Positions 1 through 64,000 of a stretch of 64,000 nucleotides of DNA are shown here, one piece after another. The stretch's first letter is position 1, and the number at the start of each line of letters is the position of its first letter. The DNA lies in the NCBI GenBank assembly GCA_965637545.1, contig OZ281497.1, positions 30,566,001 through 30,630,000 of the forward strand. The letters are read 5' to 3'. The notes under the pieces are model-generated. The model worked only from the letters and a program-made list of their open reading frames with translations, made no database searches and was not told the origin of the DNA. Both the position numbers and the translations under genes were made by a program. This stretch comes from Phallusia mammillata (Eukaryota).

Positions 1-263
1 CGGTTTGACACAAAACGTCAGCTAGTTTTATTTTTACGTTGATGCAAAATACCTTGCACACACTCATGTTCGGCGCCTATACTTGTCAGTGTTAAGCGCA
101 AATAATAATGTTTGAAACAAACATGACAGTTGATAATCGTCAGGAAAAGATACTGACCCAGACAGTGGACAATAATGACTTATTCCATCGGACGTTCAGG
201 CAATGACCAATGCCATCATTAGTGATGAAATAATGTCACTTTGACACACTTTCTGGTCAATTA

Positions 264-269
264 TTTATT
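264..269 (-). promoter_or_regulatory. Polyadenylation signal of the NLR gene
   Basis: TTTATT on + (AATAAA on -), about 75 nt past the terminal-exon stop. Confidence 0.55.
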
Positions 270-341
270 GTAAGGATTTTTGCACAGATTGAGATTGTTT
301 AAGATTGTTATGGAGACAAGTGTTCAGGTTTTACTTCAGAT

Positions 342-506
342 TTAAAACACAACTTTTCCTCGCAACTTTGATCTGATGAGATTCTTCCCTGCTTCTGTGA
401 AGTGATTGCCCCGAACATTCAACACATTAATGTTGTGAACCACTCCTGCCAATGACTCAGTACTTTCATCTGTCAGCTTGTTCCAAGATAGATGAAGAAG
501 TTCCAT
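342..506 (-). CDS. Terminal LRR exon MELLHLSWNKLTDESTESLAGVVHNINVLNVRGNHFTEAGKNLIRSKLRGKVVF*
   Basis: Acceptor tattcttgttttag|ATG, phase 0, two LRR motifs, TAA at 342-344; a diverged paralogue of the 54-aa cassette. Confidence 0.85.
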   Translation of the reverse strand: MELLHLSWNKLTDESTESLAGVVHNINVLNVRGNHFTEAGKNLIRSKLRGKVVF

Positions 507-3500
507 CTAAAACAAGAATAAGTTAAACACAAGTAACACTCTAGTATGTTGTAATAAATGGTGCAGTATGACGACATAGTACAAAATATTTTTGAGTAAA
601 AAACGGATGTCACGTGTTGTGAAGTATGAAAAATAATTAATACTATAAGAAAAAATTAACAAACAAACAACTACTGATGTGTAGATTTGCTCGGGTTGTT
701 CGTAATCACATGAAAATCACCAAATAGCATTAAGTTGCCCTATTTTAAAAGTACCATTTTTCAATTGTCGTTTAGAATGCATATAATATGTGTCAGTAAC
801 TAATAAAATCACACCACTTTATTACATCAACAATCACAAAATAAGTTAACTTAGTGTGCATTTTTTGACTCGTGACTTTGTGTTTTTTGTGCAACTTGTA
901 CTAAGTCACCACATTTTTAGGTTATTTCCTCTTTACAGTCACGCTTATCTTTCAGCTGCAGTTTTGCTGAGCAAGCTAGATAGCAGCGGCGAAATCAGGA
1001 AACTACAAAGCTTTCGCGAGAATTATTTGTTCTTTTTGTCAATTGGACGGGTAGAGAAAGCGTCAAAGTCGAAAGATAGGCCGTGTTTCGGTTTTGGTAC
1101 TTTTTGGTTTGAGCCTGCTTAGAATTTTGAACAAAGCGCTTTGCCGCTTAACACGTCGTTTTGAACCAGAAAACTAAATAGGCAACGGGGCATTTTAGTG
1201 GCATTTTGACGTGTAAATTACGTATTCAGCCGTGCGGTCTAGTTTCGTATCGTGCGGACATTTGTGTGGGAAATTTTTCAAAGCAAACTTAGGACGTATA
1301 TGACGTCATTAGGGAAATTCCCAAAAGGAAATGTTGGACGCCCCCCCAAAAATTTCTGGATACGCCCCTGCTGGTGACCGTAAATTGATTAAAACTCGTT
1401 TCCTAGACAAACGGCCTTAAAAACTGGTCTAAATGGACTTTGTGTGAATGAATAGATACTACAAGCCCAGTAGCCATCTTAACCGGATTTTTCTATACTT
1501 ATTATGTGTAAACAATTTGAATAATGAAACAAGAAACAACGTTTCGATACACATGGTGACGTCATAAAAAGTTATTACTGATAACTAAATCGTTCAGATT
1601 TAATTGATCAAAAAATAAATAAATTGGACTTTTAGCAACCAGTAGATAAGATATAATGAGATAATTCACGTTTCTTTGCATCAGCAAAATATAAATGAAA
1701 ATACCCAAATATTTGGCGGTCCTTCGTGAAATATGAACCTGTGATACGGCCACCATTGCGTAAAGGTTATGCACCTCTGCTGTGGCGTTTAAACTGAAGA
1801 CTTTCCCATCTGAATGTGACACTTTTTGCCATTAGTTATTTGTGTTGTGTGGAGTGACGTGTATTGCGAGAAAATTGCCCAACCCTGTCATGAGGTGAAT
1901 CTGACTTATTCAGAAAAATGTTATTTGATGTAGCAGGAATGGAACAGAAAGACGCACGGGTTGAAACTCATAAATCGGCACAAACTTTCATGTTTTAATG
2001 TTAAGGAGTTCGAACCTAGGATTCGCCCTGCGCGGATCAAGACGGAAGCAGAAAACATATCGTTGACATCTTACATGACGTAATTGAAGGATTTCATTAC
2101 CACCTACGTGTCTTGTTGCGTCAGATATAACCCAATATTACATAGAAAACCAAAACAAATAGTAAATCTTTGCTATAAAGCAAAAAAAATATTTTTCGCA
2201 AGGTAGAATTCAACAATATTTACCGGTTTTCTTAGCTTTTTCACTCCATCGCAGAGTTTCTTGACACCTTCACTTTCGATCTCACATCCCTCCAGTATAA
2301 GTTGTTCCATGTTGTAAAGGCAAGGACCCAGTAAAGCTGTTCCCTTGTTGTCGATCTTGTTGTGGGAGAGTTCGAGTTTCTTCAGCTTATTTTAATGCAA
2401 CAAATATTATCCCACTCATCGTAGTGACAAATTTAAGTAACTAGAACTAAACAACACAACTTGGGATTACGCCTTGTTATTAATGCTACGACTTTTTAAC
2501 ACATAATTTCTGTTAAACTTTAAATTTGGCATTTCATCAATTAAAGATAAAGTAAGACATGAAAACATGAAAATTAAGCTGTAGAATGTTCACACTATTT
2601 TTGTTAAAGAGAATTTACAAACCAATCCTGGCTTTGCTAGCTTAATGTAAGAAATATATTTATTTTAATTGCGTTGTTTAAATTCCGCGTTTAAGCGCCC
2701 TGGCCTTGCTGCTTCGATTAAATTTCACATCCGTGTGTCGAGTGATGTGGTGTTATAGCAACACACGAGTAAAAAGTATGCGCTGCACGTTTGTTTTACT
2801 ATACGTTGTTGTACGTCATGCTGAATACAAAAAAGTGTGACAAAGTTGTTTGTTAGAAACAAAATATGTGTATAAGAGACAGTGTCGCATTCAAAATTCA
2901 GATTATCGCATAATCCAGTTAATCTTCTAAGAAAGCTACGTGTATTCATTATACCAGGGCTCGGCAACCTTTTTTGCTCTGCTCTGGATTCATATGCGTA
3001 GGATTCATATTTCATAGCGACCATGGAGTCAGGATAAAAATTTTACGTTTTTATTCTGACACCGTCCTATGACATCATTAATGCATTTCTATGCTGTGTC
3101 GCTGTAGCGCAGTAGTTTCCAAACTGTGCGTCGCAACGCTCTGGTGCATCGTTTCAATTTTCCAAGGGGGTCGCAGAATAGTTCCGTTTCGTGGATTTTT
3201 GTTGTTGTATCAATAAACGCAACTTTAATAAAAAGTGTCCTCATTAATTTTAATATGCTGGTGCGTCGCAAGTCCAGAAAACTTTTCGAGAAGTATCGCA
3301 GCAAAAAAAGTTCATTTTTGGACTTTATCATTTTAGTACAGTTCGATTTAAGTACTGACAGCCCGTTATTGCTACAGAACCTAAAAAGGCCGTTATAAAA
3401 ATTGGCGAGCACGACAAACTGTTGACAAATTGGCGACAAAAAACTGTTGTCAGAAGAATAAATCTCAATTCGTATCGTCCACAATATTACACTAGTTTGA

Positions 3501-6500
3501 CATCCTAGAAAACTAAAAATGAAAACTGTGACTTATGAGGAGTTCAGGAAACGAGCCACCGCCATAGTCGCATGCAATTATACGAAGTGAAGGGTAAGGC
3601 TCCGACTGGCGAGACGCACTCAAACAGTGGATGAAACCAACCGAGATTTCGTATTAGCTCTTGTAACGCTTGGATACCAAGACAACAAACTAAGAAATAC
3701 CATCCTGTACACTTCTCTGCCTCCTGTGCTAATCGGACAAACGCCTTGCAGACTTTACCGCGTGAAAATTGCTCGAAGGAAGAACCAAACTTCAGAGATG
3801 CGCCGGGTTGAGCAATTAACGCGAACGAGTTTGTTGTTAACAGTGAAAAGACGCAGTATTAATGTTGCCCAGCTTAAACCTGAAGTAAACCTGGTCGCTG
3901 AAGAATTGAAACGCTTGGCTGAGGAAAATAAACATTTGCGGCTGGAACTAAACGATTTGAGAAATGAGACCAAACGTTTTTCCTCTCGTCTGTGCTTTCA
4001 TTGCAATGGCGATAGACATTCCGCAAGAAAATGCAGGCAAGGGAGACCACGTTCTCCTATCAGGAGTCTGGGGTAAGCTCCAGGGCACAAAAACTCATTT
4101 GACACCAACGAGAGCATGCTGTACAAATATGCCAACGTTAACTTCAATGATATTTCTTGGTTTACACTAATCGGCACTTCGCCCACTGTCAGTGTGGTGT
4201 CAAGTGTAAGAAACTTACATATGTCAAGATGGAGTCTTGCCGAATAATTCAAGAGCTAATATGTGTTTGATTTAGCGTCGCTGATATCAAAGTCACTGCA
4301 TCTGTTTATATGTTGTCGGATGTCGTCGAGGAGTGGCCTTCATCAAACGGCCACGTCGTCAGATACGACAGTCAAGATTTTATCGAGCGCCTGAATAAAT
4401 ATGCAGCCAAAGAGCCGTGTATTTTTTGAGAGATACTTAACACACCTAGTGACCCAATTTTGGGTCGCAAGACCTTCCAGTCTGGGTCGCAAATTATTTT
4501 TAAGTTTCCAAGAATATAAGCATCGCATCCATAGGCGCCGAGTTTTGCAAAAAATGCAATGTGGCGGACGTAAAATATGACGTCACTTTGTGTGACGTCA
4601 CCAATGCGGGCAACCACAAGAACTCAAAAGCCCAACAAACTTTCAATAGAATGCAACGTTCGTCAAAATCAGAAAAATACGAAATATTTGAAATAATATT
4701 CCGCTGGCAATTGCAACATGTTGCTGTAGCGTTTATCATTGGTTTAGTAACGTTTAAAAAATGTTTCGTCAAGTTGTTGCTGCTTTATATTACGTTAGAT
4801 AACAATTTATTACTACACATTTGCATTGTACAAAGTAATGGCCGAACATTCACTGACAGGCAATTGTGTGTTTGACGTCATAAACAAGGCACTAACCACA
4901 ACAGGTTGCAGTTTTAAGCCACGTTTTGTGGTTGAATCGCCATTACGCTGGTTAAAAAGCAAAATTGTTTCTAATATTCTTGAGATTTCACGATATTTCG
5001 TACGATACCGCCACGAACTAACCAAAATTTCCACAGTGGCCGCCACCGTGCTTTACAAACTCAAGGTGGTGGCGCCACCACGCCACAGCCTACTTGGCGC
5101 CTATGATCGCATCTATAGTTTTAAAGATTTTCAGCTTTTTCAACCTCCTAATTATTATTGCATTGTTACATATGACTACGTAACTGTTACATCCAGCCTT
5201 TGTAACAGTCCAACCTTTGTAGCGTTACATCCAGCCTTTGTAGCGAACATTCGGTTTGCCCAACTAATTCAGTCGAAACGAATAATTTTACAAATATGCG
5301 GTTTTGGCTGAATAATATGTTGCGTTTCAGCCCAAACCGAATATTTTACAATCACAATTTTAAAGCGTAAAACGAGTCATTTGTGCCAAAAAAAAAAACA
5401 CAATCTTCTTAAATACTATCAACTACTTGCTAATAAAACCTACCATTACGCCAACTCATACAAAACGTCAGTTATATTATCATCAGACTGGCAACTATTC
5501 TTATGCAGCAACATCATGCTTGCCAGCTGATAGTAAAGCTCTATGTTACAAGAGAATAAGGAAGCATCTGTGTCGGTGTAAACAAACGTCGTAGTAACAT
5601 AATTTCAGCTATGAAGGTGGAAATTAGAACTTCTGTTAAAAACGTGTATTGCATTCAGCTAAGCGCACAATCCAGTTAAGCGCATAATAAAGCTTGGCAT
5701 ATTCATTCCACCATTTACTGGATATTGTGCGCAGCATATATCATAGTGATCATGAATTCAGGATAAAAGTACTGCTTATATTTTTGGTAATGTAAGAAAG
5801 GGATTGAATTGTTTTGTACTACAATAAAAATCTGCCTCAGCAACATGCCCAATAGCCGCGATATTGTATAGTGTTTTTCTCAAGGAAAGCACGTGCTGCA
5901 GGCTAGAAAAATAACTTCGTGTCGTCATAGATAGTACACCGCTCTCGCGCGTTATGCGCCAAAGTCCACCCTGACCAATCATTACCCCTGGACCAACAAC
6001 ATCGGTTGAAATTCCCCCCACACACACCAGTGCATACCTAGATTTTAGTAAAACAAGTCAATTTAATGTTAAAGTTTGGATAGGTGGGAGCTAAAGAAAA
6101 GGCTAACCTGCGTCAGTTTAGGCTATGCTCAAATAGTTCCAAAGTGTTTGAGTTTAACTTGAGGGTTGCGGATTTGGTCAATTTTATTTGAAATCTGCGC
6201 GAGGGCCAGCGGATCTTGATTGCCGGCCAAATAAATATGGCGACCCTGACCTCGAACCTTCGTGTGGCTATTAGGCATGCTAGGCCGGGGAAAAATAATT
6301 TATTAGCCGGCAAATATAAACCGGATTCATTAGAGCTGAGACATAGAGTTGCACGGTGATACATAACCGTTTTTGTGAAATATAACCACATACCAAGTTT
6401 TGGAACAATCATGTTACGATTATTTTCCATTAAAACGTTCTATACTATTAATAGTGCATGTAGTATGCGAAATATTTTTTCGGGTCTTATGATTATTAAT

Positions 6501-9500
6501 AGGGATGTACCGAATATTCGGTTTGCCGAATTTATTCGGCCCAATTATTTTTGCAAAGATTCGGTAAACAAAATATTTTACGAGACCAAATTTAAAGCGT
6601 TAAATTTGTCTTTTCTGCTTATTAAGGGTACCACGCAATCTTTCAAAATCCAAAACATAACCAAAATCGCTTCAATTTTTATTTTTTCAACACATTATTG
6701 TTTTTCCCACTGTAGTAAAGAAATTAGTAATTCTTCGGCAGGTTGCCAATCATGCTTTTTTCAACGACATATGACTAAAATGAGGGTGAAAAACACAAAA
6801 ATTCTCTACTAATTGCCTGGTAGAAAAACAATTTTTCATTTAAACGCTTAGCGTAGCACTTTGCGTAACGTCATGAATGATTCGGTTGATTCGGCCAAAT
6901 TTATTCGGCAACACAACTTAGGATTACGCCTTGTTATAAATGCTACGACTTTTTAACACATAATTTCTGTTAAACTTTAAATTTGGCATTTCATCAATTA
7001 AAGATAAAGTAAGACATGAAAACTTGAAAATTAAGCTGTAGCATGTTCACACTATTTTTGTTAAAGAAAATTTACAAATCAATCCTGGCTTTTCTAGCTT
7101 AATGTAAGAAATTTATTTAGGTTAATTGCGTTGTTTAAATTCCGTGTTTATGCGCCCTGGCCTTGCTTCTTCGATTAAATTTCACATCCGTGTGTCGGGT
7201 GATGTGGACTTACTATTAAGAGTTTGAACTGAGCACTGTCAGCCCGTTATTGCAGCAGAACCAAGACATGTTTAACACATGTTTGTATCACTATGAGTTT
7301 TGCACTTGATGGTAGATCATAAAGTGACAGATCAAAAATGCCTGAACATCCTATGACGCAGCTACAGACGAATCCAGTTAATCCAATAATGTTTAGTCGC
7401 ACAATCCGTTTAGTTGCATCAAGACCGTAATCCAAAACGGTAGCTCATTTGGTTATAAAATCGCCCGGTTAATCGCACACCTCTTCAGAACATAATCTAG
7501 ATAATCGGACGGATTTTGAACAAAATATGTGACTAACTGGAAAGTGGATTTCTATGTAAATGATTTCTCAAAACACAGTAAACGTAACCCATCGCCCATG
7601 GTTTAAAAGTGTGACTTGCTGAGTGGGAGATGAGACAGGCCTCTTTATCTTTTCCTCTTTTTCTCCATTATCGTAACACTCTTTATTGCTTTCAAAAATT
7701 GTCAAAGAAAACCGTCGTGGGCAATAAGTCCGAACATCTGAATTAGGACAAAAACAACTATAAAAAAAAACTAGAAGAGTGGCTTTCTGATATACTTCCA
7801 TTTTATATATTCTATACGATATTTACCAATTAACTATACACATCATTTGATCTACACATATGATTGTTTTTGTAAACAAAAACTAATGGGTCCCCACACG
7901 CGCGTTTGTGCGGATTTACAGTAAACAAATGTTGCGGTGATTTTTACATTCTTAAGGACAAATTTTTAGAAACCATTAACCCAACAATAAAAAAAAAATT
8001 GTTCGTATTCTTTTTGCACTATGATTGTCATGTAATTACAAAATTAAAAAAACGTAACAAAGACTTAAATCTAATCTCTTGCCTTGACCCAGATATAGTC
8101 CTCCAAGGTCGGGTTTTGAACAATTTTTTTAGAAAAGCTGTAACAGTTGTGTTACAGACACTTTAAATTAAAAAGCAATTTGCTACAAGTGTATACATAA
8201 CAAATTGTTTTTCATTTAACTTTGTTTCGCAAAACGAGTACCATTAACCAGTAGTAACCTCTCAGGGTGCACACGCCAAACGACTGTTTGACCTTTTGAC
8301 ACCGTTTTCAATAGCACGCCGTCATTCGTGTTCAACAATACTGTTAAGCCTAATTCATACATGCCTTGAGTATTGACTCCTTAATTGATTGTCAAAAAAA
8401 CGCTACGTTATGAAGAAAGTTCTGAGCTGTGTTTGTAATACCGACTAGTTGACCTTAAGTAACCCGTGATCATGCGGCAGCCAACCTGACAACGAGCATT
8501 TAAAAAAACATTTATTTGGCAAAACTCAAGTTAATTTTTTCATCTTAACTTTTATTAACAAAGTTTTTCTTGACATATACAAAACCGAAGCACGGTTATT
8601 AGGTTTAAATCACGTCATAGGTGTAAAACCTTCGCCAAAACTAAAAATGTGAGTGATAACTTAATAAAACGACATAGCATTGCTGTGCAAAACAGCTGAT
8701 TTCTAATCACTGAAACGACGTCTCGTAAAACGTCTGTCCGACGTCAAGCTGAGCCCTCCCGCTATCGTAAACCAGTGAGTTACTCTCTTGGTACTTCTGC
8801 CTACAGTGTTTTTCTTGACCAAACGGGCGTTAGACACATCTATGTTTCGGGGGCCTATGGGTGAACCTCTGGGTCATACGGGGTCAAAATTCACATGGAC
8901 CATCTATAGACCAATATCTGCAATGTGTGTAAATTTGAAAAAGTTTAAACCATTCTTTCTTGACCAAAACGTGGGAATAATAGCCGCACTAAAAATTTCA
9001 CGTTTTGGGGGGCTGTGGGTGAACCGGGAGATCAAACGGGGTCAAAATTTACATGGACCATCTTTAGACCAATATCTTTAATGTGTGTAAATTTGAAAAA
9101 GTTTAAACCATTCTTTCTTGACCAAAACGTGGGAACAAATCTGCGTTAGAAAGAAAAAAAGAAAAAAGAAAAAAGAAAAAAAGAAAAAAGAAAAAAAAAA
9201 TATAGACAAAAACAATATGTGTCCCCTTCAGGGAAGGGGACCCATAACCAATCGGTTTGTGCCATATTGTAGAATGTGTGTGTATATTGCTAAATCACGA
9301 CTTTGCGCCGTTTTGTGAAAGTTGATATGCTTCTGAAAACGTAATTTTACTTACGCCATGCTACAGTAAAGGGAAAGGAAGCATCTCTGTCGACGTGAAC
9401 GGGCGTCATCTCTGTCGACGTGAACGGGCGTTTTATATTTTTCATTTGTGTTGCTGACTATTCTTGAAACACACGTTACCGATGACCCATTACATGCCAT

Positions 9501-12500
9501 CTCTGTCGGTGCAAACAAACGTCCTAGTAACGTAATTTCAGCAATGGAAGTGGAAATTAGAATTTCTGTTAAAAACGTGTATTGCATTCAGCTAAGCGCA
9601 CAATCCAGTTAATGGCATAATAAAGCTTGGCATATTGATTCCACCATTAACTGGATTCTTCTGCGCAGCACATATAATAGTGATCATTCAGGATAAAAGT
9701 ACTGCTTATATTTTTAGTAATGTAAGAAAGGGATTGAATTGTTTTGTACTGAAATAAATATCTGCCTCGGCAACATGCCCAATAGCCGCCATATTGTATA
9801 GTTTTGTCCTCAACGAAAGCACGTGCTGCAGGCTAGAAAAATAGCTTCGTGTCGTCATAGATTGTACACCGCTCTCGCGCGTTATGCGCCAAAGTCCACC
9901 CTGACCAATCATTACCCCTGGACCGACCACATCGGTTGAAATCCCCCACACACACCAGTATATACCGCGATTTTAGTAAAACAAGTCAACTTAATGTTAA
10001 AGTTTGGATAGGTGGGAGCTAAAGAAAAGGCTAACCTCCGACAGTTTAGGCTATGCTCAAATAATTCCAAAGTGTTTGAGTTTAACTTGAAGGTCGCGAA
10101 ATTGGCCAATTTTATTTGAAATCTGCGCGTGGGCCAACGGCCCTTGATTGCCGGCCACACCAAAATGCGACCCTGACCTCGAGCCTTCGTGTGGTCATTA
10201 GACATGCTAGGCCGGGTAGAAATAATTTATTAGCCGGCAAATATAAATCGGATTCATTAGAGCTGAGACATAGAGTTGCAAGGTGATACATAACCGTTTT
10301 TGTGAAACATAACCACATATCAAGTTTTGGAACAATCATGTTATGATTATTTTCCATTAAAACGTTCCATAATATTAATAGTGCTTGTAGTATGCGAAAT
10401 ATTTTTTTGGGTCTAATGAGTATTAATAGGGATGTACCGAATATTCGGTTTGCCGAATTTTTCGGCCATATCGGTCATTTTTGCAAAGATTCGGTCAACA
10501 AAATCTTTTACGAGCACAAATTTAAAGCGTTAAACGTGCCTTTTCTGCTTATTAAGGGTACCACGCAATCTTTCAAAAGCCCAAACATAACCAAAATCGC
10601 TTAAATTTTTATCTATTTCAACACATTATTGTTTTTCCCACTGTAGTAAGCAAATTAGTAATTCTTTGGCAGGTTGCCAATCATGCCTTTTTCAACCCCA
10701 TATGACTAAAATGACGACGAAACACAACCATTCTGTACTAATTTTTCCGTACCACTTTGCGTGACGTCATGAATGATTCGGTTGATTCGGCCGAATTTAT
10801 TCGGCAAAACGCCGAATATTGGGTTTCGGCGAACCGAAATTTAGACGAATCGGTAGATCACTAGGTATTAGTTTATCGCTTCCAAAACAAATAGTAAATC
10901 TTTGCTATAAAGCAAAAAAAAATATTTTTCGCAAGATAGAATTCAACAATATTTACCGGTTTTCTACGCTTTTTCACTCCATCGCAGAGTTTCTCCACGC
11001 CTTCACTTCTGATCTCACATCTAGCCAGTATAAGTTCTTCCATGTTGTGAAGGCAAGGAGCCAGTGAAGCTGTTCCCGTGTTGCCGATCTTGTTGTTGGT
11101 GAGGTCGAGTTTCTTCAGCTTATATTAATGCAACAAATATTATTACACTTATCGTAGTGACAAATTTAAGTAACTAGAACTAAACAACAAACCTTAGGAT
11201 TACGCCTTGTTATAAATGCTACGACTTTTTAACACATAATTTCTGTTAAACTTTAAATTTGGCATTTCATCAATTAAAGATAAAGTAAGACATGAAAACA
11301 CGAAAATTAAGCTGTAGAATGTTCACACTATTTTTCTTAAAAAGAATTTACAAACCAATCCTGGTTTTTCTAGCTTAATGCAACAAATTTATTTAGGTTA
11401 ATTGCGTTGTTAAAATTCCGTGTTTAAGCGCCCTGGCCTTGCTTCTTCGATTAAATTTCACATCCGTGTGTCGGGTGATGTGGTGTTATAGCAACACACG
11501 AGTAAAAAGTATGCGCTGCACGTTTGTTTCACTATAAGTTGTTGTACGTCATGCTGGATACAAAAAAGCTGTGACAAAGTTGTTTGTTAGAAACAAAATG
11601 TGTGTATAAGGGACAGTGTCGCCTTCAAAAGATTTTCTAAAGTAGATTGCTAATGTTTAAACACAACATTTGCACAACCCCAAGATCTATTGAAAATGTA
11701 ATCTACATTTTGCTCTGTGATTTAAAAGTTGATCTGGCTTTAAAGAAAATTTTCATCTGTTCTATGCTACAAAAAAAGAAAGGAAGCATCTCTGTCGACG
11801 TATACGAGCGCCGTAACGTAATTTTAGCTATGAAAGTGGAAAGTAGCACTTCTGTTAACAACGTGTGTTGCATTCAGATTATCGCATAATCCAGTTAATC
11901 GCATAAGAAAGCTAGATATATTCATTATACCAGTGCTCGCCAACCTTTTTTGCTTTGCTCTCGATTCATATGCGTAGGATTTATATTTCATAGCGACCAT
12001 GGAATCAGGATAAAAAAATTCGTTTTTCTTCTGGCACCGTCCTATGACATCATTCATGCATTTCTATGCTGTGTCGCTGTAGCGCAGTAGTTTTCAAACT
12101 GTGCGTCGCAACGCTCTGGTGCGTCGTTTCAATTTTCCAAGGGGGTCGCAGAATAGTTCCGTTTCGTGGATTTTTGTTGTTGTATCAATAAACGCAAATT
12201 TAATAAAAAGTTTCCTCATTAGCTTTTATTTGCTGGTGCGTCGCAAATTCAGAAAACTTTTCGAGAAACTTCGCAGCAAAAAAAGTTTGAGAACCACTTC
12301 TGTAGCGAATTGCCGAAGAGACATGGGCCAAGGGGCTTAGAAGCCGGCAGTTGGAGTTAGAGCCGAGAGGTGGTTGTGTCGGGACTGTTATATATGTGCT
12401 GCTTGCTTTTTATCGTTTTTAGACTTCATCATTTTATTACAGTTCGATTTGATTACTGACAGCTCGTTATTGCTACAGAACCTAAAAAGGCCGTTACAAA

Positions 12501-15500
12501 AATTGGCGAGCACGACAATCTGTTGTCAAATTGGCGACAAAAACTGTTGTCAAAAGAATAAATCTCAATTCGTATCGTCCACAATATTACACTAGTTTGA
12601 CATTCTAGAAAACTGAAAATGAAAACTGTGGTTTATGAGGAGATCAAGAAACGAGCCACCGCCGTAGTCGCATGCAATTATACGAAAAGAAAGGTAAGGC
12701 TCCGACTGGCGAGACGCACTCAAACAGTGGATGAAACCAACCGAGATTTTGTATTAGCTCTTGTAACGCTTGGATACCAAGACAACAAACTAAGAAACAC
12801 CATCCTGTACACTTTTCTGCCTTCTGTGCTAACCGGACGAACGCCTTGCAGAGACTTTACCGCGCGAAAATTGCTCGAAGGAAGAACCAAGCTTCAGAGA
12901 GGCGTCGGGTCGAGCAAGTAACGCGAACGAGTTTGTTGTTAACAGTGAAAAGACGCAGTGTTAATGTTGCCCGGCTTAAACCTGAAGTTAACCTGGTCGC
13001 TGAAGAATTGAAACGCTTGACTGAGGAAAATAGACATTTGCGGCTGGAACTGAATGATTTGAGAAATGCGAGCAAACGTTTTTCCTCTTGACTGTGCTTT
13101 CATTGCAATGGCGATGGACATTTTGCAAGATAATGTAGCCAAGAGAGACAACGTTCTCCTATCAGGAGTCTGGGGTAAAGCACCGGGACACAAAAACTCA
13201 TTTGACACCAACGAGAGCATGCTGTACAAGTATGCCAATGTTAACATCAATGATATTTCTTTGTTTACACTAATCGGCACTACGCCCACTGTCAATGTGG
13301 TGTCAAGTGTAATAAACTTACATATGTCAAGATGGAGTCTTGCTGAATAATTCAAGAGCTAATATTTGTTTGATTTAGCGTCGCTTGCATCAAAACCACT
13401 GCATCTGTTTATATGTTGTCGGATGTCGTCGAGGAGTGGCCTTCATCAAACGGCCACGTCGTCAAATACGACGGTCAAGATTTTATCGAGCGCCTGAATA
13501 AATATGCAGCCAAAGAACCGTGTATTTTTTGAGAGCTACTTAACACACGTAGTGACACATGCTGTTGCGTAACCGTTGCCGTTGTGTTATCACGGAGTAT
13601 CAATGGGGCCGTATGTTATCTTTGTTACAAATTATATACCTATTCTATAACACAGGGGTCCGCAAATAGTGGGTTGCGACCCAAATTTGGGTCGCAAGAC
13701 CTTCCAGTCTGGGTCGCAAAATATTTTTAAGTTTCCAAGAATATCGCATCTATAGGCGCCGTGATTAGCAAAAAATTCAATGTGGCGGACGTAAAATATG
13801 ACGTCACTTTGTGTGACGTCACCAATGCGGGCAACCACAAGAACTCAAAAGCCCATCAAACTTTCAATAGAATGCAACGTTCGTCAAAATCAGAAAAATA
13901 CGAAATGTTTGAAATAATATTCAGCTGGCAATTGCAACATGTTGCTGTAGCGTTTATCATTGGTTTAGTAACGTTTAAAAAATGTTTCGTCAAGTTGTTG
14001 CTGCTTTATATCACCTTAGATAACAATTTATTACTACACATTTGCATTGTTCAAAGCAATGGCCGAACATTCACTGACAGACAATTGTGTGTTTGACGTC
14101 ATAAACAAGGCTCTAACCACAACAGGTTGCAGTTTTAAGCCACGTTTTGTGGTTGAATCGCCATTACGCTTGTTAAAAGGCAAAACTGTTGCTAATATTC
14201 TTGAGATTTTACGATATTTCGTACAATACCGCCACGAACTAACCAAAATTTCCACAGTGGCTGCCACCGTGCTTTACAAACCCAAGGTAGCGGCGCCACC
14301 CCACCACCGCCTACTTGGCGCCTATAATCGCATCTATAGTTTTAATGAGTGTCAGCTTTTTCAACCTCCTAATTATTATTGTATTGTTACATATGCCCAC
14401 GTAACTGTTGCATCCAGCCTTTGTAACAATCCAACCTTTGTAGCGTTTAATCCAGCCTTTGTAGCGAACATTCGGTTTGCCCAATTGATTCAGCCGAAAC
14501 GAATGATTTTACAAATATCCGTTTTAGGCTAAATAATATGTTGCGCTTCAGCCCAACCCGAATATTTTTCAATCAAAACTTTAAAGCATAAAACGTGTTT
14601 ATTGTGCCTAATCACCACACAATCTTCTAAAATATTATCAACTACTAATGAAACCTATCTTTTTGCCACTCGTAAAAAACGTCAGTTATATTATCAGCAG
14701 ACTGGCAACTATTCTTATGCAGCAACACCATGCCTGCCTGTTGATAGTAAAGCTCTATGTTACAAAAGAATAAGGAAGCATCTCTGTTGGTGTAAACAAA
14801 CGTCGTAGTAACGTAATTTCAGCTATGAAAGTGGAAATTAGAACTTATGTTAAAACGTGTATTGCATTCAGCTAAGTGCACAATCCAGTTAATCGCATAA
14901 TAAAGCTTGGCATATTGATTACACCATTAACTGGATTCTTATGCGCAGCATATATCATAGTGAACATAAATTCAGGATAAAAGTACTGCTTATATTTTTA
15001 GTAATGTAAGAAAGAGATTGAATTGTTTTGAACTGAAATAAATATCTGCCTCGGCAACATGCCCAATAGCCGCCATATTGTATAGTGTTTTTCTCAAGGA
15101 AACCACGTGCTGCAGGCTAGAAAAATAGCTTCGTGTCGTCATAGATAGTACACCGCTCTCGCGCATTATGCGCCAAAGTCCACCCTGACCAATCATTACA
15201 CCTGGACCGACCACATCGGTTGAAATTCCCCCCACACACCAGTATATACCGCGATTTTAGTAAAACAAGTCAATTTAATGTTAAAGTTTGAATAGGTGGG
15301 AGCTAAAGAAAAGGCTAACCGCCGTCATTTTAGGCTATGCTCAAATAATCCCAAAGTGTTTGAGTTTAACTCGAGGGTCGCGAAATTGGCCAATTTTAAT
15401 TAAAATCTTCGCGTGGATCAGCGGCCCTTGATTGCCGGCCAAACCAAAATGGGGACCCTGACCTCGAGCCTTCGTGTGGTTATTAGGCATGCTAGGCCGT

Positions 15501-18500
15501 GTAGAAACAATTTATTAGACGGCAAATATAAATCGGATTCATTAGAGCTGAGACATAGAGTTGCAAGGTGATACATAACCGTTTTTGTGAAACATAACCA
15601 CATATCTTAAAATATTTAATCAAGTTTTGGAACAATCATGTTACGATTATTTTCCATTAAAACGTTCTATACTATTAATCGTGCTTGCAGTATGCGAAAT
15701 ATTTTTTTGGGTCTTACGGTTATTAGTAGGGATGTACCGAATATTCGGTTTGCCGAATTTATTCGGCCGAATAGTTCATTTTTGCAAAGATTCGGTAAAT
15801 CAAATATTTTACGAGCACAAATTTAAAGCGTTAAACGTGTCTTTTCTGCTTATTAAGGGTATCACGCAATTATTCAAAAGCCCAAGCATAACCAAAATCG
15901 CTTCAATTTTTATCTTTTTCAACACATTATTGTTTTTCCCACTGTAGTAAAGAAAATTAGCAATTCTTCGGCAGGTTGCCAATCATCCTTTTTTCACCCC
16001 ATATGACTAAAATGACGACAAAACACAACCATTCTGTACTAATTGCCTGTTAGATAAACTTTTTTTTCAGTTAAACGCTTAGCGTACCACTTTGCGTGAC
16101 GTCATGAATGATTCGGTTGACTCGGTCAAATTTATTGGGCAAAACGCCGAATATTGGGTTTCGGCGAACCGAAATTTAGACGAATCGGTACATCACTAGT
16201 TATTAGTTTATCGTTTCCAAAACAAATAGTAAATCTTTGCTATAAAGCAAAAAAAAATATTTTTCGCAAGATAGAATTCAACAATATTTACCGGGTTTGT
16301 TAGCTTTTTCACTCCATCGCAGAGTTTCTCGACGCCTTCACTTTCGATCTCACATCCCCTCAGTATAAGTTGTTCCATGTTGTGAAGGCAAGGAGCCAGT
16401 GAAGCTGCTCCCGTGTTGCCGATCTTGTTGTTGGAGAGGTCGAGTGTCTTCAGCTGATTTTAATGCAACAAATATTATCACATTTATCGTAGTGACAAAT
16501 TCAAGTAAATAAAAATAAACAACACAACTTGGGACTACGCCTTGTTATAAATGCTACAACTTTTTAACACTTAATTTCTGTTAAACTTTAAATTTGGCAT
16601 TTCATCAGTTAAAGATAAAGTAAGACATGAAAACATGAAAACTAAGCTGTAGAATGTTCACACTATTTTTGTTAAAGAGAATTTACAAACCAATCCTGGC
16701 TTTTCTAGCTTAATGTAAGAAATTTATTTAGGTTAATTGCGTTGTTTAAATTCCGTGTTTAAGCGCCCTGGCCTTGCTTCTTCGATTAAATTTCTCATCC
16801 GTGTGTCGGGCGATGTGGTGTTATAGCAACACACGAGTAAAAAGTATGCGCTGCACGTTCCTTTCACTATACGTTGTTGTACGTCATGCTGAATACAAAA
16901 AAAGCTGTGCTAAAGTTGTTTGTTAGAAACAAAATGTGTGTATAAGGGACAGTGTCGCCTTCAAAAGATTTTCTAAGTAGATTGCTAATGTTTAAACACA
17001 ACATTTGCACCATCCCAAGATCTATTGAAAATTTAATCTACATTTAGCTCCGTGATTTAAGAGTTGATCTGGCTCTGAAAGAAAATTTTCATCTGATCTA
17101 TGCTACAAAAAAAAAAGAAAAGACACATCTTCAGATATGGAAGTGGAAAGTAGTACTTCTGTTAACAACGTGTGTTGCATTCAGATTATCGCATAATCCA
17201 GTTAATGTTTAAGAAAGCTATGTATATTCATTATACCAGGGCTCGGCAACCTTTTTTTGCTCTGCTCTGGATTCATATGCGTAGGATTCATATTTCATAG
17301 CGACCATGGAGTCAGGATAAAAATTTTACGTTGCTATTCTGGCACGGTCCTATGACATCGTTAATGCATTTCTATGCTGTGTCGCTGTAGCGCAGAAGTT
17401 TTCAAACTGTGCGTGGCCAAGCTCTGGTGCGTCGTTTCAATTTTCCAAGGGCGTCGCAGAATAGTTCCGTTTCGTGGATTTTTGTTGTTGTATCAATAAA
17501 CGCAAATTTAATCAAAAGTTTCCTCATTGACTTTTATTTGCTGGTGCGTCGCAAGTCCAGAAAACGTTTCGAGATGCGTCGCAGCAAAAAAAGTTTGAGA
17601 ACCACTGTTGTAGCGAATTGCCGAAGAGACATGGGCCCAGGGGGCTTAGAAGCCGGCAGTTGGGGTTAGAGTCGAGAGGTGGTTGTGTCGGGACTGTTAT
17701 ATATGTGCTGCTTGCTTTTTATTGTTTTTACACTTTTATCATTTTAATACAGTTCGATTTGAGTACTGACAGCCCGTTATTGCTACAGAACCTAAAAAGT
17801 GCGTTATAAAACTTGGCGAGCACGACAGGACTGCTGTTGTCAAAAGAATAAATCTCCATTTGTATCGTCCACAATATTACACTAGTTTGACATTCTAGAA
17901 AACTGAAAATGAAAACTGTGGCTTATGAGGAGTTCAAGAAACGAGCCACCGCCGTAGTTGCATGTAATTATACGAAGAGAAGGGTAAGCCTCCGACTGAT
18001 GGCGAGAGGCACTCAAACAGTAGATGAAACCAACCGAAATTTTGTATTAGCTCTTGTAACGCTTGGATACCAAGTATCTTAAAAGACAACAAACTGAGAA
18101 ACACCATCCTGTACACTTCTCTGCCTCCTGGCCTCCTGTGCTAACCGGCCTTGAGAACAAACGCCTCGCAAAGACCTTACCGCGCGAAAATTGCTCGAAG
18201 GAAGAACCAAGCTTCAGAGATGCGTCGGGTCGAGCAATTAACGCGAACGACTTTGTTGTTAAAAGTGAAAAGACCCAGTGTTAATGTTGCCCTTCTAAAA
18301 CCTGAAGTTAACCTGGTCCCTGAAGAGTTGAAACGCTTGCCAGAGGAAATTAAACATTGCGGCTGGAACTAAACGATTTGAGAAATGAGACCAAACGTTT
18401 CTCCTCTCGTCTGTGCTTTAACTGCAATGGCGATGGACATTTCGCAAGAAATTGCTGGCAAGAGAGACCACGTTCCCCTATCAGGGACCCGGGTTAAGCA

Positions 18501-21500
18501 CCAGGACACAATAACTCATTTAACACCAACGTGAGCAAGCTGTACAAGTATGCCAAAATGATATTTCTTGGTTTACACTAATCGGCACTACGGCTGCTGT
18601 CAGTGTGGTGTCAAGTGTAGAAAACTTACATATGTGCAGTGCAGTCTTGCCGAATAATTCGCGCTTTGCCCCAACAGTAGCCGCATTCGAATGGAAGGTT
18701 TCAAAATCACTGCATCTGTTTATATGTTGTCGGATGTCGTCGAGGAGTGGCCTTCATCAAACGGCCACGTCGTCAGATACGACAGTCAAGATTTTATCCA
18801 GCGCCCGAATAAATATATAGCCAGAGTGTCGAGTATTTTTTGAGAGCTGTTAGTGTTACTATGAGTTTTGTACTTTATGGTAGATCATAAAATAACGGAT
18901 CAAAAATGCTTTAGCATGCTGTGACGCAGCTACAGACGAATCCAGTTAAACCAATACTGTTTAGTCGCACAATCCGTTTGGTTGCATAAAGACCGTAATC
19001 CAAAACGGTAGCTCATTTGGTGATAAAATCAAATTATTTTACGAGCACAATTTAAAGCGTAAAACATATCTTTTCTGCTTCTTAAGGGTACCACGCAATC
19101 TTTCAAAAGCCCAAACATAACCAAAATCGCTTAAGTTTTTATCTTTTTCAACACATTATTGTTTTTCCCACTGTAGTAAAGAAATTACTAATTCTTCGGC
19201 ATGGTGCCAATCATGCATTTTTCAACCCCATATGACTAAAATGACGACAAAACACAACCATTCTGTACTAATTGCCTGGTAGATAAACATTTTTTCATTT
19301 AAACGCTTAGCGTACCACTTTGCGTGACGTCATGAATGATTCGGTTGATTCGGCCGAATTTATTTTGCAAAACGCCGAATATTGGGTTTCGGCGAACCGA
19401 AATCCAGACGAATCGGTACATCACTAGTTATTAGTTTATCGTTTCCAAAACAAATAGTAAATCTTTGCTATAAAGCAAAAAAATATTTTTCGCAAGATAG
19501 AATTCAACAATATTTACCGGTTTTCCTAGCTTTTTCACTCCATCGCAGAGTTTCTCCACGCCTTCACTTTCGATCCCACATCCATACAGTATAAGTTCCT
19601 CCATGTTGTGAAGGCAAGGAGCCAGCGAAGTTGCTCCAGTGTTGCCGATCTTGTTGTGGGAGAGGTCGAGTATCTTCAGCTGATTTTAATGCAACAAATA
19701 TTATCACACCCATCGTAGTGACAAATTTAAGTAACTAGAACTAAACAACACAACTTAGCCTTGTTATAAACGCTACGATTTTTTAACACCTAATTTCTGT
19801 TAAACTTTAAATTTGGCATTTTATCAATTAAAGATAAAGTAAGACATGAAAACATGAAAATTAAGCTGTAGAATGTTCACACTATTTTTGTTAAAGAGAA
19901 TTTACTAACCAATCCTGGCTTTTCTAGCTTAATGTAAGAAATTTATTTAGGTTAATTGCGTTGTTTAAATTCCGTGTTTAAGCGCCCTGGCCTTGCTTCT
20001 TCGATTAAATTTCACATCCGTGTGTCGGGCGATGTGGTGCTATAGCAACACACGAGTAAAAAGTATGCGCTGCATGTTTGTTTCACTCTACGTTGTTGTA
20101 CGTCATGCTCAATACAAAAAATCTGTGCCAAAGTTGTTTGTTAGAAACAAAATGTGTGTAGAAACAAATCTGTTCTATGCTAAAAAAAAGAAAGAAAGCA
20201 TCTCTGCCGACGTATACGAGCGCCGTAACGTAATTTCAGCCATGGAAGTGGAAAGTAGCACTTCTGTTAACAACTTGTATTGCATTCAGATTATCGCATA
20301 ATCCAGTTAATCTTCTAAGAAAGGTAGATATATTCATTATACCAGGGCTCGGCAACCTTTTTTGCTCTGCTCTGGATTCATATGCGTAGGATTCATATTT
20401 CATAGCGACCATGGAGTCAGGATAAAAATTTTACGTTTTTTTTACTGGCACCGTCCTATGACATCATTAATGCATTTCTATGCTGTGTCGCTGTAGCGCA
20501 GTAGTTTTCAAACTGTGCGTCGCAACGCTCTGGTGCGTCGTTTCAATTTTCCAAGGGGGTCGCAGAATAGTTCCGTTGTGTGGATTTTTGTTGTTGTATC
20601 AATAAACGCAACTTTAATAAAAAGTTTCCTCATTGACTTTTATTTGCTCGTGCGTCGCAAATCCAGAAAACTTTTCGAAAAGCTTCGCAGCAAAAAAAGT
20701 TTTTAGACTTTATCATTTTAATACAGTTCGATTTGAGTACTGACAGCCCGTTATTGCTACAGAACCTAAAAGGGCCGTTATAAAATTGTCCAGCACGACA
20801 AACTTTTGTCAAATTGGCGAAAAAAAACTGTTGTCAAAAGAATAAATCTCAATTCGTATCGTCCACAATATTACACTAGTTTGACATTCTAGAAAAATGA
20901 AAATGAAAACTGTGGCTTATGAGGAGTTCAAGAAACGAGCCACCGCCATAGTTGCATGCAATTATACGAAGTGAAGGGTAAGGCTCCGACTGGCGAGACG
21001 CACTCAAACAGTTGATGAAACCAACCGATTTCGTATTAGCTCTTGTAACGCATGGATACCAAGAAAACAAACTAAGAAATATCATCCTGTACACTTCTCT
21101 GCCTCCTGTGCTAACCGGACAAACGCCTTGCAGATACCTTACCGCGCGAAAATTGCTCGAAGGAAGGACCAAGCTTCAGAGATGCGTCGGGTTGAGTGAT
21201 TAACGCGAACGAGTTTGTTGTGAACAGTAGTGAAAAGACGCAGTGTTAATGTTGCCCGGCTTAAACCTGAAGTTAACCTGGTCGCTGAAGAATTGAAATG
21301 CTTTGCTGAGGAAAATAAACATTTGCGACTGGAACTAAACGGTTTGGAAATGAGAGCAAACGTTTTTCCTCTCGTCTGTGCTTTCATTGCAATGGCGATA
21401 GACATTTTGCAATAAATTGCAGGCAAGGGAGACCACGTTCTCCTATCAGGAGTCTGGGGTAAAGCACCAGGACACAAAAACCAACAAGTATGCCAATGTT

Positions 21501-24500
21501 AACATCAATGATATTTCTTTGTTTACACTAATCGGCACTTCGCCCACTGTCAGTGTGGTGTCAAGTGTAAGAAACTCACATATGTCAAGATGGAGTCTAG
21601 CCGAATCATTCAAGAGCTAATTCATGTTTGATTTAGCGTCGCTTGTATCAAAACCACTGCATCTATTTATATGTTGTCGGATGTCGTCAAGGTGGCCTTC
21701 ATCAAACGGCCACGTCGTCAGATACGACAGTCAAGATTTTATCGAGCGCCTGAATAAATATGCAGCCAAAGAACCGTGTATTTTTTGAGAGCTACTTAAC
21801 ACACGTAGTGATACATGCTGTTGCGTAACCGTTGCCGTTGTGTTATCACGGAGTATCAATGGGGCCGTATGTTATCTTTGTTACAAATTATATACCTATT
21901 CTATAACACAGGGGTCCGCAAATAGTGGGTTGCGACCCAAATTTGGGTCGCAAGACCTTCCAGTCCGGGTCGCAAAATATTTTTAAGTTTCCAAGAATAT
22001 AAGCATGGCATCCAGAGGCGCCGAGTTTTGCAAAAAAATGCAATGGGGCGGAGGTAAAATATGACGTCACTTTGTATGACGTCACCAATGCGGGCAACCA
22101 CAAGAACTCAAAAGCCCAACAAACTTTCAATAGAATGCAACGTTCGAGAAAAATACTAAATGTTTGAAATAATATTCAGCTGGCAATTGCATTATGTTGC
22201 TGTAGCGTTTATCATTGGTTTAGTAAGGTTTAAAAAATGTTTCGTCAAGTTGTTGCTGCTTTATATCACCTTAGATAACAATTTATTACTACACATTTGC
22301 ATAGTACAAAGGCCGAACATTTAATGACAGACAATTGTGTGTTTGACGTCATAAACAAGGCACTAACCACTACAGGTTGCAGTTTTAAGTCACGTTTTGT
22401 GGTTGAATCGCCATTACGCTTGTTAAAGGGCAAAATTGTTGCTAATATTCTTCAGATTTTACGATATTTCGTACGATACCGCCACGAACTAACCAAAATT
22501 TCCACGGTGGCCGCCACCGTGCTTTACAAACCCAAGGTGGCGGCGCCACCCCGCCACCGCCTACTTGGCGCCTATGATCGCATCTATAGTTTTAATGATT
22601 TTCAGCTTTTTCAACCTCCTTATTATTATTGCATTGTTACATATGACTACGTAACTGTTACATCCAGCCTTTGTAACAATGCAAAAAGTTAAGCGTACCT
22701 GTGCTAGCAGTCATGCTTTTCTGTTACCATTTTGCAGAATAAATGCGTTCGTTTACCTATTGTTTTATGTGCTTAGTTTCGCTTAATTTTGTGCAAAAAA
22801 AAACAGCAACTGACAAAAGCCCAATATCAGTCTTAGTATTGATATCTAGTTGCTTAGTATTGTCCACAAACTTACATTCTAACAAAATGCTTGGGTCGCA
22901 AGAATTTAGAGCATTTTTTGATGGTCGCGCCAAAAACTCTTTGCGGACCCCTGCTATATCACACTGTAGCTTGGTAAACGTGTTACGTATTTACTTTGAT
23001 ACCGTTCTTTGACGTCAAATTTTGCATGGCATGTGTATGTTACGTCGCTTTAACGAATTTTAAACGTGACGTGGCCCCACGAGGTTTGAAAGACGGTAGT
23101 TGGATATGAGCAGGGGTTGTGTCGCGGCTTCATAACTGTCGCTGCTTGTCTTTCATCGCTTTATATTTTACTATTTTAATAAGAGTTTGAACTGGGTACT
23201 GTCAGCCCGCTATTGCAGCAGAACCAAGAAAAGGCGTAAAACATGTTTGTTTCACTATGAGTTTTGCACTTGATGGTAGATCATAAAATGGCAGGCCAAA
23301 AATGCCTAAACATGCTATGACGCAGCTACAGACGAATCCAGTTAATCCAATACTGCTTAGTCGCACAATCCGTTTAGTTGCATAAAGACCGTCATCCAAA
23401 AGGGTAGCGCATTTGGGGATAAAATCGCCCGGTTAATCGCACACCTTTTCATAATATAATCTATATAATCGGATAGATTTTGAACAAAATATGTGACTAA
23501 CTGGAAAGTGGATTTCTATGTAAATGATTTCTCATAACACAGTAAACGTAACTCATCGGCCATGGTTTGAAAGTGTGACTTGCCGAGTGGGAGATGAGAC
23601 AGACCTCTTTATCTTTTCCTCTTCTCTATTTTCGTAACACACTTTTTTGCTTTTAAAATTTGTCAAAGAAAACCGTCGTGGGCAATAAGTCCGAACATCT
23701 GTATTAGGACAAAAACAACTATAAAAAAAGACTAAACGGTTTGTGCCATGTTGTAGAATGTGTGTGTACATTGCACATCACGACTTTGCGCTGTTTTATT
23801 TACGCCATGCTACAACAAAGGGAAAGGAAGCATCTCTGTCGACGTGAACGGGCGCCATCTCTGTCGACGTGAACGGGCGTTTTATATTTTTTTATTTGTG
23901 TTGCTGACTATTCTTGTAACACACGTGACCGATGCCACCATTACGGTCATAGTTTCAAAGAGTGACGTAATCTGTTGACCGGGAGAAGATATCGGTTTTT
24001 GTTACAACTTTTAATTTTTTTTCTTCATTTGGGTAACTTACATCTCTCACTATTTTTCGCTTCTACAAATCACCAGAGAAAAGCAACAAATCCGAACATC
24101 GGATTTAATACAAACATTAATACTTAAAATGAAATAGAATTGGCGCAGCAATTATTTACAAAGTATGGTCAAACTTTTGGCCATGTTGTAAAGTGTGCGT
24201 GCACATTGCTAAACTTTTTTAATACACAACATTGGCAAAATTCCACGACAATGAAATTGTGAAAATTTAATATCATAATTTGCGCTGTAAGAGTTGATGT
24301 GGTTCAGAGATGGAAATTTCATTTGTTTTATGCCACAAAAGAGAACGGAAGCATCTTTGTCGACGTAAAAGAGGTTAAAATGTCATTCAGCTATGGAAGT
24401 GGAAATTAGCACTTCTGTTAAAAACGTGTTCTGCATCCAGATTTTCGCATAATTCACTTATCGCACCAGTGTAGCGACCTCACTACCGTGTTTCACTTAT

Positions 24501-27500
24501 GCGCATGTCTATGTCATAGCAACCATGGATTCTAGTTGTTTGGATTCAGGCCAGATGCTTTGATACATTTTCCCGTGTTTCCCGGGGATTGTAAACTATT
24601 TTAGGCGTTTTTATTCCTAAATATTTGTGGTTTTTTGAAGGCCGGTCCGCGATAAAATTCAAAAACGGTCCGCAGTGCAAAAAAGGTTGCCGAACCCTGT
24701 GCTAAGTCACATACAACTACGGAATTTAGATCGCCAACTGCTTATAATGAACACACAATTTAACAAAAAATGCAAATAAACAGTTATGGTGTAAATTGAT
24801 TATTTAGTTTAAATTGTGTTGAGAAACAGGTCAAACTGCTTTGAGACGAAATGAATTTCAGTTATCAACATAACATCGTCTTTGCTGTTGCGTCACTAAT
24901 GCCCAGTAAACATATTTTATTTTTATTATGTTTTTTAATTTACCGAAGTTACGCTACAATTGTTTTGATGTCAAATTCTGCTTTAAGGTGTTTTGCGTTT
25001 ATGTTAATATTAATTAACACCACAATAAAGTTTCAACAAAGACAGAACTGCTGGGTCTTCTACCTTTTTTGTGTTGTGTGAAATTTTACTTTTGATTATT
25101 GCGACCACATTAACTTTACAGTTGATTTAATTGTGACGACAGATTTGAATGCTGTCGCAACAAAGGTATATTAGAGTGACAATCATCACCTGTAATATTT
25201 AAAAATCTTTCGCACCCAGAGCAACGATTTTAAAGCACCGGTTGTCAGTATAAAGATATCTGCAAAGAACAATTACATGCTTATAAAAATGCATTTTTTA
25301 AGATTAAATGAGGTTGAAATAAACCGGTTGCACCGTTTGTAATTATATAAAATCTTGTATATTACTTAAATCGAAATTCAACATTTTTTACCGGCTTTGT
25401 TAGCTTTTTCACTCCATCGCAGAGTTTCTCGACACCTTCACTTCCGATCCCACATCCCCACAGTATAAGTTGTTCCATATTTTGAAGGCAAGGAGCCAGC
25501 GAAACTGCTCCCGTGTTGCCGATCTTGTTGTAGGAGAGGTCGAGTCTCTTCAGCTGATTTTAATACAACAAATATCATCATGTTTATCGTAGTGACGAAT
25601 GCTAGTAAATCAAAATAGACAAACCAACACAAATTCTGATTACGCCTTGTTATAAATGCTGCGACTTTTCATTGACGGATTTAATTAAAACCTGCCATCA
25701 GATTTTTGTTTTTTCTGAAGCTTGTGCTTTGCCAAACATTCCTTATATCGTTGAAGCATATTGTTATATTTTTTCATTTTGCAAACCCGCCAAAATCGTT
25801 GCTCTTATGAAAATACACCTAAAGCGAGCGTTCGCTGTTTATTTTGTGAAGATCAAAAACAGAATGATTCCCAACGCGCGACAAACATGAAAGACACAAT
25901 TAAGACGCTTCGCCAGTCGCGGGCCTGTAGAGACGCCACACAACTTCCCCCAGAAGTTGGATAAGCACAAATATAACGATACTTATATTTCCCACAGCAC
26001 AAACTTCCGCGAGGTTTATATGCGTAGTGTGAGTTGTGATTTGCTATTTTACAATTCGTAATTTAAGTTGATGTTGTCGACAAATAAAAGACGACACAAA
26101 GACAAAATCCAATGAACTAAGCTGGTCAACCAAAACTTGCCCCGTGTTTTATTTTTTGATTTTTTCAATTATTTTTATGTTTATTTTACATTGGTTTAAT
26201 TTCTTTGTACTTTTGGTTATTTATGCTTTTGTCATTCATATCTTATTGTACTAATAACATGATTTTCCTGCTAGGTTTCTTTTCCCGTCAAACCCCACCT
26301 TCTTTCCCTAATACGGGTGGCTGGCATATAGTGCCCACTCAACTGGTCCCACCAAGTTTCCTCCACTATTTAACGTTGTGCGCAAAATTGTATGTTTTTC
26401 GGGCCCGCCTTTCCACTTGTTTATATTTACCCTTATATTTATATGATATATACAGCGATGTTTACTTCTCAGCCTGTAACGACCCCATTATATACTGAAA
26501 CATGTAACCATCAATTTCAGCCAGCCAAACGCACAAGTAAAGTTTTTACCCGACATGCGTGCTTGGTAATGATTGGATATTAGTCATGTGACATTTTATT
26601 GAATTTCCTTTTATAAATGGTTGTAAACGTGGTGATATAGAGTGTCGCAGTTGTGCTGTTTATAAACGTTGAAGTTACGCAGTTTTGCCTTGATTTTAAT
26701 TGTTTAGATATGCATAAGGTTGTTTACAGTTGAAACCCTGTTTGTTGTGACCATCTCACCGCTTTCTCGTTGCCAACAATAGCCGCATTCGAATACAAAG
26801 GCTAATAAATGTTTATGTTAGCGTTGCTGATATCAAAACCTCGGCTTCTGTTTATGTGTCGTTGGATGTGGTCGAGAAGTGTATTTTGTAACACTGTGTG
26901 GTTAAATACAAGTTGATGACGCGCCCCGGAAATGATGGGACAGTGCCCTTGTTACCCAAACCATGGATTTTACTGATTCCTCACTAGTGATCGAGAGAAA
27001 CATCGAAGCGTGTTTAACGATATTGCAGTAAGTCGCAAACAAACAGTGTTTGGGGAATGATGAACACCAAATGCTGCTTAGCAAACTACGTTTTTCCAGA
27101 TGTCATTGCAAAAACAAGAAAATGACGCAATCTAACAAGTACTTGCAAAACACTGTGTTTCGTTTGCAGTTGCATCAGATTGTCTTGTCTTTTTTTAAAC
27201 TCCACTTAATATAGATACTGGACAATCGGCTACTATTCTACAACACCCTTGGCGAACGGCCACATCGTCAGACATGACAGCCAGAATTTTATCCAGCGCC
27301 CGAATAGATATGCAACCAAGGACGGAGTTTAAGCGCAATAAATTGGTGCTGTGTCTTGACACATGTATGATATATGCTTTTACATAATATCGTGTTGTTT
27401 GTTTCATTTTAGTTCTCCGCAGACGAATCCAGTTAATCCAATACTGGGTAATCGCCCAATCCGTTTAATTGCATACAGATGGTGAATCCTAAACTGTAGC

Positions 27501-30500
27501 TAATTAAAACATCGACTGGTTAATCGCATACCTTTTAATAGCATATTCCGTATATTTGCATAAAAAGGATTGGTATATTGATTTTGCGAATAACCGGATT
27601 ATGCCATTAACTGAGTCGTCTGTACAGCATATGTCATAGGGACCAAGGATTTTAAATTCTTGGATATATAGCTGACTAGTTTTCGCTGCAAAGACATTGA
27701 ATATATACTGTTAGCCAGTGTGTCAGTGTTTGTAATTGTTAATCCTGTAGAATAAAGTGAATACTGCTCTGTACAGATCTAAATACGTGAGTTAGGTAAA
27801 ATTACATTTACAATTTTATGGTGTGTCACAAACCACTCATTTTTACATACAAAAGCGGTTTGTTACTCAGTTATACTGGTAACATTTTTTACCACTATGT
27901 GGTTTGCATCGCTTCTTCCAATATATCAGTCAACACTATTATAGTTTTTTATGCTCATGTTTGTATCATGCAAAACATTTATTTTGCTTTCTCGCGTTTT
28001 GTGATTTTGCTTCGCAAATAGTTTACCGTTTCTCAAACAGATGTGTTTGTTGTTAAAAAATTCTCTCAACACATATTTCAACAACTTTTACCGGCTTTGT
28101 CAGCTTTTTCACTCCATCGCAGAGTTTCTTTACGCCTACACTTCCGAACTCACATCCACGCAGTATAAGTTCTTCCATGTTGTGAAGGCAAGGAGCGAGA
28201 GAAGCTGCTCCCCTGTTGCCGATCTTGTTGCAGGAGAGGTCGAATATCTTCAGCTGATTTGTTTACAATAAATATTATCACATTTATCAGAGTGACCAAT
28301 GCTAGTAAATGAAAATAGATAAACCACAGTGACTTCGGATTACTCTTTGCTATAAATGCTACGACTTTTCATTGCCCGGATTTATTTAAAAAACCTGCAT
28401 CAGATTTGCATTTTTCCGGATGCTTGTGCTTTGCCAAACATTGCTTATTTCGTTGGCTCATATTGTTGTAATATTTTCATTTTGTAAACCCGCCGAAATC
28501 GTTGCTTTGAACAAAATACACCTAAGGCGAGCGTTCGCTGTTTGTTTGTTGAAGAACAAAAATAAAATGATTCCAAACGTGCGACAAACATGAAAGGCAC
28601 AATTAAGACGCTTAGCCAGTCGCGGGTCTATAGATTTGCTACACAACTTCCTCCCAGAAACGGGTGAAACACAAGTATAACGATACTTATATTTCCCACA
28701 GCACAAACATCCGCAAGATTTATATGCTTTGTGTGAATTTTTTGATTTGCTATTTTACAATTCGTAGTTTAAGTTTATGTTGTCCACAAATAAAAGACGA
28801 CACAAAGACAAAATCCAATGAACTAAGCTGGCCACCAAAACTTGCGCTGTGTTTTATTTTTTGAATTTTTTAATTATCTTTATGTTTATTTTACATTGCT
28901 TTAATTTCTTTTTACCTTTGTTATTTATGCTTTCGTCATTCATATCTTAGTGTACTAATAACATGATTTGTTCCTAAATGTTTTTCTAAACTATAGTTTG
29001 CATGTTTGTTTGCTTTTTCGGACAAGTCGGTTAGTTTGGTTTGGACCTAGTGCCAGGTTTAAGTTTCAATGAAACAGGCTAGATTCGGGTCTGTAGAACA
29101 AAGTGATTAATGCTTTGTACAGATCTAAATATGTGAGTTAGGTAAAATTACATTTACATTTTTATGGTGTGTCACATACCACCCATTTTTACATACAAAA
29201 GATTTTTACGGTTCGTTACTCAATAATACTGGTGTCATTTGGTTACCACTGTGTGGCTTGCATCGCTTTTTCCAATAAATCAGTCCATACTATTACAGGC
29301 CCACTTTGAGAGTTGATCTGGTTCTGAGAAAGTAATTTTATTTACGCCATACTACAAAAAAGAGAAAGGAAGCACCTCTGTCGCGTAAACGGGCGTCGTA
29401 GTAACGTCATTTTAGCTGTGGAAATTAGTACTTCTGTTCAGAACGTGTTTTCCATCCAGATTTTCGCATAATTCACTTAATCGCACCAGTGTAGCGACTT
29501 TACTGCCGTGTTCGCTTATGCGCATCGAAACGTGCTATTTGCCGTTTTCTTTTAATCGCCATTGCCTCGTATAAAGGCAGGTTTCGCGTTGCTCTATCTC
29601 TTACACGCTACAACATAACTCGGACATGACGCCACTGCTCAATAAAGATTCGACCGCTTCACAAGAAATCTTTGTATAATGATTATGTGATGAAGTTGAT
29701 TCATATGCGCAGCATCTGTTATAGCAACCATGGATTCAAGATAAAAACATGTGCTGTTTATATTTCCAATTATAGAAAAAAATGGTTAAATTGCTTTCTA
29801 CTCAAATAAATATCAGTCAATCAACAGAACATTTCATTTTCAGTTTTACATCTACACAACAGATACCAGGTCGTATTCGCAAGTTAAGTAAAGTTACATT
29901 TAAACGTTTCTTCTTGTGGCGTCACATGCTAAGTCAGGTCCGCGAGTAGTTTGGTTTCAGGCCAGATGCTTTGATACATTTTCCCGTGTTTCCCGGGGAT
30001 TGTAAACTAATTTAGGCTTTTATATTCCTAAATATTTGTAGTTTTTTGAAGGCCGGTCCGCGATAAAATTCCAATTTCAAAAACGGTCCGAACTGCAAAA
30101 AGGTTGCCGACCCCTGTGCTAAGTCACATACAATTACGGAATTTAGATGACCAACTGCTTATAAAGAACAGAGTTATGGCGTAAAGTTGATTGTTTAGTT
30201 TAAATTGTGTTGAGAAACAGGTCAAACTGCTTTGAGACGAAATAAATTTCATTCATTCAACATAACATTGTCTTTTCTGTTGCGTCACTTATCCCCACCA
30301 ATCATATTTATTTTTATTATGTTTTTTAATTTACCGAAGTTACGCTACAATTGTTTTGATGCCAAATTCTGCTTTAAAGCGATTTGCGTTTATGTTAATA
30401 TTAATTAACACCACAACAAATTTTCAATGAAGACAGAACTGCTGGGTCTTCGACCTTTTTTGTTGTGTGAATTTTTACTTTTGATTATTGTGACCACATA

Positions 30501-33500
30501 ATCTTTACAGTTGATTTAATTGTGACGACATATTTGAATTCTGACGCAACAAAGGTATATTAGAGTGACAATCATCACTTTCAATATTTAAAAATCATTC
30601 GCACCCAAAGCAACTATTTTAAAGCGCCAGTTGTCAGTATAAAAATATCTGCAAAAAACATTTACATGGTTATAAAAATGCATTTTTTTAGATTAAACGA
30701 AGTTGAAATAACCAGGTTGCCACGTTTGTAATTGGATAAAATCTTGTATATCACTTAGATCGAAATTCAATATTTTTTACCGGCTTTGTTAGCTTTTTCA
30801 CTCCATCGCAGAGTTTCTCGACACCTTTGCTTCCGATCCCACATTCATCCAGTATAAGTTGTTCTTCGATGTTGTGAAGGCAAGGACCCAGTAAAGCTGC
30901 TCCCGTGTTTCCGATCTCGTTGCCGGAGAGGTCAAGTATCTTCAGCTGATTTAATGCAACAAATATGATCATATTTATCGTAGTGACGAATGCTAGTAAA
31001 TCAAAATAGACAAACCAACACAACTTCGGATTACGCCTTGCTATAAATGCTACGACTTTTCATGGACGGATTTAATTAAAACCTGCAATCAGATTTGTAT
31101 TTTTTCTGATGCTTGTGTTTTGCCAAACATCGCTTATTTCGTTGGCGCATATTATATTTTTTTTCATTTGTAAACCCGCCGAAATCGTTGCTTATATACC
31201 TAAGGCGAGCGTTCCCTGTTTAATTGGTGAAGATCAAAAATAGAATGATTCCAAACGCGCGACAAACATGAAAGGCACAATTAAGACGCTTCGTAAGTAG
31301 CGGGCCTGTAGAGAAGTATAGGTTATGAACTAATAAATAAATATTACAGACTGACAGGTGTGACAAGATGGCAGATATACAAGTTGGATATGTGAATGAA
31401 TTTCAATAAATATTCGTATATTGTCACCAAGACACAGATATATAGACAACACGATTCTACTTCTGCTACAGACATATAATCGACAATCGGTACACATGGC
31501 GATTCTACATATTGGCTCAAGTTGCATTAATACTTTGGTCTGTTGTGACACTTGCAAAATCGCATACGAATATTGTTATTTTCTTTCTGTATTGTGCACC
31601 CTGACTGTTTTCAGTTTTACTTTTTAGGTCATGCTTTGACTTTCAACAGTTTTGTTTTGTCTGTTTATTTGCGGACGTTATATGTTTTAATGCATTTGTT
31701 CTTGCTCTTGTGTATATCGAACTTAACAGTTTTATGTGGACAATTTCACATTTCACTTTATTTTCCACGCCCTTCTTTGTTTATATTTACCCTTATATTT
31801 ATATGATATATACAGCTATGTTTACTTTTCAGCCTGTAACGACACCATTATATACCGAAACATGTTACCATCACTTTCAGCCAGCCTAACGCACAAGTAA
31901 AGTTTTTACCCGACATGCGTGCTTGGTAATGATTGGACGTTAGTCATGTGACGTTTTATTGAATTTCCTTTTATAAATGGTTTTAAACGTGGTGATATAG
32001 AGTGTAGAATTGTGCTGTTTGCAAACGTTGAAGTTACGCAGTTGTGCCTTGATTTTAATTGTTTATATTTGTGTAAGGTTGTTTACAGTTGAAACCCTGT
32101 TTGGTGTGACCATCTCACCGCTTTGTTGGCGCCAACAGTAGCCGCATTCGAATGGAAGGGCTAATAAATGTTTATTTTAGCGTTGCTGGAATGAAAATCT
32201 CTGCTTCTGTTTATGTGGTCGGATGTCGTCGAGAAGTGCATTTTTAACACTGTGTGGTTAAATACAAGTTGATGACGCGGTCCGGAAATGATGGGGCAGT
32301 GTCCTTGTTACCTAAACCATGGACTGATTCCTCAGTAGTGATCGAGAGAACCATGGAAGCGTGTTTTAACGATGTTGCAGTAAGTCGCAAGCAAATAGTG
32401 TTTGGGGAATGATGAACACCAAAAGCTTCGATTTTCCAGATGTCTTTGCAAAAACAAGAAAATGACAAAATCTAACAAGTTATTGCAAAACATCGTGCTG
32501 CGTTTGCAGTTGCGTCAGAGTATCTTGGCCGTTTTTTAACTACACTTAATATAGTTTGACTCCTATTCTGCAACACCCTTGACGAACGGCCACTTCGTCA
32601 GATACGACAGCCAAAATTTTATACAGCGCCGAAAATAGATATGCACCGAAGGACAGTGTTTAAGCGCAATACATTGGTGCTGTTTCTTGACACATGTATG
32701 ATATATGCTTTAACATAATATTGTTTTGTTGTATGTTTTGTTTTAGTTCTACGCAGACGAATCCAGGTAATCCAATACTGGATAATCGCCCAATCCGTTT
32801 TATTGCATAGAGATGGTGAATCCTAAACCGTAGCTAATTAAAAAATCGACTGGTTAATCGCATACCTTTTAATAGCATAACCCGTATATTTGCATAAAAA
32901 GGATTGGCATATTGATTTTGCGAATAACTGGATTATGCCAATAACTGGAGTTGTCTGTACAGCATATGTCATAGGGACCAAAGATTTTAAATTCTTAGAT
33001 ATATAGCTGACTAGTTTTCGCTGCAAAAACAGTGAATATATACTGTTAGCCAGTGTGTCAGTGTTTATAATTGTCAATCTTGTAGAAAAAAGTTACTACT
33101 GCTTTGTACAGATTTAAATATATGAGTTAGGTAAAATTACAATTACATTTTCATGGTGTGTCACACACCACCCATTTTTACATACAAAAGCAGTTTGTTA
33201 CTCAATAATACTGGTGTCATTTGATTACCACTGTGTGGCTTGCATTGCTTCTTCCAATAAATCGATCTATACTGTTATAGTTTTTTTATGCACATGTTTT
33301 TATTTTGCTTTGTAATTTTGCTTTGGCGCAAATAGTTTACCGTTTCTCAAACAGATATGTTTGCTGTTAAAATATTCACACAACATATATTTCAACAAAC
33401 TTTACCGGCTTTGTTAGCTTTTTCACTCCATCGCAGAGTTTCTCGACGCCTTCACTTTCGATCCCACATGCAATCAGTATAAGTTGTTCCATGTTGTGAA

Positions 33501-36500
33501 GGCAAGGACTCAGCGAAGCTGCTTCCGTGCTGCCGATCTCGTTGAAGGAGAGGTCGAGTATCTTCAGCTTATTTTAATACAATAAATATTATCACATTTA
33601 TCGTAGTGACGAATGCAAGCAAATAAAAATAGATAACACAACACTACATTTGATCAGATTACGCTTTGATATACAGTGTTGTAAATGTTGCAATTTGTTT
33701 AATCCCAAAAAAATAAACTCAACCCTGATTTAACTCAAACTAATAATTATTTTCAAACGATTCACAGTGGTGCATTTGCGTAGCAATTGTTTGATGGACG
33801 TTTCTGACAGAACATTTTTTATATCATTGCATGCAAATGTAGCGAAATTTTATTTGCTTGTTAGTTTTTGTCACTTATTGTTTTCGTTCTTTTTCGTTGT
33901 GGCACCTTCATTACGTTTTTGTGTTGTGGCACCCTCGCTGCTTCCCCTTAGGAGTGATTAGGTATGAAAGCGTTGATTGCGCCGGAATATGCCTTCCTGT
34001 TCCGCATGCCTTAAATAGGGCGTCACTAGTTGATGGTATGGCTTTTCTCTGGGCGCCGTGAAACTTAGTGATGTTGGTAATGGTATTGGTGGTGGGTTGC
34101 CACGTGCCCAGTGTAACGTCGTCGTTTTTACATTGTTTTAAATATAAGTCGCGCCCATAAGCTAGTGTGAGGGAGTATAATTGGCTTTAGTGGTGAGCCG
34201 TTATTGCAGGGTTCTGGACCTAAGCAGGTTTGGTGCATAAGATCGAGTTAGCAGGCCTGCCGAAATAATTCCGTAACAAATTGGCGAGCACGTCAGGACC
34301 CTGTCACCACAACACCGCTGTTTTAGTTTAAGAGAGAAGCCGGTTTCCGTTCGTTTTAGTTTGTTTTCGCTCATGTGTTGTATTAACGATGTTTTTTAAT
34401 GTAATGATGAAATCTCCGCGTTATGGTGGAGATTTAGGTTTGCGTAATTTTACCGTGGTGCTGGCGACCTACTGTCGCGATGTTGGAGCTCCAGAAGGAC
34501 ACAGGACCAAGTTGTTACTTGATCTGGTTTCAGACGAGCAGTTGGCTTATTTTCGACGGGCGACGCCCTGTTCTGAAGTCAGCTATGAAGATTACAAGCG
34601 ACTCGCCATGTGGGGTTGGTTGCAGACGTTTGGTGAAGGGCTTCGGGCCCATGTCGCTTCACCAAACTTGATGCCGGTGCTAGTCGACGGAAAATCCAGA
34701 CGAATCGCTTCTCCTGATATATGCAAGGGGTCAGAAAATGAGTCCCATTAATTCGAAGAATCTATTCGACGAGCCGGTTGCTCTTTTTCTGCGTTTTCGC
34801 AAAGTGCATTTGGTATTTTTGTGACTGTGTGTTTTTTGGAAACACCTCTTGCGCCCATTAATAAGAGACGCATGAGTCGGAAACGCTGTGTTTGCAAACC
34901 TATGTTGTTGTGCAACAACCCCGTTATGGCCAAAAGTTTGTATTCCAGGCCGATATGATGTTTTGACTGTTGATGGCGCTGAACTGCTCTGTGTGCACTT
35001 TTAGAGCTGCTAACTGAAGTTTGCTTAATCCTACGGGAGTAGGACGAATTCAGGTTGAGGGGAATGTAGCGAATTTTTATTTTGCTAGTTTTGTCACCGT
35101 CACTTATTGTGTTCGTTGTGGCACCTTAATTACGTTTTTGTGTTCTGCCCCCCTCGCTGCTTCCCCCTTAGGAGTGATCAGGTGTGAAAGCGTTGATTGC
35201 GCCGGAATGTGCCTTACTGTTCCGCATGCCTTAAATAGGGCGTCACTAGTCGATGATATGGCTTTTCTCTGGGCGCCGTGAAACTTAGTGTTGGTGTTGG
35301 TATTGGTGGTGGGTTGCCACGTGTCCAGTGTAACGTCGTCATTTTTACATTGTTTTGAATATAAGTGACGCCCATAAGCAAAACCAGCGTGAGGAAGTAT
35401 AATTGGCTTTAGTGGTGATCCGTTATTGCAGGGTTCTGGACCGGTTACGAATTAAGTAAGCAGGCTTGGTGCATAAGATCGATTTATCAGGCCTGCCAAA
35501 ATATTAGGTAACAAATTGGCGAGCACGCCAGGACCCTGTCACCACAACACCGCTGTTTCAGTTTGTGAGAAAAGCCGGTTTCAGTTCGATTTAGTTTGTT
35601 TTCGTTTATGTGATGTTTTTTAATGTAATGATGAAATCTCCGCGTTATTGCCGAGATTTAGGTTTGCATAATTTTACCACGGTGCTGGCGACCTACTGTC
35701 GCGATGTTGGAGCTCCAGAAGGACACAGGACCAAGTTGTTACTTGATCTGGTGTCAGACGAGCAGCTGGCTTATTTTCGACGGTCGACGCCCTGTTCTGA
35801 AGTCAGCTACACTGTAAATGCTAAAGATGGATTTGTGTTAGGTGGATTTTTTTTCCACCCTTTTTCGTAGGTTGTATCTTTTATATGTACCTTTCCGGGC
35901 ATATTTTACTCCTTTTGCCTTTACATTAAAGGTGGAATATGGTTTTTTTCCCCGTTGTGCCAGTTTCGTGGTCAACATTGTTTCTTACCGGGCGTAGCCC
36001 AACTAAATTACACTTTGTGCGTAAATTAACTTATTTGATTGTTGTTTACTGTTTTTTTATTCAGTAGTTTTGTAAAAGGCGTTGGAATAAAACGGCCGCC
36101 ACCACACCAATGCTCAACTACTGCGCATGCGCGCTTGCATTTTGTAGACCAGGTTGCTGCGAAAAACACGCGTTTGAGTTTGTAGTCTGTGTGTTTATCT
36201 ATGCTAATCAGGTAATGCTGTGCAGTCAGACAGTAAGAAGTTTAATCCGAAGTTTCTTAAAACAAAACGGTTTGTATATGCTGTGTTTAAATTGTCTTTG
36301 TTGACACGTTCTAATGCCCAGTGCAGCTATGCAGTGTTACTACTGAAGATTTCTAAAGTGCCGGGTTACATTACAATATTTGTTGTTTGGAATACGAAAC
36401 TATGGTGTATGGAAAAACGCATATTTGTCATAAGTTGGACATTAGTATGTTACCTACTGCATTAGTTATTTTTGTTTTTTAATTTTTGGAGATGTTTTTT

Positions 36501-39500
36501 TCTTATGGTGGCATAGATTTACATTTTGATTGCTGCCACTACAAAATTAGTGACATATGTTTGTGATTAATGTTGTCGATGATCATCCTGTTTTTTTTAA
36601 GTGAAATTTGGTTGGTCATTTAAACGTGCTTGGTTTTTAGTTGGCAATATCTATGACCTATTTGTGAACAAACAGCTTCATGCATACTGTGTTCATTTAT
36701 TATGCAAGTTTTGGCAGGTGGTAAAACTTGGCAGTGAACTTGCTGGTCCTTTTTATGCTTATACTTTACAACAGTTACATTAAATTAAAGTACCTGCATT
36801 GTTTGTAGGTTTACCACATTTGTGTTTTTCAGATATTCAGCAAAATGTCATTTACATTTCATGTGACACATAACCAAACAAAGCAACTTGTCACTGTAAA
36901 ATGCCTCAATGACCTTTATGAGGAGATTGCCAATGTGTTTGGTACAAGTGATTTTAAACTTTAGTACTATGTTAAACAATATAGTGACTGGATTGATTTC
37001 GACACGCTTCAAGAAGCTCCTAACACAGGCAAACTTAAAGTAATAATTAAAGATGTGGAACAGCTTTAACATATAGAACAGGGGAATAGCTACTCTTCAA
37101 CCATACCAGAATCAGACACAGTGGGATTGGTTGCAGGCGTTTGGTGAAGGGTTTCGGGCCCATGTCGCTTCACCAAACTTGATGCCGGTGCTAGTCGACG
37201 GAAAATCCATACGAATCGCTTCTCCTGATATATGCAAGGGGTCAGAAAATGAGTCCCATTAATTCGAAGAATCTATTCGACGAGCCGGTTGCTCTTTTTC
37301 TGCGTTTTCGCAAAGTGCATTTGGTATTTTTATGACTGTGGCTTTTTGGGGCACACCTCTTGCGCCCATTAATAAGCGACGCAAGAGTCGGAAACGCTGT
37401 GTTTGCAAACGTATGTTGTTGTGCAACAACCCCGTTATGGCCAAAAGTTTTTATTCCAGGCCGATATTATGTTATGACTGTTGATGGCGCTGAACTGCTC
37501 TGTGTGCACTTTTAGAGCTGCTAACTGAAGTTTGCTTAATCCTACGGGAGTAGGACGAATTCAGGTTGAGGGGAATGCACTAGCCAATGCGGCCAATCTC
37601 TCGTCACCAGCTGCACTGATGAGACCTTATAGGTCGAAACAGTGTGCACTGTCTGCAGCTTATCATTTATTGGCTCATATGCTTTAAGAATTTTCATGCT
37701 ATTTCTTAAACGCCAAAGCGTTTTTTTTTAAATTGCGATTGATTAATCTTGTTTTCCGGAAATTAAGAAGTTGTCGCGGATCCCCTGAAAACGCTTGGCG
37801 GAATTCCAGGGTTCCGCGCACCCCCGGTTGAAAACCACTGGGCTAAGCGGTTGTGCAATGCAAACGCGAACAGTTAACATTATAAGGTGGTTATATGAAT
37901 AAATTTTAGAAAATAATCCAATATTTTGAGACATATTGCCAACAAGACAAAAAGAAATGGACAACACGATTGTACTTCTGCTGCAGATATCTAAAAATGA
38001 TTGACAACGGATACACATCTTGTGCGTTATACTTTGGTATGTTGTGACACTTGTGATGTTTGCATACGAATGTTGTTATTTTTTATACTATTGTCCACCA
38101 GCAGTTTTTGTGTAGTTTTACTTTGTTAGCTCATGCTTTGATTTTCTATAGTTTTGTTTCGTCTGTTTATTTGCGCACTTTATATATTTCACTGCATTTG
38201 TTCTTGCTCTTTGTGTAAATCGAACTTAACATTACTATTTGGACAATTTCACATTTCACTTTATTTTCCACGCCTTTTTTGTTTATATTTACCCTTATAT
38301 TTATATGATATATACAACTATTGTTACTTCTCAGCCACGACTCCATTATGTTCTGAAACATGTAACCATTAACTTCAGCGTAATGCGCAAGTAAATAAAG
38401 TTTCGACCTGACATACGTGGTCGGTAATGATTGGATGATAGTCATGTGACGTTTTATTGGCTTTCCTTCCATAAAGATGTTGTGATTTTGTAACGTGAAT
38501 CGGTGTTCGCTTAGTTTCGTTATTCACTGTTAAGTTCGCACCTTTGTTTTCATGCTTATTTAATATCTAGTTATTGCACTTGTTTTACACAATAATCTTA
38601 TTTATCTAATAATATATGTGTATGTATGTTTCATAATGTTTGTTTCGATTGTTGTCACGAATAATTTGCATTGATGAATTTATTTTCACGTTTTTTTTTT
38701 CACTTCTTGTTTTTCCGCTTTTGTTTTCTTGTCTAACATTTTAGGATTTTTAACTTAATACTTTTTTTTGTATTTTAAGACCAGTAAAATTCGAACGCAT
38801 CCCCGCTTCAGTGATTTTGCATGGCGCGTCGTGATAGGCTACTTTGCTAGAGGCGTGTGACGTAACTTTCCCTCTTGCTTTGTAAACTAGTTCTCTCCTG
38901 GCCCCGGGGATATGTGCGTTATTTTTTTGGTGTTGTTGTGCTGCGCTGTGGCCTGCTGCAACGTAACGTGATTGAAGAATACTTTTTAAAGGTTTGATTT
39001 ATCATAATATATATTATTTAGTCAAATCACCGTTGTAACTTGGTTTTAGCGATAAGCCGTTAGTGCAGGGTCTTGAACCGTTTCACGAACTAGGAGGTAG
39101 CCTCGAGTATTAGAATACAATCGGGATAGTTGCGAAGGTTAAACAGCGCCACCGTATGTATCTGTCAAATAATAATTCCAGTGCTTGCAATGACTCTTAT
39201 TTACATTTTAAGTTGTCGCAAACAAATTCAATCCCTCCTGTTATGTGGCAATTTCTTTTGTAAACGGAGACTTCATGCTGTAAGAATGTAACAGAAAATT
39301 ATTATGCACTGACACGTGCGACAGGATGGCTTGTACATTGCGAACACAAACATTGTATATTATAAGTTGGTTATTTGGATGAATTTCAATAAATGTTCAA
39401 ATATTTAAGGCGACATATTACAAGTATATACACAAAGATATGGGGAACACGATTATTCGTTCTGCTACAGACATCTGAAAATGATTGGCAACCGATACAC

Positions 39501-42477
39501 ATGGCGAATTTGCGTATTGGTTCAAGCTGCATTACAACTTTGGTTATTTCCATCACTTGTAATCGCATACGAATATTTTTCTTTTTTATTGTATTGTACA
39601 CCAAGGCTGTTTTTTTGTACTTTTTTTTATTGGTTGTGCGTTGATTTTTAATAGTTTTCTGTTGTCTGATTATTACTATATTTTGGTGCATGTGTTGTTG
39701 CTTTTTGTGTATATCTAACATTATTATTTTCACAATTGCACATTTTACATTATTTTCCACGCCTTTGTTTATATTGAACCATATATGTATATGATATACA
39801 CAGCCATTTTTACTTCTTAGCAAACAAAGACACCATTATATACCGAAACATGTAACCATCAATTTTATTCAGCGTGATGCAAAAGTGAATAAAGTTTCGA
39901 CGCGACATGCGAGGTCAGTGTAACTAATAATAATTTGACGATAGTAACGTGGCGTTGTTTTAACTTTCGTTTGAGAGAATTTCGACAGTTTGGGCCTCGT
40001 TGTGTTTGTGTTCTTTTATGGTTGTATGCGTAGTGATATAGTGTCCAGTTGTGGAAAATTTTTTTTACAAATAAGAGATTCAAATTGTAATTGACTGAAG
40101 TTGGCTGCTACGAAAATTATGCAAAAACACATATCTTAGATTTTAAAACAACAATTTATGCACAAATCCCAGTGTTACCGGTTTCTCTCTGTGTTGAATC
40201 ACGAAGGAAAGATTCTCGTAGTCAACTGGGAGGAGAGATGATTGACGAAGGTCGAGCTCATCAGGAAGTAGGGAGGCCACAGATGAAGCAATCTCCGGAT
40301 CATTTGACTCATGAGCCCAGCTGCAAACCTGCATGATTTCTCCTTTACTGCTGAACTTCGGCTTGGACTGGATGAATTTCAGAAGCAAAGATTTCTTTTG
40401 CTTCCAATCTTCGAGGGAACTTTCAGGAACAACTGGCTCGAGTTGATCGAAAACCGAAGAATCGCAAATCCCGAAAACAAACTTGGAAACAACTTCCCAT
40501 CTGTCGTCATTAAGTTGTTTGAGGATTTTCTCAAACTTATCGGGGGACATGATCATCATCAGGTAGAAAGCAACAAAAAACTCTTGCCAGATAAGATGAG
40601 AGAAATATCGAACTTTGTGGCCATCCAATATCGTCAGCTTGAGATTCCCGTGCTTTGTGACTGACGTGTTTGTAAATGCACCGGCTGTGGATTCCTTGAT
40701 ACCTGCTTTTGTGAATGCTTTTAACTTGAATACGATCTTCATCTTTAGAAATGCATCATAGGCCAACTTCGCCAGTTTGTCCAACTCACCTTCTTGGTCC
40801 CTTAAATGGTTGGTTGTGAGATATTGGCCACAAGTGAAAGCAAGGACTCGAGTGAGTGAAACAAAGTGAATATCTCCATCGTAATTCATCAAGTACACTA
40901 GTGTCAATATAAAATTGACCGGAACATAACAGTAAGCGAATACATTGCGGTTTTGCTCTAGTTTTTGTTGTACATCTTCATATCTGTCTTCACATATCTG
41001 ACGTCCAAGTTCATTTTGTGATGTTGGGGTCAATCCAAGTATTTGAACAATAAACCTGGGTCGATATGAAGGATGGAGCTTGTATAGCTGAGTTGGTCGT
41101 GACGTGATAATCTTACGAGCACGTGGAAGCAAGTTTCCTCCCGCCAAATGCTTCAGGTAGTTTTCCGCCCTGGATTTCGAATATAGTTGGGGTTCGGGAA
41201 CTTTAGTGGAGAATGATTTAAAAGCTGCCTCGTCACATCCGTCGAAAATCATCACAACATTTGGATCATTGCAAATGGCTTTTAGAATGCTTTTTTCTTG
41301 TTCCAAAGTGTAATCTTGTTGAATCGACATGGTGGAGAGAAGGAACTCAAAAAGTGTCATCTTTTTTTTAAAATCGATGTGCCTGACCACAATGTAAAAG
41401 AAGAAGGAAGTTTCTCCGAACAACTCTCCTCTTAAACCTTGCATGGCCCACTTTTTGGCTGAGGTCGTCTTTCCTATTCCAGCTTGTCCGACCACACCGA
41501 CCACGTTTCCATGTTTTTCCACGTAATCTTCTTTGGCTTTTGCTTCATCCGGTTTGAATTTCCATTCCGCTTCTTGTTGCGCTGTTTCTTTTGCACGAAC
41601 AAACATTTCTTCACCAGTGATCCCACTTTGTGGTATGTTGTAAACCTTTGCAAGCTCCTTTCTGCTGCGATAATGTCCTTCTGCTTGAAACTCATTATCA
41701 ATTCGCTGTGGTTTGTCTACTATGGCAAGGTTGACAGGTGTTATTTTCCGTTCAGCAATATCAGCTAGAGACGATTCTTCACTGGCGATTTCTTGTGCTC
41801 TTTGTTTGAGCAACGACATCAATTCTAAAAAAGAATTAAAATACTCATGTTTTCCGTGGTACTTCGTTGATGTTGAAGGTTTATGTTCAGAAAACCTCTG
41901 CCTTTGTGCCGATGATGTAGATGTATCGGGGAGATTGGATGTAGTTTTTTCATCTAAGAATTGTGGAGCAGGCAACTGAGACAAGCAGTGAGCTTGTTCG
42001 GGTGAGGGGGACGTAGTAGGGAGTTCAGGTACAGTTTCCTCATCTAAATGGTGTTGAGCAAGCCACTGAGACGAGCAGTGAGCTTGTTCGTATGTCTGAT
42101 ACACTGTTACATGTTGTGTGAAGTGTTGTTGATAGACTGGAGCGTTGTAAACTGATCCAGTTGTGTGGATGTTTGTGTCTCCAATCTGAGGTGCTTGTTC
42201 GCTTTCCTGCACAAAAAGAAGATTTGAAGAAGAATACGGTATGATATTGTGTAATACTTACCAAGTTGAAAACCAAATTCCTGCCCTGCACATCAACCGG
42301 CAAAGGATGGCCTGAGCTTGATTGAGGTATCATAGCCCTGGATTCTTCCGTTGCGCTGTGCTGAGGTACAACGTCACCCTGTCTTTGGACCGTGTTTGAT
42401 TGGGGATCAGCATCATCTAGTTGTTGGATCAAGCGAGGTTGGGGTTCAACCGTACCCGGGTCGTCCATTGTAAAGAA
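342..42477 (-). CDS. Multi-exon NLR-like receptor gene (low-complexity N-terminus, NACHT, ribonuclease-inhibitor-type LRR array); about 1232 aa from ATG 42468 if all exons are included
   Basis: Manual exon chain, all junctions phase 0 with GT/AG: 42477-42262, 42206-40179, eight LRR exons, 506-342. NACHT motifs and LRR consensus recognised by eye. The 5' end may extend further upstream. Confidence 0.85.
2224..2385 (-). CDS. LRR exon 8: LKKLELSHNKIDNKGTALLGPCLHNMEQLILEGCEIESEGVKKLCDGVKKLRKP
   Basis: aataag|CTG...CCG|gtaaat; 162 nt, open, phase 0-0. Confidence 0.85.
3320..4255 (+). mobile_element. LTR-retrotransposon remnant (partial LTR, PBS, gag with CCHC knuckle), copy 1
   Basis: TGGCGAGC PBS at about 3402; CFHCNGDRHSARKC zinc knuckle in ORF 3627..4076. 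Confidence 0.75.
8700..9245. mobile_element. Non-autonomous element with internal direct repeat, (GAAAAAA)n tract and terminal hairpin (Helitron/Helentron-like)
   Basis: Internal ~160-bp direct repeat; 9-bp stem GTCCCCTTC/GAAGGGGAC at 9221-9241; absent from sister duplicons. Class assignment is inference. Confidence 0.3.
10427..10863 (+). mobile_element. hAT-type MITE with TAGGGATGTACCGA TIR
   Basis: Copy of the 15727-16198 element; degenerate TSD. Confidence 0.65.
10957..11118 (-). CDS. LRR exon 7: LKKLDLTNNKIGNTGTASLAPCLHNMEELILARCEIRSEGVEKLCDGVKKRRKP
   Basis: tataag|CTG...CCG|gtaaat; 162 nt, open. Confidence 0.85.
12085..12299 (+). mobile_element. hAT (Charlie-like) MITE, 215 bp; further copies at about 3110, 17393-17607 and 20499
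   Basis: CAGTAGTTTTCAAAC...GTTTGAGAACCACT TIRs; perfect 8-bp TSD CTGTAGCG. Confidence 0.8.
12301..13350 (+). mobile_element. LTR-retrotransposon remnant, copy 2 (LTR 12301-12498 TGTAGC...GTTACA, PBS, decayed gag)
   Basis: TG...CA termini, TGGCGAGCACG, gag fragments in ORFs 12619 and 12846. Confidence 0.75.
15727..16198 (+). mobile_element. hAT-type MITE, 472 bp
   Basis: TIR TAGGGATGTACCGA / TCGGTACATCACTA; perfect 8-bp TSD GTTATTAG. Confidence 0.82.
16292..16453 (-). CDS. LRR exon 6: LKTLDLSNNKIGNTGAASLAPCLHNMEQLILRGCEIESEGVEKLCDGVKKLTNP
   Basis: aatcag|CTG...CCG|gtaaat; 162 nt, open. Confidence 0.85.
17609..18660 (+). mobile_element. LTR-retrotransposon remnant, copy 3
   Basis: Homologous to 12301-13350, with different frameshifts. 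Confidence 0.7.
19518..19679 (-). CDS. LRR exon 5: LKILDLSHNKIGNTGATSLAPCLHNMEELILYGCGIESEGVEKLCDGVKKLGKP
   Basis: aatcag|CTG...CCG|gtaaat; 162 nt, open. Confidence 0.85.
20700..21615 (+). mobile_element. LTR-retrotransposon remnant, copy 4 (LTR 5' part deleted)
   Basis: Homologous to 3320-4255. Confidence 0.7.
21909..22953 (+). mobile_element. Non-autonomous hAT element, 1045 bp; truncated copies at about 4450-5230 and 13650-14470
   Basis: TIR CAGGGGTCCGCAA / TTGCGGACCCCTG; TSD CTATAACA/CTATATCA (7/8). Confidence 0.8.
25392..25553 (-). CDS. LRR exon 4: LKRLDLSYNKIGNTGAVSLAPCLQNMEQLILWGCGIGSEGVEKLCDGVKKLTKP
   Basis: aatcag|CTG...CCG|gtaaaa; 162 nt, open. Confidence 0.85.
28092..28253 (-). 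CDS. LRR exon 3: LKIFDLSCNKIGNRGAASLAPCLHNMEELILRGCEFGSVGVKKLCDGVKKLTKP
   Basis: aatcag|CTG...CCG|gtaaaa; 162 nt, open. Confidence 0.85.
30781..30945 (-). CDS. LRR exon 2: LKILDLSGNEIGNTGAALLGPCLHNIEEQLILDECGIGSKGVEKLCDGVKKLTKP
   Basis: aatcag|CTG...CCG|gtaaaa; 165 nt (one extra codon, in frame); visible inside ORF 30751..31023. Confidence 0.88.
33406..33567 (-). CDS. LRR exon 1: LKILDLSFNEIGSTEAASLSPCLHNMEQLILIACGIESEGVEKLCDGVKKLTKP
   Basis: aataag|CTG...CCG|gtaaag; 162 nt, open. Confidence 0.85.
33838..37577 (+). mobile_element. Tandem small LTR element: LTR(33838-34278)-internal-LTR(35065-35513)-internal-PPT
   Basis: TGTAGCG...TAACA LTRs, PBS TGGCGAGCACG(T/C)CAGGA after each, GAGGGGAA polypurine tract before 35065 and at about 37568-37575. 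Confidence 0.75.
35810..37123. mobile_element. 1.3-kb insertion with CACTGT...ACAGTG ends
   Basis: Interrupts the second internal copy relative to 34570-34620. Confidence 0.4.
40179..42206 (-). CDS. NACHT NTPase exon (676 aa) of the NLR
   Basis: Walker A GVVGQAGIGKTT, Walker B VVMIFDGCDE, sensor-1 IITSRP, winged-helix FSHLIWQEFFVA, HD2 RWEVVSKFVFG. Acceptor ttctttttgtgcag|GAA; donor ...EKP CCG|gtaaca, phase 0. Confidence 0.93.
42262..42477 (-). CDS. N-terminal low-complexity exon (FFTMDDPGTVEPQPRLIQQ...GRNLVFNL)
   Basis: Donor TTG|gtaagt and a 55-nt intron in frame with the NACHT exon; acceptor caacctag|TTC; in-frame ATG at 42468. Confidence 0.7.
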
Positions 42478-42899
42478 CTAGGTTGTTTTTCACGTGATTG
42501 TAACAAGGTTTGCGTTGGCCTTCTGTTTGTTTTATTTCTTCCACGTCACAAGTTTTCTTTCAGTATGACTGGAGCTTAACAATTTCCAAAATATTGGACC
42601 AAAACTACATCAGTTGTTGAAACGCAACATGTCTATTTTCAAAGTAAAAATGTTGTTGTTACAACAATGTGGTCCTATACCTACAAAAAGAAAGTAAAGT
42701 TACAAACCAAGGTATCTAAAAGTTATAAAGTCATTAAGGCTGTAATACAACACGAACCTTCATCAAAATGCAAAAAGTACAGAGTTGTGCAACTGTGAGG
42801 GAGAGAAAACAAAATTGTGAATAACTAACTGATAAATATAAAAATAAACCAGTGGTCCTCAAGATAATACACTTCAAGAAAAATGAAACGGTACACGCG

Positions 42900-43715
42900 G
42901 GCTTTTGCTTCCCGACTAAGCGGATGTGCGTGAGCTCGCGTCTCGATAGCAAGTCGCAATAAAACAAAATGGCGGAAACACAGCAATAAATACAATGACG
43001 AAATGACCATACACAATCAAATACAAGTAGGTCACTAATAGGAACCAGAAAATTAGAAAGGCAGACGCGCGCTTGTGTTCGGGAGATTTGCGTGAGTTCG
43101 CGTTTCGGTAGCTGGTAGTAAAGAAACAAAATGGCGACATAATAAACTTAGGACAAAGTCCCTCATTGGCGGACGGTCGGCCAATCAGGAGGCTAGAAGT
43201 CTCAAGCGGGATCGTATAATAAACTGGACACAACTAGGAAGAAAACTGAAATAATAGGAGAAGTCTCCGATTCTAAATTTAGGGTCGTTAGGCCGGTTCC
43301 TCAGTTCGGAGGTGTTCACTTCAAAGAACCGCTTGCCATCTAGGACGCCCCGTCCTTTAGCTTCTCGGCTTTCTTGATGGTGCCGAGCCTCGCAGGTAGT
43401 TGCGCACATCATCAACTGAAAACCTGGTGGAGTTTCTTGATAACAATTACCAACGTCCACTCCTTAAATCGACAGACCTCACAGTTTTCAGTTAGGTGAA
43501 CAGTTCTTGACCCATCTCACGGGTTCGGCAAGTGAAGTCCGTGTGAGCCCTCTTCGTTCTACGATCCCTGCCGGGTTGCGGACAGAAAAGTGTATCTGGT
43601 TGAGCATTTTATAGATAAAGTGTCGCGTCTTCTTCAGTGGACACTTCGCGAGAACCTCGGTGTCATGATGGAATGGAGTAATCCTGCGTTGGAGGCCTAG
43701 GTTAAGGACTTTGTT
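42900..43715 (-). mobile_element. Retroelement-like fragment of uncertain class
   Basis: GC-richer block with decayed ORF (KVLNLGL..., reminiscent of Penelope-type RT N-termini) and promoter-like CCAAT / AAAATGGCG motifs. Class is a weak inference. Confidence 0.25.
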
Positions 43716-43775
43716 TCATGCAGAAAGGGCTGATCGGTGATCGGTACATGCTGGTGCGTTTTCGTGCACACCTAC

Positions 43776-44090
43776 ATCCGGCATCAAGTATAAGATGAGA
43801 TTGGGTTCAAAATCATCTGGTTTTTGGGTCAAGTTAGGTTGGGGTTCAGTACTATCTGGTTCTTGGTGGGTCAAGCTAGACTGAGGTTTAACATCAGCTG
43901 TTCTTTTAGTCATGCTGGGTTGGGGTTTAGCATCATCTGGTCCTTGGGTTAAACTGGATTGGGGTTCAGAATTATCTGGTCAAGCTGGATTGGAACTGGG
44001 TTCTTCGAGACAGGTTGGACTTGGTTGCTTTGTTATCACTTTTGCGGGATGAATTAATCTTTTTTAGATAGTTTATTGCCCATCCGTTAA
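43776..44090 (-). pseudogene. Candidate upstream exon with 13-14-aa repeats (PDxxEPQSSLTQ-type) carrying a frameshift
   Basis: Repeats resemble those of exon 42262-42477; candidate tttag|TT acceptor and GAT|gtaggt donor; the frame breaks at about 43975. Confidence 0.4.
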
Positions 44091-45288
44091 CTAAATTCTA
44101 TTTTGACCTCTTATCTTTGCGTTAAACTGTTTTGTTTTGTAACATTCACACAGTTCTGTCCTTCCTTCGTTTGTTTGTTGTTGTCAAAAACATTTAAAAA
44201 TACATCACGAGTCTTAAATACAATGAATTACAATCAGGGTCAGATTTTTAACGCAAAACTATTATTACAGCAATGTGGCCCTACATCTCCAAAAGAGGAA
44301 AAAACATGAAAGCAAAAAGTTATGAAACCAACTAATTACAACATGAACCATAATCTAAATGCACAAGTGAAGAAATTGAACAATCTGGACTAATCTTAAC
44401 AATAAACTTCTTATTTGAAAACATTCAAACGTGCAAACAGGTTGTTCAATCCAAGTTGTTAACAGCCTGTTTATCTGAACACATTTGACTCATGTGCCTA
44501 TGGTCTTATCAAACAATACAACAAGTATATTGGTAGGAAATGAAAAAACCTTCACTAAACCACTTTGTGTTTCAACAAAGAAATTCGGGCCGAAACTTCG
44601 GCAAAGCGGCATATTCGGCTGTGTTTTAGCCATCCTAACATCGGTGCATCACTAGTTACAACTGAGATGCAAGTCTATGCGATGATCTGTGACTGGCGAC
44701 CACACCAGGCAGCAAACACAAACAAAGCGACAAACGCTGGGTAAAATGGTAAACTAACCCAGAAAGCTTATGGAAAGCAAGAAACCGCCAAACACATAGT
44801 AAACCTCGCATTAGTTCAACATCCAAACTTATCACATTAAACAATCATAATCTTGAATCAAAAAACTTAATTCTCAAATTTTTTTGCTGCAACGACAGTA
44901 ACAAAGACCCCACAGATGTCGTACACATCTGTGGGACAAATATCATGAACAAGTTTCGTTTCACACCTAGAATGTTAAATCTTCTATGAAACAAATAACA
45001 TTTCGATTTAACGGTTATACTAAAGTATTTCAGTTACGAAATTGTTACATAAACAACAGGGTTTTTTAAGGTGATTTAATCAAATACGTTACTGCGTCAT
45101 ACAAATTGTCACATGCAATCTGTTTTATTACTAATTTTTAATACTAATGCTTATTATTCTTAATGTACTCAAACTGTTCGATAAACTATTTAGAATAAAG
45201 ACAGGCACCAAAGTAAAATAAACACAACTTACCACTCGCTTCTAAATATTCCCTCTTTAAACGCAATAGCATTACCACAAAAGCTCAC

Positions 45289-45375
45289 CACTCATCTTCT
45301 TGCGAAACTGGAGCATGGATAAGTAGAAGGGCAGATCAGGTATTGCTGGCGCACCTAGTAAGCGCATGTAATGTC
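45289..45375 (-). other. Candidate 5' exon with ATG (MRLLGAPAIPDLPFYLSMLQFRKKMS), phase-1 donor
   Basis: atatttgttgacag|...AGTG|gtgagc; homologous to the 97-nt cassettes at 49830, 51135 and 52161. Confidence 0.4.
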
Positions 45376-46293
45376 CTGTCAACAAATATATTTAAGATTA
45401 GGATTGCTTGTCATTAGTTTAGGTTTATTAACGAATTGCCATAAGCATCCAGTTGACAAACGCAAGTGTAATTAAGGTTTCACAGTTTTGCCATAAAATA
45501 ATACTGTGGTCAAAAACATCAATCTCAGTTCATCACCCACCACGCTTTGAAATAGGAGGGAACTTTAAGCATTTTTGGCAAGTTCTAAATGCTTTTGCCA
45601 AACGACGCAGTTAAGTGCCACGCGCTTCGAGCAAGTTTGCCGAAAGTTTTGATTTCTGACATGAAACAAGCCAAAGGCAATAACTTGTACAGGGGTAATT
45701 ATAAACACTTGAAGACATTTAAGTTCAATGTTAACCAACCATTTTTTGAACCTAGCTTCGATATGGACATAATTGATAAATTGCGTAATGAGTTTCAAAA
45801 CGTTGGTAAGAACAGGCAGAATTCAAACCAGTGTGCTTTTAACATGGAAAAACGTTTTACAAATCATTGGGAGGAGTATCACCTCAAATCGGACACACAT
45901 CTTCAGAGATTAGTTGCATGTGATGTGCAACAAGCTCGAGATGTCGTGTGTGCCGAAAGTAGACGAGTCGTGTCAAGGAGGAAAGACTCCACCTCTTCCA
46001 CATCCAGGCCATCAAAAACGGCCTGCACCTCGGAGGGCACCGGACAGGAGTTCTACAACACTCAACACCACGAAGACAAGAGTGCTGCATCTCGAGTGCA
46101 GTTAAGCCTCGTGGTTCCCGTGGTGTTGAGGTGAGCGCTTATGAGGTTAAACCTCGTGGTCCCCGTTGTGTTGAGGTGGGTGACCATTAGATGCATCCTT
46201 CTAGTCCCAGTTGTTGCGGTGGGGGCACCCAAATTGTATCGCTTTGGTACCCGTGTTGCATAAGCGCTCACCGCACAGCGCAACAACTAGAAT

Positions 46294-46810
46294 GATGCAT
46301 CTCAAGAGCAACCACACTCAACACAAAGGGGGGCAGAGTGATGCATCTCAAGTGCAGCCACACTCAACACAATAGAGGCCAGAGTGATGCATCTCAAGTG
46401 CAGCCACACTCAACACAAAGGGGGACAGAGTGATACATCTCAAGTGCAGCCACACTCAACACAAATGAGGCCAGAGTGATGTATCTCAAGTGCAGCCACA
46501 CTCAACACAATAGAGGCCAGAGTGATGCATCTCAAGTGCAGCCACACTCAACACCAAGGAAGCCAGAGTAATGCATCTCAAGTGCAGCCACACTCAACAC
46601 AATAGAGGCCAGAGTGATGCATCTCAAGTGCAGCCACACTCAACACCAAGGAAGCCAGAATAATGCATCTCAAGTGCAGCCACACTCAACACAAAGGAGG
46701 CCAGAGTGATGCATCTCAAGTGAAGCCACACTCAACACAAAGGAAGCCAGAGTAATGCATCTCAAGTGCCGCCACACTCAACACAAAGTGGGACAGAGTG
46801 ATACATCGTA
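46294..46810 (+). repeat. 46-bp minisatellite, about 11 copies (GATGCATCTCAAGTGCAGCCACACTCAACACAATAGAGGCCAGAGT)
   Basis: Unit starts at 46294, 46340, 46386 ... 46800 with exact 46-bp period. Confidence 0.92.
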
Positions 46811-46959
46811 CCCCGACTTTCACACCACGGTAACCACATTAATACATTTCAGGTGCGCAAACCCCAACACCACGGAACCAGATCAAGGACACAAGGTCGC
46901 ATCTCTGGTGCCAAGACCCAAGTTTCAGTCGGTTGCTGCTTGTTATATAAACTATGTGA

Positions 46960-49290
46960 GCGCCCGCCTAAACAACGCAGGGACCGGAAGGCTGAATCTC
47001 ATCAGCGCCCACATCAATAACACGGGGACCAGAAGGTTGCATCTCATCAGCGTTCACCACAAAAACACGGGAACCAGATGATTGTACATCATCAGCGCCC
47101 ACCTCAACAACAAGGGGACCAGAAGGCTGCATCTCATCAGCGTTAACTTCAACAACACGGGGACCAGAAAGCTGAACCTCACCAGCGCCCACCTAAATAG
47201 TACGTGGACAGGAAGTCTGAACTTCAAGAGCGCCTTCCTCAATAACACGGGAACCAGAAGGCTGCATCTCATCAGCGCCAATTTTAACAACAAGGGGACC
47301 AGAAGGGTGCGCCTTATCAGCCACTTCTTCCTGCCCATCCTAACAACACGATGATCAGAAGGCTGCATCTCATAAGACTCATATACACCAACCTTAACAA
47401 CACTAAATGCTGCATCTCATGAGCGCCCACCTTAACAACACGGAACCAAAAAGCTGCATCTCATGAGCGCCCACTTCTCCAACATTGGACCAGAAGGTTG
47501 TAACACATAAGCGCCCACCTCAACACAACGAGGACTAAAAATCTGCATCTCATGAGCGTCCACCTCAACAACAGGGGACCAGAAGGTTGTGCCACATAAG
47601 CGCCCACTCTAACCCCACAGGGACCAGAAGGATGTATCTCATGAGCCCCCATATCAAAAACATGGGGACAAAAAAGCTGCATCGCATGAACGCCCACCCC
47701 AACAACACGCGGACCACAATGCTGCTTCTCATGAACGCTCTCCTCAATATCACGAGGACCAGAAAGCTGCATCTCATGAACGCCCACCTCAACGCCCTAG
47801 GAACCAGACGCCTCCACCTAGTGAGCGCCCTCTTCAACAACACGGGGATAAGAAGGCTATATCTTATGAAGGCCCACCTGAACGCCCTGGGGGCCAGACG
47901 GCTGCAACTCATGAGCGCCCACCTCAACAAAAATGGGACCAGAAGGCTGCATCTCATAAGCGCCAACCTGAAAAACATGGGGTCCTGAAGTCTGCATCTC
48001 ATGAGCGTCCACCTCAACATCATAGGGACCAGAAGGCTGCACCTCATGAGCGCCTTCCTTAACATCATCAGGACCAGAAGTCTGCATCTCATCAGCGACC
48101 CCAACAACACCACAGGGACCAGAATGCTGCACCTCATGAGAGCCCTCTTTGACAACATGGGGACCAGAAGGCAGCATCCCATGAGCGATCACCTAAAAGT
48201 CCTAGGGACCAAAAGGATGCATCTCATGAGCGCTCTCGTCAACATCACGGGAACCAGAAGGTTGTATCTCTTAAATGCTCACCGCAACACAACGGGGACC
48301 AGAAATCTGTACCTCATGAACTCTCATCTCAACGCCCTAGGAACAAGAAGACTGCACCTCATTAGCGCCTCCTTAACAACGCGGGGACCAGAAGGCTGCA
48401 TCTCATTAACGCCTACATTGTCAATATGGGGACCAGAAGACTGCATCTCATTAACGCCTACATTGTCAATATGGGGACCAGAAGACTGCATCTCATAAGC
48501 GTCCACCTCAAAACACCGTAACCAAAAGGCTGCATGACATGGGCTCCCACCTCAACGCCCTAGGGACCAGACGGCAGCACCTCATCAGCGCCCATCTCAA
48601 CGCCACAAAGAACAGAAGGCTGCACTTAATGAGCGCCCACCTCAACAACACAAAGACCAGAAAGCTCCATTTTATGTACGCCCACTTCAACAACATGGGA
48701 ACAGAAGGCTGGACCACATAAGCGCCTACCTCAACACAAAAAGAACCAGAAATCTGCATCTCATGACCTCAACAACGCGGGGACTAGAATTCTGCATCTC
48801 ATGGACGCTTTCCTCAACATTACGAGGACCAGAAAGCTGAATCTCATAAAGCCCACCTCAACGCCCTAGGGGCCAGACGGCTGCACCTCATGAGCGCCCA
48901 CCTTAATAAAATGAGACCAAAAGGCTGCATCTAATAAGCACCAACCTCAACACAACGGGGACCACAAATCTGTACCTCATGAGCGCCCACTTAAACATCC
49001 GGGGACCAGAAGTCTGCCCAACATGAGCGCCCTCCTCAATGTCATGGTGACCAGAATTCTGCGTCTCATCAGCGACCACCTCAACACCACATGACCAGAA
49101 TGCTGCACCCTACGAGCGACCTCATCAACATCACGGAGACCAGAAAGCTGTATTTCTTGAACGCCCACCTCAACACAACGGGGATCAGAAAGCTGTACCT
49201 CATGAGCGCTCACCTCAACATCCGGGGACCAGAAGTCTGCATCTCATCAGCGACCACCTCAACAACACGAGGACCAGAAGGAAGAATCAA
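46960..49290 (+). repeat. Degenerate 45-bp minisatellite, about 50 copies (CTGCATCTCATGAGCGCCCACCTCAACAACACGGGGACCAGAAGG)
   Basis: 15-aa periodicity in ORFs of both strands (LHLMSAHLNNTGTRR / GAHEMQPSGPRVVEV) with frame switches and stops. Confidence 0.9.
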
Positions 49291-49829
49291 ATTAGCGCCA
49301 ACCCCAAAAAGATGATGGATTGCACTGGCTAATTAAAATCTTAAAAATCAAAACTTTTCTTACAAAAAAACATAAACAGTGCAGATACCCTTCTAACTTG
49401 TAAGCCACAAGGAAAAAAAATTAATCAAATTTAAACTTTTCAAGAATGACAATAAGGTTTCATTAGCAACGAAATTTATAACTTTTATGACCTCATAACC
49501 TCTTCGTGCTTCGCTTCCGGCGTTTGTCTCATCTCGTATGCCACCAGGTGTCACACTAGAGCAAACGTAGACTGCGAAGTGCAACTTGCGAACAATTGCG
49601 GTCTGATAAAAAGTGTTACTGAACGTATCACCCCAAAAATGAAATTCTGTGTGGAATATAGAGCAATATAAGCAAAGCAATAAAATTTTTGCGAAACTTC
49701 GCTTGCTTTGCAGAAGCTCAAATGTTACTTTTGTAGCAAATTACACCAAAAAAAGTTGCTTTAATCCAACTAAATGCGGTAAATACATTTTTGTTGTTTG
49801 TTTTTTGAACGTATTGACACAAAGCTCAC

Positions 49830-49926
49830 CCCTCTTGTGATCGACCAATCTAATACAACTGGAGCATGGAGATGTGGAAGGGCGTATCAGATCTTGCTGT
49901 CGCACTTGGCAAGTGCAGGTAATGTC
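49830..49926 (-). other. 97-nt exon-like cassette, copy A
   Basis: ctaaccacttatttttgttgacag| ... |gtgagc. Confidence 0.45.
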
Positions 49927-51134
49927 CTGTCAACAAAAATAAGTGGTTAGGAACTTGTGTTGGAATGTCGGTTGTGGAAAGTCATTAGGAGAAACCCGCA
50001 AGTGAATCGTTACTAGTTGCAAGATAATGCAGACATTCAACAGAAAAACAACAAATTCTACCAATTGCATGACAACACTAAACACCGACATATAACATGT
50101 AGAGTTTTTCTGTCAGGTGCGTTACATTACTGGTTGAACGCAAAAGGATATGGCGAAGTGGAGTTTAAGATAGGGCGTGTGCAATCCCACCAAAGGTTAG
50201 ATTTTTGTAGCCTGTTCCTTGCCATATATTAGAATGCTTGGTGACCGGCTGATTCAGTATAACGCCTTCAATAGGCCAGCAGTACTATGATTTTTTCACA
50301 TCGCTACTTCTTGTGCGTATTTTATACAGTGATTGTTTTCTGCAACTAAACTCATGAGTCCCAAAGCATGTGCTTGAGCAAGCGGAAATGGCAACAAGTT
50401 TTCTGAATTAAATCAATGCCAATCATTTTGCACTGGTAATTAATAATTCCAAAAATCGAAACGTTTCACACAAACAAAAACCAAAGCAGTTTCTTCAAAC
50501 TACAAATCCACAAGAAAAAAATACTTTTTTCTGCATTTCAACAATGGCAATCAAGGTTGCTTTAGCGGCGATATTAAACAATAAAAGCTTGTTATAGTCA
50601 CGTATTTGACAAAACCTCAACATTTTGTCACGAACAGTTACGAAGTAAAAAACTAGCGTTGTGGCACGGTTGCATAAAATCTCTCTATACTAAAACTCTT
50701 AGGTCTTATTGGCGTATATGAGGTGTTAACCAGCAGTAAAACGTGTTTGCAACGGTCTGTTGCGAAATAAACGAAACAGGTATGTCATTAACATCAGTAC
50801 CTCAACACAGTATGTCTCCATTCGAGTGCTTCGCTTCGAGCCTTCGTCTCATCTCGAATGCCGCCAGGTGTCTCACCACAGCAAATATTGACTGCGAAGT
50901 TCCTGGGATCGTCCAAATGGCCCCGAAATGACGGTCTGCACAAACATAGTGTTAGTTACTGAAAGTACCACCGCAAAATATAGAACCCTAGATGAAATAT
51001 AGAAGAATATAAGCAAGGCAATGAAACATTTTCGAATCCTCGCATTTTTTGCAGTTGCTGAAATGTTGCTTGCCACAAAAAGCGGAAAAAGCATTTTCTT
51101 GTTTGTGTTTCAAAAGAATTAACACAAAGCTCAC

Positions 51135-51231
51135 GTCTCTTGGGCTCGACCAATCAATTCCAACTGGACCATGGAGAAGTAGAAGGGCAGATCAGGTCTT
51201 GCTGTCGCACTTGGTAAGCGCAGGTAACGTC
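51135..51231 (-). other. 97-nt exon-like cassette, copy B
   Basis: ctaaccacttatatttgttggcag| ... |gtgagc. Confidence 0.45.
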
Positions 51232-52160
51232 CTGCCAACAAATATAAGTGGTTAGAAACGTGTGTGTTGGAATGTCGGTTGTGTAAAGTCATGCCTGAAA
51301 CCCGCAAGTGACCGTTACCTGTTGCGGTTTGGCGGGTGCAAAATAATGCAGACAGACGCACAACATCAAATGACAAATTGTATGACAAAGTAATTAAAAA
51401 TCTCAATAATCGAAACGTTTGACACAGAAAAAACAGGTGTTTTAGATATTAATCTAACTACAAAGCCACAAGAAAAAAATATATTATTCTGCATTTCAAC
51501 AATGACAATTATTATGGCAATAAAGTTGCTTTAGCAGCGATATTTATCACTAAAAGCTTGTTTAAGTATCGTCTTTTACAAAACCCTGGCATCTTGTCAC
51601 TAACAGTTACCAAATAAAAAGCTGCGTTGTGGCACGGCTACATCAAATCTCCCTAAGCCAAACATCGTAATATCTCTCTAACCTAAAATGTTAAACCTAG
51701 TTGGCCTGTGTGAGGTGCTGACCAGCAGTTAAGCTTGTTTGCACCGGTCTGTTGCGAAATAGACGAAATAGTTTTGCCATTACCATCAGTACCTCAACAC
51801 TCTGTCCTTCATCCAACACAGTGCGACTGCATTCGAGTGCTTCGCTTCCGGCGTTTGTCTCATCTCGTATGCCACCAGGTGTCACACTAGAGCAAACGTA
51901 GACTGCGAAGTGCAACTAGCGAAAAATTGCGGTCTGATAAAAAGTGTTACTGAACGTATCACCCCAAAAATGAAATTCTGTGTGGAATATAGGGCAATAT
52001 AAGCAAAGCAATAAAATTTTTGCGATACTTCGCTTGCTTTGCAGAAGCTCAAATGTTACTTTTGTAGCAAATTACACCAAAAAAAGTTGCTTTAATCCAA
52101 CTAAATGCGGTAAATACATTTTTGTTGTTTGTGTTTTGAACGTATTGACACAAAGCTCAC

Positions 52161-52257
52161 CCCTCTAGTAATCGACCAATCTAATACAACTGAAGCATGG
52201 AGAAGTAGAAGGGCAGATCAGGCCTTGCTGTCGCACTTGGCAAGTGCAGGTAATGTC
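52161..52257 (-). other. 97-nt exon-like cassette, copy C
   Basis: ctaaccacttatatttgttgacag| ... |gtgagc. Confidence 0.45.
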
Positions 52258-55200
52258 CTGTCAACAAATATAAGTGGTTAGAAACGTGTATTTGAATGTC
52301 GGTTGTGTAAAGTCATCCCGGAAACCCATATGAACGTTACCAGTTGCCTATTGGCGGTTGCAAGATAATGCTGACGTCCAACAGAAAAATGACAAATTGT
52401 ACAAATTGCATGACAACGCCAAACACGGACATATAACATTACATGTAGAGTTATTGTGTCTGGATCCTGGTTGAAAGGGAAGGACATTGCGAAGTGAAGT
52501 TTAAGATACGGCGTGTGCAATCCCACCACAGGTTAGATTTTTCTAGCCTATGCCTTGCCATATGTGGAAATGCTTGGTGATCGGCTGATTCGGTTCAACG
52601 CCTTCAATAAGCCTGCAGTTCAACGGTTTATTCACATCGCTACTTTCCCTTTGCTGATTTTATACTGTGATTGTTTGCTGGGAATAGCACCCATGTGTAC
52701 CCAAGCATGTGCTTGTGCAAATTTGTAACGGTTCTGATCGGATTTGAAACGGAAGTGGCAACAAGTTTTTTGAATTGCAATCATTCCATTAATTTTGCAT
52801 TGGTAATTGAAAATCCCAAAAATCAAAACTTTTCACACACAAAAACCTGTAGATTAAGATATAACTACAAAGCCACGAGGAAAAAAAACGTAATCAATAA
52901 CATTTCAACAATGACAATCATTATAACAATAATATTGCTTTACAAGCGATATTTATCACTAACGGTTACCAAGTAAAAAAGCTGCGTTGTGGCACGGCTG
53001 CATAAAATCTCTCTAACCTAAAATGTTAAACCTAGTTGGCGTGTGTGAGGTGTTAACCAGCAGTTTTTGGAACGGTCTGTTGCGGTCTCTTTTTCTCCAA
53101 ATAGTTATTCCATCAACATCAGTACCTCAATACTTTGTCCTTCATCCAACACAGTGCGTCTGCATTCGAGTGTTCGCTTCCGGCCTTTCTCACATCTCGT
53201 ATGCCGCCAGGTGTCACACCAGAGCAATCATAGACTGCGAAGTTCCTAAGATCGTCGAACTAGCCCCGAAACTGCGGTCTGCACAAAAACAGTGTTAGTT
53301 ACTGAACGTATCACCCCAAAATGCGGAACGCTACATGGAATATAGAGCAATAAAACTTTCGGGGTACCTCGCGGTCGCTTTTCTATCAAGTTGAACCCCA
53401 AAACAAATTTGCTTCAATGTCACAAAAAAGTTTAAAAACGTTTTTAATGTTTGTGTTTTAAACGTAAGATGATCATAAATTCATCAGCCCTTAAGTGCAA
53501 AATAATGCAGACGCCCAACAGAAAAATGACAAATTGTTCACATTGTATGACAAAACTAATGTAGAATTATTCTTTCTGTCGCATTACAAAAAAAAAACAA
53601 GGCATACTGGTTAAACGGGAAGGATATTGCCACGCGAAGTTTGAGGCGTGTGTAATCCCACCGCAGGATAGATTTTTTTAGCCTTTGCCTTGCCATAACT
53701 TATGTGGGGTGCTTGGTAATCAGCTGATTCGGTATAACGCCTATAATAAGTCTGCGTTATTATAACGTTTTCACATCGTTACGTCTTTCGCGCATTTTAA
53801 AACTGTGATTGTCCCTAAGCTTGTGCTTGTTCAAATTTGTAACGATATGCGGAACGCAACATGGAATATATGTGAGTGCAAGACAATACAGACGGCCAAC
53901 AGACCTTCTATGACAGTGCGATGGCCTAACCGTCAACAAATCTAGCGACCTTTCGTCGTGGTTTCAGTGGCACGTTGTTATTTTGTTTGGCAAAATTGAC
54001 AAAAGACGACATGCTCAAAATATTGCCTGTATATTTAAAACAAGCCTCATATAACTAAGCTTGCTTTATTATTAAGATAATGGGACAGTATACTTGAAAA
54101 AAGATGTTTTTGCACGTTGGTATAGTTATAAATTTGCCAGAGGAGCGTTGTAATGTACATGTAAACCATAAACCCAAACTCGGAAACAAGTGTTGTTTCT
54201 TTGTAAACAAATAGACTTGCCAAACACGGTTTATTTTGACTTTTCTCGGACATATTCTCGGACATATAATATAAATAAGAATCGTGTGCACGTGTTCATC
54301 TTCCACGCACGTGTTACTGAGATTTTTGGAAGTTTGTCCGAGCAGTTGAGAAGTGATATCAACTTTGCCAAACCCAAAAACTCTGCAAGCAACTATTGAT
54401 CAAATACCGAGATTGCCTTCCTATTTCGTCACCCTAGCAATAAAGTGGCCCACAAACCAACAAACACATAATGGAGATCAAGTAGTGAAACCTAAAATAA
54501 CCAAATAAAATGAAAACAGTAAACCACCTGCTTCTTCAAGACAGCTTTTCAGACAAGTTGTAAATTAAGCTAACGTGTGATGATTATCCGAATGAAGGCG
54601 CTGTGCACACCAGACGCGGTTGACGGTTGCCGCTAGCGATGCAGGCGCCAAACCAATCCGCAAAAGGTACCTTATTTTTCTACGTATTTTGCATCAAAAA
54701 AGTTTCTGCCAGCACATAAGTGTAATTGTAAATTGGTTGCGGTTTGGAAAGAACTGAATGATTGATAATTTCTTTACTAATTAGGAAATCAGCTTTCATT
54801 ATTCACAAATTCCGCCATAAACACCACATGTGGTAGCCACGCGAGCCAAATGTCCGGTTTCAGTAAAAGTTTGTTTTGTTTGGCAACACCATAGAAATGC
54901 GTTTCTCATTTGAAGTGCCCTTGAACGGAAAAAATATAACTGTATTTTGGTCACCAAAAATGGGAACGCTATTAATGAATAAATTACGGCATTTTTCCGT
55001 TTCAGGAGGAACCAGTGATGAAAAACGTCATTATATTTTTCATCTTGTATTGTTTGCTGTCAACTTGAAAACCGCTTTTGGCAGCCCAATAACATAACTA
55101 TTACGCTTATCACAGTGGCATATCGGACTGCCATAGCCGAAGAAAATGAAATGTATTCAAACTATAGTTACAGGCGGTTTCCTATAATTTCCGGTGCTGC

Positions 55201-55897
55201 CAAATGCATCACTAGTGAAAGTAGATTAATACAATTTGAGTTGGGTCGTATATATGCATCATGTTGAAATGTCAAACTATTAATGAGAGTTCAGTCACAC
55301 ACATTTACACCACAGCAAGATAACAGAAAAACAAGCATCCGTCTCTAGCACGTATTTATGAGACACACACGCACACTTACACCACTGAACTGCGCTTTTC
55401 AAGCCTTTCATCCCCGAGTTTGTGCCAACAAGCACCTAGATTCCTCAAGGCTTGTTACAAATTGTTGTTATCTGAGCGATTGCGAAATCCAATAAGTCAC
55501 AGTTACCATCCGAAAATTGTGCCGAAAAACACAAAATGCGTCGTTGCAACGTTCCAATGACCACGATCTGTCAAACACTAATCTTACGCAATATTTATAG
55601 GGTTGGTTTCTTGTAGCAAACTTAAAAACGTTGAGGTTCAGTGAAATGGATATAAATTCTGGCACATTTTGGCAATACTAGTAATAAAATCAAACACAAA
55701 CAGTACGCATTCCCTCAATGTATAACAATACCTTTTGCAATCACCAAAAAACGACATGACAAAACTAAACACGGACTTATAACATTACATATAGAGTTAG
55801 TTGTGGCTCCTGGTTACTATGGTTTGTCCAAATATTTACTGGAAACCGAAGAAAGTTCAACAGCACACATAAGTACTCAAGTTAAACAAAAACTTAC

Positions 55898-56010
55898 TTC
55901 GCATCTTTTCTTCTCCACGATTCCTTCACTCAACCAAGTTCGCGCTTCTTTAGTCGACATCAAGCATTTGCAGCCAAATTTATAGGAAACTGCAAACCGC
56001 CATTTTGTTT
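55898..56010 (-). promoter_or_regulatory. Candidate first exon/promoter with YY1-type AAAATGGCGG motif
   Basis: Motif at 55997-56006 on -, strong donor GAA|gtaagt at 55897; a further ag/gtaagt-flanked 55-nt segment at 55381-55435. Confidence 0.35.
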
Positions 56011-57022
56011 CTCGCGCCACGACTGAGAGCTGAACGTTGCCTTTTTTCCCACCTCAGTGAAGAATTGAAAACACGTTTTCCTCCACGACGGTGCTACAAT
56101 TCCTGTTTAAAAAGTTATTACTAATTGTAGAGAACAACTTGTTTAACACGTTGAATGCCAGATGTAAAATACGAAATGAAACAAGGTTGTTACTCGATGC
56201 CTGGAAGTGCCTTGTCACCGCTTTGTTTTCTCATAAATTATTTTAGGCATAAAACATATTTCAAGTTCTTCATAACTCTAATTTGAGCCTCTGAACATGG
56301 TGGCATTTATCGTGTATATGTTAGAAAGTTTAAGCTTGACCGCGGGACGCTTTCGAACAAGAAGGCAAACAAAGCAAATCATCGGATTTAAGTGTTTCGT
56401 TTATGTGCTGATTTGCTTGGTTAAGTCCATTTTCCACATAAATTGACATGGTGTCTCTCAACCTACCAAACCACATTGCCAACTATAGTGATTGTATTCC
56501 CTTATTCGTACTGTGAAGCGCTACATGAAAAGGCGATAGGGCGTGTGGTAAGCCTACGTGTTAACAATTTTTATCAAAACGAAAGATCTCATTAAAACAC
56601 AACAATCAAGTAATAAGTTTCGTATGTGTTGCCCACATCTGTATTAGGAACCTGGAATACATGCAAATTTTCGCCCTCTAAATTGTAATTAATTGAGTCG
56701 GATTTGGTGATAAAGCAATTCCATAAAAGCAACATAGCGCCTAAGAAAGTTTTATGTCTGCAATAGTTAACCACCACAGCTTTGAACACCACAGGCATAA
56801 CGCCAAACACATTCTTTCATTCAGGTTGATCAAGGAAGTTGGTCTGAAGAATGCAACTCGGTGCCACGATACGTCACTATCGCTAGAAAACACAGCGACA
56901 CTTTATGGTGAGTTTTCACGCTAAATCATGTCACATTATTTCACGAATCTGATGAAAGCAGCAGCGTTTGACTCGTAAGTTTGGAACTCGGTTTTGTGTT
57001 GTAAAAACAGCATACATGAAAC

Positions 57023-57173
57023 CAGTGTTTTTTTAAGGTGTTTTGAGGGACCGTTTCAAATTTCTCAGGGGTTTCCCAAAATTTGGACTTGTTTTTTTTG
57101 GTATTTAAATGAAAGACTTGCGGTCTCTTAAAACTACTTAGCGGTCACCCAAACCAAACCCTAAAAAACCCTG
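57023..57173. mobile_element. 151-bp hAT MITE
   Basis: CAGTGTTTTTT / AAAAAACCCTG TIRs; perfect 8-bp TSD CATGAAAC. Confidence 0.8.
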
Positions 57174-58539
57174 CATGAAACACCTAGCGCCTATTGCAAA
57201 AATAAAATCACACTTACACATTACAAACATAATTGCGCCACCCGGACAATTTAACTTTTATTTGTTTACTATCGAAACAGATTTACATGCGTGGTGATGT
57301 AAGCGCAAACTTTTCAGCTGTGAAACATGAAAGTAACGTATTGTATTGTGTTAATTCGGTAATGGCGCCTTCAATGGACCTGACGCATTGTGATTGAACT
57401 ATTGTATTGTATTAATTTAAAAACATGGACATAAAAATGGTTCATAACAGTACAGAAACACTACACTAGTGCCACAGAATCGAAAAACAGCTGCAAAAAC
57501 CTTGTGGTTAATATTACGCTAAATTGGAGACAAGATAAATTGGAGACAACAACAAAACACGCAGCAGCCGCACCCTTAAGACTATTTACAAATAACACGT
57601 GGCAGAGAATTTAGGGATCTCGTTGGAGAAGCGAGGGGCGCAAAACGCGATTGGGTGTGACAACGTAGGTGGTGTATAGATATTCAGTTTTACTGTTATT
57701 TGTGGTTACTAAATAAGCGCATCAGATAATTTCCCTCTTTAGAAACACACTTGCCATCCAGCAAGCCTAAAACCTGTCTGCCTTAAGTTAACTTCCTTAA
57801 AAACTTTCCACTGTAGACATACCTAATTAATCGAAGCCACGAATTTTCTATCAGGAAACGCGTCATCTCTATCAATCGAGAACGCGTAGTGAGTCGGCGA
57901 TTGTTTGGGAATTCGCAAACTTTTGATGTGGAGCCATGAATCGATTTCAGCCAAGTAGACCTGATATATTAATAGACGGAGTTTCCCTGCGTGCTGAAAA
58001 GCAATGCATTATTTCAAAATTACCAAAACAACAATATGAGTCAAAACGTAGCGTGGCATGAAAGCTTAACGTTTATTTATCCTCGAAGCAATAGCTAATA
58101 ACTTTACATTGATCTGAAGGCTAACCTGAACCCGAATTATAAAGAAAATACAAGGGGATATGCCTTTCCCATCGAAATAGTAAATATACGACACAACTGA
58201 CCCCGAGTGTAAAGTCAGGCCCTAAACAAGCTCAAACTCGGCCCAAACCCGAAAAGTCGCGCAAAGTTTTAACCCAGGTGGCATAAATCAGGCTCAAAAG
58301 GATGACGTCACCAAACCCAAAAAACGGTAATGTAGTTAGAACATTATACACGGATCTGTTCATAAGTTGATTGAGAGAAATAACGGCCTAAATAGACTTT
58401 AGCATGTCGCATATTAGTCTATTTGGGCCGTTTTTGCACTCATTAAGATGTAGTTACCTCTGAAAAATGTCAAACTACCTATTTCGGATTAATTGTCCAC
58501 AGGTTAAGAACAAATCAACAACAAGACAACAAGTAGAAA

Positions 58540-58606
58540 TTTGGATTTAAAACCTAAAACATCCGACTTACATCAGGCGTGACGTTCCAACTGAGCTACA
58601 CAGACT
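58540..58606 (-). mobile_element. tRNA-derived SINE-like head, degenerate
   Basis: A box TAGCTCAGTTGG and degenerate B box GGTTTTAAATCC on -. Confidence 0.35.
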
Positions 58607-60421
58607 CGGTTAGGTTCCGTGCTGAAAATCGAATATACTTTTACATATTTACCCTGTAGAGTTCATATCGACCAACGATAACGTCACTCATACAAGGTGT
58701 AGGAAATTTTGAAGTTAACACGATGTAGAATTGTAACTAGATGCGGGGTAAGATAGGCATCTTAACTTTATTGGCGACGTCAATTTTGCAAGTCCATTGG
58801 ATCGCACATTTGCAGTAAAACGAAGGAAAGGCCCACAATTGCACGCAATACCGCGCAGCAATGTTAAGGTTGGAGTTTAGCTGTTTGATTGATAACCACA
58901 GATGGAGAGTTGGGTTTATCACAAATACAGTTTCGAGGTTGCCCTGCGTTCGGCCGTTTCTACAAAAACAACTCGCACCATCTGTGAAAAGTATTAAATC
59001 AATGCTCCTTCAGCTCACACGGCAAACTCGGCGAACTTGCTAAACTGCACTTTGTCTCCACCAAGCGGAAAAACTTGTACGCAAATGAGGCAACAGCTCG
59101 TGATTGTAAAATGCGACGCCGTTATGTATCACGAATCACGATCATGTGAAACCGCCGTTCTGTCAGAGGGGCTTACTTCACGTGGTAAACACAAAGCAGT
59201 TCCAACTAAACATATTTAAAGTGTTAACGAAGTGGAACCAAACGATGTATCGCTAACAATCATATTAAACAATTTTAGGTGGTATTACTGAAATTTGTTA
59301 TAGTTGACTGCACGAAACTCGGCACACAAAACGCTTTTCCGCAAAAGAAAGGGTTTTTCAAATCAGAGCAAGTTAATGTCAAAAAGCGAAAGGGAAAATG
59401 ACTGAGCAAGCAAAGTGTAACTCTGATTTTTTTTTGATTGATAACAGTTGTGGCCTCCAGGTGCAAGCGATGCTACAGAGTTTGGTAGCAAAAAAACACG
59501 CAAATCAATTCGTTTGAGTCTGTTGGAGCAGAAAATGTGGGATAAAAAGTAGAAACGATCGAAATTATTTGCAAATGACACCGGGTTTAAGAAGTTATTT
59601 TTAATTTGTTTTGAAAAATAATTACCAGCTAAAAATAAAAAGACAATAAATTAACTGACAAAAAAGAAACCTTAGCGCAATTTTAAGTTAAAAGAGACTG
59701 ACAAAAAGAAGTTGAATAAAAGAATAATTTGTTACCCGAAAAAAATTGCATGGAGTTTGTAAACACAATAGGATGACTAACGACACCCTGATTTTATTTT
59801 GTTTCACATTTAGTTACTCCCGTAAGACATTTTGTATATTGTGTATTACTACTAAGTGCAAGTACTTTTGCTACACTTTGTTGCTAAGTTATGTAAGGTT
59901 TTTGATATTAAAAAAAATATTAAAAATTAATAAAAGTTGTTGTATTTCATTTTTGGGTTATTATCCTCAAACCGGGAAATTTCCATTATAGTCGACAACA
60001 ATCACGTTTTCCACGAAATCGTTTCAACTTTTAAAAGTTGGCAACATTCACCAATCTCAACTCGTAAACTTACTTGTGTTTTACAGAAACAGTTGCAGCA
60101 TGTCCCTTAACTTTTGTTCCAACTTTCATGTTGCTTGAATCCATGTTGTGGCCTCCAAACTTGTTTGGTCCACACGTAACTAGCAGGTCTTAGGAGATTT
60201 AGCCCGTTTTGAATTGTTTTATTTATTGTCACACATCATACATGTAAATTTAAATCACGACCACAGAATCACATCAAACGGGTTTCCAAAAAATGTGACC
60301 TTTGGTGCACATATCTGTGTTTAAATAAAACACAGAAGTTACACGTTAACAAAAGCCACGGTATACATTTACATTTGGTCCAACAACTTTACACAATTAT
60401 ACAGACCAGTCAGAAGTAGAG

Positions 60422-62390
60422 TGTGAAGCGCTGTCGAACTGCCAACAGAAACAGGGCGCTGATTACGCACACGCTTTTTTACACGAGGCGAAACACGCTA
60501 AGGGCAAGAAACCAAATGTTTGTAAACACATGCAACACTGTCCGTAACATTCCGGCCCCAAATACTGACAAATCAACAAAGTATTTTACAACATACAAGG
60601 ACAGTATTGACACCCGTAATACACACATTTTTTGCGGCAACAATCGAGACGAAAGCATTGCATTATGTGGCCGACATTAATACCGATGAACCAAAGCCAC
60701 AGCGCGACAAAACAACTCAGCTCAAAAGCGAACGCAACAATTGCGTTTATACAAACTAAATCACTGAACCAAAATAGCCACTGCGGCTGAACAGACTACA
60801 ATATCTTCAATCAAACTACAAGACAGTAAAAAATACATCAAAAGAAACAGTAGCAGCATGGAAAACAAATAGACAGAATACATGCACTGGGCTTACCACT
60901 TGCTAGTACAAGGCATACAATGCAGGATGTTTAACGTTCTTGAAAATATCAATAACAAATAACGTTCACCAAAAAACGCACAAATTACTCTGGCTCGAGA
61001 AAGCACAGTTTTCCAACGTCTCGAATAAGCGTTAAATTGGCCAATCGGGTGTGTTAAAATGCCTTAATCCACGTTGTCGAAACTCTTCACATATCTGCAG
61101 TTGATTCCATTCTCTAATACACTTCTGGAGCTCCTTGTCTGTGCCTGCGATAACTGTAGCGAGAGAGGCCGCTACATGATCCCCCCCTCCAGAAACTGAC
61201 ATAATAAAAATTAGAACATAAAACGCGACGGAGTGCGAATTTGACGCGTGGGTGTACGTTGGCCCGAAGGTAAAGTTTCTAGTTGGTGACCTGGTGGATC
61301 CGCCGGGCAGGGATGGGTTCGGGTGTGAGGAGTGGCGTAACGATCAGGTTGGACATCTGAGTTAAGGCGGCGGTAATCGCCGCAGGCGCGCCACCCACCG
61401 GACGACTTTGGAATCATGTGCACTAGCGAGGCCCATGGACTGGAAGAACGTCGAATAATCCCCAGTTGCAGCATGTTGTGAAATTCTTTTTTAGCGATGC
61501 TGAGTTTTTCGGGAGGGAGACGACGAGCGCGAGAGTGCACGGGTGGGCCGTTAGTGGGAATGAAATGCTGAACTCCATGCTTGGGAAGCGACTGTGAAAA
61601 GTGGAGAGTTGTTATTCCTGGGAACTCGGCCAATAGTCGAGCATAGACAGACTTGCCCGCGGAAACAGCATTCAGGTTCGGCGCTGATTGGGAGGCCTTG
61701 CCAAGTGCCACGCTGGAGAAAGTTTCGGCATTGATGAGGCGTCGGTGCTTGAGGTCAACTAAAAGGAATTTGCCCTCAGAAAGTCGGCGCCGAGCAGCGG
61801 TCGAGAAACTTTGACAAGGACAAATTTCCATTGAAATTTGCCGGAAAGGAAATGCATGGTTACTAGACGAAAACCGTACGTCGGGATATGGGTACCATTG
61901 GCAGCAACGAGGGTTTTGCCGGGAGTATTGGTGCGGCGCTCTAATCCCGTGGGAGGTATGACGCTGATCTCGGCGCCAGGATCAAGAAGAAAATTCCGAC
62001 CAGCTGGTTGCCAATTGCGCCGGCCATCGTGGCAGTTAGGGATGGCCGGCCTCCTCGTTTTCCGGTTGTGTCAGTGCGCAAGAGTGACGACAATAACTTT
62101 GAGTCAGGCATTTGCTGTGATGAAGCTGATTGAGACTTCCTACCTCGTTTTTTATGCTGGTTGGGAGACATCGCATTGCGCCGAACGTTGGACAGTGCGG
62201 GTTCCGTAGGCACTGATTTCCCTGACCATATCGCATCAGCTTTGCAGGCCAAGAGCCGTGGATCGCTAATTTCCTCTCCGCTCAGGCGTGTGCGGATATA
62301 CTCAGGCAATCGCCCCAAAAACAGTTGTTGGAAAACAAAACATTCCTTTGCATCGCCAAGTACTGCAAGCATGTTGCCGCAAATTTGCAC
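60422..62390 (-). mobile_element. Internally deleted Gypsy LTR retrotransposon (gag, protease, RT start, integrase tail, PPT, 3' LTR)
   Basis: Gag LFLGRLPEYIR; protease FLLDPGAEISVI; RT start SPWASLVHMIPK...WRACGDYRRLN; PPT GGAGGGGGGGA at about 61180-61190; LTR begins TGTAGCG at 61176. The far LTR end at 60422 is tentative. Confidence 0.88.
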
Positions 62391-62587
62391 AGTTTAAAAT
62401 GAGCCATTTACCAAGTGTTGCCTAATTCCAGTGTTGTTAGCCTTGACATATCAAAACACCAAAGGCTTTTCGAAACCATTCTTTTTTTGTTCGAAACGTT
62501 TGAATTGGAAGAATACGTAGGTGAATAGCTGAGATCAGCCCTGGAGCGTTGATGCAGACCAGCGATCACGACACACTCATATAGAAA

Positions 62588-62662
62588 TCATGGGGTGGGA
62601 ATCGAACCCACGAAAGGGGTCTTTCCGGGACCCACTCTCTACCACCAGTCGAATTACAAGCA
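62588..62662 (-). mobile_element. tRNA-like SINE head or pseudo-tRNA
   Basis: Perfect T-arm GTGGG-TTCGATT-CCCAC and anticodon-like arm GGGTC-CCGGAAA-GACCC, but no acceptor stem. Confidence 0.5.
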
Positions 62663-62999
62663 CCGTTGCCTGCCTCGTATGCTCCACATGTCAGCTTCGC
62701 AGTAGAGAAACGGTAGATCGCAAGTAATCAATTATGCTTGGTGACGGGCTGAGCGCCTTCAATAGGCCTGATATACTATAATGAGAAAAATCCTACTTCC
62801 ATGCTACCTGGATTAGCAATTGTGTTCTCAGTTCAGCACCTATTATTATGCTATTATATATACTTTATACGTGACAGCGTTTTACTTAATCATCGAAAGC
62901 CAACCAGCACTGTAAACCGGAACACGCGGGGTCAATCGGGTTCGATCGCAAAATCTCACAACTTTACCAAACCTAAACCGACGATGACGTCACACAAAC

Positions 63000-63190
63000 A
63001 AATTTTGATTGACTTGTGGACAACAGTTGGGGACGTATGTCGCTAATGGCAACTGCTTACGTAAGACAAACGTCAATCTGTGACGTAAGGGTGGACGATT
63101 GAAGGAAGTTGCGCGGGAAGACAAGATTGAGAGGAAGTTGCCTCGTGTTTTTGTTGATGTTGTGAATTTAACGTATACTGCTGCCAGGTA
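63000..63190 (+). promoter_or_regulatory. Possible promoter/first exon of a divergent neighbouring gene
   Basis: CpG-rich, two GGAAGT (ETS-type) and TGACGT motifs, then CAG|gtattt; candidate acceptor ttttag| at about 63895. Confidence 0.25.
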
Positions 63191-64000
63191 TTTCTCCTTA
63201 CTAGAGAGCAAGTGGGTAAACTAGGTATTAAAACCACAAAGTAATGAAATGAGCATTTGCCGAAACGTTTAAACAATAAAGCATGTTGCTTTTGACATCT
63301 GTTTGGGCCGTTATTTTCATCGCTAAACTTATGAACAGATCCGTAAGTAGTGTTTCAAAGAAATATGTGTTATGAGTATTGACAGGTTGGCTGTAAACTT
63401 TGTGTTTTGGTCTTTTTAGCAGGTGAATTTAAAACGGGGACAAGTATTCTCTTCAGTTTGTCGCCAATTAAACGTTGCATAGTTTTTACTTAATGTTACT
63501 TTTTTGACTTTAACGTGATGGAGTTTTTGTTGTTAAAATTAAATTAAGCCGTTCGCAATTAACACTAGAGTTTGTGGATGTGAAGAAATATAAATCACTT
63601 CCTTTTGATTTATTTTTTCAGTGTTAAATTGTCTGTGTTGGTGAAAATAAAAGCATTAAATTATGTAACTATTATCTAATATTTTCAAAACAGTCACCGT
63701 TAAAAACATCTCAATTGGAGGAAGTTACGTAACTTTCTTTGTGATGCAAACAATGCCTGTTTAACTTCTATTCTTAAACAGAACGTAAACAATGCACTTC
63801 ATTCTGCTTACAGTAGATTGTGATGTAACAGTTATAGCAGAGTTACTTGACAAGGCAGGACGTCTACATTTTCAACTGTATATTTTTGATTTTAGGACCC
63901 AGTGTTTCAGATTAGACAAGAACTTGCATTGCAGAGATTAGATTAAATTTGCAAAGAATTTTTGATGTTTATAAAAATAGTTTTGATGCCCCTACTGACA

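What the first reader, a model, noticed from the sequence alone, without database searches (positions are those of the whole stretch)
342..42477. One NLR whose LRR sensor is a tandem array of eight interchangeable phase-0 exon cassettes
Seen: a NACHT exon ending ...EKP|gt (phase 0), eight 162/165-nt exons each encoding two LRRs and bounded by ag|CTG...CCG|gt, and a phase-0 terminal LRR exon. Any subset or number of cassettes therefore stays in frame (up to 2^8 skip patterns). Established: NLR LRRs set ligand specificity, and cassette-based diversification is known for Dscam and lamprey VLRs. Inference: this locus could be an innate-receptor diversification system acting through germline exon duplication/loss and possibly alternative or mutually exclusive splicing.
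Basis: partly seen in the sequence, partly recalled or inferred. Interest (0 to 1): 0.9.

Follow-up and report, generated by a model that had tools for sequence, protein, structure and literature searches.

The report
Sea-squirt NLR with duplicated LRR exons
This is an intact innate-immune NLR gene of a sea squirt whose sensor domain was enlarged by recent tandem copying of one two-repeat exon; the in-frame exon design is the standard NLR layout, and the available RNA data give no evidence that the copies are mixed and matched by splicing.

Summary
On the minus strand lies an 11-exon, 1232-codon NLR gene. It has a short first exon, a 2028-nt NACHT exon ending EKP|gt, eight cassettes (seven of 162 nt, one of 165 nt) all bounded ag|CTG...CCG|gt, and a terminal LRR exon. 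Every intron is GT..AG and phase 0. The closest named relative is an ascidian protein (Phallusia mammillata, 75% identity).

The cassettes sit in tandemly duplicated exon-plus-intron blocks, so germline exon duplication is shown. In the youngest blocks (C5-C8) the exons have diverged about twice as much as the adjoining introns. Changes pile up at codons 3, 8, 32 and 33, in the predicted beta-strands. Cassette arrays of three Clavelina NLR genes also vary mainly in these strands (positions 5, 7, 8, 30, 32, 33). This suggests diversifying selection on ligand-contact residues.

The splicing half of the idea is not supported. RNA-like contigs confirm the splice borders, but every joint can come from adjacent cassettes, alleles or paralogues. 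The one apparent skip carries the exact end of cassette 4. No Dscam-like docking or selector sequences exist.

In-frame two-LRR exons are already described for vertebrate NLRs (PMC6642158, PMC4852459). Verdict: a new member of a known kind, of moderate interest.

The parts
42262..42468 (-). Coding exon 1: ATG at 42468, 69 codons, donor TTG|gtaagt, phase 0
   Evidence: Sequence read. The junction NLVFNL|ESEQAPQ matches NMVFNL-RSEQAPQ in the Phallusia mammillata protein P0001.
40179..42206 (-). Exon 2, 2028 nt, 676 codons. Holds an N-terminal low-complexity region with two copies of a peptide repeat, NACHT (Walker A GQAGIGKT, Walker B VMIFDGCDE), winged-helix and HD2 regions. Ends REKP|gtaaca.
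   Evidence: Pfam NACHT at E 5.1e-18, with weak NOD2_WH and NLRC4_HD2 hits. Motifs found. Homologues.
33406..33567 (-). LRR cassette C1 (162 nt, two LRRs)
   Evidence: RNA-like contigs end exactly at both borders
30781..30945 (-). LRR cassette C2 (165 nt, one extra codon after codon 26)
   Evidence: spliced joints at 30781 and 30945
28092..28253 (-). LRR cassette C3 (162 nt)
   Evidence: spliced joints at 28092 and 28253
25392..25553 (-). LRR cassette C4 (162 nt)
   Evidence: its exact 3' end is seen in RNA-like contigs
19518..19679 (-). LRR cassette C5 (162 nt)
16292..16453 (-). LRR cassette C6 (162 nt)
   Evidence: LRR_6 at E 8e-12
10957..11118 (-). LRR cassette C7 (162 nt)
2224..2385 (-). 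LRR cassette C8 (162 nt)
342..506 (-). Terminal LRR exon: acceptor ttttag|ATG, 54 codons plus TAA stop at 344-342. Differs in sequence from the cassettes.
   Evidence: LRR_6 at E 9e-5; weak cassette-HMM hit
264..269 (-). AATAAA poly(A) signal about 75 nt after the stop codon
   Evidence: sequence only; 3' end not mapped
2150..23734 (.). Younger family of tandemly duplicated exon-plus-intron blocks carrying C8, C7, C6 and C5 (block identity 91-94%)
   Evidence: self-BLAST; exon versus intron divergence
24534..33643 (.). Older family of duplicated blocks: a two-cassette super-unit of about 5.4 kb present twice (C4+C3 and C2+C1), 84-88% identity
   Evidence: self-BLAST
43794..43961 (-). Exon-1-like peptide-repeat sequence upstream of the gene. 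Possibly an extra or alternative 5' exon, or a remnant; status unknown.
   Evidence: tblastn of P0001 residues 2-48, 48% identity; ORF 43716-43913; no Pfam hit

Best explanation
This is an intact, expressed NLR (NACHT-LRR) innate-immune receptor gene of an ascidian. Its ribonuclease-inhibitor-type LRR horseshoe is encoded by two-LRR exons in phase 0, which is the layout of its gene family and of animal NLRs generally. In this gene one such exon, together with its flanking intron, was copied in tandem in the germline in at least two waves. That produced eight near-identical cassettes followed by a distinct terminal LRR exon. By default all eight are spliced in series, giving a horseshoe of about 18 LRRs. 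The cassette scaffold stays conserved, while a few residues in the beta-strands that line the concave face (cassette positions 3, 8, 32, 33) differ in almost every copy. Each duplication therefore adds a new patch of recognition surface. Shown here: the gene model, the duplication blocks, use of the splice borders in RNA-like data, and the concentration of changes. Inferred: positive selection, ligand binding by the concave face, and constitutive inclusion of all eight cassettes.
For: The gene model is an open frame of 1232 codons with all introns GT..AG and phase 0. NACHT has intact Walker A and B motifs. The best named homologue is ascidian, at 75% identity. Duplicated exon-plus-intron blocks are seen. 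For C5-C8, 30 of 162 exon sites are variable against 52 of 539 intron sites (Fisher p = 0.003), and mean pairwise distance is 0.104 against 0.051. dN/dS is about 1 or higher in many cassette pairs, while 27 of 54 residues are invariant and positions 8 and 32 show 6 and 7 different residues among 8 copies. In cassette arrays of three Clavelina genes the variable positions lie in the same two strands, at 5, 7, 8, 30, 32 and 33. An AlphaFold model of a relative's array (pLDDT 76) places strands over cassette positions 1-7 and 26-34, and its best structural matches are NOD2, NLRP3 and ribonuclease inhibitor. Runs X1-X3 cover only the exons and join them exactly at the predicted borders. Paralogue-like loci show six diverged phase-0 LRR exons of about 162-165 nt after the NACHT exon.
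Against: No N-terminal effector domain (PYD, CARD or death domain) was detected, so downstream signalling is unknown. The excess of exon over intron divergence rests on few sites and on copies that are not independent. Exon-limited gene conversion from other cassettes could also produce it. In the older blocks exon and intron diverge about equally, which would also fit relaxed constraint. X1-X3 are only guessed to be RNA. Many of the contigs laid differ by 5-8% from the window, so they come partly from alleles or paralogues. No transcript spanning the whole array was seen, so inclusion of all eight cassettes is not demonstrated.
Confidence: 0.72

Rival explanations
1. Cassette skipping occurs at an appreciable level, stochastic or regulated, as with exon 5 of human NLRP3. 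One gene would then yield several receptors with different LRR numbers.
For: All cassettes are phase 0 with nearly identical and rather weak splice signals: donors CCG|GTAAA(A/G/T) and short AT-rich acceptor tracts. Clavelina RefSeq isoform pairs diverge exactly at cassette borders: 5 versus 10 cassettes, and a terminal exon versus a further cassette. LRR-exon skipping is documented for human NLRs (PMC6642158).
Against: No clean skip junction was found. The only apparent skip, C1 to C3, carries the exact C4 end, and a C4-to-C5 junction would be laid at that place. Other odd joints run backwards, which linear splicing of this locus cannot give, so they mark cross-mapping. The Clavelina isoforms are computed models and differ in alternative 3' ends, not internal skipping.
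Confidence: 0.22
2. This is a Dscam-like or VLR-like diversification system, with mutually exclusive or combinatorial choice among the eight cassettes, or somatic assembly of them.
For: Only the in-frame interchangeability of the cassettes and their hypervariable positions.
Against: There is no conserved complementarity between intron 2 or the last intron and the cassette flanks; only 13-18-nt AT-rich matches with E above 1 were found. A receptor with a single cassette would have about four LRRs. The gene is complete and colinear with canonical splice sites, unlike an incomplete germline VLR gene. Cassette-to-cassette junctions are seen in RNA-like contigs, so inclusion is not mutually exclusive.
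Confidence: 0.03
3. The array is evolving neutrally: a recently expanded, functionally redundant or decaying LRR region under relaxed constraint, with no adaptive diversification.
For: dN/dS is close to 1 in many pairs. In the older blocks exon and intron diverge equally.
Against: None of the eight copies has a stop codon or a frameshift, and all splice sites are intact. 27 of 54 positions are invariant, and the changes concentrate in the two beta-strands that also vary in independent Clavelina arrays. Exon divergence in C5-C8 exceeds intron divergence rather than equalling it.
Confidence: 0.1
4. The eight-copy array is an assembly artefact, with the repeat number inflated or mis-ordered.
For: The blocks are 84-94% identical, which can mislead assemblers. 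DNA run X5 gives a few short contigs with joints that would remove a block, for example 30556 to 33394.
Against: The copies differ by 6-15% and each has its own hypervariable residues, which is enough to keep them apart. X5 covers all 30 bins of the 5.6-kb stretch tested. The X5 joints have only 20-33 nt on the shorter side and lie in repeats.
Confidence: 0.04

Closest known systems
Vertebrate NLRP/NOD genes with modular LRR exons (human NLRP3; Hoss et al. 2019, PMC6642158)
   Same: One large NACHT exon is followed by a row of equal-sized exons. Each encodes two ribonuclease-inhibitor-type LRRs, with the exon border at the same place in the repeat, so exon loss stays in frame. The predicted fold of a relative's array best matches NOD2 and NLRP3.
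   Different: Cassettes are 162 nt (26 + 28 residues) rather than 171 nt (28 + 29). The copies here are recent tandem duplicates, 85-93% identical, whereas NLRP3's exons are old and diverged. No PYD or CARD was found. Skipping is shown for NLRP3 exon 5 but not here.
Zebrafish NLR-B30.2 (NLR-C) family (Howe et al. 2016, PMC4852459)
   Same: The exon plan is the same: the NACHT region on one exon, each LRR unit on its own exon, a variable number (0-6, more in group 2b) of one LRR type, and one distinct last LRR present once. N-terminal peptide repeats are also present.
   Different: The fish LRRs are reported as not very variable, with selection acting on the B30.2 domain. Here there is no B30.2 domain and the LRR strand positions are the variable part.
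Fungal NLRs with highly conserved internal repeats (Podospora NWD/HET; Dyrka et al. 2014, PMC4986451)
   Same: An NLR whose repeat units are very similar to each other while a few surface positions are hypervariable. Diversification is by repeat duplication and exchange.
   Different: The fungal repeats are WD40, ANK or TPR within one exon and recombine within the coding sequence. Here the units are LRR pairs on separate exons with kilobase introns. Cassette amino-acid identity to C1 is 69-81%, mostly below the 85% used in that paper.
Brown-alga ROCO/LRR candidate receptors (PMC11378527)
   Same: The title and abstract describe LRR-encoding exons that diversify by exon shuffling and alternative splicing.
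   Different: They are ROC-COR GTPases rather than NACHT proteins, from an unrelated lineage. I read only the title and abstract; the text search of the paper failed.
Dscam exon clusters and lamprey VLR assembly
   Same: Arrays of similar in-frame coding cassettes in an immune-related receptor gene.
   Different: Dscam uses mutually exclusive choice guided by docking and selector RNA pairing, and none was found here. By established knowledge, VLR cassettes lack splice sites and are copied somatically into an incomplete gene. This gene is complete and spliced conventionally.

Membership tests
Animal NLR (NACHT-LRR) receptors | NACHT NTPase domain with Walker A and Walker B motifs | tested here: met
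   Pfam PF05729 at E 5.1e-18, 65.9 bits against a cutoff of 26.7. GQAGIGKT at residue 309 and VMIFDGCDE at 387.
Animal NLR (NACHT-LRR) receptors | Winged-helix and helical domains after NACHT | tested here: inconclusive
   NOD2_WH (16.9 bits) and NLRC4_HD2 (20.1 bits) hits are both below their Pfam cutoffs. Homologues carry these families in precomputed annotation.
Animal NLR (NACHT-LRR) receptors | C-terminal ribonuclease-inhibitor-type LRR domain | tested here: met
   LRR_6 hits in cassettes, 26.3 and 44.7 bits against a cutoff of 23.4. The model of a relative's array matches NOD2, NLRP3 and RI with TM 0.7-0.8.
Animal NLR (NACHT-LRR) receptors | N-terminal effector domain (PYD, CARD, DD or BIR) | tested here: not met
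   No Pfam family in exon 1 or in the first 235 residues of exon 2. Only peptide repeats are present. Some NLR subfamilies lack such a domain, so this does not exclude membership.
NLRs with modular LRR exons (as defined in PMC6642158) | Each LRR exon encodes two repeats, has uniform length, and its border lies at the same repeat position | tested here: met
   Seven exons of 162 nt and one of 165 nt, all ag|CTG...CCG|gt, with the border just before the LxxLxLxxN strand.
NLRs with modular LRR exons (as defined in PMC6642158) | LRR exon skipping observed in transcripts | tested here: inconclusive
   Short contigs cannot order the cassettes. The apparent skip is explained by the C4-to-C5 junction.
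Dscam-type mutually exclusive exon clusters | A docking site and per-exon selector sequences able to pair | tested here: not met
   Only 13-18-nt AT-rich complementary matches with E above 1.
Dscam-type mutually exclusive exon clusters | Only one cassette per transcript | tested here: not met
   Cassette-to-cassette junctions are present in RNA-like contigs of X1-X3.
Lamprey VLR-type somatic assembly | An incomplete germline gene, with flanking cassettes that lack splice sites and are copied in somatically | tested here: not met
   The germline gene is complete and colinear, with canonical GT..AG around every cassette. Somatic DNA was not examined.
NLRs with highly conserved internal repeats (fungal type, PMC4986451) | Internal repeat identity above about 85% at the amino-acid level, with hypervariable surface sites | tested here: inconclusive
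   Cassette amino-acid identity to C1 is 69-81% and mean column identity is 84%. Nucleotide identity is 85-93%. Hypervariable sites are present.

The most novel reading that the evidence does not exclude
Ascidian NLRs may form a receptor family whose LRR sensors are built from near-identical two-LRR exon cassettes. These would expand, contract and exchange by unequal recombination or short-tract gene conversion, while the concave-face residues are kept hypervariable. That would be an intron-containing animal counterpart of the fungal conserved-repeat NLRs. Cassette number would vary between haplotypes and, through alternative 3' exons or skipping, between transcripts.
Probability: 0.35. Interest if true: 0.6.

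Novelty: new member of a known kind. Interest (0 to 1): 0.38.

Why it matters
Tunicates are the closest living relatives of vertebrates and lack antibody-type adaptive immunity, so how they widen innate recognition is a real question. This locus gives a dated picture of one route. A whole exon-plus-intron block is copied in tandem, and each new copy differs mainly in the two beta-strands that also vary in arrays of another ascidian. That makes the ligand-contact residues of an uncharacterised receptor family predictable and testable. It does not reveal a new diversification mechanism: in-frame LRR exons and their potential for skipping are already described for vertebrate NLRs.

Tried and rejected
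1. Ordering the cassettes in transcripts with read laying failed. The runs are kept as short contigs of 47-190 nt, and C1, C2 and C4 share their last 40 nt. Backward joints (C3 to C2, C3 to C3, C1 to C1) and loose ends leading to foreign terminal-like exons (MKRLNLSYN, MERLSLSGEE) show cross-mapping from other cassettes, alleles or paralogues.

2. The apparent skip of C2 was rejected after the 33448 G>A difference identified the contig's 3' piece as the exact C4 end.

3. A search for transcript-derived peptides spanning junctions, using the cassette profile against the 5.8-billion-protein set, found one unrelated 73-aa hit. Fragments that small are evidently not in the collection.

4. The first docking/selector k-mer scan timed out. 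It was redone with blastn-short and found nothing above chance.

5. The name COS1.5 carried by the best homologue has no biological literature in the library. No paper mentions both Clavelina lepadiformis and NLR.

6. Earlier findings of this scan held nothing near this place or under these words.

7. Folding the window's own LRR domain was not possible, because a spliced protein has no reference and long sequences may not be typed. A relative's array, P0132:640-950, was folded instead.

8. DNA-level joints in X5 that would delete a block, such as 30556 to 33394, were not taken as evidence of copy-number variation. Their shorter sides are only 20-33 nt and they lie in repeated blocks.


Full report
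**What is there.**
The window has no N and about 38% G+C. The largest ORF lies on the minus strand at 40143-42212 and matches Pfam NACHT at E 5e-18. A scan for AG|CTG...CCG|GT with an open frame returns exactly eight minus-strand exons and none on the plus strand:
- C1: 33406-33567
- C2: 30781-30945 (165 nt; the other seven are 162 nt)
- C3: 28092-28253
- C4: 25392-25553
- C5: 19518-19679
- C6: 16292-16453
- C7: 10957-11118
- C8: 2224-2385

A profile HMM of the eight finds them again at E 1e-33 to 1e-37. It also gives a weak hit to the terminal exon, and finds no extra or decayed copies. Each cassette holds two LRR_6-type repeats.

**Gene model.**
- Exon 1 is 42468-42262 and ends TTG|gtaagt.
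- Exon 2 is 42206-40179 and ends REKP|gtaaca.
- The terminal exon is 506-342, preceded by ttttag, and ends in TAA. An AATAAA follows about 75 nt later.
- Joined, the eleven exons give 3699 nt, or 1232 codons, with no internal stop. All ten introns are GT..AG and phase 0.
- Walker A (GQAGIGKT) and Walker B (VMIFDGCDE) are intact.
- No PYD, CARD or death domain is detectable at the N-terminus, which contains peptide repeats instead.

**Whose gene.**
The best named homologue of the NACHT exon is 'COS1.5' of the ascidian Phallusia mammillata, at 75% identity. Its exon 1/exon 2 junction agrees with the model here. Next among named proteins is a Clavelina lepadiformis protein labelled NLRP3-like. 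Vertebrate NLRP and NLRC proteins are distant, at about 25% identity. The window therefore comes from an ascidian, probably a phlebobranch.

**How the array arose.**
Self-comparison shows that the cassettes sit inside tandemly repeated blocks that include kilobases of intron.
- The blocks with C5-C8 are 91-94% identical.
- The blocks with C1-C4 form a two-cassette super-unit of about 5.4 kb that is present twice, at 84-88% identity.
- Between the two block families, homology is confined to the exon plus roughly 100 nt around it.

Germline duplication of exon-plus-intron units is thus directly visible and happened in at least two waves.

**How the copies differ.**
- The cassettes are 85-93% identical at the nucleotide level.
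- In the C5-C8 blocks, 30 of 162 exon sites vary against 52 of 539 adjacent intron sites (Fisher p = 0.003). Mean pairwise distance is 0.104 against 0.051.
- In the older blocks, exon and intron diverge about equally.
- dN/dS is about 1 or above in many pairs.
- Yet 27 of 54 residues are invariant, while position 8 shows six residues and position 32 seven residues among eight copies. Positions 3 and 33 show four each.
- These positions fall on the x residues of LxxLxLxxN/C. By established knowledge of LRR structure, those residues face the concave sheet.

A profile search of 1.84 billion proteins finds Clavelina NLRs with 5-10 near-identical 54-residue cassettes. In arrays of three different Clavelina genes the variable positions are again 5, 7, 8, 30, 32 and 33.

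An AlphaFold model of one such array (P0132:640-950, pLDDT 76, folded from a single sequence) alternates strand and helix. Its strands cover cassette positions 1-7 and 26-34. Its best solved matches are NOD2, NLRP3 and ribonuclease inhibitor.

The simplest reading is a conserved scaffold with diversifying selection on contact residues. Exon-limited gene conversion could produce part of the same signal, and I could not separate the two.

**Is the layout special?**
No. Contigs carrying paralogue-like NACHT exons (L002, L003) show six diverged ag|...|gt LRR exons of about 162-165 nt in the same phase, so the plan is family-wide.

It is also the published plan of vertebrate NLRs. Hoss et al. report 'strict exonic modularity' as 'a precondition for alternative splicing'. 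They describe 171-bp exons that each encode two LRRs, with the border at a fixed position, and show skipping of NLRP3 exon 5 (PMC6642158).

The zebrafish NLR-B30.2 family has the NACHT region on one exon, 0-6 copies of one LRR type each on its own exon, and a distinct last LRR present once (PMC4852459).

Fungal NLRs show near-identical repeats with hypervariable surface sites (PMC4986451).

**Test of the splicing idea.**
Runs holding the NACHT exon were found. Four of them were laid on 28050-33650, which is 5601 letters and so within the operators' limit, and which contains C1-C3.
- X5 covers every bin and behaves as DNA.
- X1-X3 cover essentially only the three exons, plus one intronic repeat near 30030-30090. 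They join exons exactly at 28092, 28253, 30781, 30945, 33406 and 33567. The predicted borders are therefore used, and the family, very probably this gene, is expressed.

The joints cannot be read as isoforms, for four reasons:
- The contigs are only 47-190 nt long and many differ by 5-8% from the window.
- Some joints run backwards (C3 to C2, C3 to C3, C1 to C1).
- Some loose ends lead to terminal-like exons that are not in this window.
- The last 40 nt of C1, C2 and C4 are identical.

The one apparent skip (33406 to 28253, X3) has a 52-nt piece with a single difference, 33448 G>A. That makes it the exact end of C4. The start of C5 differs from that of C3 at only 3 of 40 positions, so an ordinary C4-to-C5 junction would be laid at that place.

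There is thus no clean evidence of skipping, and equally no proof that all eight cassettes are always included.

A search for Dscam-like docking and selector complementarity found only 13-18-nt AT-rich matches with E above 1. Cassette-to-cassette junctions in the RNA-like runs also rule out strict mutual exclusivity.

In Clavelina, RefSeq isoform pairs diverge exactly at cassette borders: 5 versus 10 cassettes, and a terminal exon versus a further cassette. These are computed models, and they use alternative 3' ends rather than internal skipping.

**Verdict.**
The locus is a real, intact ascidian NLR gene with a recently expanded LRR array. The combinatorial or mutually exclusive splicing part is unsupported, and in its strong form disfavoured. 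The exon design is already known. I rate it a new member of a known kind, of moderate interest. The more interesting open possibility is that ascidian NLRs as a family evolve by cassette expansion and exchange with hypervariable contact sites.

Noticed in passing
window 46289-49307: Two minisatellite arrays: a 46-bp unit with 11 copies (89% match) and a 45-bp unit with about 52 copies (68% match). G+C is 0.47-0.51 against 0.38 elsewhere, with strong skew. The period of 45 nt equals 15 codons, and long ORFs run through the arrays on both strands (47565-48182 minus, 48001-48498 plus).
   Followed up: partly
window 43716-43961 (minus): Sequence resembling the N-terminal peptide repeats of the Phallusia homologue (P0001 residues 2-48, 48% identity) lies 1.3 kb upstream of the start codon. 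It could be an alternative or extra 5' exon, or a remnant.
   Followed up: partly
window 4826-5311, 14047-14532, 22297-22692 (plus): A 131-161-codon ORF recurs inside the duplicated introns on the opposite strand. It has no Pfam match and is probably part of a repeat element carried along with the blocks.
   Followed up: partly
window 33893-37577: Intron 2 contains internally repeated, G+C-richer elements: 33893-34585 resembles 35112-35809 at 89%, and 34610-35066 resembles 37121-37577 at 96.5%. They look like transposon insertions.
   Followed up: no
window 61211-61831 (minus): A 206-codon ORF contains a motif that looks by eye like the start of a retrotransposon reverse transcriptase (IPKSSGGWRACGDYRRLN). 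Pfam gave no hit at E 0.01 or better.
   Followed up: partly
window 41930-42090 (minus), within exon 2: Two tandem copies of a roughly 30-residue peptide (EQAHCxSQ...LDEExxxxLPxTS) precede the NACHT domain. This recalls the N-terminal peptide repeats described for zebrafish NLRs (PMC4852459).
   Followed up: no
Clavelina lepadiformis proteins P0276/P0132 and P0271/P0123: RefSeq isoform pairs of NLR genes are identical up to a cassette border and then differ: 5 versus 10 cassettes with two paralogous terminal exons, and a terminal exon versus a further cassette.
   Followed up: partly
window 28050-33650, run X5 (DNA): Short DNA contigs show intron indels (skips of 91-351 nt) and joints that would remove a whole block (30556 to 33394; 29194 to 30777). 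These may be structural polymorphism or repeat cross-mapping. The shorter sides are only 20-33 nt.
   Followed up: no
window 10934-11229 and 16269-16564 versus 30757-31060: Between the two block families, homology is limited to the cassette plus about 100 nt. Synonymous divergence between some cross-family pairs is very low (dS 0.03 for C1-C6). This hints at short-tract gene conversion centred on the exons.
   Followed up: partly

Follow-up and report, generated by a model that had tools for sequence, protein, structure and literature searches.

Tandemly duplicated leucine-rich repeat exons of a NACHT-LRR gene in Phallusia mammillata show positive selection at codons on their predicted ligand side

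Eight similar exons in the genome of Phallusia mammillata are, with good probability, consecutive in-frame leucine-rich repeat (LRR) modules of one NACHT-LRR gene, multiplied by tandem duplication and positively selected at a few sites, which would give rise to a germline repertoire of LRR surfaces. The stretch of DNA analyzed, referred to here as the window, comprises 64,000 nucleotides (NCBI GenBank assembly GCA_965637545.1, contig OZ281497.1, positions 30,566,001 to 30,630,000 of the forward strand), and all coordinates given below are counted from its first letter.

The gene is of the NLR type. Its 11 exons extend from window position 42468 to 342 on the minus strand, and the eight exons of interest, which we call cassettes, form its LRR domain (Table 1). 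By tblastn, exon 1 matches the N-terminal end of Phallusia COS1.5 (P0001), and exon 2 shares 70% identity with P. mammillata COS1.5, a sequence that itself has a 100% identical match in the genome. Residues 237–407 of the exon-2 open reading frame correspond to the Pfam NACHT domain (PF05729, E 5e-18), the Walker A motif (P-loop) reads GQAGIGKT, and there are Pfam matches to NLRC4_HD2 and NOD2_WH, both weak. A Pfam scan of the exon-2 reading frame found no domain in its first ~230 residues, whether CARD, PYD, death, BIR or other. Because many invertebrate NLRs are without a known effector domain, its absence does not exclude membership in the broad NLR family. The eight cassettes and the terminal exon all match LRR_6, the terminal exon weakly, and have strand and phase in common with the NACHT exon. 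These features, and a common exon end (..KP/gtaa), suggest that the NACHT exon is spliced to cassette c8. An AATAAA motif is located at 269, 72 nt downstream of the terminal exon.

Table 1. Exons of the NACHT-LRR gene, copies of the invariant 25-mer and duplicated units in the window.
Feature	Position	Strand	Details
Exon 1	42262..42468	-	207 nt, 69 codons; N-terminal region; ATG at 42468; donor ..TTG/gtaagt
Exon 2	40179..42206	-	2028 nt, 676 codons; NACHT NTPase plus helical and winged-helix parts; end ..REKP/gtaaca
Cassette c8	33406..33567	-	First LRR exon; 54 codons, two LRRs; family HMM E 1e-33; LRR_6
Cassette c7	30781..30945	-	165 nt, extra codon after codon 26; family HMM
Cassette c6	28092..28253	-	AG/GT bounds; family HMM
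Cassette c5	25392..25553	-	AG/GT bounds; family HMM
Cassette c4	19518..19679	-	AG/GT bounds; family HMM
Cassette c3	16292..16453	-	AG/GT bounds; family HMM, Pfam; nearest of the cassettes to the family consensus
Cassette c2	10957..11118	-	AG/GT bounds; family HMM
Cassette c1	2224..2385	-	Last cassette; AG/GT bounds; family HMM, Pfam
Terminal exon	342..506	-	Diverged 54-codon LRR unit plus stop (344-342); family HMM E 7e-6
25-mer copies, starts	2235, 10968, 16303, 19529, 25403, 28103, 30792, 33417	-	Exact match
25-mer, example	16303..16327	-	Codons 43-50 plus 1 nt; KLCDGVKK; C-terminal half of helix 2 (model helix 38-48)
Tandem repeat units carrying c1-c4 and introns	2150..22684		About 3.2-8.7 kb; 89-93% identical; self-BLAST
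Duplicated two-exon unit, c5+c6 and c7+c8	24534..33673		About 5.3-5.4 kb apart; about 87% identical; self-BLAST

All cassettes, seven of them 162 nt long and one 165 nt, are in phase 0 and bounded by AG/.../GTAAA on the minus strand, and each encodes two ribonuclease inhibitor (RI)-type LRRs, the first of 28 and the second of 26 residues. The modules are 85–93% identical, the units differ at 7–15% of bases, and 114 of the 162 exon columns are invariant. Variation is greatest at codons 3, 8, 32 and 33. Across the eight cassettes, codon 3 reads AAA, AAA, ACA, ATA, AGA, ATA, ATA and ATA (K, T, I or R) and codon 8 reads CAC, AAC, AAC, CAC, TAC, TGC, GGC and TTC (H, N, Y, C, G or F); changes at these two codons fall on first and second positions only, the third positions being fixed. 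Codon 32 encodes E, A, R, Y, W, R, D and I, seven different residues in eight exons, and codon 33 encodes G, R, E or A. The exon reads thus agree with the codon states listed in an earlier sequence-only reading of this DNA, and its report of a 25-nt core identical in all eight exons is borne out by an exact 25-mer found eight times in the window. Genome-wide, entropy is highest at the same four codons: among 72 unique intact cassette exons, from at least 164 candidates in the genome, codon 32 takes 18 residues, codon 8 takes 14, codon 33 takes 13 and codon 3 takes 11.

Diversifying selection on these ligand-side residues, which the sequence-only reading had proposed, is supported. The four codons were picked from the window and tested on exons outside it, so the choice of sites is independent of the test. 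Twelve disjoint exon pairs, matched by their distal introns, give a pN of 0.325 for the four codons. Exon pS in these pairs is 0.091 and proximal intron divergence is 0.069, so that non-synonymous change runs at 3.6-fold the synonymous (Fisher p 2e-9) and 4.7-fold the intron rate (p 2e-15); pN at the other 42 codons is 0.055. The dN/dS analysis of the aligned cassettes, run on 65 exons as a maximum-likelihood partition model (GY94), puts omega at 10.2 for the four codons, at 0.43 in the core and at 0.56 across the remaining codons, estimates to be read with the caveat that trees of 162-nt exons are poorly resolved and that paralogues may recombine, both of which can inflate site-wise omega. 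A likelihood-ratio test rejects omega = 1 at the four codons (2dlnL = 33.2, p = 6e-8). In the window itself, the c1–c4 exons are 9–12% diverged, as against 3–7% for their intron flanks. In flank-matched pairs, seven codons (13% of the bases) hold about half of the exon differences, and over the other 141 nt divergence is close to that of the introns.

We consider it very improbable that the variable codons are merely unconstrained or mutation-prone, through relaxed selection or hot spots. Exposed LRR loop residues are often under weak constraint, and pN/pS of the whole exon is high, at about 0.7–0.8. However, pN at the four codons exceeds both the synonymous and the intron rates, neutrality in terms of omega is rejected there, and a hot spot would not keep the third positions of codons 3 and 8 fixed while the first and second positions change.

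An AlphaFold2 model built on the 72-exon alignment (pLDDT 94.8) places strands at codons 3–5 and 28–30 and helices at 13–23 and 38–48, with codons 8, 32 and 33 in the loops directly after the strands. The features of the RI-type LRR class are present, namely A/B repeats and a strand-loop-helix order, with a second repeat of 26 residues rather than 28–29. The folds nearest to the model are those of NOD2, NLRP1, NLRC4, NLRP3 and RI (TM about 0.72–0.75), and the cassette profile matches porcine RI (E 2e-14) and NOD2 (E 5e-14). In the profile alignment, codons 30 and 32 fall on the tryptophans of LWLWEC in RI, and codon 32 falls on the tyrosine of ..LVLY. Codons 30, 32, 33 and 35 align with Trp261, Trp263/Tyr434, Asp435 and Tyr437 of RI, where the residue numbers rest on an inferred offset of +3 from the porcine chain to human RI numbering. 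Trp261, Trp263 and Tyr434 are contact residues of RI, in which the Trp-rich area and the 434–438 hot spot bind RNases (PMC2134966). The sequence-only reading had assigned the variation to the concave face of the solenoid. Structure prediction bears this out insofar as the variable codons lie in strands and the loops that follow them, with codons 30, 32, 33 and 35 at positions of RI contact and the invariant block in the outer helix; the term concave face is too coarse, and the predicted location is more exactly the strand's C-terminal end together with the ascending loop. The ligand side is accordingly a predicted one, placed from the secondary structure of the model and the RI alignment.

The copies of the 25-mer in the window all lie on the minus strand, and none is expected in 100 shuffles. 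The longest invariant run, which includes the 25-mer, is 27 nt, a length that column and codon shuffles give at P about 0.001–0.003. The invariance of the core holds in this window only: of at least 95 copies genome-wide, 36 are exact and 59 carry one to three mismatches, both synonymous (TGC/TGT and GTG/GTA among them) and non-synonymous. Core codons 43–50 have a synonymous divergence of 0.087, as against 0.092 for the remaining codons (Fisher p = 1.0). Purifying selection on helix 2 accounts for the block, which is conserved as protein and has no special role as DNA. A function of the 25-mer as RNA or DNA, as an exonic splicing enhancer or as a small-RNA target that co-regulates the family, is highly implausible. 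The block is purine-rich and lies 11–35 nt from the donor site, all eight core third positions are invariant in the window compared with 30 of 46 outside the core, and in Ectocarpus a miRNA targets a conserved part of the LRR exons (PMC3341825, Fig. 4 legend); however, the synonymous rate of the core is not lowered genome-wide, and eight invariant third positions out of eight have a chance of about 0.03 at the window's own rate, which is unremarkable after scanning.

The array was built by unequal exchange, as the tandem units inside the gene show. Concerted evolution would go further, with conversion or unequal crossover keeping the scaffold uniform and spreading variants, and with the 25-mer seeding the exchange. 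Several observations point this way. Cassettes with unalignable introns share an island of about 275–315 nt that takes in the exon together with about 100 nt of upstream and about 40 nt of downstream sequence. Exon genealogies conflict with those of the flanks: the partner nearest by flank has a median rank of 8/67 by exon distance, and c3, for example, differs at 2/141 positions from an exon on another contig. Nevertheless, we regard this explanation as unlikely. The core diverges synonymously like the rest of the exon and carries synonymous changes genome-wide, and a PHI test on the exon gives no sign of recombination (p = 0.8). Moreover, the non-hypervariable bases of the exon diverge about as much as the flanks in flank-matched pairs, so conversion is not needed, and the discordance of c3 fits rate variation (8 changes split <=2 to >=6, binomial P about 0.15). 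The earlier suggestion that the invariant block favors gene conversion or unequal crossover finds no support in the core synonymous rate, the proportion of exact copies in the genome or the PHI result.

Sequencing runs that are RNA-like, and only guessed to be RNA, cover exon bins only. One contig from these runs joins the cassette end at 33406 to the cassette start at 33567, the evidence consisting of short contigs that possibly derive from paralogues. Alternative use of the eight exons, skipped or mutually exclusive, would yield many isoforms from one gene, and their common phase 0, lengths in multiples of 3 nt and near-identical splice flanks mean that skips stay in frame. Yet there is no skipping joint among the short contigs, which cannot show rare isoforms, and in the sole informative contig the end of a cassette runs into a cassette start, the arrangement that sequential splicing would give, making alternative use quite improbable. 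The gene does not correspond to somatic assembly of the lamprey VLR type. In that system an incomplete germline gene is flanked by donor cassettes without splice sites, which are copied in somatically, whereas the Phallusia cassettes are ordinary AG/GT exons inside a complete NACHT gene.

The genome contains at least 64 scored NACHT exons out of 375 first-look candidates, and most of the NACHT family falls in a stretch of about 5 Mb on a single contig, where the cassette candidates are likewise concentrated. A limited literature search, which is no proof that the expansion is unreported, found no paper on NLR expansion in Phallusia. The pattern recurs in another ascidian: an NLR from Clavelina (P0018) has the same 54-residue register and varies at positions 3, 5, 7, 8, 27, 30, 32, 33, 35, 38 and 46.

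Under the preferred explanation, of consecutive LRR modules in one gene, the modules would have arisen by tandem duplication of exon-plus-intron units in a gene that is itself one of a very large cluster of paralogues. Purifying selection would have continued to act on the greater part of each duplicated module, since this part makes up the hydrophobic core and the outer helices, and positive selection would drive codons 3, 8, 32 and 33, and to a lesser extent 28, 35 and 37, in the inner strand and the loop that follows. The outcome would be a germline set of LRR surfaces with different predicted binding specificities. The variable surface presumably binds ligands, which may be microbial or otherwise non-self. 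Direct ligand binding by the LRRs of animal NLRs is still debated, and strong site-specific selection on the LRR positions with which RI holds its ligand argues for direct, diversified LRR recognition in an invertebrate chordate. A broader proposal, that hundreds of Phallusia NLRs (or ascidian NLRs, given Clavelina) form a germline repertoire like that of plant R genes, with cassettes reshuffled among loci through conversion or unequal crossover, and perhaps through exon skipping too, is speculative and on balance doubtful. If true, it would imply individual-specific receptor sets for pathogen recognition or for self/non-self discrimination, for which ascidians are known. The family also offers a compact test system for the evolution of LRR specificity, with 54-residue modules and about seven variable sites.

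Receptor diversification through a few selected residues in copied repeats is well known in plants, fungi and brown algae. Among animal proteins, NOD2, NLRP1, NLRP3 and NLRC4 likewise combine a NACHT NTPase with RI-type LRRs that follow it, encoded as two repeats per symmetric exon. The Phallusia gene differs from these in having no detected CARD, PYD or death domain, in its repeat pair of 28+26 rather than 28+29 residues, in modules as similar as described above and in belonging to a family hugely expanded in one cluster. RI (1dfj, 2bnh, 1a4y) has the same A/B repeat pair as the cassettes, but it stands alone as an LRR protein, has one conserved class of ligand and does not form a diversified family. 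The zebrafish NLR-B30.2 genes (NLR-C), which form the best-studied of the expanded chordate families, are clustered NLR paralogues as well, hundreds of them on one chromosome arm, formed by gene duplication with exon modularity (PMC4852459). Their LRRs are reportedly not particularly variable and positive selection acts on the added B30.2 domain (PMC4852459), whereas the Phallusia gene has no B30.2 domain and its selected sites are in the LRRs.

Outside animals, the fungal NACHT-WD proteins (HNWD, het-d/het-e) consist of near-identical repeats with four interaction-surface positions per unit under positive diversifying selection (PMC1805685), and the Phallusia gene shares with them a NACHT protein, near-identical units and few positively selected positions. 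The fungal units are WD40 repeats in one exon, polymorphic in number, for which concerted evolution is demonstrated (PMC1805685); the Phallusia units are LRRs in separate exons, for which it is unproven. The ROCO-type genes of the brown alga Ectocarpus resemble the Phallusia gene in having one repeat module per exon and expanded families, with diversifying selection on concave-face residues (omega about 3.5–5.9). Each Ectocarpus exon, however, encodes one 24-residue LRR, and shuffled and reverse-strand pseudo-exons lie in the introns, whereas a family HMM scan of the Phallusia window found no intronic or reverse-strand (plus-strand) pseudo-cassettes. Plant NLR (R-gene) LRRs share the pattern of hypervariable, positively selected, solvent-exposed residues of the xxLxLxx strand motif in clustered paralogues (PMC8226289, PMC3782705), but plant receptors have NB-ARC rather than NACHT, plant-type 24-residue LRRs and another exon structure, and are of independent origin. 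The Phallusia gene thus presents a known receptor-diversifying strategy, now with good statistical support in an invertebrate chordate.

The 25-mer that covers codons 43–50 plus one nucleotide of the cassette exons occurs in the whole window in exactly eight exact copies, all of them on the minus strand; by chance, no copy would be expected. The eight aligned sites share a block made up of a polypyrimidine tract and AG, then a 162-nt open frame (165 nt in one), then GTAAA. Each exon encodes a 54-residue unit of two leucine-rich repeats (LRRs), LKxLDLSxNKIGNTGAASLAPCLHNMEQ followed by LILxxCxIxSEGVEKLCDGVKKLTKP, and the units match Pfam LRR_6. Invariant columns (114 of 162 among the eight window exons) are spread equally over the three codon positions, and the longest invariant run, 27 nt, includes the 25-mer (P about 0.001–0.003 by column or codon shuffling). 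The sequence-only reading had described the 25-mer as identical in all eight exons and had listed the residues found at codons 3, 8, 32, and 33; the eight copies and the alignment bear out both statements in full. At position 33524 (codon 15 of c8), a DNA run from another sample has C for T at nearly full depth, an allelic difference that turns Glu into the family-consensus Gly at a moderately variable codon.

On the cassettes' strand, an upstream ORF (40143–42212) encodes a NACHT domain (Pfam E-value 5e-18) and also weakly matches NLRC4_HD2 and NOD2_WH. The end of the NACHT exon (..REKP/gtaaca) resembles that of each cassette (..KP/gtaaa). All 11 exons of the predicted NLR-type gene are in phase 0, giving a predicted product of 1,232 residues, and we found no further cassette-like exons in the stretch that separates the NACHT exon from c8, nor on the window's plus strand.

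Exons of the predicted NACHT-LRR gene and other features, in window coordinates
Feature	Position	Strand	Basis or description
Exon 1	42468-42262	-	start codon at 42468; junction reading
NACHT exon	42206-40179	-	junctions read
Cassette c8	33567-33406	-	alignment, AG/GTAAA bounds
Cassette c7	30945-30781	-	alignment, AG/GTAAA bounds
Cassette c6	28253-28092	-	alignment, AG/GTAAA bounds
Cassette c5	25553-25392	-	alignment, AG/GTAAA bounds
Cassette c4	19679-19518	-	alignment, AG/GTAAA bounds
Cassette c3	16453-16292	-	alignment, AG/GTAAA bounds
Cassette c2	11118-10957	-	alignment, AG/GTAAA bounds
Cassette c1	2385-2224	-	alignment, AG/GTAAA bounds
Terminal exon	506-342	-	diverged 54-codon LRR unit and stop codon; AATAAA 72 nt beyond
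GC-rich tandem array	46289-46807		46-bp units x 11
GC-rich tandem array	46957-49281		45-bp units x about 52
Intronic ORF, three copies	4826-5311, 14047-14532, 22297-22692	+	131-161 residues, in cassette introns
Direct repeats, 25 bp	9382-9431, 23831-23879		perfect, two copies (CATCTCTGTCGACGTGAACGGGCG..)
ORFs with reverse-transcriptase-like motif	61211-62390	-	motif ..GGWRACGDYRRLN..

Sequencing runs guessed to be RNA contain 24–36% of the words sampled from the NACHT exon, and when placed on 28000–33700 they give coverage only in exon-containing bins, plus one repeat. One short contig connects 33406, a cassette end, with 33567, a cassette start, and so records a splice from one cassette to another with the boundaries that were predicted. 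Two others join a cassette end to LRR exons starting MERLSLSGEE.. and MKRLNLSYNC.., which we rejected as parts of the window gene; these exons are absent from the window, and the contigs therefore derive from paralogues. The short contigs demonstrate the predicted splicing in members of the family; they do not establish exact isoforms of the window gene.

Searches run exon by exon, on single exons of the predicted gene, reveal a large family. The NACHT exon shares 70% identity with the P. mammillata protein COS1.5, which maps at 100% identity elsewhere on the window's own contig (C4:28709697-28711517); Clavelina proteins annotated as NLRP3-like are more distant relatives. Of 375 first-look candidates in the P. 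mammillata genome, 64 NACHT exons, 60–74% identical to COS1.5, were scored. A super-cluster on contig C4 (about 25.3–30.6 Mb) contains most of them, with further ones on contig C3 (6.0–7.3, 11.4–11.9, and 18.5–18.9 Mb). Candidate cassette exons number at least 164 genome-wide, and the 25-mer has 36 exact copies and 59 more with one to three mismatches, synonymous variants among them. Fifty sampled loci yielded 88 cassette copies, of which 74 are intact 162-nt exons with AG/GT bounds; removing duplicates leaves 72 unique exons, out of the at least 164 cassettes. A few sampled copies are frameshifted; those at L037 (C3:18905866), L042 (C4:28612108), and L035 (C3:11388275) are 161 or 163 nt long with splice sites kept, pseudo-exons inside paralogous arrays.

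The GC-rich arrays (46289–49307) carry long ORFs on both strands with a 15-residue periodicity, and the minus-strand reading is proline/glycine/glutamine-rich, loosely like the N-terminal region of COS1.5; Pfam gave no match for the ORF on the 45-bp repeat array. The reverse-transcriptase-like motif suggests that the ORFs carrying it are a putative LTR-retrotransposon pol fragment, with no Pfam match at E ≤ 0.01 for the ORF at 61211–61831.

Across the 72 unique exons, amino-acid entropy is highest at codons 32 (18 residues), 8 (14), 33 (13), and 3 (11), followed by codons 35, 28, and 37. The first four are the codons that had been picked in the window, and both of our selection tests use exons from outside it, so that the data are independent. 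For the first test we matched 12 disjoint exon pairs on the distal intron (150–400 nt away) and measured divergence in the proximal intron and the exon; these pairs replaced others picked by flanks that doubled as the neutral reference, a biased choice.

Non-synonymous (pN) and synonymous (pS) divergence in 12 exon pairs
Partition	pN	pS
Four codons (3, 8, 32, 33)	0.325	0.074
Core codons 43-50	0.017	0.087
Other 42 codons	0.055	0.092
Whole exon	0.070	0.091

Relative to the exon pS, the four-codon pN is 3.6 times as high (Fisher p 2e-9); relative to the proximal intron divergence of 0.069, it is 4.7 times as high (p 2e-15). Moreover, a maximum likelihood (ML) model (GY94, three edge-linked partitions, 65 non-window exons) puts omega at 10.2 in the four codons, 0.43 in the core, and 0.56 in the remaining codons, and imposing omega = 1 on the four codons is rejected (2dlnL = 33.2, p = 6e-8). 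Within the window, exons c1–c4 are 9–12% different and their surrounding introns 3–7%; in flank-matched pairs, seven codons account for about half of the exon differences, and divergence over the other 141 nt is similar to that of the flanks. Neither relaxed constraint nor a mutation hot spot can explain the variable codons, since a non-synonymous rate several times neutral, with third positions spared, is beyond what either would produce. The diversifying selection proposed from the window is thus upheld at these codons, and its main interpretation, selection on ligand-side residues, is well supported.

The ligand-side placement draws on a predicted fold. From the 72-exon alignment, AlphaFold2 gives a model (pLDDT 94.8) with strands at residues 3–5 and 28–30 and helices at 13–23 and 38–48. 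The solved folds nearest to this 54-residue model are the LRRs of NOD2, NLRP1, NLRC4, NLRP3, and ribonuclease inhibitor (RI), with TM scores of 0.72–0.75; Foldseek E-values are weak (best 0.02) because the query is short, and all top matches are RI-type LRRs. In the model, codons 3 and 28 lie in strands and codons 8, 32, 33, 35, and 37 in post-strand loops; on the outer side, the C-terminal half of helix 2 is encoded by the 25-mer. In an alignment with porcine RI (E-value 2e-14), the family profile places codons 30 and 32 on the two tryptophans of LWLWEC and codon 32 also on the Tyr of ..LVLY in the last RI repeat. We infer a +3 offset from the porcine chain to human RI numbering; given that offset, the aligned residues would be Trp261, Trp263, and Tyr434, and the counterparts of codons 33 and 35 would be Asp435 and Tyr437. 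RI is documented to bind RNases through its Trp-rich area and residues 434–438 (PMC2134966). Together, the modeled strand and loop positions and the alignment with RI contacts support the predicted concave-face mapping, which would more precisely be the strand end and ascending loop.

The sequence-only reading had also suggested that the invariant block favors gene conversion or crossover. In the genome sample outside the window, synonymous divergence is equal in the core and in other codons (0.087 vs 0.092), and the core omega is only slightly below that of the rest. We found no distance-dependent homoplasy within the exon (PHI test p = 0.8). Conversion or crossover promoted by the 25-mer, and likewise an RNA-level role for it, are therefore unsupported. 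Instead, the core is invariant in the window because KLCDGVKK is under strong constraint and because eight synonymous positions have by chance stayed unchanged, an outcome that at the window's own rate has a probability of (30/46)^8, about 0.03. Bearing on a possible exchange of sequence between cassettes, those with unalignable introns share a common island, the exon and its surroundings, of about 300 nt, and exon and flank genealogies are discordant; near-consensus exons are alike in any case, and the clearest discordance is within ordinary rate variation. The cassette array as a whole was certainly built by unequal exchange: c1–c4 lie in repeat units 89–93% identical, and c5+c6 and c7+c8 are two copies of one duplicated unit. 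The intronic plus-strand ORF is a conserved part of the tandem repeat unit and may represent either a remnant transposon or a nested gene; Pfam found nothing significant in its copies. The 25-bp direct repeats occupy equivalent spots in two introns.

In P0018, an NLR from Clavelina, six units follow the same 54-residue register and vary at only 11 of 54 positions (3, 5, 7, 8, 27, 30, 32, 33, 35, 38, and 46), so the pattern is common to distant ascidians. Our literature search found no paper describing the Phallusia NLR expansion, and this very large family is apparently undescribed. The observation is real, and its interest, which we consider moderate, is that an invertebrate chordate has a very large NLR family in which positive selection is focused on the LRRs. 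The gene has the architecture and fold of an animal NLR. Zebrafish NLR-B30.2 genes are clustered like the Phallusia family; their LRRs are reported not to be variable, and selection acts in the B30.2 domain (PMC4852459). The closest functional analogues of the cassettes are fungal NACHT-WD genes, with near-identical repeats that each have four positively selected surface positions (PMC1805685). Also close are the ROCO and NB-ARC genes of a brown alga, in which an exon is one repeat and concave residues are under diversifying selection (PMC3341825), and the LRRs of plant NLRs provide a further analogue.
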